From Thalia democratica (Eukaryota), in contig OZ241829.1 in assembly GCA_965202585.1 (NCBI GenBank), positions 29,636,001-29,700,000 on the forward strand: a stretch of DNA of 64,000 nucleotides. The letters run 5' to 3'. Both the position numbers and the translations under genes were made by a program. This document shows, one piece after another, positions 1-64,000 of this stretch. Positions within the stretch are counted from its first letter, which is position 1; the number at the start of each line of letters is the position of its first letter. The notes below the pieces were generated by a model, which was given only the letters and a program-made list of their open reading frames with translations, had not been told where the DNA came from and ran no database searches.

Positions 1-659
1 TCAATTGTACTGTTTAAACAAGTAATAACAAAAATCTGTCAAATAAATATCTTTCTAATTAATATTTTATTCACTATGCCAAGAAAACTTTTATATGTAT
101 TCCATTCAAAAAAAAAACTTCCTTCGTAGAAACAGACTTATTTATGTATACATTAACTTATTGAAAATAATTTAAGGAGTGTTTTTTCAACAAATAAACT
201 TCAGTTTTTATTTTAATATTCAAGTAAATATAAGTTAAAAATAATTAAGTTCTGTTAAATGCAATTCCGTTGATGTAATAAACTGAAACCTTATGTTTAA
301 GTTTATCGTAAGATTGATTGTATTTATCAAATTTTACCCATCGTGTGTAGTCTATATAGTACTAGTAGTATGTATAAAAATAGTATTACTGTGCTCAAAA
401 ATAATAAGTTTTTAGCATTTAATTTAACTACTTATTATTAGCATTACTTAATTATTAGAATCTACTTTTAGAATTTACGATTGTTTTGTTTAACTTTTAT
501 TTTTCAGATTTAAATTGTAACTGAAGATCCTTTAAAGGGTGAAACTTAGTCTCGAAGATAAAAATCTTGAATATTTAATCTTGTACTAAATACATGTAAA
601 AAATGTACAATACTTAATATTTTTCAAACTTTTTTTTTGAACTTTTGAGAATTCTAAAA

Positions 660-720
660 TGCGTAACTAAAGGAGAGTGCGTAACCAAAGGAGCGCGTAG
701 ATTCGCGAGAGGTGACTGTA
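660..720. mobile_element. Possible DNA-transposon terminus remnant (also at ~53731-53791)
   Basis: Two tgcgtaacYaaaggag repeats followed by gagaggtgactgta, which resembles a TA-flanked CAGTCACCTCTC terminus; no partner end found. Confidence 0.3.
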
Positions 721-1307
721 CTAAGGTTTTACATAAAAGAAAACAGGAAGTAAACATTACGCTCTAATTTGATAAAAATACGCAACCGATTATAAAATTC
801 TTAAGTTTGAAAAATTAATTTTTTATACTCGCCAAAGTTTACATTACAAATTTTTAAAGCTTAAAATTGGTATTAAACTTATCATACATTAACGCTTGGC
901 TTAATTGATAAACTTGAGTTCTCAAGTTCTTTGTAGTGAAGTTAAGTAAAAACAAAACAAAGGTAAACTCTTATAATTTATTACTTTATGTACTACATGT
1001 AAAAAAGCATTTTATTAATTTGTTTTTGTTAAAATTAATCTTTCTAATTAAACAAAGTAAAAAAAAACATGCAGAACGGTTACAAAGTCACAGAAGACAC
1101 CCAAATACATGTGCCTTGACAGCATGGTGCACAGTTTGCATAAGTCATATTTAGGTAAAGTAACTTAATCAAATTTTGTTTTAAGAAAAGGTATAAAGAC
1201 TTTAAATAATTGATAAGTTAACTGAAAACGTTTAGTCGCCTTTAGTTTTAGGCTGGTGTCAGTAAAAAAATAAACAAATAACTTAATGAATGCTTTTAAG
1301 AAATAGT

Positions 1308-3597
1308 CTAGCAATGGAAAAGTTCAAATCGCAAGGTCCATTGTAGATGGTGTGTTACCAGAGTGATTCGAAAATATCTTGCAGTAACTGGCACTGGTAG
1401 CCTATTGATATGAGGCGTGTCATAGTCTTTATTTGCCATAAAAATCTACAAAATATTTACTTTAGTAAATTCACAAATACAAAATAATTAAGAAATTCTT
1501 GATAAAAACTAATTAATTTTTAACATACGTTTATTAAGTATGAATTAACCATTTATTTCATCAGTTTCAACAAAACGGGTTGTTAACCAGATTTCGAATT
1601 TTTAACAAACTATTTTCACCTCGTAATAAAAAAGTTGCATAGTACTAGGAGCAAAAACAATCAAATATTAGGTAAAGTAAAGTGGTTTATGAAAACTAAA
1701 GTTGTTTTTACGAATAAAAATAATCTCTTACCAATAAAAGTATATATCACCGTTTTAAGTCAAATTTTTTTTTAGTCATATCAAACCCAAAAACGTGTTG
1801 TAGCTGGTGTAGGTTAGTTTACATTTACAGTAAAAATCTTTTTGACTTAGTTATGTAAGTTAATTTGTCCTGGACAAGACGTTAAAGTGTATCCAAGTGG
1901 TGTGCGACTCGATAACCGAAATGTTTTTTCGTGCACTAGGTCCTAATATTTTGTGTGCTTTTTGTCGTTCAATAAACAATAATAATAGAAAGTTAAGCTA
2001 ATAAAAATAGTAAAAAGCGTTCAAATGTCACTGTTCTTCCAAAATTTTTGGTGAAAATATAAAAACATGCTTGCAATTTACATATCCAATTCCCTAATTT
2101 TAATGCTAAGTTATTTATGATTGCGTTTTAGGATTACACGATGTAGAAATGTTGATGGCAGTTCTCTAGAAATCTTTATGAAGAAATAGTATGAATAGAG
2201 GTATTTTTAGTAACTAAACTAAAACTTACAAATATTTTTTTGTGATGAAAAAAATAGGTGATACAATATTTTACTCGTTTTTATTCTTGCTATATTCAAT
2301 TTTAATTTTTTGTATGTCTGTTTAAATACTTAAGATAGTAAAAAAAAAGTTCATTTTAATAGGTTGACAACAAAGTATAAGTACATTAAGCAAGAAAACA
2401 AAATTGACGTTTTCTTAATAACAAGAATCTTCATTTAAAAAACAAAGTATCCTTTTTCTTGATTAAAAAATAAAATTAAAGAAATAATAAAACTGAAACT
2501 GGTTTAAAATATTTTTTATTCAAGACAATGCTGTAGAAATTTGAAGTATTCTTTTATAATTGGAATAAAAATATTTTTTAGGATTTCAAACACATATACC
2601 ATAAAAACTTGAATTAGTATTTTTTGATTTTACCGGGAATTAAAGATCATCTAAACTATTTTTTTTGTATTTTTGACATATTAAATGTCTTTTAGACATA
2701 AGCTGCTTTGATATCCCATCTTTTATATTCTACGAATAAACTTTTAACATATGCGCCAAATACTTATTTGATAAATTTAAAATTCTCTATGAAATTTAGA
2801 TAACGTTTGAAAAACTTTTAGTTTTGTTTGCAATAACGAACAAGTCAAAAAATAAATTCGACTAGATTTGAAAAAAACTAGAAAAGTAAGAACGTTTTAA
2901 ACTTACAACAATTTTTCCACTTCCGTCAACTACATTTTGTAATTCGTCTTCAGAGTTAGTTTTATACTGGCAAGAATAAGAAGTTGTATATGGATTTTTA
3001 CCTCTTCCCTGCGTTGCAACTTTGTGAATTGTTCTTTCTAATACAAGGTCTACTTGAATCCATTTCTCTTTTAGGGATGTTTTAAGTTAGTGAAAAAATG
3101 CATTGAAATATCACTAACAACTAATAAAAGCAGTGTTTACTTAAAAGAAGATAAAACATCACTAATATTATATTGAATGGTATATTTGTTCCCAGTTACA
3201 AAAAAACATAATTTCCAACGTTACATAGTAAATGCCGTAGCTTTTAAAGTTAAGTTTAAACCGTTTTTTAGAAAAATACTCAAATTCCGTATTGAATGTA
3301 GGTATTTAAAATATTTTCTTTTAGAACAAGTAGCCGTAAGTTTTTTTTTCGATCTAAAAGCACTGTATGAAAATCGAAAACCTGATTGAATGAGAAAAGT
3401 GCGCTAACCTGGAGCTCGATGAAAAATGGTCCAAGCGAATGGTTCAAATTCGAACAGTCGAGCAAACCGCGGACCAAACCTGCAGCTTTTTGGCGTTTCT
3501 TCGTAACAATCGTCGACATCGTCGTAAGCGTAACCGCTTGCAGTCACTTGGCTGTTGGTGATGGTGCCGCTGGTCATTCCCAAACCGCACGCGTCAA
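1308..3597 (-). CDS. F5/8 type C (discoidin/FA58C) domain, C-terminal, three exons
   Basis: 3409-3597 (CGLGMTSGTITNSQVTASG...GPRFARL...AW), 2907-3067 (EKWIQVDL..IHKVATQGR..YTTSY), 1308-1445 (IFMANKDYDTPHINRLPVPVTARYFRI...TLRFELFHC*). Confidence 0.93.
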
Positions 3598-6500
3598 CTG
3601 TGATTTTTGGTGTGAGTTCAGCTTTACTGGTTCAACTTAGAAACTGCTTGTTTTTAAAAGTTTAGCTTTTTTTGTCAAGGGCTCTGAGGTTTTATAGTTC
3701 ATGTGTGGTACAACGACAAGTTTTTTCTTGTAGCTCGTTTTAACAAGTGGAACTAAAGTGACTTGTTGTATAAAATTGAAATCACATAACATCACTCACG
3801 TAAAACGACTTAAACGCTTTGCAAAGCAAACCACATGGTTTCAAGTTGTCTACAATAACAAAACGTCTCTCAAAAGTACTGACGATACTAATTCTTACTT
3901 GATAATGAAATTTTTGAACATAAAAATATTAACCGACCTTCGGCCTTAACGGCGGCTCTGTCGCACCCCGGGGGGTTCACCCAATCTCCAAGCCCGGGAT
4001 TTTCTTCGGTCACATTGCACTGGGCAATTCCGCTGCTCACTGTTTTATCGCAAAACTTGGAGCTTTCGCAAACAAAGTCAAACTCCTCCGTGCTCACGTA
4101 CTTTCCCGGTACCACGACAGGATCTCTCGGTGTTAAAGTGTCCAAGCACAAGGAGTACTGCAAGTCCGGACACTCTGTCGCGTTAAATTTCAGCACACTT
4201 CAGTTGCCTGAGCGGACGCACAAAAATAGTTTGAAAACTAACGCATTAGATTAATGCCATAAAGCAGAAACGATTATAGCTGATACGTGTACAATAAACT
4301 TAAAATAAATACATTACACTATGTATTCTTTATTAGTGTTCCCTTTCTATTGTATTAATATTTTAATCTGACTTGAAAGTGTTAAATAAATATTTTTCTC
4401 CGTTTTACGTATGCCATAAACCATTAAAAACAGAAAACAAAGCAGCTAAGTCATTATCAACTTAAACTGAAACAAATGATATTGTTTTCATACCTTTCAC
4501 ACATTTAGGGGCCTCAGAACTACTCCATTGTCCGTCGTGGTCGCAAATGTTTATATTTGAAGAGCCTGGCCACACAACCAAGCCGTTTTTGCACCTGTAC
4601 TCGACTACAGTGTTGGTCAGCATTCTACCATCCGCTTCACTGCTAGAAATGACAAAAAAATCAGTTTCGTCGTTTTCTGGTAAATCTTGGCATTCTGTGT
4701 AAATAAGAGCTTTGATGAAAGCAGTTGTTAATAAAAAAACATATGTTGCAGATGTCTCTTACAGTTTTCAAACCGTGTAAAGTTTATAATTTGGATTTTA
4801 AAGAATATGCACAATTTTTAAATTTTTTGTTACTATAAACTAAAAGAAGGTTTTAAATAAAGAAGCAATTTTTTTTTTAAGTTTTATATTTAACAGCTTT
4901 GATATAATTAAAACTTTAGTTCTTAATATTTTTAAACTTATCAAGCCAAAGAACTTTTAGTTTTCAATTATATAACTTTAAAAGATAATTGACTATTAGG
5001 CTTTTTCGGTAAAAACTTAGACTATTTATTTTATTGAATTACAAAATAAAACTGTGCTTCGGTTGTCAAGTCTAAAAAAAGTGCTGCTTATAAAGCTTGC
5101 ACACAATAACAGACTAGCAAAACTTTAAGAGTGTAGCATAGACGTAAAATTTAAGAACTCAAACTCATTTGTTTAACACAGAAACTGTAGAAAAGTGAAA
5201 GGTTGTCTACCGTTTAATAGGATTTTCAATTAAAGAACACCTCTATTCAAAATTCAAAACATTGAACCTTTAAGGCAGGCTGCGCGGTCCTTCCACCCCA
5301 TCGTTGTGCACTCTATCCGTCCGGTGTCGGGCCGAGGTATGGCTCCCGGGTCGCACGTGAACTCGACGGTTTCGCCGTGCGTGTACTTCTGATCCGCGTC
5401 GAAATGGTACTTTCCGTTGTGGAAGTCAGGAAGCGGACTCAGACAATCTGTTCGAGTCACTCCATTCATTTATGCGAATAATTTACTTTTGTGTTATTGA
5501 GAACTTGAACTTTTATGATGGTTAGAATGATTTATTGTTTTTTTATAAATTTGTCAAAAAATAATACGTAGAGAAGTAGAGTTAAAATTTTATAATAAAG
5601 ATAATTTCGTTTAGATTAAAGATTGCTTTCCAAATATTTTAAATACAAAGCCTAATTGTTTTTATGCACATGCAAACATAAATGATTCTATACATCAATA
5701 AAAATACTTTCAAAGTATAATAAAACTTTTAATATTATAATTGATGGCATATACTACAGTTTTAGAAATATTAAGTAAAAATAAAAACATGCTTTTTTTT
5801 TTGTTTTTAACGCAAGTACAAAACACGTTTTTTTGATGTTTAAAAAAAAACATCTTTTTCTAAACCAAAAATTTACAAATGTTTTAATTTTATAACAAAC
5901 TGTGATATGTAAAGCAGACAAATTTATTATAATAGTAACAATTATATTAATAATCATTTTTCAAACTATTTTAAATCTCACATTAGTTCTAAACATATTT
6001 TATTTTTTTCTTTGCAAACTTACCTTAGTTATATGAAAAAAATATCTTAAAATGTATAATGTTGTTAATGAAATTACGCCATTTTCAGTTTGAAACCTAC
6101 CGTCGTATACAAAATTTTTGTCTATTACGAGAGCATTAAAGTTTCCATCGTATTTACATTCCGCCCAGCTCGGAACCGCAGCGTGTTCTGGAAATCTGCC
6201 AGTAAGTACAGCCCAAGATTCTGAGTTGCCTAAAAAAAACGATTTCACCAGGTTTGCCAGGAGTAATATTTTAAAAGGGCTTTTAAAAACCTGGAAATAG
6301 TGTGCAGTCTTTCAAACGATCAATACCGAGTCTTCTCATAGTGTCAAACACCGGACCATCAGTGTTAATATTTTTCTCTGCGGCTGCTTGCCCACGTACT
6401 GTCATCATGATAATGTCCCCGTAGCTTGAGTTATTTAATATAAAATCTGACATTCGTACAATCTGAAATTTAAGAACTAAATTGTATTTTGGTTTCTATG

Positions 6501-9500
6501 TCAAAAAGTGTAGATGATGTTTGGTATTTTTAGCATGTGTTTTCGTACAAGATGTTATAAAGTGTATAGTGTTAAACAATTATTAAATACTATTTTTCAG
6601 TTTAAAGCAAAAATTTTTTTTTCTAGCATGCTGTACAGAAGTTAGTACCTCATGTATTATTGTTATAACTTAGATTTCTAAATAATAAAAACTAAAATTA
6701 AGAAAGAGTAGTTTTTTTCTTATGGATTTGGATTTATGTAAATAATATAAAGTCTAAATACAATAAAGTTTATATAAAACCTTTCTAAAAATAAAAAACG
6801 GAAATTTCTGTTATACTTTTAGCTGCGTAATTACAAAAATATTTCTAGAGTTATTAAACAAAGCTTCAACTCAGCGTGGAATATCTTAAAGTTATTTTAC
6901 TGAATTAAATAAAAAAAGCTTCTAAAACAAAAACTCTAATTTTTGCTAAACCGTGCTTAAAGTCTGAAACAAAATTTATCAAAAAAAAAACTGTACATGT
7001 TCGTGACCCCGGACAGTGTCAAACTTCATCGATTGGGTAGTTCTAGTAATTGGATCGAGAATGGCAACGCCGATTCCTCTGGTTTCATCGCACAAATTGT
7101 TCCCACCCTTTTCAAACTTGATTACGCAATTCTGTCCCAAAGCATTCGTGTCATATCCTCGTGATAAGCCATAAGCATACAACTCAGCTGAAATTGAAGC
7201 ATTTAAACAGTTACGTTTCGCGTTTACGTTTTCTGCTTGTGCACGTATAACAGCTAGCTTACTTGGCTCGCAGACCGGGGGCTCAGTGTGATCCCAGGTA
7301 CCATCATCTTGACAGGTTATTTCTTCCGGATACGCGCCAGCCATTTCGTGAAACTTGTCGCACTCGTAGCTGTGCACAGTTGTTCCGGGTAACCAAACTT
7401 CATCGGCTGTTTCGTATGTAACTTGGTACTTCGAATAACCGGTTGTGGGTGGGTCTGGACAAACTGTGTTAAACAGCATGGTTTTAACGCTCTTTTTTGT
7501 TGAGTTTTGTAGACAAAACTTTGCTTAGTTTGAAGAATTTCAACTCATAGTTTTATAAAATCCTAAAATTTTTCATTTAAAAAAATTGTTTAAAGAGACG
7601 CTGGTTTTCGTTTGGTGTTAAGCTTTAAAAGTTATTTATTCTGGATAAGTTACTTTGTCCGATAAAATTGATATACACTGTTGAAATTTTGCGAAAATTA
7701 GGTACTTTTAATATTTTATCTTTATTATGAATACTTTTTTATGATTTTTGTTTGTTACCTACAAAATAAATATAAATAAAATAGAAGCAGATTATTTGTG
7801 TAAACAAACGTTAAGATTAAAACTATAAATTATTCATTATCACTTAAAGTTTAGTTACAAATGTAAAATTTAAGTTCAAGGAACAAACTATAAACACCTT
7901 AAGTTATAAAAGTCATTTAAGATTTTGACAATTGCTACATTTTTGATCTTTAAAGTATTTAGTTTTAATGCACAAACTAAGATGTTTTGATAGTGTCAAA
8001 AATTGTTTTAATAAAAATCTTAATACTCTGACTCGGCTATCTTGTTAATTAGAAACATATTTAAGTTCATTAAACGAAAATTAACTGTACTTAAGAACCT
8101 TATTGTTGTATAAACAAGCTTTCTAATTCAGCAAACGTCGTTCTTACTGAAATTCATGTGACTTACGCTTGGAACATTTAGCTTGCGCACCCCAACCGGT
8201 TTCTCCACACTCAATCACACCACTTTGTGGCCATGCTCCACTGTCGCATTTAAAACCAACGGTATCACCTTGAGCGTAGTTGCTTGAAAGTTCTTCGTCG
8301 TAGTCTCCGTTTGCAAATTCCGATGGCTTTGAACACGCTGTAATGATCAAACAGTTGAGGGTTTGAGCAAACAAAGTTTGCCAGCAGTTAAATACGACCT
8401 TTTATTTTTGAAAAAGTCAATGCAAGAAAGACGTAAATGTAAGTCCGTAGTAAATAACTTTAGATAATAAAAGTAAGATGTCATTTAAATCACCTTCAAT
8501 GAAAAAACAAACTAGTTAGGTCACTAACTTTACCTTAACATAAGACAGATAAGCAGTATGAAATATACAGAACTGACATATAGGTACACAAGTAGCCAAA
8601 TCTTCTGTTGACACGCTGAAGAGTCCACTTCCAAGGCACTCTGTAGAAAGTGCTTTAGAGTTTTCTCCGTGAGCAAAATACCCGGTATTGCATTCGTAAC
8701 TCAAAGTAGTTCCTTCCGTAACATACTTTTCAGGATTATTGAAAGTTCCGTCAACTATCTCTGGCGGATCATTACAAACTGAAATAATATTCAATAAGTT
8801 TTTAAGCTTTAATGACTAAAGACAAATTGATCATCAAATTAAAAACTAATGCTCTCCTCTTGATAATTTTTTTAATGCTTATTGTTTAATAAAGCTGAAC
8901 AAGTTATCAAAGTAAAACACAAAATTAAAACTGTATATGTTTCAGAAATTTATAATTTCTAAATCTACTTATTAAAATACTGTTTTAAAAAACTTAGCAT
9001 TCTTAGATTTCAATTTGCTTTTACATTACTACTGGCAGATTCTTACTAGTAGTCCCAAGTTGTGTTGCTGAAATTTGAATTACCTTACCTAACAGCTCTA
9101 AAACTTAAATGAAATAGTTTTTTTTATAATTATATTCAATTTCTTCTATACTGCTAAGAATTTATTAAGTAAGCCTATATAAATAGTATATCCATTTTAA
9201 AATTCAAATTTTATTTTCAAGATATGATTCATTTAAGTTTTTATAACAATTTGAATTGTAAGATTTCAAATGTCGAAATTTAACTGTCAAGTAATTTTAT
9301 TTACAATATAATACGAAAAATCTAACGCTTAGTTAAGTAAGTATTTATAGTTATGCCGCAAAAACTGATAAATCTTTAACTAAACCCATACTTAAAAATA
9401 AAAATCACTTAAAAAGTTCAAAGTTTGATAAAAGACTTATAAAACGCACAATTAAAGTTACCTAAGACTTGTAAATACATTTTAGTGGTAGTTTCGTTGT

Positions 9501-12500
9501 TACAAACTTTTATTTTTAATTTAACTAGATTTTAAGTATACCTCAATTATTGTTTAATTTAGTTACCTTATATTTATGTAAAATGATACAATCACTACGA
9601 TAGAAAAAGTGGTAATTTAAGTACAAAAACTTAATATTGGAACAATAATTAATTCTAAAAATTATATTCTGCAGAAAGCTTAGATAATATAATCTTATAA
9701 TCAATGTTTATAGATGTGAAATACCTCTAAACTTAGATACCTTAGTGTTGTATAAACTAACAAAAGTATTACAAGGAAAAAGTAAAAACAATTATGTTAA
9801 TACTTACTCTTTAAGCAACTCATTGGGTTGGCTGTGTCGAAAGGTGGTGAAAGTGCTCCATTTTGGCAAGTTCTTTTTGGCACATCGGTCGAAAGGGAAG
9901 CATACCCTTCTGAACAGTTGTAAGTTGTACTTTGGCCATGATTAATCGGCGCTGCTGGATATGGCTGAGAGTTCGTTACAGTATGAAAATCATTGCAATC
10001 TGAAATTATTTTAGTGCTTTGATCTTTAAATTTTTAAAGTTTTTTTCAATATTGTTATTTGTTTTTACTTGCTGACTTATATGTGCAATATTCTAAAGTG
10101 CATATTATATTAAGATAGTTTTTTACGGTAAGATGGCGGTACTGATTACATTTATGTAATGAATGTAATAGCTTTAGAAGTTTTCAATATAAAACTTTTG
10201 TTTTCAAATAAGTTTTAATTACTGTTAGGACTTTAATTACGTTCTGTTCTTTAAGTTACCAAAAGTTACAGTAAAACTTCATTTGAATCCGAAAAACTTT
10301 AGATTTTTAGACTATGAAAAACTTAACATTTTAGAAATATAAATTAAAACAAATTCCACTATGTTAGTGTTTTCAACTTACTTTGGTAACATATGACTTC
10401 AGTATCTGGATTGAGCTCGCCGTCATTACAAGTTCTAGTATCGTCCCCGGTCAGTGTGTAGTTTTCATTGCATATAAAAGTTACAGTTTCTGAAGAAATA
10501 TAAACCGTCCTACCGTCTTTAGTATCACCGTTCGCAGGCTTGGTTATTGTGCACTCTGTTTATAACAGTACTTTGGTTTTAAAGTTTGTAGCAAACAATA
10601 ATGCTTAAAAGCTATAATTTAAGATTTATATCAATTTTAATGAAATTTTGCAAGCCGAATTGAACTTCTAACAAACATGTTAAAACCTTTTTGTTTGATA
10701 AACTTGAATAAGTATAACTGAAGCTGAAACACTTTTATTAATTTTACAAAAAAAAAAACACAAAGAAGTTAAACAACCAAAAAATACTCTTATTTAAGTA
10801 CCTTGTAGTTGAAAACATGAAAGAGGTTATTTAAAAAGTACAATTGCTTAGTACTACAATACAATGCAAAACAAGTATGTAAATAAAAAGCTTATGTGCT
10901 AAAATTTTCAATTAAATAATAATTTCAATGTATATGATAAGTAAATTCAAAAAGTTATTAAGATAGAAGAAAGTTGAAGAATTTTATAACTCCTGCTTAA
11001 AAATAATTAGAATACTTAAGTTGTTTTAAACATCGTCCAATAGTATTTTTTTTCTTGATGGTTTGTATAACGAGTGTAGAACTTTAAAACAAACCTTAGC
11101 TAAATTGTATCATTTCTAACCTTAAGTATTTGATGTTTGAAAGTTATATTCTGCAGAAAACTTAAATAATAATTATTCTATAATCAATTTTATTAGATGT
11201 GAAACATCTCTAAATTTAGGTACCTTAGTGCTGTATAAACTAACAAAAGTACTAAAGGAAAAAATAAAAACAGTTATGTTAATACTTACTCTTTAAGCAA
11301 CTCATTGGGTTGGCTGTGTCGAAAGGTGGTGAAAGTGCTCCATTTTGGCAAGTTCTTTTTGGCACATCGGTCGAAAGGGAAGCATACCCTTCTGAACAGT
11401 TGTAAGTTGTACTTTGGCCATGATTAATCGGCGCTGCTGGATATGGCTGAGAGTTCGTTACAGTATGAAAATCATTGCAATCTGAAATTATTTTAGTGCT
11501 TTGATCTTTAAATTTTTAAAGTTTTTTTCAATATTGTTTTTTGTTTTTACTTGCTGACGTATATGTGCAATATTCTAAAGTGCATATTATATTAGGATAA
11601 TTTTTTACGGTAAGATGGCGGTACTGATTACATTTATGTAATGAATGTAATAGCTTTAGAAGTTGTCAATATAAAACTTGTGTATTCAAATAAGTTTTAA
11701 TTACTGTTAGGACTTTAATTACGTTCTGTTCTTTAAGTTACCAAAAGTTACAGTAAAACTTCATTTGAATCCGAAAAACTTTAGATTTTTAGACTATGAA
11801 AAACTTAACATTTTAGAAATATAAATTAAAACAAATTCCACTATGTTAGTGTTTTCAACTTACTTTGGTAACATATGACTTCAGTATCTGGATTGAGCTC
11901 GCCGTCATTACAAGTTCTAGTATCGTCCCCGGTCAGTGTGTAGTTTTCATTGCATTCAAAAGTTACAGTTTCTGAAGAAATATAAACCGTCCTACCGTCT
12001 TTAGTATCACCGTTCGCAGGCTTGGTTATTGTGCACTCTGTTTATAACAGTACTTTGGTTTTAAAGTTTGTAGCAAACAATAATGCTTAAAAGCTATAAT
12101 TTAAGATTTATATCAATTTTAATGAAATTTTGCAAGCCGAATTGAACTTCTAACAAACATGTTAAAACCTTTTTGTTTGATAAACTTGAATAAGTATAAC
12201 TGAAGCTGAAACACTTTTATTAATTTTACAAAAAAAAAAACACAAAGAAGTTAAAAAACCAAAAAATACTCTTATTTAAGTACCTTGTAGTTGAAAACAT
12301 GAAAGAGGTTATTTAAAAAGTACAATTGCTTAGTACTACAATACAATGCAAAACAAGTATGTAAATAAAAAGCTTATGTGCTAAAATTTTCAATTAAATA
12401 ATAATTTCAATGTACATGATAAGTAAATTCAAAAAGTTATTAAGATAAAAGAAAGTTGAAGAATTTTATAACTCCTGCTTAAAAATAATTAGAATACTTA

Positions 12501-15500
12501 AGTTGTTTTAAACATCGTCTAATAGTATTTTTTTTCATGATGGTTTATATAACGAGTGTAGAACTTTAAAACAAACCTTAGCTAAATTGTATCATTTCTA
12601 ACCTTAAGAATTTAATGTTTGAAAGTTATATTCTGCAGAAAACTTAAATAATAATTATTCTATAATCAATTTTATTAGATGTGAAACATCTCTAAATTTA
12701 GGTACCTTAGTGCTGTATAAACTAACAAAAGTACTAAAGGAAAAAATAAAAACAGTTATGTTAATACTTACTCTTTAAGCAACTCATTGGGTTGGCTGTG
12801 TCGAAAGGTGGTGAAAGTGCTCCATTTTGGCAAGTTCTTTTTGGCACATCGGTCGAAAGGGAAGCATACCCTTCTGAACAGTTGTAAGTTGTACTTTGGC
12901 CATGATTAATCGGCGCTGCTGGATATGGCTGAGAGTTCGTTACAGTATGAAAATCATTGCAATCTGAAATTATTTTAGTGCTTTGATCTTTAAATTTTTA
13001 AAGTTTTTTTCAATATTGTTTTTTGTTTTTACTTGCTGACGTATATGTGCAATATTCTAAAGTGCATATTATATTAGGATAGTTTTTTACGGTAAGATGG
13101 CGGTACTGATTACATTTATGTAATGAATTATGTAGCTTTAGAAGTTTTCAATATAAAACTTGTGTATTCAAATAAGTTTTAATTACTGTTAGGACTTTAA
13201 TTACGTTCTGTTCTTTAAGTTACCAAAAGTTACAGTAAAACTTCATTTGAATCCGAAAAACTTTAGATTTTTAGACTATGAAAAACTTAACATTTTAGAA
13301 ATATAAATTAAAACAAATTCCACTATGTTAGTGTTTTCAACTTACTTTGGTAACATATGACTTCAGTATCTGGATTGAGCTCGCCGTCATTACAAGTTCT
13401 AGTGTCGTCCCCGGTCAGTGTGTAGTTTTCATTGCATTCAAAAGTTACAGTTTCTGAAGAAATATAAACCGTCCTACCGTCTTTAGTATCACCGTTCGCA
13501 GGCTTGGTTATTGTGCACTCTGTTTATAACAGTACTTTGGTTTTAAAGTTTGTAGCAAACAATAATGCTTAAAAGCTATAATTTAAGATTTATATCAATT
13601 TTAATGAAATTTTGCAAGCCGAATTGAACTTCTAACAAACATGTTAAAACCTTTTTGTTTGATAAACTTGAATAAGTATAACTGAAGCTGAAACACTTTT
13701 ATTAATTTTACAAAAAAAAAAACACAAAGAAGTTAAAAAACCAAAAAATACTCTTATTTAAGTACCTTGTAGTTGAAAACATGAAAGAGGTTATTTAAAA
13801 AGTACAATTGCTTAGTACTACAATACAATGCAAAACAAGTATGTAAATAAAAAGCTTATGTGCTAAAATTTTCAATTAAATAATAATTTCAATGTATATG
13901 ATAAGTAAATTCAAAAAGTTATTAAGATAGAAGAAAGTTGAAGAATTTTATAACTCCTGCTTAAAAATAATTAGAATACTTAAGTTGTTTTAAACATCGT
14001 CTAATAGTATTTTTTTTCATGATGGTTTATATAACGAGTGTAGAACTTTAAAACAAACCTTAGCTAAATTGTATCATTTCTAACCTTAAGTATTTGATGT
14101 TTGAAAGTTATATTCTGCAGAAAACTTAAATAATAATTATTCTATAATCAATTTTATTAGATGTGAAACATCTCTAAATTTAGGTACCTTAGTGCTGTAT
14201 AAACTAACAAAAGTACTAAAGGAAAAAATAAAAACAGTTATGTTAATACTTACTCTTTAAGCAACTCATTGGGTTGGCTGTGTCGAAAGGTGGTGAAAGT
14301 GCTCCATTTTGGCAAGTTCTTTTTGGCACATCGGTCGAAAGGGAAGCATACCCTTCTGAACAGTTGTAAGTTGTACTTTGGCCATGATTAATCGGCGCTG
14401 CTGGATATGGCTGAGAGTTCGTTACAGTATGAAAATCATTGCAATCTGAAATTATTTTAGTGCTTTGATCTTTAAATTTTTAAAGTTTTTTTCAATATTG
14501 TTATTTGTTTTTACTTGCTGACGTATATGTGCAATATTCTAAAGTGCATATTATATTAGGATAATTTTTTACGGTAAGATGGCGGTACTGATTACATTTA
14601 TGTAATGAATTATGTAGCTTTAGAAGTTTTCAATATAAAACTTGTGTATTCAAATAAGTTTTAATTACTGTTAGGACTTTAATTACGTTCTGTTCTTTAA
14701 GTTACCAAAAGTTACAGTAAAACTTCATTTGAATCCGAAAAACTTTAGATTTTTAGACTATGAAAAGCTTAACATTTTAGAAATACAATTTAAAACAAAT
14801 TCCACTATGTTAGTGTTTTCAACTTACTTTGGTAACATATGACTTCAGTTTCTGGATTGAGCTGGCCGTCATTACAAGTTCTAGTATCGTCCCCGGTCAG
14901 TGTGTAGTTTTCATTGCATATAAAAGTTACAGTTTCTGAAGAAATATAAACCGTCCTACCGTCTCGAGTATCACCGTTCGCAGGCTTGGTTATTGTGCAC
15001 TCTGTTTATAACAGTACTTTGGTTTTAAAGTTTGTAGCAAACAATAATGCTTAAAAGCTATAATTTAAGATTTATATCAATTTTAATGAAATTTTACAAG
15101 CCGAATTGAACTTCTAACAAACATGTTAAAACCTTTTTGTTTGATAAACTTGAATAAGTATAACTGAAGCTGAAACACTTTTATTAATTTTACAAAAAAA
15201 AAAACACAAAGAAGTTAAAAAACCAAAAAATACTCTTATTTAAGTACCTTGTAGTTGAAAACATGAAAGAGGTTATTTAAAAAGTACAATTGCTTAGTAC
15301 TACAATACAATGCAAAACAAGTATGTAAATAAAAAGCTTATGTGCTAAAATTTTCAATTAAATAATAATTTCAATGTACATGATAAGTAAATTCAAAAAG
15401 TTATTAAGATAAAAGAAAGTTGAAGAATTTTATAACTCCTGCTTAAAAATAATTAGAATACTTAAGTTGTTTTAAACATCGTCTAATAGTATTTTTTTTC

Positions 15501-18500
15501 ATGATGGTTTATATAACGAGTGTAGAACTTTAAAACAAACCTTAGCTAAATTGTATCATTTCTAACCTTAAGTATTTGATGTTTGAAAGTTATATTCTGC
15601 AGAAAACTTAAATAATAATTATTCTATAATCAATTTTATTAGATGTGAAACATCTCTAAATTTAGGTACCTTAGTGCTGTATAAACTAACAAAAGTACTA
15701 AAGGAAAAAATAAAAACAGTTATGTTAATACTTACTCTTTAAGCAACTCATTGGGTTGGCTGTGTCGAAAGGTGGTGAAAGTGCTCCATTTTGGCAAGTT
15801 CTTTTTGGCACATCGGTCGAAAGGGAAGCATACCCTTCTGAACAGTTGTAAGTTGTACTTTGGCCATGATTAATCGGCGCTGCTGGATATGGCTGAGAGT
15901 TCGTTACAGTATGAAAATCATTGCAATCTGAAATTATTTTAGTGCTTTGATCTTTAAATTTTTAAAGTTTTTTTCAATATTGTTATTTGTTTTTACTTGC
16001 TGACGTATATGTGCAATATTCTAAAGTGCATATTATATTAGGATAATTTTTTACGGTAAGATGGCGGTACTGATTACATTTATGTAATGAATTATGTAGC
16101 TTTAGAAGTTTTCAATATAAAACTTGTGTATTCAAATAAGTTTTAATTACTGTTAGGACTTTAATTACGTTCTGTTCTTTAAGTTACCAAAAGTTACAGT
16201 AAAACTTCATTTGAATCCGAAAAACTTTAGATTTTTAGACTATGAAAAACTTAACATTTTAGAAATATAAATTAAAACAAATTCCACTATGTTAGTGTTT
16301 TCAACTTACTTTGGTAACATATGACTTCAGTATCTGGATTGAGCTCGCCGTCATTACAAGTTCTAGTATCGTCCCCGGTCAGTGTGTAGTTTTCATTGCA
16401 TTCAAAAGTTACAGTTTCTGAAGAAATATAAACCGTCCTACCGTCTTTAGTATCACCGTTCGCAGGCTTGGTTATTGTGCACTCTGTTTATAACAGTACT
16501 TTGGTTTTAAAGTTTGTAGCAAACAATAATGCTTAAAAGCTATAATTTAAGATTTATATCAATTTTAATGAAATTTTGCAAGCCGAATTGAACTTCTAAC
16601 AAACATGTTAAAACCTTTTTGTTTGATAAACTTGAATAAGTATAACTGAAGCTGAAACACTTTTATTAATTTTACAAAAAAAAAAACACAAAGAAGTTAA
16701 AAAACCAAAAAATACTCTTATTTAAGTACCTTGTAGTTGAAAACATGAAAGAGGTTATTTAAAAAGTACAATTGCTTAGTACTACAATACAATGCAAAAC
16801 AAGTATGTAAATAAAAAGCTTATGTGCTAAAATTTTCAATTAAATAATAATTTCAATGTATATGATAAGTAAATTCAAAAAGTTATTAAGATAGAAGAAA
16901 GTTGAAGAATTTTATAACTCCTGCTTAAAAATAATTAGAATACTTAAGTTGTTTTAAACATCGTCCAATAGTATTTTTTTTCATGATGGTTTATATAACG
17001 AGTGTAGAACTTTAAAACAAACCTTAGCTAAATTGTATCATTTCTAACCTTAAGTATTTGATGTTTGAAAGTTATATTCTGCAGAAAACTTAAATAATAA
17101 TTATTCTATAATCAATTTTATTAGATGTGAAACATCTCTAAATTTAGGTACCTTAGTGCTGTATAAACTAACAAAAGTACTAAAGGAAAAAATAAAAACA
17201 GTTATGTTAATACTTACTCTTTAAGCAACTCATTGGGTTGGCTGTGTCGAAAGGTGGTGAAAGTGCTCCATTTTGGCAAGTTCTTTTTGGCACATCGGTC
17301 GAAAGGGAAGCATACCCTTCTGAACAGTTGTAAGTTGTACTTTGGCCATGATTAATCGGCGCTGCTGGATATGGCTGAGAGTTCGTTACAGTATGAAAAT
17401 CATTGCAATCTGAAATTATTTTAGTGCTTTGATCTTTAAATTTTTAAAGTTTTTTTCAATATTGTTATTTGTTTTTACTTGCTGACTTATAAGTGCAATA
17501 TTCTAAAGTGCATATTATATTAAGATAGTTTTTTACGGTAAGATGGCGGTACTGATTACATTTATGTAATGAATTATGTAGCTTTAGAAGTTTTCAATAT
17601 AAAACTTGTGTATTCAAATAAGTTTTAATTACTGTTAGGACTTTAATTACGTTCTGTTCTTTAAGTTACCAAAAGTTACAGTAAAACTTCATTTGAATCC
17701 GAAAAACTTTAGATTTTTAGACTATGAAAAACTTAACATTTTCGAAATATAAATTAAAACAAATTCCACTATGTTAGTGTTTTCAACTTACTTTGGTAAC
17801 ATATGACTTCAGTATCTGGATTGAGCTCGCCGTCATTACAAGTTCTAGTATCGTCCCCGGTCAGTGTGTAGTCTTCATTGCATATAAAAGTTACAGTTTC
17901 TGAAGAAATATAAACCGTCCTACCGTCTCGAGTATCACCGTTCGCAGGCTTGGTTATTGTGCACTCTGTTTATAACAGTACTTTGGTTTTAAAGTTTGTA
18001 GCAAACAATAATGCTAAAAAGATATAATTTAAAATTTATATTAATTTTAATGAAATTTTGCAAGCCGATTTGAACTTCTAACAAACATGTTAAAACCTTT
18101 TTATTTGATAAATCTGGTCTAAAAGAGTTTTATTAAAGCTTGAATGTCAATAAGTATAACTGAAGCTTAAATACTTTTACTAATTTTACAAAAAAAAAAC
18201 CACTAAGAAGTGGGTAGCTTCAAATTTACACTACTGTTTTTGATTTACTTGAAAATCATGCAACTAATTTGCACATTTGCTGAGTCAGCAAAATGTTTTA
18301 AAAGCTTTTTTCAATTTTTTTCTATATTTATACCCTTAACTCTTAACTTTACCCAAACATTGAAAAAAAATCAAAATTAAAGTTTTATTATTTAAATAAA
18401 AAAGTAAACAAGAAAAAAAAATCGCTGACTTATCAAATTTGCAAATTAGTTGCACGATTTTCAAGTAAGTCAAAAACAGTAGTGGAAATTTGAAGCTAAC

Positions 18501-21500
18501 CAAAAGAAGTTTAACAACCAAAAAATACTCTTATTTAAGTACCTTGTAGTTGAAAACATGAAAGAGGTTATTTAAAAAGTACAATTGCTTAGTACTACAA
18601 TACAATGCAAAACAAGTGTGTAAATAAAAAGCTTATGTGCTAAAATTTTCAATTAAATAATAATTTCAATGTATATGATAAGTAAATTCAAAAAGTCATT
18701 AAGATAGAAAAAAGTTGAAGAATTTTATAACTCCTGCTTGAAAATAATTAGAATACTTAAGTTGTTTTAAACATCGTCCAATAGTATTTTTTTTCTTGAT
18801 GGTTTGTATAACGAGTGTAGAACTTTAAAACAAACCTTAGCTAAATTGTATCATTTCTAACCTTAAGTATTTGATGTTTGAAAGTTATATTCTGCAGAAA
18901 TCTTAAATAATAATTATTCTATAATCAATTTTATTAGATGTGAAACATCTCTAAATTTAGGTACCTTAGTGCTGTATAAACTAACAAAAGTACTAAAGGA
19001 AAAAATAAAAACAGTTATGTTAATACTTACTCTTTAAGCAACTCATTGGGTTGGCTGTGTCGAAAGGTGGTGAAAGTGCTCCATTTTGGCAAGTTCTTTT
19101 TGGCACATCGGTCGAAAGGGAAGCATACCCTTCTGAACAGTTGTAAGTTGTACTTTGGCCATGATTAATCGGCGCTGCTGGATATGGCTGAGAGTTCGTT
19201 ACAGTATGAAAATCATTGCAATCTGAAATTATTTTAGTGCTTTGATCTTTAAATTTTTAAAGTTTTTTTCAATATTGTTATTTGTTTTTACTTGCTGACG
19301 TATATGTGCAATATTCTAAAGTGCATATTATATTAGGATAATTTTTTACGGTAAGATGGCGGTACTGATCACATTTATGTAATGAATTATGTAGCTTTAG
19401 AAGTTTTCAATATAAAACTTGTGTATTCAAATAAGTTTTAATTACTGTTAGGACTTTAATTACGTTCTGTTCTTTAAGTTACCAAAAGTTACAGTAAAAC
19501 TTCATTTGAATCCGAAAAACTTTAGATTTTTAGACTATGAAAAACTTAACATTTTAGAAATATAAATTAAAACAAATTCCACTATGTTAGTGTTTTCAAC
19601 TTACTTTGGTAACATATGACTTCAGTATCTGGATTGAGCTCGCCGTCATTACAAGTTCTAGTATCGTCCCCGGTCAGTGTGTAGTTTTCATTGCATTCAA
19701 AAGTTACAGTTTCTGAAGAAATATAAACCGTCCTACCGTCTTTAGTATCACCGTTCGCAGGCTTGGTTATTGTGCACTCTGTTTATAACAGTACTTTGGT
19801 TTTAAAGTTTGTAGCAAACAATAATGCTTAAAAGCTATAATTTAAGATTTATATCAATTTTAATGAAATTTTGCAAGCCGAATTGAACTTCTAACAAACA
19901 TGTTAAAACCTTTTTGTTTGATAAACTTGAATAAGTATAACTGAAGCTGAAACACTTTTATTAATTTTACAAAAAAAAAAACACAAAGAAGTTAAAAAAC
20001 CAAAAAATACTCTTATTTAAGTACCTTGTAGTTGAAAACATGAAAGAGGTTATTTAAAAAGTACAATTGCTTAGTACTACAATACAATGCAAAACAAGTA
20101 TGTAAATAAAAAGCTTATGTGCTAAAATTTTCAATTAAATAATAATTTCAATGTATATGATAAGTAAATTCAAAAAGTTATTAAGATAGAAGAAAGTTGA
20201 AGAATTTTATAACTCCTGCTTAAAAATAATTAGAATACTTAAGTTGTTTTAAACATCGTCCAATAGTATTTTTTTTCTTGATGGTTTGTATAACGAGTGT
20301 AGAACTTTAAAACAAACCTTAGCTAAATTGTATCATTTCTAACCTTAAGTATTTGATGTTTGAAAGTTATATTCTGCAGAAAACTTAAATAATAATTATT
20401 CTATAATCAATTTTATTAGATGTGAAACATCTCTAAATTTAGGTACCTTAGTGCTGTATAAACTAACAAAAGTACTAAAGGAAAAAATAAAAACAGTTAT
20501 GTTAATACTTACTCTTTAAGCAACTCATTGGGTTGGCTGTGTCGAAAGGTGGTGAAAGTGCTCCATTTTGGCAAGTTCTTTTTGGCACATCGGTCGAAAG
20601 GGAAGCATACCCTTCTGAACAGTTGTAAGTTGTACTTTGGCCATGATTAATCGGCGCTGCTGGATATGGCTGAGAGTTCGTTACAGTATGAAAATCATTG
20701 CAATCTGAAATTATTTTAGTGCTTTGATCTTTAAATTTTTAAAGTTTTTTTCAATATTGTTATTTGTTTTTACTTGCTGACGTATATGTGCAATATTCTA
20801 AAGTGCATATTATATTAGGATAATTTTTTACGGTAAGATGGCGGTACTGATTACATTTATGTAATGAATTATGTAGCTTTAGAAGTTTTCAATATAAAAC
20901 TTGTGTATTCAAATAAGTTTTAATTACTGTTAGGACTTTAATTACGTTCTGTTCTTTAAGTTACCAAAAGTTACAGTAAAACTTCATTTGAATCCGAAAA
21001 ACTTTAGATTTTTAGACTATGAAAAACTTAACATTTTAGAAATATAAATTAAAACAAATTCCACTATGTTAGTGTTTTCAACTTACTTTGGTAACATATG
21101 ACTTCAGTATCTGGATTGAGCTCGCCGTCATTACAAGTTCTAGTATCGTCCCCGGTCAGTGTGTAGTTTTCATTGCATTCAAAAGTTACAGTTTCTGAAG
21201 AAATATAAACCGTCCTACCGTCTTTAGTATCACCGTTCGCAGGCTTGGTTATTGTGCACTCTGTTTATAACAGTACTTTGGTTTTAAAGTTTGTAGCAAA
21301 CAATAATGCTTAAAAGCTATAATTTAAGATTTATATCAATTTTAATGAAATTTTGCAAGCCGAATTGAACTTCTAACAAACATGTTAAAACCTTTTTGTT
21401 TGATAAACTTGAATAAGTATAACTGAAGCTGAAACACTTTTATTAATTTTACAAAAAAAAAAACACAAAGAAGTTAAACAACCAAAAAATACTCTTATTT

Positions 21501-24500
21501 AAGTACCTTGTAGTTGAAAACATGAAAGAGGTTATTTAAAAAGTACAATTGCTTAGTACTACAATACAATGCAAAACAAGTATGTAAATAAAAAGCTTAT
21601 GTGCTAAAATTTTCAATTAAATAATAATTTCAATGTATATGATAAGTAAATTCAAAAAGTTATTAAGATAGAAGAAAGTTGAAGAATTTTATAACTCCTG
21701 CTTAAAAATAATTAGAATACTTAAGTTGTTTTAAACATCGTCCAATAGTATTTTTTTTCTTGATGGTTTGTATAACGAGTGTAGAACTTTAAAACAAACC
21801 TTAGCTAAATTGTATCATTTCTAACCTTAAGTATTTGATGTTTGAAAGTTATATTCTGCAGAAAACTTAAATAATAATTATTCTATAATCAATTTTATTA
21901 GATGTGAAACATCTCTAAATTTAGGTACCTTAGTGCTGTATAAACTAACAAAAGTACTAAAGGAAAAAATAAAAACAGTTATGTTAATACTTACTCTTTA
22001 AGCAACTCATTGGGTTGGCTGTGTCGAAAGGTGGTGAAAGTGCTCCATTTTGGCAAGTTCTTTTTGGCACATCGGTCGAAAGGGAAGCATACCCTTCTGA
22101 ACAGTTGTAAGTTGTACTTTGGCCATGATTAATCGGCGCTGCTGGATATGGCTGAGAGTTCGTTACAGTATGAAAATCATTGCAATCTGAAATTATTTTA
22201 GTGCTTTGATCTTTAAATTTTTAAAGTTTTTTTCAATATTGTTATTTGTTTTTACTTGCTGACGTATATGTGCAATATTCTAAAGTGCATATTATATTAG
22301 AATAATTTTTTACGGTAAGATGGCGGTACTGATTACATTTATGTAATGAATTATGTAGCTTTAGAAGTTTTCAATATAAAACTTGTGTATTCAAATAAGT
22401 TTTAATTACTGTTAGGACTTTAATTACGTTCTGTTCTTTAAGTTACCAAAAGTTACAGTAAAACTTCATTTGAATCCGAAAAACTTTAGATTTTTAGACT
22501 ATGAAAAACTTAACATTTTCGAAATATAAATTAAAACAAATTCCACTATGTTAGTGTTTTCAACTTACTTTGGTAACATATGACTTCAGTATCTGGATTG
22601 AGCTCGCCGTCATTACAAGTTCTAGTATCGTCCCCGGTCAGTGTGTAGTTTTCATTGCATATAAAAGTTACAGTTTCTGAAGAAATATAAACCGTCCTAC
22701 CGTCTTTAGTATCACCGTTCGCAGGCTTGGTTATTGTGCACTCTGTTTATAACAGTACTTTGGTTTTAAAGTTTGTAGCAAACAATAATGCTTAAAAGCT
22801 ATAATTTAAGATTTATATCAATTTTAATGAAATTTTGCAAGCCGAATTGAACTTCTAACAAACATGTTAAAACCTTTTTGTTTGATAAACTTGAATAAGT
22901 ATAACTGAAGCTGAAACACTTTTATTAATTTTACAAAAAAAAAAACACAAAGAAGTTAAACAACCAAAAAATACTCTTATTTAAGTACCTTGTAGTTGAA
23001 AACATGAAAGAGGTTATTTAAAAAGTACAATTGCTTAGTACTACAATACAATGCAAAACAAGTATGTAAATAAAAAGCTTATGTGCTAAAATTTTCAATT
23101 AAATAATAATTTCAATGTATATGATAAGTAAATTCAAAAAGTTATTAAGATAGAAGAAAGTTGAAGAATTTTATAACTCCTGCTTAAAAATAATTAGAAT
23201 ACTTAAGTTGTTTTAAACATCGTCCAATAGTATTTTTTTTCTTGATGGTTTGTATAACGAGTGTAGAACTTTAAAACAAACCTTAGCTAAATTGTATCAT
23301 TTCTAACCTTAAGTATTTGATGTTTGAAAGTTATATTCTGCAGAAATCTTAAATAATAATTATTCTATAATCAATTTTATTAGATGTGAAACATCTCTAA
23401 ATTTAGGTACCTTAGTGCTGTATAAACTAACAAAAGTACTAAAGGAAAAAATAAAAACAGTTATGTTAATACTTACTCTTTAAGCAACTCATTGGGTTGG
23501 CTGTGTCGAAAGGTGGTGAAAGTGCTCCATTTTGGCAAGTTCTTTTTGGCACATCGGTCGAAAGGGAAGCATACCCTTCTGAACAGTTGTAAGTTGTACT
23601 TTGGCCATGATTAATCGGCGCTGCTGGATATGGCTGAGAGTTCGTTACAGTATGAAAATCATTGCAATCTGAAATTATTTTAGTGCTTTGATCTTTAAAT
23701 TTTTAAAGTTTTTTTCAATATTGTTATTTGTTTTTACTTGCTGACGTATATGTGCAATATTCTAAAGTGCATATTATATTAGGATAATTTTTTACGGTAA
23801 GATGGCGGTACTGATCACATTTATGTAATGAATTATGTAGCTTTAGAAGTTTTCAATATAAAACTTGTGTATTCAAATAAGTTTTAATTACTGTTAGGAC
23901 TTTAATTACGTTCTGTTCTTTAAGTTACCAAAAGTTACAGCAAAACTTCATTTGAAGTCTAAAAACTTTAGATTTTTAAACTTTGAAAAGCTTAAAATAT
24001 TAGAAATATAATTTAAAACTAATTCCACTATGTTAGTGTTTTCAACTTACTTTGGTAACATATGACTTCAGTATCTGGATTGAGCTCGCCGTCATTACAA
24101 GTTCTAGTATCGTCCCCGGTCAGTGTGTAGTCTTCATTGCATTCAAAAGTTACAGTTTCTGAAGAAATATAAACCGTCCTACCGTCTTTAGTATCACCGT
24201 TCGCAGGCTTGGTTATTGTGCACTCTGTTTATAACAGTACTTTGGTTTTAAAGTTTGTAGCAAACAATAATGCTAAAAAGCTATAGTTTGTTTATAAGTA
24301 TTTTATATATTTATTTGATAATTTTACAAGCCATTATTAAATTTTTGAATCTTTAAGGCTTTAACTTTATGTATAACAAAAGATTATGTTTATAAAACTA
24401 AAAAAACTATACTAAAATGAAAGTTGTTGCTTGTTGATAATATAGTTCAAAACTTGGGAAACTTGGTAATTTTTACATATTGCAAATCATTTTCGTTATT

Positions 24501-27500
24501 TTGATTTATATATGTAATGACAATTATAAACAGGTACTCATTAAGAAATTTAAGTTTCCTCTCAAACTTACCTCTTGGACCAATCGTAGGCATTAAGAAA
24601 AAGAACGGCAAATAAAAAAACACAAGCACAGATGTTGAACTATCCAAGGAAACAGAAATAAACCTCAAACGAACCTGGTATGCACTGCACGGCCGGATGC
24701 CATTTGCCGTCCACGCCGCAAGTGGAAGCACTCGAGCTCAGCCTGTGTTTTTCTTCGCAGGTCACCACAGCTTGGGTGCCGTTGAGGTAGACTCCTTCGC
24801 CCCGTTCGTTTTCGATCGCATAAGAAGACGATCTCGAGTTTTCGGGAGGAGAAAAGTCGTCGCATTCTGTGATAATTACTTGCGCTTTGTACTTTGTTTT
24901 CGAGTAGCTAGTTATTTAAAAGTTTCCCTGCTGTTATCTGTACAATTGTGTTTTGTTCCAAAAAAGGTAGCTCGGTCGAAATGAATAACGAGTTTGAAAA
25001 GTTCAATGAACACACTAATAAAACTATTATTGATTATTTTTTAACTGGTAACACAAAATTGTTCTAAACATTCAGACAAAAACTTGTTGACGAAAGCTTC
25101 AAACTATGAAACTGTGATCAAAACAATTTTTTTTTACGTTTCAAGCAGATTGGGAAAGTTGTTGGTTCCCATCTAGCGCCTCTCTCGCACCCGAACTCAA
25201 CGTTGGAAACGTCGTCCAAATGGTAGCCTTCGAAGCAGGCGTAGTTCACTTTTGAAGATTTAATATCGCCGTTGTCCAGCCTTATTGTCTCTATAGCCGT
25301 TACTATCGAATTGTGAACATGTGGGGGATTTTCGCAAACTGAAATAAATTAATTGTTTAACTTAATCGTGCTTTATGAGTATCTTTACAACTATTTATGA
25401 TTTATTCAGAAAAGTATATATCCTTTTTTTTAAATAATTCTGATTTATCAAGCACAGAATTACAACATAAGCTACAAAAACTCCCCCGTCACAGCTGCAT
25501 AAAATTTTTAACTACAACACCAAATTTAAGCTAGTAAGTTTGGGAACGGGTCTAAATTGCACGAAGATACTTTTCCACGAAGATAAATTGGCACGAGCAG
25601 ATAAAATTGCACGATGACAATTTTGCATGGAGGGTCATATTTGCGAGCGAGTGAAAAAAATATACATATATAAAACAGAAAAATAAAAACTAAAAGATAA
25701 ATTAATAAAACAATAAAAAAAGTTACATACCTAGGGTAAGGGTTAAGTTTAACTGTGATAGTAAAAGAAAAAAAAAATAAAAATTATTAAAGTAAAAAAC
25801 AATAAATAAAAATAAAATTATTAAAAAGAAAAATAAGTTACCGACCGAGGGTAAGGGTTAGGGGTACAGTGAATGTAAAAAAAATAAATAAAAATAAAAA
25901 TTCAATACTTGCAAAATTGTCTACACGTGCAAAATTTTCTTCGTGCAAAAGTGTCTTCGTGCAATTTTGTGCCCTCGTGCAATTTTGTACGCTCGCGCAA
26001 AATGATGATTATTTACAATAATGATACCACGTACAATTATGACAGCTACCGAGTTAGTTTTTTATATTATTGAAGTAACAATTAAACACAATCCAACGCC
26101 ACTTTTTTTCACTGCGCTCTAAAAACTACTAGTGTTGAAAGATACCGGGCACGCATTTCGGCGCGGAAGCGAATCCCCAGGTCTCGTCTCTCTCACAGGT
26201 GAGCTTCTTTGGCTGGCCATGTACTAAGCTGTAATCAGAAATGCATTGGTAAGTGACTTCGGTGCCGGTCCACAGTTCGCCTTCTACGTAGCTGGATGAA
26301 ACGCTCCAATCCACATTTTCGTCTTTTGGCGGGCTTTCACACTCTGGCATTGTTATAACGTTTGTAAATAGCTGATTGAAAACTCAACAACTATTGAAAC
26401 TGATTGATAAGCTACATAACAGTTACTTTATTAGTGTCTTAAACCTTTTCATCAAAACTTTGCTATTATAAACGTAGATTGATATAAAAAATAAAAACTC
26501 AATTGGTAATAAGTTTTACTTTTTTTTGATCAGGCAGTGTGCAAAAAACAGATAGTTTGTAAATCATACCTTTTATGCAAATAGGGTCTTCTGTCATATT
26601 CCAATTTCCATCTGAGCACACAAACGCAGCGGTTTCATCACCGCCTTTGACAAAACTATAGTCGTCGTCACAAGCGTATTTGATGACATCCCCACTTAAG
26701 TAACGTTCTTTTCTTGCTCTCTTCAAATCAATGGTTGTTGAATTGTATGGCTTCACAGGATTCGAACACTCTAAAATAAAAAACTTGGTGAAATAAAATA
26801 ATCAGTTAAATGAAAGGCCTATATTTAAATCAAACTAGTGAATTAAGTCGTATTTTGGTATAAGACATTATAAGAAAGTTTAAGACGTTTTGGCTGTTTT
26901 CTAAATAAGCAAAGATTAAGATTGTTTCATCAATAAGCTGTATAAACTTTGTAGACACTTTGGTTCAATGTTCTTGGTGTAGTTCCATTCACCATTCGAT
27001 TGACAAACAAATTTCGAAGTTTCAGTTGAAAGATCATATTCTCCATTACACGTAAATGAAATTTCATCCCGATAAAGAAAGTGATCGGGTCTTTTAGTGC
27101 GAGAGTCAACATTTCCATTTAGTAAGCTTGGTTGAGGACATTCTAAAAAGTTGTTAGTATACTTTTACTGAAATTAGTTTTTGTAATCTAGTTATGATGT
27201 AAATGTGAAAAATATTATCTCAAGCCTACATTAGATAAAAAAATTGTACAAAAATTTTAAAACTAGCAAAAATGGTTGGGAACTAAAGTTATGTAAGTGT
27301 AGTAATTTTATTTATTGTATATAAACTATAAATATATATATACTTGGTAGCAAACAAACCAAATATTAAAACATATTAGTTTTAGTAAATATTAGTAAAA
27401 ATTAGTCTGAATAAAAGTTTTAAGTGTGCTAACAGTTTAAAAAAGCAATCGTCTGTACATAAAACGTGTTCTAGTACAAAAAAAGAAAAAACAACGTTTT

Positions 27501-30500
27501 ATTTAAAAAAAAACATGGTTTTAGTGGATACAAAGTACAAATTAATTTAAATAATACAACTGAAATTTGTTTAGTCTTTTTCAATAATTTAAGATCATAG
27601 GTGGGTCACCTTGCTTTATACAAATCCATCTTAATTTATGGGGTTTTGTCTTAGCTTTTAGATACTTTTTACCGCATAACAAAACTCAAGTTAACGTTTG
27701 AAATGAAACAAATTGACGTCGGTGAATTCAATAGGCTTCTTTATGTAAAGTACAAACTTAAAAGGTGGAAAAAACTGTTTGACTGAAGTTATACCTTCTT
27801 CTTAAATGTGAAACTAATCGTAAACAAGTATAAATAGTTTTTTTTATAGTTATAGATACAAATAAATAAATTTTTCAACTTGCTTTATTAAGGTAAACGT
27901 TTTATAGACTATCAATAAGTTAAAACGCTCAAAAAATTTTAAGTGACGTTCTACGATATAGACTTTATAATACTTAAGTAGTATTTGAATAACTCAATCA
28001 TTAATTGCTAGTCTCGATCTCGCAGCTTTATTTTTGTAAACTACTATTCTGTATACCAATACTTAAAATTAGTAAGCTCTTTATTGTTATACGTTGTTAA
28101 CTCCGTTTATTGACATGTTTTTATTTATTTATTTATATAATACTTACATCTTTTACGTTCATTGATGTTTTTATATTCCAACAAATGTACTTTGTTAAGA
28201 TTTTTAAAAAGAAAAGATCCTTCTTTACTGTTATTCTAAATTTTATTACCTCAACATATGATGTAGTTGTTATATTCTACAAAAAAATGAACCATAGTTC
28301 AAACTTTAAGCTTATATATAAGAGAAGGTGTTGTTTTCGTAACAACAATGTCTTTGATTCTGAACGGCCACAACTCCAACAACCAAAAACACTTGAGGAC
28401 TTTCTAACACGGAAAAATCCGTTAACATCTTTTTATAACAATTCACCTTTGACGCATTCTCCAACGGAGTTGTCCAAACCGCTCTCGATGTCACAGTTTA
28501 TGATCGGGTTTTCCGAATCGTAGGTGAACTCTGGATCGCACTCATACTCCACTTGCACGTCGATGGAGTGCGTCGCGTTTATCGGTTTAGAATTTCTCAC
28601 GATTTTTCTCCCATTTTTAATTTCATCAGGCAGAGCTTCGCAGCCTACGACAAAACAGGTCATTTCAGTGTTTACATCATAATAGTACGAAACAAACAGT
28701 TACAGTTGTACTAACAGAAACGATAAAAACTGACGGAAATAAAATGTTTTTTGCTAAAACTAAAAAATAAACTTTCATCAAAGACGGCGGCAGTTTGTGG
28801 TTTGAAAGAATTAGTAATTATTTATTTTATTTTATTTGAGGTATAAACAAAATAAAGATTACACATGTTTCAGACTTGAAGCTTTCGTTATTATACTTAT
28901 AAACTCCGTATAAGGAAGACTTAAAGTATAAAGCTTTCAGTCTGAAACATGTGTAAATTACTGTTTTGTTTATACCTGAAACATATGTTTCTCTATTAAG
29001 CACATAGAGCTACAAACTAAAACAAAACAACATGACATATACTTAACCACATTCAAATATACCTTACTTTAGTATTCGGGCACGTTTTAACCCTTTTAGA
29101 AAAGTTTACTTTCCAACCGAAAACTTACTTCTCGCGCACGATCCGACGGCACCGACCGGATCCGACGTCCACACTCCGGTGTCTCCGCACACTTTGCCAA
29201 CGAAATTAGCAGGCGTCATGGTCAAGTTGTCGCGGCAAGTGTAGCTGACTCGGGTGCCGGGGTAGTAGGAGCCCTCGTGCACCCATGTTACCACGCGGTC
29301 AGCGTTTTCCACGACTGGAATCGCATCGGCCATACACTGGTGAACTGCAAAATTTGGTTTTTGAATAGGGTCGTAGGTGCTGGGAAAAGAATATTAGTGA
29401 ACAGAGCAAAAAAAAATCAAGTTTGTTTTTAATCTGTACTGTAGACAACCTGATTAAAAAAATTCTATTCCGTCAGTCATCTTGTAATATACACAAAATT
29501 TTTTAAAGTCAAAATGCGATTTAGATAAGTTTTAATTTAATACTAATTTAAGTTCCTTATACTTATTTTACGTTTACAAGCTTGAAAACCAGAGAAGCAG
29601 TCTCCAAGATCGCCTTGCCAAGAACCATCTTCAGTGCACTGGATCGTGTCATCGCCTTCTGGTTTCATCTCGTACTCGTTATCGCAACGGTAAGTGGCAA
29701 CAACACCAACAGTATGTTGAGTGTCTGACAGGCTTTCAGATATGGAATAATCTGCATTCTTCCTGTTTTCAGGTTTGCCGCAGTCTGAAATTCAGTAACG
29801 TAAAACAATATACATAAGGGACATTGTTTCGTACTATATATTATATAAAGCCGGGTTTAGATATTGGGTAAAAAGTAAAAATTAACGTTTTTTGGACTTC
29901 AAAAACATTGTATTACTACAAACAAATAGACCTAAATAAAAACAAAACTTACACTATTTAAAACTAAACTAAACTGTTTACTATAACTAACATTGTAGTT
30001 TAATAAAACAATCTTGTTTTTTTATAGTATTTAAGATTCTAGTTATAAAATGTTGTGATAAAGTTTTAAAATGCGTAAATTCTCAAAATAAATATACCAA
30101 AAAAAAGATTCAACGCTAAAAGGCCGTTTGTAGGATTATTACGACAAGTAATTACATCATGGTGAAGTGCATGGTGTGTTTATTATTAAAAAACCATCGT
30201 TTTAAAACACAACTACTTTAACTACTCAAGTTCCACGGTTTTAAACTAAATGGTAGTAGTTTTTAATTTTAAATAAAACTGATTGTGTCGTGATGCTTAT
30301 TATAATAACAGTATATACTATACATACAATACATTCATTTTTCAAATATTATAATTATTAAATAGCCTGCGGTCTCACTTACGTTATCAGTTGCAATATT
30401 TAAAAACTGTTGGTTTTATATAAAACTTTTGCATACTTAATTTTCTCGCTTTCCAAACTAGCTATCAATTCACTTACGCCTCACACACTCTGGAAGCGAA

Positions 30501-33500
30501 GGCTCAAACTGCCCGTTGATGCAGTTCAACACAGCCGTCGAGTCCGGATGGATCACGAATCCGTTGTTGCACGAATATTCAACCTGGAAAACTGCTTTCG
30601 CTGGACCGGTTTCAGTGTCTATCATCTCGTACAAAGGAGTGGTGAAGTATCCATTTTTGATTTCTTCCGGATCGCCGCAATCTTAAAGTGAAGCAGTGAT
30701 GGTTTATATATGAAAATAAAGTTTAGTTAGCTAAAACGTTTTGAACTTTTTTAGTGTTGTATGAGAACACAGCTTAATAAAACTTAGTTTACACAACTTT
30801 TGTTTGTATCAACAGTAGTAAGTGTAGGTAGGGAAGTTTTTTAATAGTAAACTAGCTTGAGCTTGTACACAGATACACTTTACCTGTTATTGACGCGTTT
30901 GATAGGTTTGCAGTAGGTGAAACGATTAAGATGTAGCATTTTAATACTTAAAACTATGACAAACGTTAAAGTTCTATACTACCTTACGATGAGGTTTTAT
31001 CAAGTAAGTTAACCCAAAAAGTTCTTAAATGCTTAATATAATATTAAAAAACGTTGAAAGTCAGTAAAGTCTTAACGTTTAATTTAGAATAAGCTGGCTT
31101 TAAATTTACTTATTTTCAAAACCGTTATTTATTTGTTTTTGTTGAAAGTCTGGAGTCAGAGAAATTCAGAAAATTAAAAACATTGTGTACTAAATTTTAG
31201 CTACATTAATATATTCATGCACTATTCGGTATGTCTTTCAATTTTTGCATGACATAAAGTATTTTTTTACTTTTATTCAGTCATCAACAAAAATAAATAT
31301 AGAATAAAAGAGCTATACTGTTATTTACAACTACCTTTAATTTTTTGGTAGTTTTTAAGTAGTTGTGTCACCAGAAACGTGTATTCCATAAAACTAAAAG
31401 CTTTTGATGTTACAACACAAACCTAAAAACTGACTTTTAGCAATAATGTAACAAGGACTTTTCAAAAGTCCGTTCTTACAGCTCAACTAAGTAAGTTGAC
31501 TTAGTTACCGTAGCTTAAAAGTGTTCATTGTAAACAAACAAATTCTAACATTTAACACAATGAGGCGGGGTAATGTCCCATTCTCCATTTTGCAAACACT
31601 CAGCAGAGTTTTTATTTGAGCTGCTGATAACATAGTTGTCGCTGCAAGTGAACTTGACAATCGTACCGCTGTACTGGTTGTCGCTTTCCGCACCATTTAC
31701 TTTCATAACTTTGAGGTTCAAGCCCTCAGTAGCAATGATGCTTTTACATTCTGGAACAATTTTCAATATTTATGTTTGTTTTATTGTAAATTTTACTTTG
31801 CAGTTTTTTAGGTTATAAAGAATACGCATCTAAAAAAATAAAACAACTTTATAAACAGTTAAGTTTAAATAAATCAATTAAAGGACAGCTACCTATTTTA
31901 ATTTTTGCCAAATTTAGCAAATTAGTTGTTGATTTTTATTTGTAGAAATAAGCCTAACTTTATTACTTATATGTCTTCATTGGGTTTGCGCATTGAAACT
32001 TCTAAAACATACATTTTTACTAAAAATTTTGGGTATAATAAAACAACATAAATGCTTTGAGATCCACAAAGATTCAAATTTCATTTATTAAAACAAGTTT
32101 TTATGAAAAATTAATTAGTTACCTTTTAAGCAATCAAAACCACTTTTCTTCCAAGACCCTTCGTTCGTGCAGTAATGAGTGTTATCAGCAGACTCGGGTA
32201 CCAGCGTGTACGGTGCTGCGCAATCGTAAGACACTTTGATTTCAACCTCCTCATCACTCCCATACACAGTCAGCTTGTCGAGGACAGTTTTCAATGTGTT
32301 TGGCACAACCTGGGACGCACCGCAGTCTGTGAAGGACAGTTAGTTTTAAACCAGAGCTTACTTGAAGACAAGGTCTGCAGTCCGTTTTATAAAGTCTAAT
32401 TTTTCAAATTAAGTTTTAGAAATGTAGAAATTAAGATGTAAACATCGGCGAAGCAGTGGCATAAAGTTCACCTGGGTAGCAGACGAATGGACTCCACGAG
32501 CCGTCAACGCCACAAGTCGAGCTTGAAGTGTTGGTGACAAAGTTGTTGGTGCAGGCGTAGCTCACTTCCGTGCCGTTCAGGAAAACGCCCGACCTTTCGT
32601 TTTTGTATTCGTACGCGTGAGTTCCGTCGGAGTTGTTGACACTCGGTACATCATCACATTCTTGTATAATAAAATTGTAATACTATTGTTGATTTTTTAA
32701 TCAATTTTAATTCTAAATAATTAATGAAAAAATCATCACAGCTCAAAGTTAATAACGTTTACTTTCGAATACCTTTTATGCAGAAAAGTTTTGTCTTGGT
32801 CACCCATTTTGCTCCCAACTCACACACATACGTTCCATTAGCAAACTCATCGCTGAAATGGTAACCTTCTGTGCAACTGTATTCAACGACACTGTCGATT
32901 ACGCTTCCGTTTGCTAGCCTTGTAGAACTTATGAGAGTCCAATTTGCGTTTTTTAAGACTGGTGGTACCAGGCAAACTGGAAAGTTTACAAAACTATGTT
33001 GTAAGTTTGAAATCATAGATAAGTGTGTATTCTTTAAAGCGTTTTATGAGTTTTTAAGATGTATACAGTTAGTAAACTACTAACAACTAAAATTTCAAAA
33101 TTGATGTATAAAAGCTAAGAAAAATAACTTATTATTTTAAGATGAATGTAATGAGTTGAATAAGCATACTTCAAGCTTTATTACAACTGACTGAAAAATT
33201 ATAAATTCATCTTGTACAAAACTGCGCATTATTTATAAGCAATGCACAAAGCACCATCAAAGAAAACACCAACTTGGAGCACATTGAGGAGCGCGGCCGA
33301 AGTCCCAATTTCCGTCACCGCCGCAAGTCAGTTGCTCGGGTTCGCCCCATTTGAGACTGTGGGAGGGATCGCAAGTGTAGCTCACCGTTGTTCCGCTCCA
33401 AAACTCGCCGTTCACGTGGCTGAAGGTTGTGTGCCAAGTCACCTTGCTTCCGTCGTATGGCTGAGGGCACTCTGTATCGGGCAGCGAGTAATAAGCTAGT

Positions 33501-36500
33501 GTAGAAGTAGAAGTAGTACAATTGTTATGCGTATTTCATATGCAATTATGATATAGTGCTTTTCTAAAGTTAAACCTTAAATAAATGTGATTTATACTTA
33601 TTGTTCTCAAAAAAGAATGCATTCTAGAAAACGGTTTTCAATTGAAAAGTTTAGTTTTTACAGCTTATGCAATAGTTTATGCTGCTGTAGTTTAAAAACC
33701 AAAAATGTAAAAATGTCATTTTACTTGTTATGCACGTAGGAGCCACAGAGATGTCCCAGCCACCTTCTGAGCACTCATAAGTGTAGTCGGCCGAGCTACC
33801 ACCACTGAAAGTGTAGTTCTCGATGCAAGAATACCTGTAAGCGTCGCCTTCGAGGTAAATGTCTTCACGAGCCTGACGCTCAGGTACGACGGTTCCGTAT
33901 GGTATGGTTTCGGGGCTCGGGCAAGCTTAATTGAAAGCAAGGTTGAAAGAAGTGACATTTTTTACAAGGCTTTTGAAGTAATAAGTAAGTTGTGGTAAAA
34001 ATATTGATTTTTAAACATTGAAGTTCTCGAAAATTTTAAGTTTTTTGTTGAACACTTTGTACAAAAGAAACACAATACATACCGTTTTGAAGTAAAATTT
34101 AGTACTTTCGTTATAATTAAAAAAACTAAATCTATTGAAAATTGTAAAGTAAAGATGTTTATAAAGTTAACTTTTTAATAAATGTTGGCTTTAAGATAAA
34201 TTCTAATTTTTTCGCAACGTCATAAAATTTTTATTCAATTAAATGTGCACAAATGCACTTTTTAAGTAATACTGTTACTAAATAAAAACAAGTTAACAAC
34301 AGTATGACAAAAAAGTTTTATATAAAACAGTTCCGTAACATTTTAGCTTCATACACAAAATCAGCTCTTTTAAGTTGTACGAGATAATTTGTTGTGGAAA
34401 CAATTTCATATATGAATCAAAGTTTCAATAAAAAGCCTGAAATTTAAAAGTTTTAAGATCAGGTTCCGTTTAGCATATCAATTATATATAAAAATTAAAC
34501 CGTTGAGACACGCGGGTACGGAGGAGTTGGTTATTCCGTTTTCCTTGCACTCAACAATGGAAAGACGAGGGTAATTCATGTGATAGCCTTCTTCGCAAGA
34601 AAATGTTGACAAAGTCCCGGATACATGGTTTGTTGTGTCATCTACTATTGGGCGAGTGTCTATTATTAGACCAGGCCTCGAGACGATGTTTAGGCATGCT
34701 GTAGAAAACATTTTCGGTTTTATAAGTTTGATATATGCTTGAAAGTTAACCGTGACTTAAAATAACGCATACTAGTCTTGAAAAGCTTTTGCAAAACCAT
34801 TTAGTCCCATACGAAACACTTATTTTAGTTTTTTCACCGTAATTGAACTGAAGTTGCAGAAATAGTTGTATTTTAATTTTATTCAAAGTTGGTAAACTTA
34901 GTATTTAAAGTAAACTTCTATAGAAATGTTTAACTTATAGTTTTTCGTGTATTATTAGTAAACTTCAATGCTTTACCTTCACTCAAAGTTTAACTTTTAA
35001 ATAAGTTTTGAACATTTTTCTTTATTTTTAATAAATAGTAAACAAGTAAAACGTAATTTGAAGTTATTATTTACTTTAAACTGCCTGTGTACTTACATAT
35101 AGAAAACATAACTTTTTTACTAAGATAAGTTCTTGTATTTATACTGTTGCGAAAAAAAAGTATCCTTAAAAAATTCCAAAACTTTTTAATAGGTTTTAAA
35201 TGTTATGAAATAAAATATACTGTAAACATTTTTTACTCATCAAAACTTTAAATTTTTTTATAGCTGAATTAATTTTGAAAAGTAATTTTACAAGTGAAAA
35301 AGCGCTCATAACTTACGTTTAATGCATTGAACTTTATCAAAAGTCCACGATGAATTAAAATGGCAAGTAGCTTCTACAGAAGCTTCTTTGGTATGCACAT
35401 TGTAGTAACCTTCTTCACACCTGATTTCAACAGCGGATATGAATCGAGCCGACCAAATACCGTCAAAATATTTAGTTGCTTTTATGATAGAGTTTGGAAA
35501 GTATAACGGTCCACAAACTTCAAAAGTTTAGTAAACAAAGTGAGATTTTATTTTTAACATATTTGTTAGATAGTTGCCTTAAAATATGTTGATTGATTTA
35601 AACGATTAGTTTATTCTCTATATATGCATATTAATAGCTTCAAGTTTATTTTTCAGCAAACTTTAAACAAAAAATCTCAAGCTCAGCAAAATTTGCAAAC
35701 CTGGAAAGCATAAAACTTTCGGAGACCATTTCCCATTGGTGCCGCATGTGGTCTCGTTGCCTACTTGCTCGTACTTATCATTGCAAACGTACCGAACGAC
35801 TGACCCAGTTGCCACTCGCAAGTCAGGACTTGTTGTTACGACGTCCAAAGACACAGGTTGGTAAGGCGCACTGTTTTCTACAGTCGGTATTTCGTCGCAT
35901 ACTGTTGTGCAAAAAAAATATAAGGTTTTGACCTAAAAGGCTTGATATTGAATTTTAGTTATAGACGATTTCAGTTTCGTCTTGTTTCATTAAAAACTGT
36001 GTTAATTGTTAGAGCTAAAAACTTAAGATAAAACGCAGTGACTTACGAATTACACTGCTTATGATAGTTATTAAATAGTGTCTTTAGTTTGGTAGTATGT
36101 TTTTTGTTTACAGCTTTGTAAAAGTTTTATTAAAGAGTATAAAAGCTTCAGTTTTTAATTTTAAGGTTATAGTTAGTTGTGAAGGTTTAAAACTGTTAAA
36201 TTCTGATTATGTAAGCTATATAAAAGCTAAAGCAGTTGTGATTTTCACCTTATTGATAAAATGTTTAATTCTAAAAACAAACAAATAAACTTATCTAACT
36301 AAAACCATTCAACGATTTCTAAAACAGTGAAGGGCTGAGCATAAGGAAACTCTATGTTTCTTATTTATCTCTAAAAACATAACTTCTAAATTGACAACTT
36401 TGAAAATTGTTTAAACTACTTTTTTTCATAGAGCGAAACTTTCAAACTATTATGAAAAGCATCAGTGTTCACAACTGACATTTAAAGCACTCGGGACGAG

Positions 36501-38631
36501 CTTCCTCGGCCCAGCCTTCCTCGTATGTGCACGTCAAGGAAGGACTCGCTCCCTCCTTCATCGAGTATCCGCGGTGGCAGAAGTAGTTCACTTGCATCAT
36601 CAGCACGATCCTGTCGTCGGACAACGTGTACTCCCCTCTCCGTCCGTCGGCGTTCGGTACATGAGGCGGAACCAAGCAAGCTAGAGATTTGTTTGTTTGA
36701 AAATATCACACTCAAAACCGCAACAAAACGTGTAAGTAGGGAAAGTTGACGAACTTTGAACGCACCAAGGTGCGGTCTCTATGTTCCACGTTCCGTCTTG
36801 CCGACACTTGCGAGTGCTGACTTCGCCTTTGGCTAGGGAGAACTTGTCGTTGCACGTGTACACCACCCGCATGCCGGTCCAAAAAAAGTATTTTTCAAAC
36901 AGGTATTCGGTCGTCCACGTGGAATAGTCTCCGTCGGGTGGCTTTGTGCATCCTTGCAATTATTATTTTTTATTAAAAGCAGGTAAATACTATAACTTAC
37001 ATACATGCAAATGATAAGAAAATGGGCTAAAAGTTAACCTCTAATGTTCCCGTCGGGACATATTGGTTTTCTTTTCCAGCCGTCATCTCCACACTCAACA
37101 GTACCAATGAAATCATAAGGCACTGAATATTTACACTTGTATTTCACAACATCACCGATATCATAGCTTGATTTAATTTGGCCGGTGTAGTTGCCGTTTG
37201 TTAGCGGAGGAGGATCCGTGCAATCTGGTGTGTTTGTGTTAAGCAAGTGAAATCCTTGAACATAACAGCTTTATAGCATGAGCAGAACAATTTTAAATGT
37301 TACATCTTAAAATAGATAGTGCAAAAATCAATCAAAAGTATGTTTTTAAAAATATAAAAGTAAAAATGTACCGACATGAGATGCATTTCGGGTAACTTTT
37401 TCCGGAATCCCAAGTAAAGTTTCCGTTTTCGTTGCACACGACATACTCGGATGAGTTTGGATGGATTCTAAACCCCTGATCACACTCCAGCATGAATTTA
37501 GAGCCGTATATTGGTTCTGGTGGACCGACAAACAATCCATGTTCCAACTTTGGTGGTTCGCAGACTGATGATAAAACAATTTTCAGTAAGAAAAAAATAG
37601 TGCTTAATCGACTTTTTAAAGTGCTGTTTCTTATTAGATGCATGTAAGAAAGTATGGTTTGTAAATAAAATGTTAAAGATATAGTTCAAAACCTTATTTT
37701 TCAAGAAAAAAAACGTATCTAATGTTTTACTTATTTTTAAATTGATGTAACGCTTAAGTTTATAAAATTCATCAGTTTTTATTTCTTACATGTGCGTGAG
37801 ATTTATTTCTGTTCAAAAATTTTAAGTTATTTATTTTTAAGATTGCAGATAGGTCAGAATACTTTAGAGAAGTCCTCTGGTGAAAACAATGCGAGAAATG
37901 TTTTTATACAAACTGGATTTTATTCATAAGTTATTATCTGAATTATAAAGTATTTCTTTAAAGTTTCAAACATATTTAAAATGTTGAATATATGTTTAAA
38001 GTTGCACAGATATAGTGGTAAAAAGTACTCTCTTGGAATTTTTTACCATCAAAAAACATAAAAAAAAAAACTATTTTTCATGAACAAAAATTGTCTTTTT
38101 AGTACTTAATTTCTGTACTTGTAAATACTTTCTAAGAAGTTATTTTTTTATTTAAGTTTTGAAGACCTACGATTTTTAATTGAAACTTTTATAAAGAGTT
38201 TTAGAAATAATTTGAGAATTATTATATAAAATATGTCTAGTATTACTTTTAATTCTTTTTTTAAGTAACTTTGCTGTTAATTTTAAGTTTTCCAGAAGCC
38301 ATAAATTCTAACATTTTTAAAACATCACAGATCTAAATGAAAACAACCTTTTAAAAATAAGCATATTCAGTATGTTCTAACAAAATTAGAAGGAAATAAA
38401 TACTTTTCTGATGTTAAGATTGAAAGTATTTTATAAAAAAAATAAAAACTACATATTTTCAAGGTTAAATTTTTTAATTAAACAAATTTTACACAGCTAT
38501 TCTTTTTACTGCAGTTTTGTCCTGTATACAAGTTATATTTAATTCATTGTGACAATAAACATCAAATATCTTAACTTACGCATAATGAACTGCCAGACTA
38601 TACTGACTACATTGCAAGACGTGCACTGCAT
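1308..38631 (-). CDS. Giant secreted multi-Sushi/CCP protein, copy 1: 45 CCP + ILEI/PANDER domain + 3 CCP + C-terminal F5/8 type C (discoidin); roughly 3400-3500 aa
   Basis: 48 phase 1-1 exons each encode a 4-Cys CCP module (C..P...G....Y.C..GY.....C...G.W.....C), followed by ILEI-like and FA58C exons and a TAG stop at 1308-1310. No transmembrane segment is seen. The putative start exon 38580-38631 (MQCTSCNVVSIVWQFIM) is tentative. Confidence 0.85.
3938..5447 (-). CDS. CCP exons 46-48
   Basis: 5268-5447, 4494-4694, 3938-4174; the last is extended (79 codons) and has six Cys. Confidence 0.85.
6101..7187 (-). CDS. ILEI/PANDER (FAM3 / GG-type) domain exons
   Basis: 6997-7187, 6291-6462, 6101-6229: ELYAYGLSRG...NLCDETRGIGVAILDPITRTTQSMKFDTV..IVRMSDFILNNSSYGDIIMMTVRGQAA...MRRLG..SESWAVLTG. 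This resembles the ILEI pattern RGxNVxxLDxxTGxxxxxxxFDT..F.....G.IVxxxVxDxA..LG..WAxxG, judged from recall rather than an HMM run. Confidence 0.7.
7263..8778 (-). CDS. CCP exons 43-45
   Basis: 8578-8778, 8167-8337, 7263-7463; match ORFs 8516..8794, 8144..8374 and 6979..7479. Confidence 0.9.
9660..24290 (-). repeat. Intragenic tandem array: 10 units of 1482 bp, each with two CCP exons (CCP 23-42)
   Basis: Exon a (174 nt, ECTITKPANGDTKDGRTVYISSETVTFECNENYTLTGDDTRTCNDGELNPDTEVICYQ) starts at 10382, 11864, 13346, 14828, 16310, 17792, 19605, 21087, 22569 and 24051. Exon b (192 nt, DCNDFHTVTNSQPYPAAPINHGQSTTYNCSEGYASLSTDVPKRTCQNGALSPPFDTANPMSCLK) starts at 9808, 11290, 12772, 14254, 15736, 17218, 19031, 20513, 21995 and 23477. 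The period is exactly 1482 except one step of 1813. Confidence 0.97.
18212..18501. mobile_element. Foldback MITE (~290 bp) with ~80-bp TIRs, in a single array unit
   Basis: Left arm ggtagcttcaaatttacactactgtttttgatttacttgaaaatcatgcaactaatttgc; right arm gcaaattagttgcacgattttcaagtaagtcaaaaacagtagtggaaatttgaagctaacc; flanked by a duplicated aagaagt. Confidence 0.85.
24675..27142 (-). CDS. CCP exons 18-22
   Basis: 26948-27142, 26570-26770, 26146-26343, 25138-25338, 24675-24866; all phase 1-1 Sushi modules. Confidence 0.88.
25543..26050. mobile_element. Foldback/MITE-like element with inverted subterminal ttgcacga/tcgtgcaa repeats and central agggtaagggtta motifs
   Basis: A cluster of aattgcacga repeats at 25555-25625 is mirrored by tcgtgcaa repeats at 25925-26000; the termini are degenerate. 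Confidence 0.6.
28447..32976 (-). CDS. CCP exons 10-17
   Basis: 32773-32976, 32472-32660, 32123-32326, 31550-31750, 30478-30681, 29590-29784, 29129-29344, 28447-28644; all phase 1-1 Sushi modules. Confidence 0.88.
28839..28977. repeat. ~140-bp inverted repeat (small MITE-like hairpin) in an intron
   Basis: aggtataaacaaaa..ttacacatgtttcagact-gaagcttt versus aaagctttcagtctgaaacatgtgtaa..ttttgtttatacct. Confidence 0.7.
33274..37564 (-). CDS. CCP exons 1-9
   Basis: 37376-37564, 37039-37224, 36755-36952, 36480-36680, 35701-35901, 35317-35517, 34501-34698, 33725-33925, 33274-33495; all have lengths divisible by 3, phase 1-1, and 4 Cys each. Confidence 0.88.
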
Positions 38632-38651
38632 TTTTACTAACTTTTCTTGTT
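38580..38651 (-). CDS. Putative first coding (signal-peptide) exon of the CCP gene
   Basis: Acceptor ttgcag at 38652-38653, ATG at 38631, hydrophobic VVSIVWQFIM, and a perfect GTAAGT donor in phase 1. Confidence 0.5.
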
Positions 38652-40540
38652 CTGCAAATTATTTTTTTTAAAGTTTTGTTTAACCTTTAGAATTTGAATA
38701 AAAATAACATATAATGAAAAAATTTAGAATTTTAGTTTTACTGAAAAATAAGTGAGTGAACAAATAGGTTTATTTTTCATAAGCAATCAAATAGTTTTTA
38801 CTTCTTAAAGAAAACTATACATTTTTATATCGATTTAACTAAGATTTAAATGGCTTACAAGCAATATTTTTCAAAAAACTTTAAGTTTTATATTGTTATT
38901 TTGTAATTTTAATAGCATGTGCTTTGTTAATCTTGTCAACTGATTGTCACACTAAATTTATCAGGTGTAACTAATTTTAGATAACTATTAAACTCTTCTT
39001 ACATGTAAACTTTGCATAAACATTTTTAAAGTTGTAAATAAGTCCTATTAATCAAATATTACTCACTATGGTATATCTTGAAAACTTTGGTAAAACAATC
39101 TTTGGATTAACTTATCTTTAAAACTGTTTCATATCATTATACGTAAAACCTTATGCTATTAAGGTAGACAAGTTGTTTATTAAAAAGTAAAGTTTGTTTT
39201 TGTTTAAAAAAGCTATAACTTACTTTTTTGCAGCTTAGAAATTTTTTGATTTCACTAACTTCACAACTGCTAACTATTAAATCTTGAAAATTTGTGTTGT
39301 TTACTAAAAGCTTACATCTAGATGCAGTTTTTCTAAAGTTACGTCACAAAACTAGGAGCACTACACTCGATCTTTTCAAGATATTTTAGTTTAAAACTAG
39401 CTACACAAAATATTATTATCTTAATTATAAAATTAACTCAGGGGTCAACAGCTTTTTTTTGTGTAATGTGCCAATTTTCCGAGAAAAGTTGCTCGTGGGC
39501 CAAAAGCAAAAAGTCTTCTACAGGCTGCAACTATTTCAATAAATGTTGTAGTAATTAAAAAATAAATATTTTAAGCTAAAGATGTTATAAAAACTAAAAT
39601 GACAAAGGACCAAGTGCCCAACGAATTATGCAATTAATTTGTAGCCATTGTAACTTAATTTATTAATTCCTAATTTGTTTTAAAACTGTTATCAAGGGAT
39701 TACTTTAGTTGGTTAAGTTCTCATTCTAGAGTGACTTATTTATAAAAAGGAAATATTTAATTATATGTCTATCAAAAAATTAAATTGCCTGTCTGAAATA
39801 ATGAAATTAACTTCTTAGTGTTCTTGTGAAAAATAATAAAACTGTATGTATCCACCTGCTCTTCAATATAATTATCATTCAAATAGTTTAAAAATGTAAA
39901 TACATGTTAACAAGGAATTCAAATCCTTCTCTAATGCAGTGCTTTACTTTCGCTTTGTTTATCTATTAATAAAATAATAAAAACGCTTCAATTATTATGA
40001 TATGTAAACTAGACTAGTTTCTAAAATAATTAAAAATGATCGTTTAATTAAATGGTTTTGCTAAAGTTATATTTTGTATTTAACTATATATTATTCATGT
40101 TAACAAAATATAGTTTCCACAGAACTTTTTATATAAGTTGAAATGATTCTTATTAAATAAAAACATATGTTTTATTTTGAAAACTAAAACTTTTAAAGTA
40201 TTTAAATTTCTGCACGCTGGTTCTTTTTTTACAAGTAAAAAGTTTTCAACAAAGGTCAACACTTTTCAGTCTAACAAATTAAATCAACGTAATCGTTTGG
40301 GTTCTAATCTTTTAAAAGATATTATAGGCTAAAACAAATTATAAAAATGTTATTAATTTTCTTCCTGAAAAGTAAAGTTTAAAAGAAAGTACTTCATAAA
40401 AGTTATTGAGTTAAACTGTTTCAAAACTTTACAGTTTGTTCTTAAAGTCTTGTTGTTAAAGCTTTGTACACAAGTAAAATAAAAATATCTGTGTTATTAA
40501 GTTTTATCACAGACGGTATATTACTAATATTAATTCATAC

Positions 40541-42839
40541 CAGTGGCGTCGCGTGGTATTTTTTTTAGGTGGTGCAGAATTTAAAAAAAAATCCCATTTT
40601 TTAAAACTCTTTTTTTATCTAAAATAAAGAACTTTTTCTACAACAATTACATTAAATTGCTAATGTAACTTGGGAAATTTTGTTTAAAAATAAAACATTT
40701 ATTAAAAAAAAAAAAATATTTAAGAAAATAATTTTTTACAGATTTTAAAAATTCAATATATTTTTTTAGATATAGCTGGTCAAAGTCAAAGGCAATAAAA
40801 GGTTCCTTATGGGAGGCACAAACTAAAACAGCGCTTAAAAAAAATGTTTTACCCCCCCCCCCCCCCCCCCCTTTTATGCCCTTAAAATCTACTTTAGAAT
40901 TATTTGACTGAAATTATTTTATAAAGTTTTAATTTAACTACAACTCATCTTTTATCAATATAAAAAAATCATATTAACTTTTGGGATATGGTAACTCACA
41001 GTCAGAGGTACAAAGGAATCCTTATTAATATAATATAAACTCAAACAAGTAATAAATCAAATCACTAAAATCATGTCTTTTTTTTTTATAAGATGGCCTC
41101 AAAATCTTTAGATGTTTCTTTTATAAAAAAAACAAATTGCTGAAATAGATATTTGAAACACTAAGAAAAAAAAAGTTATAACAAAAGTTTTTTTTTGTAT
41201 ATATAAAAATATATATTGATACTTAAAAATTTAAAATTTCTCTTCAACAAAAGTAAACAAATTTTATAAAACTTAGGATGAAAAAGTTTGATAAAAACTG
41301 CTTTAAGAATGATGGAGAATATAGGTTTTCAGTAAAATTATATTCTTTTGCTGTTTTGATTTGCTCCTTATATAATAAATCATTGTACTCTCTGGCTTTG
41401 ACCGGTTGTAACTAAAAGTTTAATTGGAAATTTCAAGTTTATTAAAGAGTAACTTTTAGCTTTTTGAAAAAGTTAAAATAAGAACAACATGTAAAAAAGT
41501 GCCTATAAACCTCCCCCCCCTTACCCCTCACTACTTTGCACTTATTTTTTTACAAACATTAAGACTTTTATTAACTTTTTTTCTAATTTTAATGTTTTTT
41601 TTTGGAGGTTTAAAATTCAATAGTTTAAAAGGGTATCTTTTCTTTATTTAATTTTAATATGTTTTTCATTTTGATGACAGTATTTTTCTCAGGAGCTCAA
41701 TTTTTTTAAGTTTAGTTGGTGAGGCTGTTGAACTTTTAAAGAATTTTAAAGATAATTTATAAATTAGTAACCCTTATAGCAGTAAAAAATTGCTTAGTTA
41801 GTTTTCATGTGGCCATAGGGGTAAAACACTTATTTTTTAATTTTAGATAAGCTTGTTATTTTCAGAGTAAAAAACTAAAACTGCTTTAGTCAGCCTGAAT
41901 ATTTTTATAATTTGGTCTGTTTTAATTTATCTTGGGTCATCTTGAGTTTTTAACATTTCTAAGTTATCCTGATTATGAGGCAAGGCAACCATGTTTCAAC
42001 AATTTTATCTAAAACTTTTGCTTTGTTTATGAAAAAATTAAACCAAAAGTCATATAAAGTAGACTAAATTTTCCTAAAATGTTAAACTACTCTAAGTAAT
42101 CAAAGTTTCTAAGTTAAGGCTATTTACTTAATTTAAATATGTGACTGTTTCAATAATACTAGTTTTCATTTAATATAAGTCTAAATTATTTTTCTAGTGA
42201 ACTAGAAGTTAATAATAAACTTCTTTTTTTTTTTCAGAACTTAAACTTTACATTTAAATATAATTTAATTAAATATTTTATTAATTTTATGATAACAATA
42301 ACAATTATAATTAAGTTTATGTATGCAGATTAAAATAAAAAATCAAATTTCTTAGACTTTAGTGATTTAAGGTTCTTATCTTTTTTTTTTTCAAAATATT
42401 TAATTCATGACAAGTTTTGTTCTTTTATTGTCCAGTTTTAATAGAAGTGATCTGTTAAATTTAAAAAAACCATGTGGGTATATAAACTAAGTTTAATCCT
42501 TTGCAGTAGCTTAGCTTTGTTTTTATTTTATGTTTACAATAGCTTGTAGATGACACTTAAGCATGTCCTGTTTTAGGGAATTTTCAACTTAGTTTACTTA
42601 CCGCAAGATATTGATTTTGCGGTAATTCTTGAAGAAATTTTGCTTTTTTGAGTTCATTTGCGGCAGTCAGCTAAGAGTTTGCGGCAGTGAAGTGGGCAAA
42701 ATGGTCGTTTTCAAAATTGGAGTTTTAAAAGAGATTTCGTTCTAAAACATAACGAAAACGCTACAGATACTTTTTTTTTTCTTACAAAATTTCAAGGTAG
42801 TGCAGTTGCGGCAGTGCAACACCCCACGCGACGCCCCTG
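40541..42839. mobile_element. Non-autonomous hAT-type DNA transposon (2299 bp)
   Basis: TIRs CAGTGGCGTCGCGTGG / CCACGCGACGCCCCTG; 8-bp TSD ATTCATAC at 40533-40540 and 40840+2000=42840-42847; internal poly-C at 40852-40871; no transposase ORF. Confidence 0.9.
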
Positions 42840-43208
42840 ATTCATACTATTTACTTTTTAAACTTTGTAGAAAAAATTTGATTCTCAAACTAAAAACTAA
42901 AAGTGGTTTAAATTATATTTTGTGTAACAAATCTGAGTGTTTATATATTGCTTGCAACTTGAGTTTGATTGTGATTCTAATTTCTATCAAAAATAAATCG
43001 AAGGTTAAAAAAAAACAAGAAAAAATTAAGTTTTAAAAATAAAATTTTAATAAAATTTTGTATTTATTTAAGTTTAATAATAGTTCTTTCAAATAAATTA
43101 ATATTATTTAGTAAAATTAATACGGAAAAAGCGGTTAATTAGTATTTGAAAAAGTACACTTTGATACATTTCATGATTCTTTTTGTCAATAAAATTCGGT
43201 AAAAAAAC

Positions 43209-46200
43209 TTAAGGAAGGCTGAAAGCTTTTTTTATGAAAGGATTGTCTCTGTGTCTTCGCACAAAATCCGGACGTTTTCTTTCTGTGAAAAAATAAAAAA
43301 ATCGTTATTAACTCACGTCTTTAAACGAGCACAAATTCAATCTGACCGTTGTATTCCAAATCACCAGTGAACTGCACGTCGTTTTGGTACTGGTGGTTGA
43401 AGTACTCGAACCTTTCGAGCGTGAACTCGTCGGCCGCCACAGTTTCCTTCTTGTATTCTTTGAACGACAGCTCGAACTTTGCCTTCACTCCGCTCGGGTT
43501 GTAAACTCCTTAAAAATACACGTGAGATGTGCAGGTATAAAGAAATGCAGTGACGAGGTTTTAAAAAGCTCAAAAAATAAAATGCAGCAGGGACACCAAT
43601 AGCGTATCTGCTTTAAGAGATCTTAATCTAAAAAATGAATGGGGTTAAAAAATTATAAAAAAGCTATGATACTGTTTAAACGAATAAGAAAACTAATCTT
43701 AAAGATATAAAGATTTTTATCATTGTGTTAGTGTATAATAAAACTGTAAATTACTTTATTAAACACAAAAAAAATAAACAGAAAAACTTGATGTGCGTAG
43801 CAAAAAATAGTTCAGTTTAGTTTATTTCGGTTTTATAAATTAATTCATAATTAGTTCAAATACAAAACTACTATTAAAAAAAAGTCTAATAACTCTGAAA
43901 TAAGTGTGAATAGGCAACATTTTTTATCAAAAGTAAGTAAATATAAGCTGTAATAATTAATATTACTTTTATAATTATAACTAAACTTTTAAAAACTAAA
44001 ATGTTCTCAAAACGGTAAGGTACGCATTTCACGTAAAGTACACACTTTTATATGGTTTCTTGGTGCGTACCCTACCAATGTCATTACTTTATTCGTTTTT
44101 AGATAAATACAAAATACAACCATGAGCTTTGTGACTAGTTTTTTTTTCAAAGCTGGTATTAATTGTTTCCAAACTTCTCGTGAAACCAACCGAACTTAAT
44201 GTAAGGAACTCTCCCTTGCGCGTTTGCCCCGATAATAACCGGCAACTGATAATCGAGGTAAGAAGATTGCAGCTTGCCGTTAACTTTCAACTTCATTAAA
44301 CCGTTCCACGTTCGGATACCGGGGTCTCCAGTGCGACCGAGACGTTCCATTTCCTAGTTTAACTTTTAGCTATCATTTTAATGCTTGATGATAAACTTTA
44401 AACATTTTAATCTTCCTACTAGCTTAAGCTACTAGTATATAATTTCTCGTTAATTAGAAACTCTATAGACTTTATCTTATTTTATTAAAAAACAGGTCTA
44501 AAGTTCTTGTAAAAAACTTTCAATAATATTTTAATACAATTTGTTGCTTGTTTTTCATTTAAGTGACTGCACCTGAAATATCTAATACTTTATAAATTTC
44601 TAAGCTAGTTAAATTAAGTAAAAAAAAATCAAATAACTTCATCTGTAAGGAGACCGTACTCGCCCCAATTTATAATCCACTCAAATTCAGTCCATTCCTG
44701 CTCTTCGAGAACATCTAGCGGAATTTCGTGAAGAATAATCGCCTAAAAAAAAGAAAAAATAAAGAAAATATTTTTAGAAATAATAAAGAAATATCTTTTT
44801 AGCGTTTTATGTTGAAAATAAAGTTTGAAACTAAGTTGAATTTCTTTTCGTTAGAACTTTTTAGAAAAACTTAACTCTAAATGGAAACAAGTCTGTCAAT
44901 TTTAAATTTGCCCAGATATTATTATTTTACACAATAAACCCTTTTTTTTTGTTCTGATAAGATAAACTAGCAAAATGTTATGTAAGCTTAACTTTTAGTA
45001 TAATATTTTAAAAACAAAGTGATAAAACAACGTGTTGTTCGGCCCGACCGTCTTCAACGCACACAACTTTTTTCATCCCACTCATTCGGCACTTTCCTTC
45101 AGTTTTGAAGTACCTTTCGTCCGATCTTGCTGTCACTGTCAGCTTGCCTGCAAGAGCAGTTTGTTGTAATTTAATTTTTACACGCTAGCCTAAAACAATA
45201 AAAATAAATTGTTTACCAAAAAATTAAGCAGTGGTATGCTGTTCTATATAATTGTACACTTTTAAAAATGTTTCAAAAATCACATTATTACTAGTTTCAG
45301 CATCAAAACATTTTCGTAATTTACCTTACATTAAGTTGTTTTGTAACGATATGTATATTCTGTTGTTTTTTTAAATGACCGCCTAGGGGCGTTAGATGAT
45401 TGTTTATCAAATCACATAATAAAACTTTAATAGTTTTTGTTTTTACGCTCAGTTAGCCATAAGACCGTGCGGAGGGCACACCAAATTTAAGACTTTGAGA
45501 CACCAATTGAACTTAAGAACTTTTTAATGATGTTCATTTTATAAGAACTTTATTTTATTTGTATTATTTTGTTGCATTGTGCTTAGTTTAGTCATCGTTG
45601 TGCATGAAGTACGACATATATTAAAACTCTGTATTACAAGTAAAACCTATTTTTGTATTTAAGATTGTGACATTCAGACAGTTTTAGAACGTTATTAAGA
45701 ACATTTTTAGTTGTAGAATTTTGTGTCTACTTGTTGTGTTTATTTTCCCAGTTGTATTCTACTGATATAGTAGCTGCTCTATCACTTCTACTTTCTAGTT
45801 TCCATATTAATATTACTTTTTCAATAAACTCACTTCATTAAAGAAACTATACATATTAAGTTTATTACATATTTAATAGTTACTAAGTTAAACCTAATGA
45901 GTAAGGTAAATTCAGTAAAAGCCTCAAGAGCTAATCACTCAAAGCGTTCAGCTCAAAAAAGGGGACTTCCCCCAATTAAAAATAGTTCCTACCACTGGTT
46001 TAAGGCTACAGTTTTACAAACAGAGTCATAGCTTATTTCGTATATAACTTCGTACACGTAAAAATCTAAAAATTGCAAACTAATTTCTATATTACATATC
46101 ATTTCAAACAACTAACTCTTGTTCCTGTCGTAATGAACTGAAAGAAGGGGGTGTCCCCCTCTCTGAAAGCTTATTCGCTGCCCTCCCGCTTCGAAACCTG

Positions 46201-49200
46201 AACGCGTAGAATAATAATCAAATTAATCTGATTAACTTTTGTAGTTTCCTTAAAAGTTAACGTTTAGTATTTAATTTAGTATTAATACTAATAAACAGTT
46301 TCATACACTATTTCAAAGATAAATTAAACACTTGTAAATAGACTTGAACATGGAGGCGATCACCACAAAAAAAATAGAAAAAAATCACCAACCGGCCGCG
46401 TGCTCGCACGGGAAATGGGAGCATCCCCTGAACAGCTCCTCATTGGTCAGCCGTATCGGAACGGGGTCTTCCCCCACGGTGATGACGCGAGGGTCGGGCG
46501 AGTTGTGCCACTGAGTGATCATCACCCGCCGCATGGCCGCTCCGGCCTCACCCGATTGGACGAGGTCTCTCAGTTTCATCTTGTACTTGTACACGTGGCT
46601 GGCGTGTCGCGTCATCGGCTCGTTGGCCGCCGGGCACAGCGTTTGGAGGAGGGGCGGCATGACCGGGTCTGTGTGACGTAATAACGCTTGGGGTGATAAT
46701 GTGTGACGTAAAATTTGTGTGGTAAGAATGGGTGATGTCTGATGAACAAACGAGTTTGATAAAATTTTGTTAACTTTAAATGACAGTGAAAATCTATATT
46801 GAAGATTGCTAATTTTTTTGTAACTGGTAGCAGGTGTGTTAAACATTGATTTTTTCATAATATTTAGTCAATACTTTTCTTGAAGTTTTGGAACTATTTG
46901 TTAGAATTTTAAGCAGTTTATTAAACTTATATCTTTTAATCATTTCTGCAATAAATCCAGTGAAAAATTTGATGAAATAGTTGTGAATAAAAACGTTTAG
47001 AGATGAGATTGTAGAAGTATAACGACATATTTTCATACAAAAATTTTTCTAAACTTTAGCTTTTAAAACAGTTACAGCTAATGAAAAGTACATTAAAATA
47101 AAACTTAGATAAACACTTTAATATTGAAAATTATTTCTCTATATCAATGGTCTTCAAGGCGTGCACATTTAGGTTAATTTGCTGTATATAAAAAAGTTAC
47201 AATGGTTAAAAAAAAATGCAAATGACGTTTTTTGTTTTTTTCTATGGGAAAAAGTTAATGATAACACAAACTAACAGTTTTTAGCACGTTATTCATATAT
47301 TCTATCTCATAAAACCAAAATAAATTCTTGTTCTTGATAACAACTTACATTTTAATAGTCTAGTTTGCAAATAATTTATTTTTCAGTAATTTAGTGTGCA
47401 CAGTGTTTGAAAATATTAAAAACCAATGCTCTAGAGTCATTAAATGTTTACTTGACAACAACAAAAATTAAAAAGCTAAAATTGTTTTAAGGTATTAAAA
47501 ATAAATTGAGAAGGTTTATTTAAAAGTTTTTAAACATTCAGTTTATAGTAGACGTTTTCTGATACTGTCGAAGTATCTGTTGAAAATAAAATAAATAATT
47601 TTAAAACAAAAAATACTTTTTATAAGGAAATTGTTGTTTATATCATTGTTAGTGACGTTTTCTTTGAAATATTTTTCAGTTACAAAACACGTGCTGATCT
47701 CTATCCTGGACTTTTCATCTTTTTTTTTATTATCCAAGTTGTCGTATACAAACCTAAAATAAATATGAAACTTTGCTTTTTTTACTCTAGTCGTTTAGCA
47801 GTCAAAAACCGCTTACGTTTTTATTGAATTTTATATATCAACAAAACAAGTTTAAGCACAATAACTTTTTAAACAACTTTAAAATATTTGTATGATACCA
47901 CGTTAGTTAATTTTATAAAATTTTGGTTCTAAAACCTTTGAACATTTAATAGCTGTAAAAATGTCTACTCTTTTAAAGAGAAACAACATGAACAGCAACC
48001 AGTGAATTAAAGTTTTTACACACTACTACAATAGTTCTAGACATACTAATATAAACTAAGTTGAAAATAGTTATAATGTTTACAGTTTTTAGTTTTATAG
48101 GCTAAAAATGAGAAAACTTGCACTTATAATCTATTCAGGTATAAGATATTTAAAACAAATGACGAAGTACCTGTACTGATAGGAAGGTTCACTGTTTTCA
48201 TTTATGGGAAAATACTTTTCAATGTAAAATTTTGTCTTTTTACTGTTTGAAATTTTCAGTAAAACAAAATTACCTGGAAGAACCTGTTCTGTAAGTACAT
48301 TAAATTTTTTTTTTTTGAAGAAACGTTCTTAGCTTTTTTGTTTTTTACGCCAAGTAATAAGTACACTTTATTTACAATCAGTAACATAATTTTTGATAAA
48401 AGTTTTAAAATGCAATAATTGTAAAACATTTCTATAACTACATACGAAAATCCTACAAAGTTATCTCTTAGTTTCTGATTTACTTCAAACCTTCCCTGAC
48501 CAGTTTCAAGAACGGTCTCGATTTCGGCCACTTGTTGCAAGTGAAATTCGATGAGGCCGCCTTGAGACCGGTGCAGTCCCATATTTCACCAGATTTAGTT
48601 TTATTTCTCAACAGTTTAATACCTGTTTGCAAGGATTAGTAGATTAACTTTAAAAGAAAGCTAAAAAAAAACGTAAGTCAAATTAAAAGCGATCCTAGCT
48701 GTTTTTGTTTTAGAAAGATGGCTACTGTACGACTGGATAACCAATAACTGTGGTGTGAAACTCGATAACTAAAAGGTTTCTTCATACACCAGGTGCTTAA
48801 ACCAGACTTTTTGGACGCTTTTTTTTTTATCGTTTTATAACCAATATATACACACTGCCGTAGGGGATGTTCAACATCACTGGTTAAAAATATATACTAC
48901 GGTCATCTAAAATGAATGCTGTAACAAATTAAACCTTATTTATAAATAAAAATTTTATATGTAAACAAAGTTGAGAACCTTAACAAAATATTTAACATTA
49001 AAAGAGTTTAGTTTGGGTTTTTGACATAAAGCAAGTTAAAAGAATATTCAATTTGTTTTTTACTTCTAACACAAAAGTACTACTTAAGTTTAAAAACCCT
49101 TTTATTAAAGTTTGTGTTAAACGCATACTGTGATTAAACTACTTTTACTTCTAAAGTAATATGCAATGGTCTTTTGTACAACTCTCTTCCTGAAACTTTG

Positions 49201-50028
49201 TTAACAAATGTAAAAAATAGTAACAGTTACCACATAAAATTTTTGCATGCAAAACAAACAAACTGACTGCAACTCAACCCATCTCCTTGGAAACCAGGGT
49301 TGCACATACACTTGTAATACTCCTTATTCTCGTAGTTGTATTTCAAGCAGTAAGCATCTGCGTGACAAAACTGACAAACGTCTTTTTCAAATCCTGTATT
49401 TTAACAAATTCCCACGTGATGTCATTTTGATTATAATTTATTTTTGTACAGACAACAGATGTTTTTTTTTTTGAAAAAAAAGTTAAATTGACAATAGTTG
49501 TATTGAAGCATTAATTCTTTTTTTATTGTAACTTACTTTTTTGACAACATGTTTTACCAAATCTAAAAACAGTAACGAGTATAAATTTCTGGTTTTAAGA
49601 TGTTGACATTTCAGAAAACATGAGTTATAATTTAGTAATTGTTCAGTAGCTTTGTAAATTTTGACACTAAACAACTGTATAATAATAAATATTAAAAAAA
49701 TACATAATTTGTGTTACATTAGTGTGCTACATAAACAGTTATTGTAAAGTTATTGCAAGTTTAAATTAGTTGTTGTGTAAAGTTTTCGTAAACATATTAA
49801 CTGAACTAACTTAGTTTTTTAATTTTATTTCATAAATGTATGCTGTTTAAGGTTTATGTAAATACTTCAGTAATACTATAAAACTTATTATGCTTAAATA
49901 AATATATTACACAAAAAAGCAAAGAACTACTAGTTATTTTAAATCCTTTGGTTTCGTCATTTAAGCAAAAACCATCGACTTCATAGGTTTCACACTTGTC
50001 TTCTCTACCACCAAAAGCTAGGGTTGAA
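43209..50028 (-). CDS. Spliced gene: EGF-like domain + heparin lyase I (heparinase I, PL13)-like domain; 5' start exon not located
   Basis: Phase-consistent GT-AG exons: 49931-50028 (tentative), 49268-49393 (EGF), 48491-48622, 48171-48288, 47617-47753, 46393-46668, 46117-46197, 45032-45147, 44638-44742, 44191-44353, 43347-43508, 43209-43282 (stop TAA). The joined translation contains EPSYQYRF..KSRIEIS, VMITQWHNSPDPRV, FQRGGHPLL, TARSDERYF, IPLDVLEEQEWTEFEWIINWGEYG and VIIGANAQGRVPYIKFGVYNPSG. These are colinear with heparinase I motifs as I recall them (KPSYRF, KGRTELS, IFAQWHG, EQGGYPTL, KANSDRQW, CWITFDVAIDWTKYG, ILIGRNDDDGYYFKFGIYR). Confidence 0.85.
43347..44353 (-). CDS. Two lyase exons forming the YxKFG/VY catalytic-Tyr motif
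   Basis: 44191-44353 (EMERLG...IIGANAQGRVPYIKF-G) is spliced in phase 1 to 43347-43508 (GVYNPSGVKAKFELSFKEYKKETV...); the intron interrupts the KFG|VY motif. Confidence 0.85.
44638..44742 (-). CDS. Lyase exon with the WxxFxxxIxWxxYG motif
   Basis: AIILHEIPLDVLEEQEWTEFEWIINWGEYGLLTDE; 105 nt, phase 0-0. Confidence 0.85.
46393..46668 (-). CDS. Lyase exon carrying the QWH catalytic-His motif
   Basis: PVMPPLLQTLCPAANEPMTRHASHVYKYKMKLRDLVQSGEAGAAMRRVMITQWHNSPDPRVITVGEDPVPIRLTNEELFRGCSHFPCEHAA; 276 nt, phase 1-1; matches ORF 46385..46858. Confidence 0.9.
49268..49393 (-). CDS. EGF-like domain exon (phase 1-1)
   Basis: FEKDVCQFCHADAYCLKYNYENKEYYKCMCNPGFQGDGLSC: six Cys with the CxCxxGFxGDGxxC EGF signature; 126 nt with AG/GT flanks. 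Confidence 0.85.
49931..50028 (-). CDS. Putative N-terminal exon of the lyase gene
   Basis: STLAFGGREDKCETYEVDGFCLNDETKGFKIT; polypyrimidine AG acceptor; phase 2-1 end compatible with the EGF exon. The upstream ATG exon was not found. Confidence 0.5.
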
Positions 50029-50701
50029 CTATTAAAATAAAAAACACATTTTAATTATCAAAATATTTTGATTTAAGAAAAAACAAAAAACAGTTATATA
50101 ATACAAATATAGTTATATAGTATAAATAAAACAGTTATATAATAGTTTAAAATTCCTAACATATAGTTTTTCAACAATAATTAATCAACTTAAAAAATAA
50201 TACATACTTAAAAAATCTTTTAAGTCAATTAGTTAAAGTCATTTCAAATAGAGACCTCAAATCTATACTCTTTTAAAGTCAAAAAATATATTCTGAAATA
50301 AAAACCTTAATGTTTATCAAGACTTTTCAATTATACAGTCTAAACAAGTTATAACAAAAATCTGTCAAATAAATATCTTTCAAATTAATATTTTATTCGC
50401 TATGCCAAGAAAACTTTTATATGTATTCCATTCAAAAAAAAAACTTCCTTCGTAGAAACGGACTTGTTTATGTATACATTAACTTATTGAAAATAATTTA
50501 AGGAGTGTTTTTTCTACAAATAAACTTCAGTTTCTTTTTTAATATTCAAGTAAATATAAGTTAAAAATAATTAAGTTCTGTTAAACGCAATTCCGTTGAT
50601 GTAATAAACTGAAACCTTATGTTTAAGTTTATCGTAAGATTGATTGTATTTATCAAATTTTACCCATCGTGTGTAGTCTATATAGTACTAATACTTAGTA
50701 G

Positions 50702-53432
50702 CAGTGGCGTAGCGTGGTATTTTGGTCAGGGGGTGCGCAAGTTTTTTCTCAAAAAATCCTCTAATTTAAAACTTCTGGGCCGCAAATTTTTCGAAGTCAA
50801 TTTTCTCGGAAATTTAAAAAAATACTAAAAATCTATCTCCTACTTCATTTTTCAAGCAACCTTCTTCAAATTAAAAAAATAATTTCTTACGTTACAAGAA
50901 AAAAACGTTACTTATGAATTAAGATAATTAAAAAAAAAAGTCTTTTTTTTTCAGAAAAAATATATTTTACTACAAATTTTTTAATTCACAAGTAATGTTT
51001 TTTTTATTGTATAAAGATTAAACTGTTAAAGTTTGAAGAAGATTTCTAGAAAAATGTAGGAGGAGATAGATTTTAAACAAACTAGCCTTTTTCGCTGTTT
51101 TAGTTTTCCCTTCCAATAGGTAACCTATTATGCGGCCCGACTTTGACTGGTCATATCTCAAAAAATAATTAGAACTTTTGAAAAGAACAAAAAGAATCTT
51201 AAAGCTTAAAAAAATCTTTCAAATAAGATCAACTTCTAAAAAACATGGCTTACCCCCCTCCCCTATGGCCTCAAACTACAAATAAATAATCAACTAGTAT
51301 AACAATTAACACCTCAAAACATTTTTCTCTGTGCAATTTCTAAATAATGTTCAATACCCATTTTATATCAACAAAAAAGAATTGTATTAAACTCAAAATA
51401 ACTCATACTTTTAGTTTGTTGCAGCTTTTAATATACTATCTTTATCTTTTATATAAAAATGTTAAATCTTCAGTACTAAAATTGTAAATTTTAAATCTAT
51501 AATTTTTTTGTAGGAGAAATCTAAAGAGCTAGTTTTTTTTTTTCAACTTCTACATTTTTACCTATATTACAATATAAAACTGTAAAAATAAATCTTAATA
51601 AATGAAGAAAATCTGAAATATAAACATAAAACCTTCATACCACTTGAACTGCAGTCTTGAGTAATAGCAATATCTGGTATTGGTCTGCTATTTTTCAATT
51701 CAAGCTTTTGAAATTCAGATAATTTTCCTACCTGACATATTTTTAGACTTGCAAAATTTCATACAATATTACTTTGCACATTTTAGAAAATAATAATCTA
51801 AAAAATAATGAAAACAAATGTTTACTTTTTCTTTAATATTATAAAACATATTTTACAAAAAAAAAAAACAAAAAAAAAACTTTAAAGATATCAGGGTTGC
51901 CTTGCCACTCTTTGAGTCAAAATAACTGTCCTGAGCAGACATGTTAAAAAGCTCTGCTTTGTTTACTCGAACGTGAAATTACTAACTTAAAACAAACCAA
52001 AGTTTATACGCTTTATTGCTGAATTACCATAGTAACTATTAGCATTTTACCAACTCTGGTCCTGAGCTAGTTTAAAAATGTCATAAGTCATCATAAGCAT
52101 TTTAAATTCTATTACAGAATTTTTTTATTGTTTTCAAACTAATAGAAACTAAGCTTTATAACAAAGCTTTTAAAACCACTAAATCTACCCTGAGTAAAAA
52201 AAATAATAATTCTATCCTTAGTCAGCCTGAGCTTAAAAATACTTAAAAAATTCTGAGTTATCATGATTTTTACTGAGTCATACTAAAGTTTTCCAAAACT
52301 TCATAAAATCCTGAGTTATCCTGAGTGTGTGGAAGGATTTTACTAAATGTTTCTGATACAAAACAAAATGTTTGAAAGATAATTTTTTTAAGGTCAACTT
52401 TTTCAATGCTTTTAAAATTCACAAGAAGTATAATTTTTCACTTATCTTTAAGTCAGTTTTTCTAAGATCTCTAGAGAAAAGCATTTTTAAATACTACAAA
52501 CAGTTGGTAGAAAGAAATTTTTTTTAAATATCATTTAAAATTTGATTTAAAACAAATAAATTTTAATTTAAAACTAATCAACTATGTCTTTTAGAGTAAA
52601 AATTGATTGTAAAAATTTTGTTTTACAGTTGCTATAAATTCATTCATGATGTGACTAAAGAAATTTTAAAATTACTTGCTACAAAAATTGATTAATCTTT
52701 AAACTTTATGGCTGATAAAATAACAAAGTTTGATTTGTTTGTTATCTTAATAAAAAAAAATACTTTAAAAAAAAATTTTAAGTTTAGGTAATTTAAACAA
52801 TACTTTTTGTATAGTGAGATTAAAACTGTAATCACAGTATGAACTGTTTGTTTATCATTTTTTTTATTCTATTTTTTTATTGGTTTCTGTTTTTTTTATT
52901 TTTCTTTTAAATTATGTTGTTAATATTTTTTATTCTTATTATAAATTAGTTTTTATTTATTAGCAGTTGTTTATTGCTATTTTTACTACAGTTTGTTTAT
53001 TCTTGAATCATTATCACTATAAAACAGGTTTAGCTTTATGGTTTGTTAACAAAATGTTTGCATTTGTCCTTATAAAAAACCAGTCATAAGGTTATACTAC
53101 TGCGGTGCACTAACTAGTTGCGTACTGTTTGAGTCTAAATTCTTATGAAGTTAATGAAGTTAAAAAAATTTTCCTTATGGAGTTTTTCATCAACATCGGT
53201 GCGCATTTGCAATTACGCACCGAATCAGTATACTGGGTAATTTCCCTAACTTGTCACTTATTGGTATTCGAAGTTTCGTTTTACTTTTCGAATAGTAGAA
53301 AAACATAGTTGAAAAAAGGCAAATTAAGCAAAAAAAAAACAATAAAGGATAAAGATACTGCATTTTTTTTTTACTTATTTTTTTTTGGGGTGGCACGCAT
53401 GCGCCAGCGTCCCTCCCAACGCTACGCCCCTG
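50702..53432. mobile_element. Non-autonomous hAT-type DNA transposon (2731 bp)
   Basis: TIRs CAGTGGCGTAGCGT / ACGCTACGCCCCTG; 8-bp TSD CTTAGTAG at 50694-50701 and 53433-53440; absent from the duplicate copy near position 360; no transposase ORF. Confidence 0.9.
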
Positions 53433-54380
53433 CTTAGTAGTATGTATAAAAATAATATTACTGTGCTCAAAAATAATAATTTTTTAGCATTTAATTTAAC
53501 TACTTATTATTAGCATTACTTAATTATTAGAATCTACTTTTAGAATTTACGATTATTTTGTTTAACTTTTATTTTTCAGGTTTAAATTGTAACTGAATAT
53601 CCTTTAAAGGGTGAAACTTAGTTTTGAAACTAAAAATCTTTAATAATTAATTTTGTACTAAATACATGTAATAAATGTTCAATACTTAATATTTTTCAAA
53701 CTTTTTTTTTTAAATTTTGAGAATTCTAAAATGCGTAACTAAAGGAGAGTGCGTAACCAAAGGAGCGCGTAGATTCGCGAGAGGTGACTGTACTAAGGTT
53801 TTACATAAAAGAAAACAGGAAGTAAACATTACAATTTATTTTGATAAAAATACACAACTGATTATAAAGTTCTAAAGTTTAAAAAAATTATATTTTTTAT
53901 ACTCGCCAAATTTTACATTACAAATTGTTAAAGCTTAAAATTGGTTTTAAACTTATCATACATTAACGCTTGGCTTAATTGATAAACTTGAGTTCTCAAG
54001 TTCTTTGTAGTGAAGTTAAGTAAAAACAAAACAAAGGTAAACTCTTATAATTTATTACTTTATGTACTACATGTAAAAAAGCATTTTATTAATTTGTTTT
54101 TGTTAAAATTAATCTTTCGAATTAAAAAAAGTAAAAAAAAACATGCAGAACGGTTACAAAGTCACAGAAGACACCCAAATATATGTGCCTTGACAGCATG
54201 GTGCACAGTTTGCATAAGTCATATTTAGGTAAAGTAACTTAATCAAATTTTGTTTTAAGAAAAGGTATAAAGACTTTAAATAATTGATCAGTTAACTGAA
54301 AACGTTTAGTCGCCTAAAGTTTCAGGCTGGTGTCAGTAAAAAATTAAACAATTAACTTAATGAATGCTTTTAGTGATAGT

Positions 54381-57300
54381 CTAGCAATGGAAAAGCTCAA
54401 ATCGCAAGGTCCATTGTAGATAGTGTGTTACCAAAGTGATTCGAAAATATCTTGCAGTAACTGGCACTGGTAGCCTATTGATATGAGGCGTGTCATAGTG
54501 TTTATTTGCCATAAAAATCTACAAAATATTTACTTTAGTAAATTTACAAATACAAAATAATTAAGAGTTATTGATAAAAACTAATTGATTTTTAACATAC
54601 GTTTATTAAGTATGATTTGACCATTTTTTTTATCAGTTTCAACAAAACGGGTTGTTAACCAGATTTCGAATTTTTAACAAATTATTTTCACCTCGTAATA
54701 AAAAAGTTGCATAGTACTAGGAGCAAAAACAATCAAATATTAGGTAAAGTAAAGTGGTTTATGAAAACTAAAGTTGTTTTTACGAATAAAAATAATCTCT
54801 TACCAATAAAAGTATATATCACCGTTTTAAGTCAAATTTTTTTTTAGTCATATCAAACCCAAAAACGTGTTGTAGCTGGTGTAGGTTAGTTTACATTTAC
54901 AGTAAAAATCTTTTTGACTTAGTTATGTAAGTTAATTTGTCCTGGACAAGACGTTAAAGTGTATCCAAGTGGTGTGCGACTCGATAACCGAAATGTTTTT
55001 TCGTGCACTAGGTCCTAATATTTTGTGTGCTTTTTGTCGTTCAATAAACAATAATAATAGAAAGTTAAGCTAATAAAACTAGTAAAAAGCGTTCAAATGT
55101 CACTGTTCTTTTAAAATTTTTGGTGAAAATATAAAAACATGCTTGCAATTTACATATCCAATTCCCTAATTTTAATGCTAAGTTATTTATGATTGCGTTT
55201 TAGGATTACACGATGTAGAAATGTTGATGGCAGTTCTCTAGTAATCATTATGAAGAAATAGTATGAATAGAGATATTTTTAGTAACTTTACTAAAACTTA
55301 CAAATATTTTTTTGTGATGAAAAAAAGAGGTGATACAATATTTTACTCGTTTTTATTCTTGCTATATACAATTTTAATTTTTTGTCTGTCTATTTAAATA
55401 CTTTAGATAGTAAAAAAAAAAGTTCACTTTAATAGGTTGACAACAAAGTATAAGTACATTAAGCAAGAAAACAAAATTGACGTTTTCTTAATAACAAGAA
55501 TCTTCATTTAAAAAACAAAGTATCCTTTTTCTTGATTAAAAAATAAAATTAAAGAAATAATAAAACTGAAACTGGTTTAAAATATTTTTTATTCAAGACA
55601 ATGCTGTAGAAATTTGAAGTATTCTTTTATAATTGGAATAAAAATATTTTTTAGGATTTCAAACACATATACCATAAAAACTTGAATTAGTATTTTTTGA
55701 TTTTACCGGGAATTAAAGATCATCTAAACTATTTTTTTTGTATTTTTGACATATTAAATGTCTTTTAGACATAAGCTGCTTTGATATCCCATCTTTTATA
55801 TTCTACGAATAAACTTTTAACATATGCGCCAAATACTTATTTGATAAATTTAAAATTCTCTATGAAATTTAGATAACGTTTGAAAAACTTTTAGTTTTGT
55901 TTGCAATAACGAACAAGTCAAAAAATAAATTCGACTAGATTTGAAAAAAACTAGAAAAATAAGAACGTTTTAAACTTACAACAATTTTTCCACTTCCGTC
56001 AACTACATTTTGTAATTCGTCTTCAGAGTTAGTTTTATACTGGCAAGAATAAGAAGTCGTATATGGATTTTTACCTCTTCCCTGCGTTGCAACTTTGTGA
56101 ATTGTTCTTTCTAATACAAGGTCTACTTGAATCCATTTCTCTTTTAGGGATGTTTTAAGTTAGTGAAAAAATGCATTGAAATATCACTAACAACTAATAA
56201 AAGCAGTGTTTACTTAAAAGAAGATAAAACATCACTAATATTATATTGAATGGTATATTTGTTCCCAGTTACAAAAAAACATAATTTCCAACGTTACATA
56301 GTAAATGCCGTAGCTTTTAAAGTTAAGTTTAAACCGTTTTTTAGAAAAATACTCAAATTCCGTATTGAATGTAGGTATTCAAAATATTTTCTTTTAGAAA
56401 AAGTAGCCGTAAGTTTTTTTTTTCGATCTAAAAGCACTGTATGAAAATCGAAAACCTGATTGAATGAGAAAAGTGCGCTAACCTGGAGCTCGATGAAAAA
56501 TGGTCCAAGCGAATGGTTCAAATTCGAACAGTCGAGCAAACTGCGGACCAAACCTGCATTTTGTTGGCGTTTCTTCGTAACAATCGTCGACATCGTCGTA
56601 AGCGTAACCGCTTGCAGTCACTTGGCTGTTGGTGATGGTGCCGCTGGTCATTCCCAAACCGCACGCTTCAACTGTGATTTTTGGTGTGAGTTCAGCTTTA
56701 CTGGTTCAACTTAGAAACTGCTTGTTTTTAAAAGTTTAGCTTTTTTTGTCAAGGGCTCTGAGGTTTTATAGTTCATGTGTGGTACAACGACAAGTTTTTT
56801 CTCGTAGCCCGTTTTAACAAGTGGTCTAAAGTGACTTATTGTATAAAATTAAAATCACATAACATCACTCACGTAAAACGACTTAAACGCTTTGCAAAGC
56901 AAACCACATGGTTTCAAGTTGTCTACAATAACAAAACGTCTCTCAAAAGTACTGACGATACTAATTCTTACTTGATAATGAAATTTTTGAACATAAAAAT
57001 ATTAACCGACCTTCGGCCTTAACGGCGGCTCTGTCGCACCCCGGGGGGTTCACCCAATCTCCAAGCCCGGGATTTTCTTCGGTCACATTGCACTGGGCAA
57101 TTCCGCTGCTCACTGTTTTATCGCAAAACTTGGAGCTTTCGCAAACAAAGTCAAACTCCTCCGTGCTCACGTACTTTCCCGGTACCACGACGGGATCTCT
57201 CGGTGTTAAAGTGTCCAGGCACAAGGAGTACTGCAAGTCCGGACACTCTGTCGCGTTAAATTTCAGTACACTTCAGTTGCCTGAGCGGACGCACAAAAAT

Positions 57301-60300
57301 AGTTTGAAAACTAACGCATTAGATTAATGCCATAAAGTAGAAACGATTATAGCTGATACGTGTACAATAAACTTAAAATAAATACATTACACTATGTATT
57401 CTTTATTAGTGTTCCCTTTCTATTTTATTAATATTTTAATCTGACTTGAAAGTGTTAAATAAATATTTTTCTCCGTTTTACGTATGCCATAAACCATTAA
57501 AAACAGAAAACAAAGCAGCTAAGTCATTATCAACTTAAACTGAAACAAATGATATTGTTTTCATACCTTTCACACATATAGGAGCCTCAGAACTACTCCA
57601 TTGTCCGTCGTGGTCGCAAATGTTTATATTTGAAGAGCCTGGCCACACAACCAAGCCGTTTTTGCACCTGTACTCGACTACAGTGTTGGTCAGCATTCTA
57701 CCATCCGCTTCACTGCTAGAAATGACAAAAAAATCAGTTTCGTCGTTTTCTGGTAAATCTTGGCATTCTGTGTAAATAAGAGCTTTGATGAAAGCAGTTG
57801 TTATTTAAAAAAAATATGTTGCAGATGTCTCTTACAGTTTTCAAACCGTGTAAAGTTTATAATTTGGATTTTAAAGAATATACACAATTTTTAAATTTTT
57901 TGTTACTATACACTAAAAGAAAGCTTTGAATAAAGAAGCAAATTTTTTTTTTAAGTTTTATATTTAAACCACAGCTTTGATATAATTAAAATTTTAGTTC
58001 TTAATCTTTTTAAACTTATCAAGCCAAAGAACTTAAAGTTTTCAATTATATAACTTTAAAATATAATTTACTATTAGGCTTTTTTGGTAAAAACTTAGAC
58101 TATTTTATTTTATTGAATTACAAAATAAAACTGTGCTTCGGTTGTCAAGTCTAAAAAAAAGTGCTATTTATAACGCTTGCCAAAATAACAGACTAGCAAA
58201 AACTTTAAGAGTGTAGCATAGACGTAAAATTTAAGAACTCAAACTCATTTGTTTAACACAGAAACTGTAGAAAAGTGAAAGGTTGTCTACCGTTTAATAG
58301 GATTTTCAATTAAAGAACACCTCTATTCAAAATTCAAAACATTGAACCTTTAAGGCAGGCTGCGCGGTCCTTCCACCCCATCGTTGTGCACTCTATCCGT
58401 CCGGTGTCGGGCCGAGGTATGGCTCCCGGGTCGCACGTGAACTCGACGGTTTCGCCGTGCGTGTACTTCTGATCCGCGTCGAAATGGTACTTTCCGTTGT
58501 GGAAGTCAGGAAGCGGACTCGGACAATCTGTTCGAGTCATTCCATTCATTTATGCGAATAATTTACTTTTGTGTTATTGAGAACTTGAATTTTTATGATG
58601 GTTAGAATGATTTATTGTTTTTTTATAAATTTGTCAAAAACTAATCCGTAGAGAAGTGGAGTTAAAAAATTTATAATGTAGATGATTTAGTTTAGATTAA
58701 AGATTGCTTTCCAATTATTTTAAATACAAAGCCTAATTGTTTTTATGCACATGCAAACATAAATGATTCTATACATTAATAAAATTACTTTCAAAGTATA
58801 ATAAAACTTTTAATATTATAATTGATGGCATATATTACGAAATAATGAGAATAAATATATTATGAGAAATATTAAGTAAAAATAAAAACATGTTTTTTTT
58901 TTTGTTTTTAACACAAGTACAAAACACGTTTTTTTGATGTTTAAAAAAAACATCTTTTTCTAAACTTAAAATTTACAAATGTTTTAATTTTATAACAAAC
59001 TGTGATATGTAAAGCAGACAATTTTATTATATTAGTAACAATCATATTAATAATCATTTTTCAAACTATTTTAAATCTCACATTAGTTCTAAACGTGTTT
59101 TATTTTTTTCTTTGCAAACTTACCTTAGTTATATGAAAAAAAAATCTTAAAATGTACAATCTTGTCAATGAAATTACGCCATTTTCAGTTTGAAACCTAC
59201 CGTCGTATACAAAATTTTTGTCTATTACGAGAGCATTAAAGTTTCCATCGTATTTACATTCCGCCCAGCTCGGAACCGCAGCGTGTTCTGGAAATCTGCC
59301 AGTAAGTACAGCCCAAGATTCTGAGTTGCCTAAAAAAAAACGATTTCACCAGGTTTGCCAGGAGTAATATTTTGAAGTAGGGCTTTTAAAAACCTGGAAA
59401 TAGTGTGCAGTCTTTCAAACGATCAATACCGAGTCTTCTCATAGTGTCAAACACCGGACCATCAGTGTTAATATTTTTCTCTGCGGCTGCTTGCCCACGT
59501 ACTGTCATCATGATAATGTCCCCGTAACTTGAGTTATTTAATATAAAATCTGACATTCGTACAATCTGAAATTTAAGAACTAAATTGTATTTTGGTTTCT
59601 ATGTCAAAAAGTGTAGATGATGTTTGGTATTTTTAGCATGTGTTTTCGTACAAGATGTTATAAAGTGTATAGTGTTAAACAATTATTAAATACTATTTTT
59701 CAGTTTAAAGCAAAAATTTTTTTTTCTAGCATGCTGTACAGAAGTTAGTACCTCATGTATTATTGTTATAACTTAGATTTCTAAATAATAAAAACTAAAA
59801 TTAAGAAAGAGTAGTTTTTTTCTTATGGATTTGGATTTATGTAAATAATATAAAGTCTAAATACAATAAAGTTTATATAAAACCTTTCTAAAAATAAAAA
59901 ACGGAAATTTCTGTTATACTTTTAGCTGCGTAATTACAAAAATATTTCTAGAGTTATTAAACAAAGCTTCAACTCAGCGTGGAATATCTTAAAGTTATTT
60001 TACTGAATTAAATAAAAAAAGCTTCTAAAACAAAAACTCTAATTTTTGCTAAACCGTGCTTAAAGTCTGAAACAAAATTTATCAAAAAAAAACTGTACAT
60101 GTTCGTGACCCCGGACAGTGTCAAACTTCATCGATTGGATAGTTCTAGTAATTGGATCGAGTATGGCAACGCCGATTCCTCTGGTACTATCGCACAAATT
60201 GTTCCCACCCTTTTCAAACTTGATTACGCAATTCTGTCCCAAAGCATTCGTGTCATATCCTCGTGATAAGCCATAAGCATACAACTCAGCTGAAATTGAA

Positions 60301-63300
60301 GCATTTAAACAGTTACGTTTCGCGTTTACGTTTTCTGCTTGTGCCTGTATAACAGCTAGCTTACTTGGCTCGCAGACCGGGGGCTCAGTGTGATCCCAGG
60401 TACCATCATCTTGACAGGTTATTTCTTCCGGATACTCGCCAGCCATTTCGTGAAACTTGTCGCACTCGTAGCTGTGCACAGTTGTTCCGGGTAACCAAAC
60501 TTCATCGGCTGTTTCGTATGTAACTTGGTACTTCGAATAACCGGTTGTGGGTGGGTCTGGACAAACTGTGTTAAACAGCATGGTTTTAACGCTCTTTTTT
60601 GTTGAGTTTTGTAGACAAAACTTTGCTTAGTTTGAAGAATTTCAACTCATAGTTTTATAAAATCCTAAAATTTTTCATTTTAAAAAATTAAAAATTGTTT
60701 AAAGAGACGCTGGTTTTCGTTTGGTGTTAAGCTTTAAAAGTTATTTATTCTGGATAAGTTACTTTGTCCGATAAAATTGATATACACTGTTGAAATTTTG
60801 CGAAAATTAGGTACTTTTAATATTTTATCTTTATTATGAATACTTTTTTATGATTTTTGTTTGTTACCTACAAAATAAATATAAATAAAAAAGAAGCAGA
60901 TTATTTGTGTAAACAAACGTTAAGATTAAAACTATAAATTATTCATTATCACTTAAAGTTTAGTTACAAATGTAAAATTTAAGTTCAAGGAACAAACTAT
61001 AAACACCTTAAGTTATAAAAGTCATTTAAGATTTTGACAATTGCTACATTTTTGATCTTTAAAGTATTTAGTTTTAATGCACAAACTAAGATGTTTTGAT
61101 AGTGTCAAAAATTGTTTTAATAAAAATCTTAATACTCTGACTCGGCTATCTTGTTAATTAGAAACATATTTAAGTTCATTAAACGAAAATTAACTGTACT
61201 TAAGAACCTTATTGTTGTATAAACAAGCTTTCTAATTCAGCAAACGTCGTTCTTACTGAAATTCATGTGACTTACGCTTGGAACATTTAGCTTGCGCACC
61301 CCAACCGGTTTCTCCACACTCAATCACACCACTTAGTGGCCATGCTCCACTGTCGCATTTAAAACCAACGGTATCACCTTGAGCGTAGTTGCTTGAAAGT
61401 TCTTCGTCGTAGTCTCCGTTTGCAAATTCCGATGGCTTTGAACACGCTGTAATGATCAAACAGTTGAGGGTTTGAGCAAACAAAGTTTGCCAGCAGTTAA
61501 ATACGACCTTTTATTTTTGATAAAGTCAATGCAAGAAAGACGTAAATGTAAGTCCGTAGTAAATAACTTTAGATAATAAAAGTAAGATGTCATTTAAATC
61601 ACCTTCAATGAAAAAACAAACTAGTTAGGTCACTAACTTTACCTTAACATAAGACAGATAAGCAGTATGAAATATACAGAACTGACATATAGGTACACAA
61701 GTAGCCAAATCTTCTGTTGACACGCTGAAGAGTCCACTTCCAAGGCACTCTGTAGAAAGTGCTTTGGAGTTTTCTCCGTGAGCAAAATACCCGGTATTGC
61801 ATTCGTAACTCAAAGTAGTTCCTTCCGTAACATACTTTTCAGGATTATTGAAAGTTCCGTCAACTATCTCTGGCGGATCATTACAAACTGAAATAATATT
61901 CAATAAGTTTTTAAGCTTTAATGACTAAAGACAAATTGATCATCAAATTAAAAACTAATGCTCTCCTCTTGATAATTTTTTTAATGCTTATTGTTTAATA
62001 AAGCTGAACAAGTTATCAAAGTAAAACACTCGTAACTTTTTAGAATTAGAAAGCGAGTTTTTAAAGTTTTTGGTTTTATCAAACTTAGCCAGAAACTTTT
62101 TTATTTAATAGTCATCTATTATTACACAAAATTAAAACTGTATATGTTTCAGAAATTTATAATTTCTAAATCTACTTATTAAAATACTGTTTTAAAAAAC
62201 TTAGCATTCTTAGATTTCAATTTGCTTTTACATTACTACTGGCAGATTCTTACTAGTAGTCCCAAGTTGTGTTGCTGAAATTTGAATTACCTTACCTAAC
62301 AGCTCTAAAACTTAAATGAAATAGTTTTTTTTATAATTATATTCAATTTCTTCTATACTGCTAAGAATTTATTAAGTAAGCCTATATAAATAGTATATCC
62401 ATTTTAAAATTAAAATTTTATTTTCAAGATATGATTCATTTAAGTTTTTATAACAATTTGAATTGTAAGATTTCAAATGTCGAAATTTAACTGTCAAGTA
62501 ATTTTATTTACAATATAATACGAAAAATCTAACGCTTAGTTAAGTAAGTATTTATAGTTATGCCGCAAAAACTGATAAATCTTTAACTAAACCCATACTT
62601 AAAAATAAAAATCACTTAAAAAGTTCAAAGTTTGATAAAAGACTTATAAAACGCACAATTAAAGTTACCTAAGACTTGTAAATACATTTTAGTGGTAGTT
62701 TCGTTGTTACAAACTTTTATTTTTAATTTAACTAGATTTTAAGTATACCTCAATTATTGTTTAATTTAGTTACCTTATATTTATGTAAAATGATACAATC
62801 ACTACGATAGAAAAAGTGGTAATTTAAGTACAAAAACTTAATATTGGAACAATAATTAATTCTAAAAATTATATTCTGCAGAAAGCTTAGATAATATAAT
62901 CTTATAATCAATGTTTATAGATGTGAAATACCTCTAAACTTAGATACCTTAGTGTTGTATAAACTAACAAAAGTATTACAAGGAAAAAGTAAAAACAATT
63001 ATGTTAATACTTACTCTTTAAGCATCTCATTGGGTTGGCTGTGTCGAAAGGTGGTGAAAGTGCTCCATTTTGGCAAGTTCTTTTTGGCACATCGGTCGAA
63101 AGGGAAGCATACCCTTCTGAACAGTTGTAAGTTGTACTTTGGCCATGATTAATCGGCGCTGCTGGATATGGCTGAGAGTTCGTTACAGTATGAAAATCAT
63201 TGCAATCTGAAATTATTTTAGTGCTTTGATCTTTAAATTTTTAAAGTATTTTTCAATATTGTTATTTGTTTTTACTTGCTGACTTATATGTGCAATATTC

Positions 63301-64000
63301 TAAAGTGCATATTATATTAAGATAGTTTTTTACGGTAAGATGGCGGTACTGATTACATTTATGTAATGAATTATGTAGCTTTAGAAGTTTTCAATATAAA
63401 ACTTTTGTATTCAAATAAGTTTTAATTACTGTTAAGACTTTAATTACGTTCTGTTCTTTAAGTTACCAAAAGTTACAGTAAAACTTCATTTGAAGCCGAA
63501 AAACTTTAGATTTTTAGACTATGAAAAACTTAACATTTTAGAAATATGAATTAAAACAAATTCCACTATGTTAGTGTTTTCAACTTACTTTGGTAACATA
63601 TGACTTCAGTATCTGGATTGAGCTCGCCGTCATTACAAGTTCTAGTATCGTCCCCGGTCAGTGTGTAGTTTTCATTGCATTCAAAAGTTACAGTTTCTGA
63701 AGAAATATAAACCGTCCTACCGTCTTTAGTATCACCGTTCGCAGGCTTGGTTATTGTGCACTCTGTTTATAACAGTACTTTGGTTTTAAAGTTTGTAGCA
63801 AACAATAATGCTTAAAAGCTATAATTTAAGATTTATATCAATTTTAATGAAATTTTGCAAGTCGAATTGAACTTCTAACAAACATGTTAAAACCTTTTTG
63901 TTTGATAAACTTGAATAAGTATAACTGAAGCTGAAACACTTTTATTAATTTTACAAAAAAAAAACACAAAGAAGTTAAAAAACCAAAAAATACTCTTATT
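54381..64000 (-). CDS. Copy 2 of the CCP-ILEI-FA58C gene (3' part; continues beyond the window)
   Basis: Exons 54381-54518, 55980-56140, 56483-56671, 57011-57247, 57567-57767, 58348-58527, 59201-59329, 59394-59565, 60099-60289, 60365-60565, 61276-61446, 61687-61887, 63015-63206, 63589-63762. Frames and splice sites are intact. Confidence 0.88.

What the first reader, a model, noticed from the sequence alone, without database searches (positions are those of the whole stretch)
1308..50028. Lyase gene and giant CCP gene form a co-oriented block that is duplicated together - possible glycan-recognition/processing system
Seen: the lyase gene ends ~4.6 kb upstream of the CCP gene on the same strand. 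Copy 2 of the CCP gene ends ~4.3 kb upstream of the lyase, and window positions 1-1300 equal the lyase-upstream region, which implies another lyase copy to the left. The repeating unit therefore looks like [lyase + CCP-ILEI-FA58C]. Established: CCP arrays such as factor H and C4BP bind heparin/polyanions, and discoidin and POMGnT1-type ILEI domains can bind carbohydrate. Inference: the two genes may act together on sulfated glycans (innate immunity, extracellular coat or adhesive remodelling) and may be co-transcribed. The acceptor just before the CCP gene's ATG (38652) would fit SL trans-splicing of an operon if the host is a tunicate.
Basis: partly seen in the sequence, partly recalled or inferred. 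Interest (0 to 1): 0.7.

Follow-up and report, generated by a model that had tools for sequence, protein, structure and literature searches.

The report
Lyase plus giant sushi-repeat gene pair
A heparin-lyase-like gene and the giant "sushi"-repeat gene behind it really are copied together, three times in a row and once more at an old second locus, but nothing shows that they form an operon or work together.

Summary
The block is real. On the minus strand, an EGF plus heparin-lyase-I-like gene (50017->43209) lies 4.6 kb upstream of a giant CCP...FA58C gene (38631->1308). This pair forms exactly three head-to-tail units (window -273 to 147967).

Depths in independent DNA runs fit two identical lyase copies plus one diverged copy.

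The predicted lyase to the left of the window does not exist.

The history looks mechanical: an older tandem duplication, then a recent unequal crossover inside the CCP gene's own 1482-bp exon array.

The right breakpoint falls at the acceptor of the first recognisable lyase exon. The only signal-peptide-like first exon lies outside the repeat, upstream of copy C alone.

New here: a diverged paralogous block (C5:17.94-17.97 Mb, copied again at 26.3-26.4 Mb) keeps the same order, with 5 lyase and 14 CCP exons collinear at 32-53% identity. The linkage is therefore old.

An SL operon is unlikely. The spacers are 2.3-17 kb and one holds a young 2.3-kb transposon. About 30 related CCP genes have no lyase neighbour.

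No RNA data exist for this locus, so co-function and a lyase-CCP fusion transcript remain open. Earlier notes of this scan had already reported the three copies.

The parts
1..1307 (.). 3' flank of CCP1. This is the beginning ('a' end) of the repeat unit, which starts 273 bp left of the window. It corresponds to 50013-50690 plus 53435-54380.
   Evidence: Self-BLAST and flank BLAST.
1308..38651 (-). CCP1 gene. Exon 1 is 38651-38580 (ATG 38631, phase-1 donor GTAAGT). Exon 2 starts at 37564 with a phase-1 acceptor one residue before the first Cys. The stop is at 1310-1308. At least 31 CCP-type exons were recognised.
   Evidence: ORF maps, Pfam Sushi hits and a home-made CCP HMM. pN/pS between copies is 0.16-0.38 with no stops.
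1311..3086 (-). F5/8 type C (discoidin) domain exons at 2865-3086 and 1311-1445.
   Evidence: PF00754, E 2.5e-7 (profile positions 34-82) and 4.2e-6 (positions 87-127).
6003..6495 (-). About 24 paralogous loci exist in this genome. The family assignment was not reproduced here.
   Evidence: No Pfam or PDB hit on the exon pieces. Paralogues are listed.
9658..24289 (-). Array of ten 1482-bp two-exon CCP cassettes. There are 10 in CCP2 and 6 in CCP3. It is the substrate of the recent unequal crossover.
38652..43208 (.). Lyase-to-CCP spacer.
40534..42853 (.). A 2.3-kb dispersed repeat (young transposon) inserted in the spacer of units 1 and 2 and absent from unit 3.
   Evidence: More than 40 genomic copies at 94-97% identity. 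The indel boundaries are 40535/42838.
43209..50017 (-). Lyase A, an EGF plus heparin-lyase-I-like gene. Exons: X1 50017-49931, X2 about 49382-49263 (EGF), X3 about 48585-48442, X4 46686-46393 (QWH), X5 about 46198-46121, X6 about 45181-45020, X7 about 44742-44653, X8 about 44353-44174, X9 43509-43347/43321. A possible tail exon is 43282-43209.
   Evidence: ORF and GC maps and splice sites. EGF_3, E 1.2e-6. A vs C pN/pS is 0.15 with no stops.
46393..46686 (-). Lyase exon carrying the Q-W-H motif.
   Evidence: A profile of this exon plus three relatives hits PDB heparin lyase I (3IMN, 3ILR, 3IKW, 9GRW), E 3e-4, residues 126-182, with the QWH aligned.
43345..43347 (-). Phase-1 G|GT near the end of X9, 8 codons before the TAA at 43323-43321. 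Its position is conserved in the old paralogue.
50013..50016 (.). Tandem-duplication junction (end of one unit | start of the next), 1-5 nt upstream of lyase exon X1.
   Evidence: Contigs of the DNA runs end here.
50017..54380 (.). Region between the CCP2 stop and lyase A. It is mostly very high-copy repeats, including a 2.74-kb insertion (50691-53434) that the left-most copy lacks.
   Evidence: summed depths 4e4-8e5 here, against about 200 in the lyase.
54381..64000 (-). 3' part of CCP2, which runs off the window. It is a chimera: its 3' half is 99.9% identical to CCP3 and its 5' half 99.7% identical to CCP1.

Best explanation
These are two adjacent, co-oriented genes for extracellular-type proteins. 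One encodes an EGF module plus a heparin-lyase-I-like domain. The other encodes a giant CCP rod ending in a discoidin domain. They form an old linked pair that has been copied as a block by ordinary segmental duplication. Shown: an ancient block duplication produced two lineages that both keep the order lyase -> CCP gene. One is the window type. The other is a membrane-helix plus Thr-rich-stalk lyase type at C5:17.95 Mb and 26.3-26.4 Mb. In the window lineage, a 45-50-kb segment was duplicated in tandem. Its right breakpoint sits at the acceptor of lyase exon X1 and its left breakpoint 1.6 kb past the CCP stop. Later, an unequal crossover between the 1482-bp exon arrays of the two CCP genes added a third unit, giving CCP1, chimeric CCP2 and CCP3, with lyases A = B and a diverged C. 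Both genes stay under purifying selection. Inferred: the two genes are transcribed separately. The CCP gene has its own short ATG exon, as the roughly 30 lyase-less relatives of this CCP family must have. The pair is not an SL-resolved operon. Whether the proteins cooperate on a glycan is unknown. Lyases A and B lack the signal-peptide-like first exon that copy C has, so they either use an unrecognised upstream exon or are 5'-truncated copies kept similar by gene conversion.
For: There are three full copies each of the lyase and the CCP 3' end, alternating on one chromosome, and the array is exactly 3.00 units, -273 to 147967. Identity is mosaic: [22949-62029] = [76153-115096] at 99.7-99.9%, while CCP1 3' vs CCP2 3' is 97.7%, CCP2 5' vs CCP3 5' is 97.6%, and lyase B vs C is 94.2%. 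That is the pattern expected from a crossover inside the arrays. Independent DNA runs show about 2:1 depth of A/B-type over C-type variants. pN/pS is 0.15 for the lyase (18 synonymous and 10 non-synonymous changes) and 0.16-0.38 for the CCP exons, with no stop codons. Five lyase and 14 CCP exons are collinear with C5:17.94-17.966 Mb at 32-53% identity. The same paired exons, with the same 5.8-kb internal spacing, lie downstream of the lyase paralogues at 26.36 and 26.44 Mb. The spacer is 4.6 kb with a young TE in units 1-2 and 2.3 kb in unit 3, whereas Ciona operon genes abut with under 100 bp between them (PMC2760879). Homologues of the first CCP exon occur at about 30 loci, most of them far from any lyase exon. 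A short CCP+FA58C paralogue on C2 has no lyase exon within its 25 kb of upstream sequence fetched. The QWH-exon profile hits heparin lyase I structures at E 3e-4.
Against: No RNA evidence exists for this locus, so the separate transcription units are inferred. The proposed CCP exon 1 encodes a poor signal peptide (MQCTSCNVVSIVWQFIM-L|C, with no small residues at -3/-1). I found no constrained counterpart of it in the paralogous lineage. Lyase exon X9 ends with a phase-1 G|GT at a conserved position in both lineages, and CCP exon 2 has a phase-1 acceptor, so an in-frame lyase-CCP splice is possible. Retention of the pair in two old lineages hints at more than chance adjacency. Lyases A and B appear to lack a start exon yet show no decay.
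Confidence: 0.6

Rival explanations
1. The pair is one long transcription unit. Lyase exon X9 splices from its phase-1 donor across the 5.8-kb spacer to CCP exon 2. The product is a signal peptide-EGF-lyase-[CCP]n-FA58C giant, possibly made alongside a short soluble lyase that uses the read-through stop or the tail exon. The pair stays together because it is a single gene.
For: A phase-1 G|GT lies 54-55 residues into X9 in both ancient lineages. The codons behind it evolve faster than the exon: 5 of 10 tail residues differ between the 17.95 and 26.36 Mb copies, against 5 of 55 exon residues. CCP exon 2 starts with a phase-1 acceptor one residue before Cys1 in both lineages, and the join gives Val in both. 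The order has been collinear since an old duplication. CCP exon 1 is a weak signal peptide, and the only comparable ATG exon in the paralogue evolves neutrally.
Against: The X9 donors are weak (GTCAGA, GTTATA). An in-frame stop follows within 8-11 codons. Phase 1-1 exons are generic for CCP genes, so frame compatibility is expected by chance. About 30 relatives with the same first CCP exon have no lyase upstream and must have their own start exons. Exon 1 with its ATG and GTAAGT donor is identical in units 1 and 3. There is no RNA evidence.
Confidence: 0.2
2. The pair is an SL trans-spliced operon. Lyase and CCP gene are co-transcribed, and the CCP mRNA is released by SL addition at the AG at 38653-38652.
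For: The genes share a strand. An AG lies 20 nt before the ATG. Tunicates use SL trans-splicing (PMC2760879).
Against: Known tunicate operons have abutting genes, operationally under 100 bp apart. Here the spacer is 2.3-4.6 kb, tolerates a young 2.3-kb transposon, and is 7-17 kb in the paralogues. The tract before the AG is A-rich rather than pyrimidine-rich. An AG near an ATG is not diagnostic.
Confidence: 0.04
3. The tandem triplication is an assembly artefact, caused by haplotypes or collapsed repeats laid side by side.
For: Units 1 and 2 are 99.7-99.9% identical over 39 kb.
Against: The 214 kb examined contain no gaps. Three runs from two studies show the diverged C-type lyase at about half the depth of the A/B type, plus the unit-1-specific joint 50688->53435. 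The identity mosaic fits a crossover, not haplotype stacking.
Confidence: 0.04
4. The two are separate genes but a true functional module. The lyase trims a sulfated or uronic-acid glycan that the CCP-discoidin rod binds or protects, and shared regulation keeps them linked.
For: The pair is retained in two old lineages although the lyase N-terminus changed from signal peptide-EGF to membrane helix plus stalk. Both genes are under purifying selection. Both are extracellular-type proteins.
Against: There is no expression or binding data. Most CCP relatives and at least four other lyase lineages (C4, C5:61.3 Mb, C7, C1) showed no partner among the scored hits. Adjacent genes stay adjacent after block duplication by default.
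Confidence: 0.25

Closest known systems
Unequal crossover in repeat-bearing CCP genes (human CR1 long homologous repeats in the RCA cluster; LPA kringle IV-2 arrays)
   Same: Near-identical internal exon cassettes (1482 bp; 10, 10 and 6 copies) act as recombination substrates. They change protein length and here generated a whole extra gene unit with a chimeric middle gene.
   Different: Here the crossover was between arrays of two neighbouring paralogous genes, so it also duplicated the intervening lyase gene. The comparison with CR1 and LPA rests on general knowledge and was not tested here.
Ciona/Oikopleura SL-resolved operons
   Same: Same-strand neighbours in a tunicate, with an AG shortly before the downstream ATG.
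   Different: Operon genes abut (under 100 bp; PMC2760879). This pair is separated by 2.3-17 kb that includes transposons.
Bacteroides/Pedobacter heparin lyase I (PL13; PDB 3IMN, 3ILR, 3IKW, 9GRW)
   Same: The QWH exon aligns to residues 126-182, including the Gln-x-His of the active site. The paralogues give weak PF14099 hits over profile positions 127-192.
   Different: The gene is split by introns, preceded by an EGF module and followed by an extra C-terminal exon. No exon piece reaches the Pfam cut-off. Activity is unknown.
Bacterial polysaccharide-utilisation loci (a lyase next to glycan-binding proteins)
   Same: A glycan-cleaving-type gene is kept next to a gene with carbohydrate-binding-type modules.
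   Different: These are eukaryotic, intron-rich and separately spaced genes. There is no evidence of co-regulation. This is an analogy only.

Membership tests
Polysaccharide lyase family 13 (heparin lyase I) | Significant sequence similarity to the PL13 beta-jelly-roll | tested here: met
   A profile of the QWH exon (4 sequences) gives heparin lyase I as the five best PDB hits, E 3e-4 to 0.018. This covers one exon only.
Polysaccharide lyase family 13 (heparin lyase I) | Pfam PF14099 above its gathering score | tested here: not met
No exon piece of the window gene hits PF14099. The whole-genome scan gives only sub-threshold hits at paralogues, 24 bits against a cut-off of 29.9.
Polysaccharide lyase family 13 (heparin lyase I) | Catalytic Gln/His (QWH) and Tyr present | tested here: inconclusive
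   QWH aligns with the enzyme's QWH. The Tyr in 'YIKFGWF' of exon X8 was seen by eye only.
Polysaccharide lyase family 13 (heparin lyase I) | Lyase activity on heparin/heparan sulfate | not testable with these tools
   This needs recombinant protein.
Tunicate SL-resolved operon | Genes abut or are under 100 bp apart on one strand | tested here: not met
   The spacer is 4.6 kb (units 1-2) or 2.3 kb (unit 3). The criterion comes from PMC2760879.
Tunicate SL-resolved operon | SL leader on the downstream mRNA and a polycistronic precursor | not testable with these tools
   No RNA run holds the locus.
Tandem segmental duplication with non-allelic crossover | Head-to-tail units with shared junctions, unique flanks and an identity mosaic that switches inside internal repeats | tested here: met
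.
CCP (sushi) / discoidin extracellular proteins | Sushi and F5/8 type C domains | tested here: met
   PF00084 on many exons and PF00754 on two exons.
   No Pfam, PDB or Atlas hit on the exon pieces. The pieces are short.
Conserved functional gene pair | The same order and orientation kept in independently evolving lineages | tested here: met
   Two old lineages within this genome. Other species could not be examined.
Conserved functional gene pair | Co-expression or physical/biochemical interaction | not testable with these tools
   No RNA data.

The most novel reading that the evidence does not exclude
The lyase and the CCP rod are an obligate module: either one spliced giant protein or a co-regulated pair. 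In it, a bacterial-type glycosaminoglycan lyase acquired by tunicates is tethered to, or works with, a sushi rod tipped by a discoidin domain. This arrangement has been kept since before the split of the signal-peptide-EGF and membrane-anchored lyase lineages, and it is being amplified by recombination.
Probability: 0.2. Interest if true: 0.75.

Novelty: new variant of a known kind. Interest (0 to 1): 0.5.

Why it matters
If the linkage is functional, it would be an animal-built glycan-processing module assembled around a lyase type otherwise known from bacteria, and a rare old conserved gene pair in a fast-rearranging tunicate genome. Even if it is not, the locus is a clean worked example. 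It shows how an internal exon array in one gene can drive duplication of neighbouring genes, and how a duplication breakpoint can strip a gene of its first exon. In both cases the claim is directly testable with long-read cDNA.

Tried and rejected
1. A whole-library protein search with the QWH exon gave only two true relatives. Both are exon-sized fragments on Tara Oceans contigs of 0.7-1.1 kb with no context. The three large hits were biased bacterial repeat proteins. Cross-species synteny could therefore not be tested.
2. Single-exon searches of PDB and Pfam for the other lyase exons and for the 'ILEI' exons found nothing. The Atlas look-ups were uninformative.
3. The RNA run search found only DNA-type contig runs. 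I used read laying to validate the duplication instead.
4. The query did not recover even its own window position, let alone the other two CCP copies, so I ignored it.
As a result, the lyase loci on C4, C7, C1 and C5:61.3 Mb were judged only from the coordinates of scored hits, which are lower bounds.
6. The 7 kb directly downstream of the 26.36 Mb lyase holds no CCP exon. The CCP gene there starts about 17 kb downstream.
7. I looked for a start exon for lyases A and B in 50017-54380. Only AT-rich chance ORFs inside high-copy repeats turned up.
8. I looked for a start exon for the paralogous CCP gene. The best candidate (MKCKVC...) differs by three non-synonymous changes between the two copies and looks neutral.
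9. Exons were never joined into a spliced protein for any search or fold. No full-length domain scan or structure prediction was made.
Full report
LAYOUT. The window is G000:C5:29636001-29700000, AT-rich eukaryotic DNA (GC 24-39%) without long ORFs. Earlier notes of this scan call the organism a pelagic tunicate. All the genes discussed lie on the minus strand.
- CCP1. It starts with a short exon: an AG at 38653-38652, the ATG at 38631, and a phase-1 donor GTAAGT after 38580. It continues from 37564 through dozens of sushi exons (PF00084). It contains an array of ten 1482-bp two-exon cassettes at 9658-24289. It ends in an F5/8 type C domain (PF00754 on exons 2865-3086 and 1311-1445), with the stop at 1310-1308.
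- Lyase A. It occupies 50017-43209. It has a small Cys-containing exon X1, an EGF exon (EGF_3, E 1.2e-6) and seven further GC-rich exons.
- CCP2. Its 3' end begins at 54381 and the gene runs off the window.

IS IT A LYASE? Single exons give nothing in Pfam or PDB. The genome-wide PF14099 scan rings only weakly, and only at paralogous loci. I aligned the QWH exon (46394-46684) with a paralogue on C1 and two Tara Oceans fragments found by the whole-library search. That profile gives heparin lyase I structures as its five best PDB hits (E 3e-4), and the enzyme's Q-W-H aligns with the exon's. The other exons resemble heparinase I by eye only. Earlier notes of the scan reached the same family assignment independently.

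THE DUPLICATION. DNA searches of the whole assembly find exactly three full lyase copies: window 43209-50028, 96401-103219 (100% identical) and 141170-147966 (95%). They also find three copies of the CCP 3' part, at 1308, 54381 and 107447. I fetched 40 kb to the left and 110 kb to the right and compared everything.
- The array is exactly three units: -273..50012, 50013..103203 and 103204..147967.
- Both flanks are unique. A kinase-like gene lies to the left and a CYP4-like gene to the right.
- No sushi exon occurs outside the three genes.
- There is therefore no lyase to the left of the window.

HOW THE DUPLICATION AROSE. Identity along the units is a mosaic.
- [22949-62029] equals [76153-115096] at 99.7-99.9%. 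This stretch covers the 5' half of CCP1, the spacer, lyase A, the junction and the 3' part of CCP2.
- CCP1-3' vs CCP2-3' is 97.7%. CCP2-5' vs CCP3-5' is 97.6%. Lyase B vs C is 94.2%.
- This is the pattern expected if an older two-unit array underwent an unequal crossover between the 1482-bp arrays of its two CCP genes. The products would be CCP1, a chimeric CCP2 and CCP3, with lyases A = B and C.
- Cassette numbers are 10, 10 and 6.
- The recent co-duplication of the lyase is therefore a mechanical by-product of the CCP gene's internal repeats.

IS THE DUPLICATION REAL? No RNA run holds the locus. I laid contigs of three DNA-type runs from two studies on 47800-53700.
- Over 49633-49815 each of two runs has one contig identical to A/B and one with 12 differences (the C type). 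The depths are 129.8 vs 59.6 and 94.3 vs 45.1, about 2:1.
- The form without the 2.74-kb insertion (joint 50688->53435), which is the left-most copy, is present in all three runs.
- Contigs stop at 50001-50016. Beyond that the sequence is very high-copy repeat.
- The triplication is therefore real.

WHERE THE BREAKPOINT FALLS. Exon X1 begins at an acceptor in every copy: CCCTAG| at 50017 in A and B, and TTTTAG| at the homologous place in C, both phase 1. It has no in-frame ATG and cannot be extended upstream to one. Homology between A and C ends at 50016, 1-5 nt from that acceptor.
- Upstream of C, in unique single-copy DNA, lies a good first exon: MNFFFSLLFLCLLFSKTN-G, window coordinates 148931-148877 (L013:4877-4931), with a phase-1 GTGAGT donor.
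- A and B have no copy of it. The 4.3 kb upstream of them is the repeat-rich 3' flank of the preceding CCP gene, and I found only chance-like ORFs there.
- Even so, A and C differ by 18 synonymous and 10 non-synonymous changes (pS 0.065, pN 0.0096, ratio 0.15), with no stops.
- A and B therefore either use an exon I cannot see or are 5'-truncated copies kept alike by gene conversion. The 5' half of the gene is 98-99% identical between A and C, introns included.
- The CCP copies also look functional (pN/pS 0.16-0.38, no stops).

OPERON? The spacer is 4.6 kb in units 1 and 2. Half of it (40534-42853) is a dispersed 2.3-kb element with more than 40 genomic copies at 94-97% identity. It is missing from unit 3, where the spacer is 2.3 kb. 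In Ciona, operon genes abut without intergenic DNA, and operons were defined operationally by spacers under 100 bp (PMC2760879). The AG 20 nt before the ATG follows an A-rich tract and is not diagnostic. I rate the SL-operon reading at about 4%.

AN OLD SECOND COPY OF THE PAIR. The QWH exon has 12 loci in the genome. A Sushi family scan and two searches with CCP1 exons placed hits just downstream, on the same strand, of the lyase paralogues at C5:17.96, 26.36 and 26.44 Mb.
- I fetched C5:17940001-17966000. It holds a membrane-helix plus Thr-rich ORF, lyase exons, and 7.2 kb further on a CCP gene.
- Five lyase exons (X4, X6-X9) and 14 consecutive CCP exons match the window unit in strict order at 32-53% amino-acid identity.
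- The 26.36 and 26.44 Mb loci are about 95% nucleotide copies of that type. Their first CCP exons lie about 17 kb downstream of the lyase and have the same 5.8-kb internal spacing. No CCP exon lies in the first 7 kb.
- The lyase-CCP order therefore predates the split of two lyase architectures. That type has since been copied as a block as well.
- The first CCP exon has homologues at about 30 loci, many of them closer to CCP1 (45-52%) than the lyase-linked ones (35-37%), and none of these lies near a lyase exon.
- A short CCP+FA58C paralogue on C2 has no lyase exon within its 25 kb of upstream sequence fetched.
- The lyase lineages on C4, C7, C1 and C5:61.3 Mb showed no CCP neighbour among the scored hits. 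That is a lower bound, because I could not fetch those loci.
- Linkage is therefore old in one sub-lineage, but it is not a rule for either family.

ONE GENE OR TWO? Lyase exon X9 carries a phase-1 G|GT 54 residues into the exon (43347|43346), eight codons before the TAA. The paralogue has one 55 residues in. Between the two paralogous copies, the ten codons behind it change five times, against five changes in the 55 exon residues. CCP exon 2 starts with a phase-1 acceptor one residue before Cys1 in both lineages, and a join would read Val-Cys in both. CCP exon 1 encodes a weak signal peptide. The only comparable ATG exon in the paralogue evolves neutrally. These points keep a lyase-CCP fusion transcript alive, at about 20%.
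Four points argue against it:
- The donors are weak.
- Phase 1-1 exons are generic for CCP genes.
- The many lyase-less relatives must have start exons of their own.
- Exon 1 is identical in units 1 and 3.
Only cDNA can decide.

VERDICT. The operon mechanism is unlikely, and the functional coupling is untested. The paper library yielded no report of a PL13-type lyase in an animal. Earlier notes of this scan had already described the lyase genes and the three tandem pairs. What this report adds:
- the exact unit boundaries;
- the crossover history;
- the first exon lying outside the repeat;
- the validation with independent DNA runs;
- the transposon in the spacer;
- the ancient collinear paralogous block.

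Noticed in passing
window 45342-46010: A dispersed repeat of about 660 bp sits inside a lyase intron. It has at least 40 copies genome-wide at 79-85% identity.
   Followed up: no
window 46669-46700, compared with L012/L013 (copy C): Copy C carries a 30-nt tandem duplication (10 codons, LSPKALLRHT) at the 5' edge of the QWH exon. It probably lies just inside or at the acceptor.
   Followed up: no
L013-L014 (window coordinates about 151990-157613, minus strand): A cytochrome P450 (CYP4-like) gene lies directly upstream of the array. Its motifs include FAGHDTNAMALSW and PFSAG.
   Followed up: no
L001-L002 (window coordinates about -39400 to -25700, minus strand): A MAP-kinase-like protein kinase gene lies in the left flank.
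   Followed up: no
L031:16-1161 (C5:17940016-17941161): The paralogous CCP gene has its own homogenised array of 296-bp CCP exon units. At least four near-identical copies lie at the edge of the fetched DNA.
   Followed up: no
L016, L017 (Tara Oceans metagenome contigs): Exon-sized relatives of the QWH exon (33-41% identity) occur on 0.7-1.1-kb marine metagenome contigs. They presumably come from other pelagic tunicates. One gives a weak PF14099 hit.
   Followed up: partly
L022-L023 (C2:25395395-25400707, plus strand): This is a compact relative of the CCP gene's 3' end: a few CCPs, the Cys-rich module and FA58C, at 51-69% amino-acid identity. It has no ILEI-like exons and no lyase exon within its 25 kb of upstream sequence fetched.
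   Followed up: partly
window 43282-43317: A strong GTGAGT donor lies 6 nt after the lyase TAA, and a strong acceptor lies 34 nt further on. Together they delimit a very short possible intron. With the upstream G|GT donor, this acceptor would add a basic 24-residue tail. That tail is not conserved in the paralogous lineage.
   Followed up: partly
C5:29886350-29910782 (window coordinates about 250-275 kb, plus strand): Another CCP-family gene cluster lies about 100 kb to the right of the array on the opposite strand.
   Followed up: no

Follow-up and report, generated by a model that had tools for sequence, protein, structure and literature searches.

Does the locus at positions 43209-50028 of the window, the stretch of 64,000 nucleotides from Thalia democratica analysed here, hold a genuine animal gene for a bacterial-type heparin lyase, and what would its product do? 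We read it as a tunicate nuclear gene that is real and contains introns, and whose lyase domain would descend from bacterial heparin lyase I by an old transfer and would now act as an extracellular lyase. Judged from sequence-level evidence, we assign this reading a probability of roughly 0.7.

Exon-intron structure of the lyase gene

The initial annotation had described nine exons, none recognizable alone, that splice in frame into a domain of approximately 390 amino acids, and a rebuilt minus-strand model agreed with it. Eleven exons on the minus strand (50028-43321) joined into one open frame of 499 amino acids terminated by TAA at 43323-43321, comprising a Cys-rich exon, an EGF module, and a lyase domain of ~390 amino acids encoded by nine exons. 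The longest ORF at the locus was only 157 amino acids, and in per-exon Pfam and PDB searches no single exon scored above threshold, except that the EGF exon passed EGF_3 when bounded by a GT donor. All 10 introns (195-969 bp) were of the GT-AG type, as had been claimed, and five lay in positions common to the window gene and divergent paralogs; their GC content was 26%, compared with 47% in the exons. The splice junctions rest on the reading frame, the GT-AG sites, and paralog homology, the last of which set the boundaries of the exons 48622-48484, 47753-47617, and 44742-44638.

At the 5' end, the Cys-rich exon (49931-50028, minus strand) opens on a single base of a codon interrupted by the preceding intron and closes in phase 1, and its frame joins that of the EGF exon. 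Its pattern, C-x8-C-LNDxxK...CxxC, agreed with that of the Cys-rich exon of the paralogs; a Pfam search with it returned no hit. The EGF exon (49268-49393, minus strand, phase 1-1) encodes six cysteines in the pattern C-x2-C-x5-C-x12-C-x-C-x10-C. With a GT donor at 49267-49266, which brings back the sixth cysteine, it scored 30.6 bits against Pfam EGF_3 (E of 4e-7), exceeding the cut-off of 28.5 bits and bearing out the proposed fusion of an EGF exon to the lyase domain. A boundary at a non-GT donor was rejected, as it reached only 22 bits, below the cut-off. A search upstream of the Cys-rich exon for a further 5' exon that would supply the start codon or a signal peptide found none, the sole candidate being located in a repeat (1543 first-look candidates, 40 of which were scored, all with a match of at least 91%).

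The nine lyase exons all lie on the minus strand. Lyase exon 1 (48484-48622) encodes the N-terminal strands, including a conserved Trp; the reading frame is preserved by a cag|GT acceptor and a GAA|gtaaat donor, and the exon was aligned by hhalign to the start of heparin lyase I. Lyase exon 2 (48171-48242; ...EPSYQYR) aligned to GKPSYRFEL of heparin lyase I, and the intron 3' of it was common to all five paralogs. Lyase exon 3 (47617-47753; EKSRIEISTCFV...), placed by alignment, holds Lys81, Arg83, and Glu85 and ends at a phase-1 donor that is conserved in the paralogs 17-22 residues past CFV. The Q-W-H motif (Gln149, His151, and Asp155) is carried by lyase exon 4 (46393-46668; 64.5% GC), for which an alternative acceptor at 46686 would give six more residues. 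Lyase exon 5 (46117-46197; FEAGGQRISFQRGGHPLL) holds the GG[YH]P motif with Gln in place of Glu222, and lyase exon 6 (45032-45147; KLTVTARSDERYF...) the A-x-S-D motif with Tyr in place of Trp248; both were placed by alignment, and they form one fused exon in the paralogs.

In lyase exon 7 (44638-44742; IPLDVLEEQEWTEFEWIINWGEYG...), which aligned to CWITFRVHIDWTVYG of heparin lyase I, the frame is kept by the donor GAA|gttatt. Lyase exon 8 (44191-44353; ...IIGANAQGRVPYIKFG), again placed by alignment, keeps Asn345 and Lys353, has Ala in place of Asp346, and ends in phase 1 within the Gly codon of KFG, which is where the intron inside KFG|VY had been noticed; this KFG|VYNP intron was present in 5/5 paralogs. 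Lyase exon 9 (43321-43508; VYNPSG...FVLV) contributes Tyr357, Asn in place of Arg358, and the stop codon. It also has a possible alternative phase-1 donor at 43346-43345 (AACG|gtcaga), and three of the five paralogs have a stop immediately at the homologous place.

Relationship to bacterial heparin lyase I

The reference for comparison was heparin lyase I of Bacteroides thetaiotaomicron and Pedobacter heparinus (CAZy PL13, Pfam PF14099, and PDB 3IKW/3INA). From 59 Bacteroidota proteins, a sample chosen by the GGYPPLAF motif and thus biased to Bacteroidota, we made a heparin lyase I HMM; it matched all six spliced tunicate products (five paralogs plus the window protein) with 27-63 bits (E of 5e-10 to 7.5e-21). 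The window protein scored 32.1 bits, and as the best of 2000 shuffles reached 6.6 bits, its match was not due to chance. In the reverse direction, an HMM of the tunicate family searched against 2333 bacterial ORFs matched heparin lyase I ORFs only, down to an E of 1.8e-18, and hhalign of the tunicate domain with heparin lyase I gave a probability of 99.1% (E of 1.7e-18) over 303 columns. Heparin lyase I alone, among non-ankyrin PDB chains, was matched by a paralog profile of the exon 5 region. With the Pfam profile PF14099 (curated cut-off of 29.9 bits), exon pieces gave collinear sub-threshold scores of 19, 13.8, 13.8, and 13.2 bits at profile positions 60-96, 98-137, and 144-192, and a six-frame scan of the whole genome returned nothing at E ≤ 0.001.

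The affinity was specific. The tunicate HMM scored heparin lyase I at 36-57 bits but reached no more than 12 bits with other PF14099 proteins of three phyla (Bacteroidota, Planctomycetota, and Verrucomicrobiota), which share the Pfam family and presumably the jelly-roll lyase fold. No exon had a PF08787 or PF21294 match (PL7/PL14) at E values up to 10. The phylogeny with bacterial PL13 that the initial annotation had suggested was built, and the tunicate clade (support of 99) joined heparin lyase I apart from the other PF14099 proteins with a support of 95. By HMM scores, exon searches, and tree, the tunicate proteins thus stood nearer to heparin lyase I than to the remaining PF14099 proteins, PL7, or PL14. 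The stem of the clade was very long (8.2 changes per column) with no resolved sister, so the tree has no power to fix the donor or the direction of transfer.

The tunicate domain was collinear with heparin lyase I over ~300 columns, with equal spacing from GGYPPL to A-x-SD, and all the motifs listed earlier were found in heparin lyase I order (K-x-R-x-E-x-S, QWH, GGHPLL, ARSD, W..F...I.W..YG, IGAN, and YIKFG|VYN). It differed in its identity of only ~18-25%, in the substitutions E222Q, W248Y, D346A, and R358N, in an added C-terminal tail of ~50 residues, and in a gene with 5-7 introns in the domain and EGF or membrane-anchor and mucin-like additions. The spliced proteins are similar in sequence to the catalytic module of characterised members, by which CAZy defines PL13. 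These profile, hhalign, and specificity results support the proposal that the spliced domain is related specifically to the heparin lyase I of bacteria (PL13).

Catalytic residues and putative substrate

In heparin lyase I, catalytic roles were reportedly assigned to Gln149, His151, and Tyr357 by Han et al. in 2009. These three residues, together with K81, R83, E85, D155, N345, and K353, were invariant in 6/6 proteins (window and five paralogs), in line with the earlier observation that the catalytic His and Tyr are kept and the Arg after the Tyr is replaced by Asn. As synonymous sites among the six are saturated, such invariance makes an early loss of catalysis hard to explain. The protein would be an endolytic polysaccharide lyase outside the cell, in which Gln149 may neutralise the uronate carboxylate, His151 may take the C5 proton, and Tyr357 may protonate the leaving O4, yielding an unsaturated uronate end.

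The calcium site of heparinase I consists of D155, E222, W248, N345, and D346, and calcium was reported to be crucial to the enzyme (PMC6688311). D155 and N345 were kept in the tunicate family, and E222Q, W248Y, and D346A were found in all six proteins. A thumb and a lid (E73, Y75, K185, and D253) close over heparin in the bacterial enzyme (PMC6688311); the tunicate thumb was ~30 residues shorter, and the four lid residues were unconserved. Because of the shortened thumb, the lost lid residues, and the altered calcium site, the substrate may differ from heparin. It is probably a glycan that contains uronic acid and is likely to be sulfated, not necessarily heparin; candidates are matrix, tunic, or mucus glycans made by the animal, or polymers of microbial or dietary origin.

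The unconserved heparin-gripping thumb and lid would also fit an active lyase with a digestive or anti-microbial role, cutting alginate, glucuronan, ulvan-like glycans, or bacterial capsules and exopolymers rather than glycosaminoglycans. Other horizontally acquired tunicate enzymes have been proposed to digest dietary glycans (PMC13390645), and a language-model look-alike search with one exon returned PL14, PF14099, and PL7 lyases together, which we take as a lead only. However, the sequence affinity is specific to heparin lyase I among these families, and stalked membrane anchoring, as seen in the paralogs, would be unusual in a gut enzyme; we consider this role possible, if rather unlikely.

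A catalytically silent module, with the lyase fold retained for acidic-glycan recognition on a receptor built of EGF, stalk, and CCP parts, would account for the same changes in the calcium site, thumb, and lid and for the surface-receptor architectures of the family (anchor and stalk in paralogs; a neighbouring or fused CCP giant). It is unlikely given that Gln149, His151, Tyr357, Lys81, Arg83, and Lys353 have stayed invariant while synonymous sites became saturated. The best reading of the window-gene product is that of an extracellular, uronate-glycan lyase.

Such an enzyme would differ from those described in animals. Animals cut heparan sulfate through hydrolysis by heparanase (GH79), the characterised enzyme for this reaction, a TIM-barrel hydrolase that has no relation to the tunicate protein in sequence, fold, or chemistry and would share with it an extracellular glycan target if the tunicate substrate is heparan-like. 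The polysaccharide lyases of animals, such as the PL14 alginate lyases of molluscs and the pectate lyases of nematodes and insects, are likewise microbial-type eliminative enzymes, but they are classed elsewhere in CAZy, and their substrates come from plants or algae. PL13-type lyases have, to our knowledge, been catalogued from bacteria only, and no animal enzyme of heparin lyase I type was found in the literature searched. A Polysacc_lyase Pfam domain is listed, uncharacterised, for robust corals in one row of a domain table (PMC6214176); neither this entry nor the mollusc, nematode, and insect lyases represent a chordate relative of PL13. If active, the tunicate family would supply heparin-lyase-like enzymes whose specificity is new, and the elimination-based remodelling of their own sulfated glycans by pelagic tunicates would become directly testable.

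Gene family, genomic integration, and origin

The family occupied at least 15 loci on four chromosomes (C1, C4, C5, and C7), and most paralogs carried an N-terminal membrane anchor and a Thr/Pro-rich stalk. Exon 4 gave three matches of 100% at the protein level in the genome and at least seven paralog matches at 40-43%. The three window-type copies each had an open frame and intact splice sites. Two of them differed by 1.94% in exons and 4.03% in introns, with 16 synonymous and 10 nonsynonymous changes, and dN/dS among paralogs was 0.13-0.36. The family is under purifying selection.

This bears on whether the three window-type copies might be unexpressed or decaying duplicates, with only the membrane-anchored paralogs being functional. 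The missing start-codon exon, the window protein branch (4.09, the longest within the tunicate family), the window motif GGHPLL instead of GGYPP, and the fact that the three runs carrying the locus were all DNA and none RNA point in that direction. Against these stand the intact frames and splice sites, an exon divergence half that of the introns with synonymous changes in excess, and the retention of all the catalytic residues, and we regard decay as highly improbable.

An artefact of assembly or contamination with bacterial DNA, for which exon 4 (64.5% GC in a genome of 28% GC) could be cited, was refuted, as the initial annotation had argued from an intron, by the ten GT-AG introns holding host repeats, the chromosome-scale host scaffold of 85.7 Mb, the paralogs on four chromosomes with common intron positions, and three DNA runs, covering two samples and two studies, in which exons and introns were contiguous at even depth across their boundaries. 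Introns, host flanks, and independent DNA samples thus all place the gene physically in the host genome.

The host was recognizable as a tunicate from mitochondrial COX1, in which AGA/AGG codons stood opposite Gly at 71 of 95 places, corresponding to the tunicate mitochondrial code. Relatives of the lyase family were found on AT-rich Tara Oceans contigs, one of which (P0004) matched the bacterial and tunicate profiles alike, and an exhaustive search with exon 4, of low sensitivity, returned no annotated eukaryotic protein. The family seems confined to the lineage of the Thalia democratica genome and some marine plankton relatives.

For the intron-bearing gene of bacterial descent that we favour, the simplest origin of the lyase domain would be a single ancient transfer, with the donor being Bacteroidota-like. 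Spliceosomal introns would have been gained afterwards, and eukaryotic extracellular modules joined, namely the Cys-rich exon and EGF in the window copy and the N-terminal membrane anchor with its stalk in most paralogs; the gene would later have multiplied to its present number of loci. The window copy had two introns beyond those of the paralogs. Tunicate CesA, GH6-1, and the eight Ciona candidate transfer groups (PMC13390645) are likewise fixed, intron-bearing carbohydrate genes of bacterial type, and they are thought to underlie tunicate-specific extracellular chemistry; unlike the present family, the eight Ciona groups include no polysaccharide lyase (PMC13390645). A selected, multi-copy, intron-bearing PL13 family would follow cellulose synthase as a second clear instance of bacterial carbohydrate chemistry incorporated into the extracellular biology of the animals most closely related to vertebrates. 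It would also be a natural experiment on the conversion of a bacterial enzyme into a eukaryotic one through introns, exon shuffling, and a remodelled calcium site and thumb.

A giant, co-oriented CCP (sushi) gene lies next to the lyase gene on its downstream side (3891-37643, minus strand), with CCP exons and an ATG at 37643-37641 followed by a signal-like stretch. It also has a phase-1 acceptor at 37566-37565, to which the alternative phase-1 donor of lyase exon 9 could be joined; the CCP gene may be separate or a 3' continuation of the lyase gene. A wider proposal, which we hold as speculative and on the whole doubtful, is a chordate eliminative system for glycosaminoglycan degradation. In it, a lyase captured by a tunicate ancestor would have spread to the 15 or more loci, been displayed on mucin-like stalks at the cell surface and perhaps, in the window-type copies, become the N-terminal head of a giant protein (EGF-lyase-CCP-ILEI-discoidin), cutting heparan-like or microbial acidic glycans for matrix or mucus turnover or surface defence. 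The multi-locus family, the membrane-anchored paralogs, and the exon 9 donor toward the CCP gene had not figured in the initial annotation. The block of lyase gene and CCP gene was repeated, with spacings of 53.2 kb and 44.7 kb.

Gene model in the window

The region at 43321-50028 has a GC content of 26-32% and contains no ORF longer than 157 aa, and the lyase gene was chained from short stop-free pieces of the minus strand lying between AG and GT. The final spliced model comprised 11 exons, all on the minus strand: a Cys-rich exon (50028-49931), an EGF exon (49393-49268), and lyase-domain exons 1 to 9 (48622-48484, 48242-48171, 47753-47617, 46668-46393, 46197-46117, 45147-45032, 44742-44638, 44353-44191, and 43508-43321). 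The spliced exons form a single 499-aa frame with the stop codon TAA at 43323-43321, and the nine lyase-domain exons of the initial annotation recur, in frame, as the last nine of this model. All 10 introns are GT-AG, with lengths of 195-969 bp. The GC content of the exons was 47% (exon 4, 64.5%; GC3, 58%), compared with 26% in the introns.

Three exon ends were set by comparison with the paralogs. The rejected boundaries were an acceptor at 46738 and an exon 3 cut short after CF. A 26-nt exon at 49562-49537 was discarded because it broke the frame, and another donor of the EGF exon was discarded because it was not GT. With the GT donor at 49267, the sixth cysteine was regained, and the EGF module already proposed for the gene exceeded the Pfam EGF_3 cut-off (30.6 versus 28.5 bits). 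A 30-nt direct repeat at 46669-46740 (unit ...TTACGTCACACA...) adjoins the exon 4 acceptor on its upstream side; it has two units in the window copy and three in the third copy (L003/L017) on scaffold C5, and it provides two in-frame alternative acceptors (46686 and 46668).

The 5' end of the gene was not found; the sole ATG with a hydrophobic stretch (53363) lies inside a repeat. A start exon at this ATG (MQYLYPLLFFF...) was rejected, as the repeat gave 1543 first-look candidates, of which 40 were scored, and all 40 matched at 91% or more. The hydrophobic ORF of this repeat (53270-53440) mimics a signal-peptide exon, and the GC-rich end of the repeat has an inverted partner approximately 2.6 kb away, near 50720-50790, giving the repeat a MITE-like look.

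Relationship to heparin lyase I

The window exons taken singly yielded no usable match in Pfam or PDB, and a six-frame scan of the genome with PF14099 was blank. Paralog exons and a metagenome fragment gave weak Pfam matches, every one of them to PF14099; these were collinear and covered profile positions 60-96, 98-137, and 144-192. In the PDB search with the profile of paralog exon 5+6, heparin lyase I was the only non-ankyrin family (E 0.07-0.1) in a listing swamped by designed ankyrin repeats sharing a GYTPLH-like motif; the profile of paralog exon 7+8 had no match in PDB. A related-locus search with an exon profile found no bacterial relative. The bacterial reference set consisted of genes retrieved by the motif GGYPPLAF, comprising approximately 80 loci with heparin lyase I and including Pedobacter heparinus and Bacteroides thetaiotaomicron; in a later search, the proteins of this set were found to be named heparin lyase I and to carry PF14099.

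An HMM built from 59 bacterial heparin lyase I proteins scored the six spliced tunicate proteins (the window protein and five paralogs) at 27-63 bits, with 32.1 bits for the final window protein compared with a maximum of 6.6 bits in 2000 shuffles. The reverse search, using a tunicate HMM among 2333 bacterial ORFs, retrieved heparin lyase I ORFs only (E down to 1.8e-18), and hhalign aligned the tunicate proteins to heparin lyase I over 303 columns with a probability of 99.1% (E 1.7e-18). The tunicate HMM gave 36-57 bits for heparin lyase I versus 12 bits or less for other PF14099 proteins, which were drawn from approximately 850 genomes of three phyla. In the maximum-likelihood tree, the phylogeny with bacterial PL13 proposed earlier, the six tunicate proteins formed one clade (support of 99), and a branch with a support of 95 united this clade with heparin lyase I, apart from the other PF14099 proteins; the tunicate stem was very long (8.2), and the tree did not fix the placement within heparin lyase I. 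Taken together, the HMM, hhalign, and tree results show that the lyase domain is related specifically to PL13 heparin lyase I, though at high divergence, in line with the bacterial-type heparinase I identity first assigned to it.

The PL7 alginate lyases, considered for the motif YFKxGVYN, were rejected, as PF08787 gave no signal and the profile affinity was specific to heparin lyase I. The PL13 family adopts a jelly-roll fold resembling those of PL7 and PL18 (PMC12088678). The Hydra sweet-tooth/PPOD cuticle proteins were unrelated, and a GH6 scan, run as a tunicate marker, was blank and uninformative. Pedobacter heparinus has a second PF14099 protein of 299 aa (L145, G001:C7:7105-7683; 62.7 bits), which is not heparin lyase I; the HMM of that enzyme gave it a score of only 5 bits.

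Residues were numbered as in Bacteroides heparin lyase I, with the offset checked on QWHGMPD. Lys81, Arg83, Glu85, Gln149, His151, Asp155, Asn345, Lys353, and Tyr357 were invariant in all six tunicate proteins. Gln149, His151, and Tyr357 reportedly have catalytic roles, as described by Han et al. in 2009. The catalytic His and Tyr noted in the initial annotation are thus conserved, and the replacement of the following Arg358 by Asn was confirmed. Compared with the calcium ligands and lid residues of heparin lyase I (PMC6688311), three ligands are changed in the tunicate protein (Glu222 to Gln, Trp248 to Tyr, and Asp346 to Ala), the four lid residues are not kept, and approximately 30 residues of the thumb are absent. 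We infer that the window gene may be expressed and that its product may be secreted and act as a lyase on the substrate proposed for it (heparin, heparan sulfate, or another sulfated glycan).

Gene family, host integration, and selection

In the genome search, exon 4 had three 100% matches at the protein level on scaffold C5 (85.7 Mb), spaced by 53.2 kb and 44.7 kb. Paralog matches of 40-43% identity numbered at least seven and lay on C4, C5, and C7. Further searches revealed more family loci on C1 and C5, some with stop codons, so that the family counts about 15 loci, distributed over four chromosome-scale scaffolds. Five paralogs were spliced in silico, all with GT-AG introns and open frames. 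Five intron positions were common to the window gene and the paralogs, including the phase-1 intron in KFG|VYNP, the intron that the initial annotation had cited against contamination. Exons 5 and 6 are fused in the paralogs, as are exons 7 and 8, which implies two extra introns in the window copy. In the paralogs, the lyase domain is preceded by a hydrophobic anchor, a stretch rich in Thr and Pro, and a Cys-rich exon.

Contamination was rejected as a source of the lyase gene. Host repeats sit within its introns. The exon-intron boundaries were covered at even depth, with less than 1% difference, in three DNA runs, which derive from two samples and two studies and carry two organism labels; no spliced joint was present in any run, and thus the runs represent DNA and carry no information on expression. 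The intron stretches 45300-46100 and 48700-48900 are very high-copy repeats, with a k-mer depth of up to approximately 78,000 in the DNA runs, compared with approximately 150-200 in the flanks.

Exons of the window copy differ from those of the third copy by 1.94%, and introns by 4.03%; 16 changes are synonymous and 10 nonsynonymous, corresponding to a dN/dS of roughly 0.2. The paralogs had dN/dS values of 0.13-0.36, with synonymous sites saturated in the deeper pairs. The initial observation was borne out, and the core of its interpretation is supported: the window gene, a PL13-type lyase gene with introns, an EGF module, an expanded family, and purifying selection, stems from an old transfer from a bacterium to a tunicate.

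No paper linking heparin lyase or PL13 to animal gene transfer was found in the literature searched. None of the eight groups of transferred genes in a 2026 Ciona survey is a lyase (PMC13390645), and heparin is absent from a 2026 compendium of metazoan transfers. A table entry, given without comment, assigns the Pfam domain Polysacc_lyase to robust corals (PMC6214176).

Marine relatives and the downstream CCP gene

The sole database relatives of exon 4 were short Tara Oceans metagenome contigs with a GC content of 28-33%. An exhaustive protein search with exon 4 retrieved two marine metagenome fragments and three giant repeat proteins, the latter being false, compositional matches. The top 120 matches listed for a mixed bacterial/tunicate profile were all bacterial heparin lyase I, so this profile could not expose eukaryotic relatives. 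Two of the metagenome relatives (P0005 and P0019) showed 60% identity to one tunicate paralog. A third, P0004, scored 35.6 bits with the bacterial HMM (over approximately 80 residues) and 48 bits with the tunicate HMM; it is a eukaryotic, less diverged copy bridging the long tunicate stem. P0004 (contig L138, 707 bp, 27.7% GC) reads AQWHGSPDPRIL, a form intermediate between the AQWHGMPDRTLV of bacteria and the SQFHNSPDPRII of the tunicate. Coding similarity of this fragment stops at about the same point as tunicate exon 4, and the locus that matches it best in the Thalia democratica genome lies at C1:49.16 Mb.

Of 95 AGA/AGG places in the mitochondrial COX1 of the assembly, 71 were aligned with Gly, and the highest identity to named COX1 proteins was obtained under the ascidian code, which is in use across tunicates (PMC7047913). 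Hydra, considered as the host on account of the AT-rich sequence, was excluded by this tunicate mitochondrial code. The closest COX1 fragments (92%) came from a marine eukaryote catalogue. Several COX1-like fragments with many stops in nuclear scaffolds (G000:C4:56.84-56.94 Mb and C757) are probably mitochondrial insertions.

Downstream of the lyase gene, a giant CCP (sushi-module) gene lies on the same strand at 37.6-3.9 kb, with ILEI-like and discoidin-like terminal parts. It contains ten near-identical tandem copies of a two-exon CCP cassette (9800-24228, minus strand) consisting of 66-aa and 78-aa pieces, with a period of approximately 1482 bp. The lyase fairly probably ends at its own TAA, as suggested by the homologous stops of the paralogs, three of five having a stop codon immediately after the conserved ...QHTG end. 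In the first exon of the CCP gene, an ATG precedes a signal-like stretch. That exon also has a good phase-1 acceptor right before the first CCP cysteine, and a phase-1 GT is present within the last lyase exon at 43346-43345; splicing of the lyase onto the CCP exons is a somewhat less probable alternative.

The 3' parts of the CCP gene occur in two nearly identical copies approximately 53 kb apart (3891-8815 and 56964-61924, minus strand). A CCP module and an ILEI/FAM3-like stretch are united in one exon (ORFs 6979-7479 and 60060-60581), and the last exon of the upstream copy, near 54380-54500, has a discoidin-like look.
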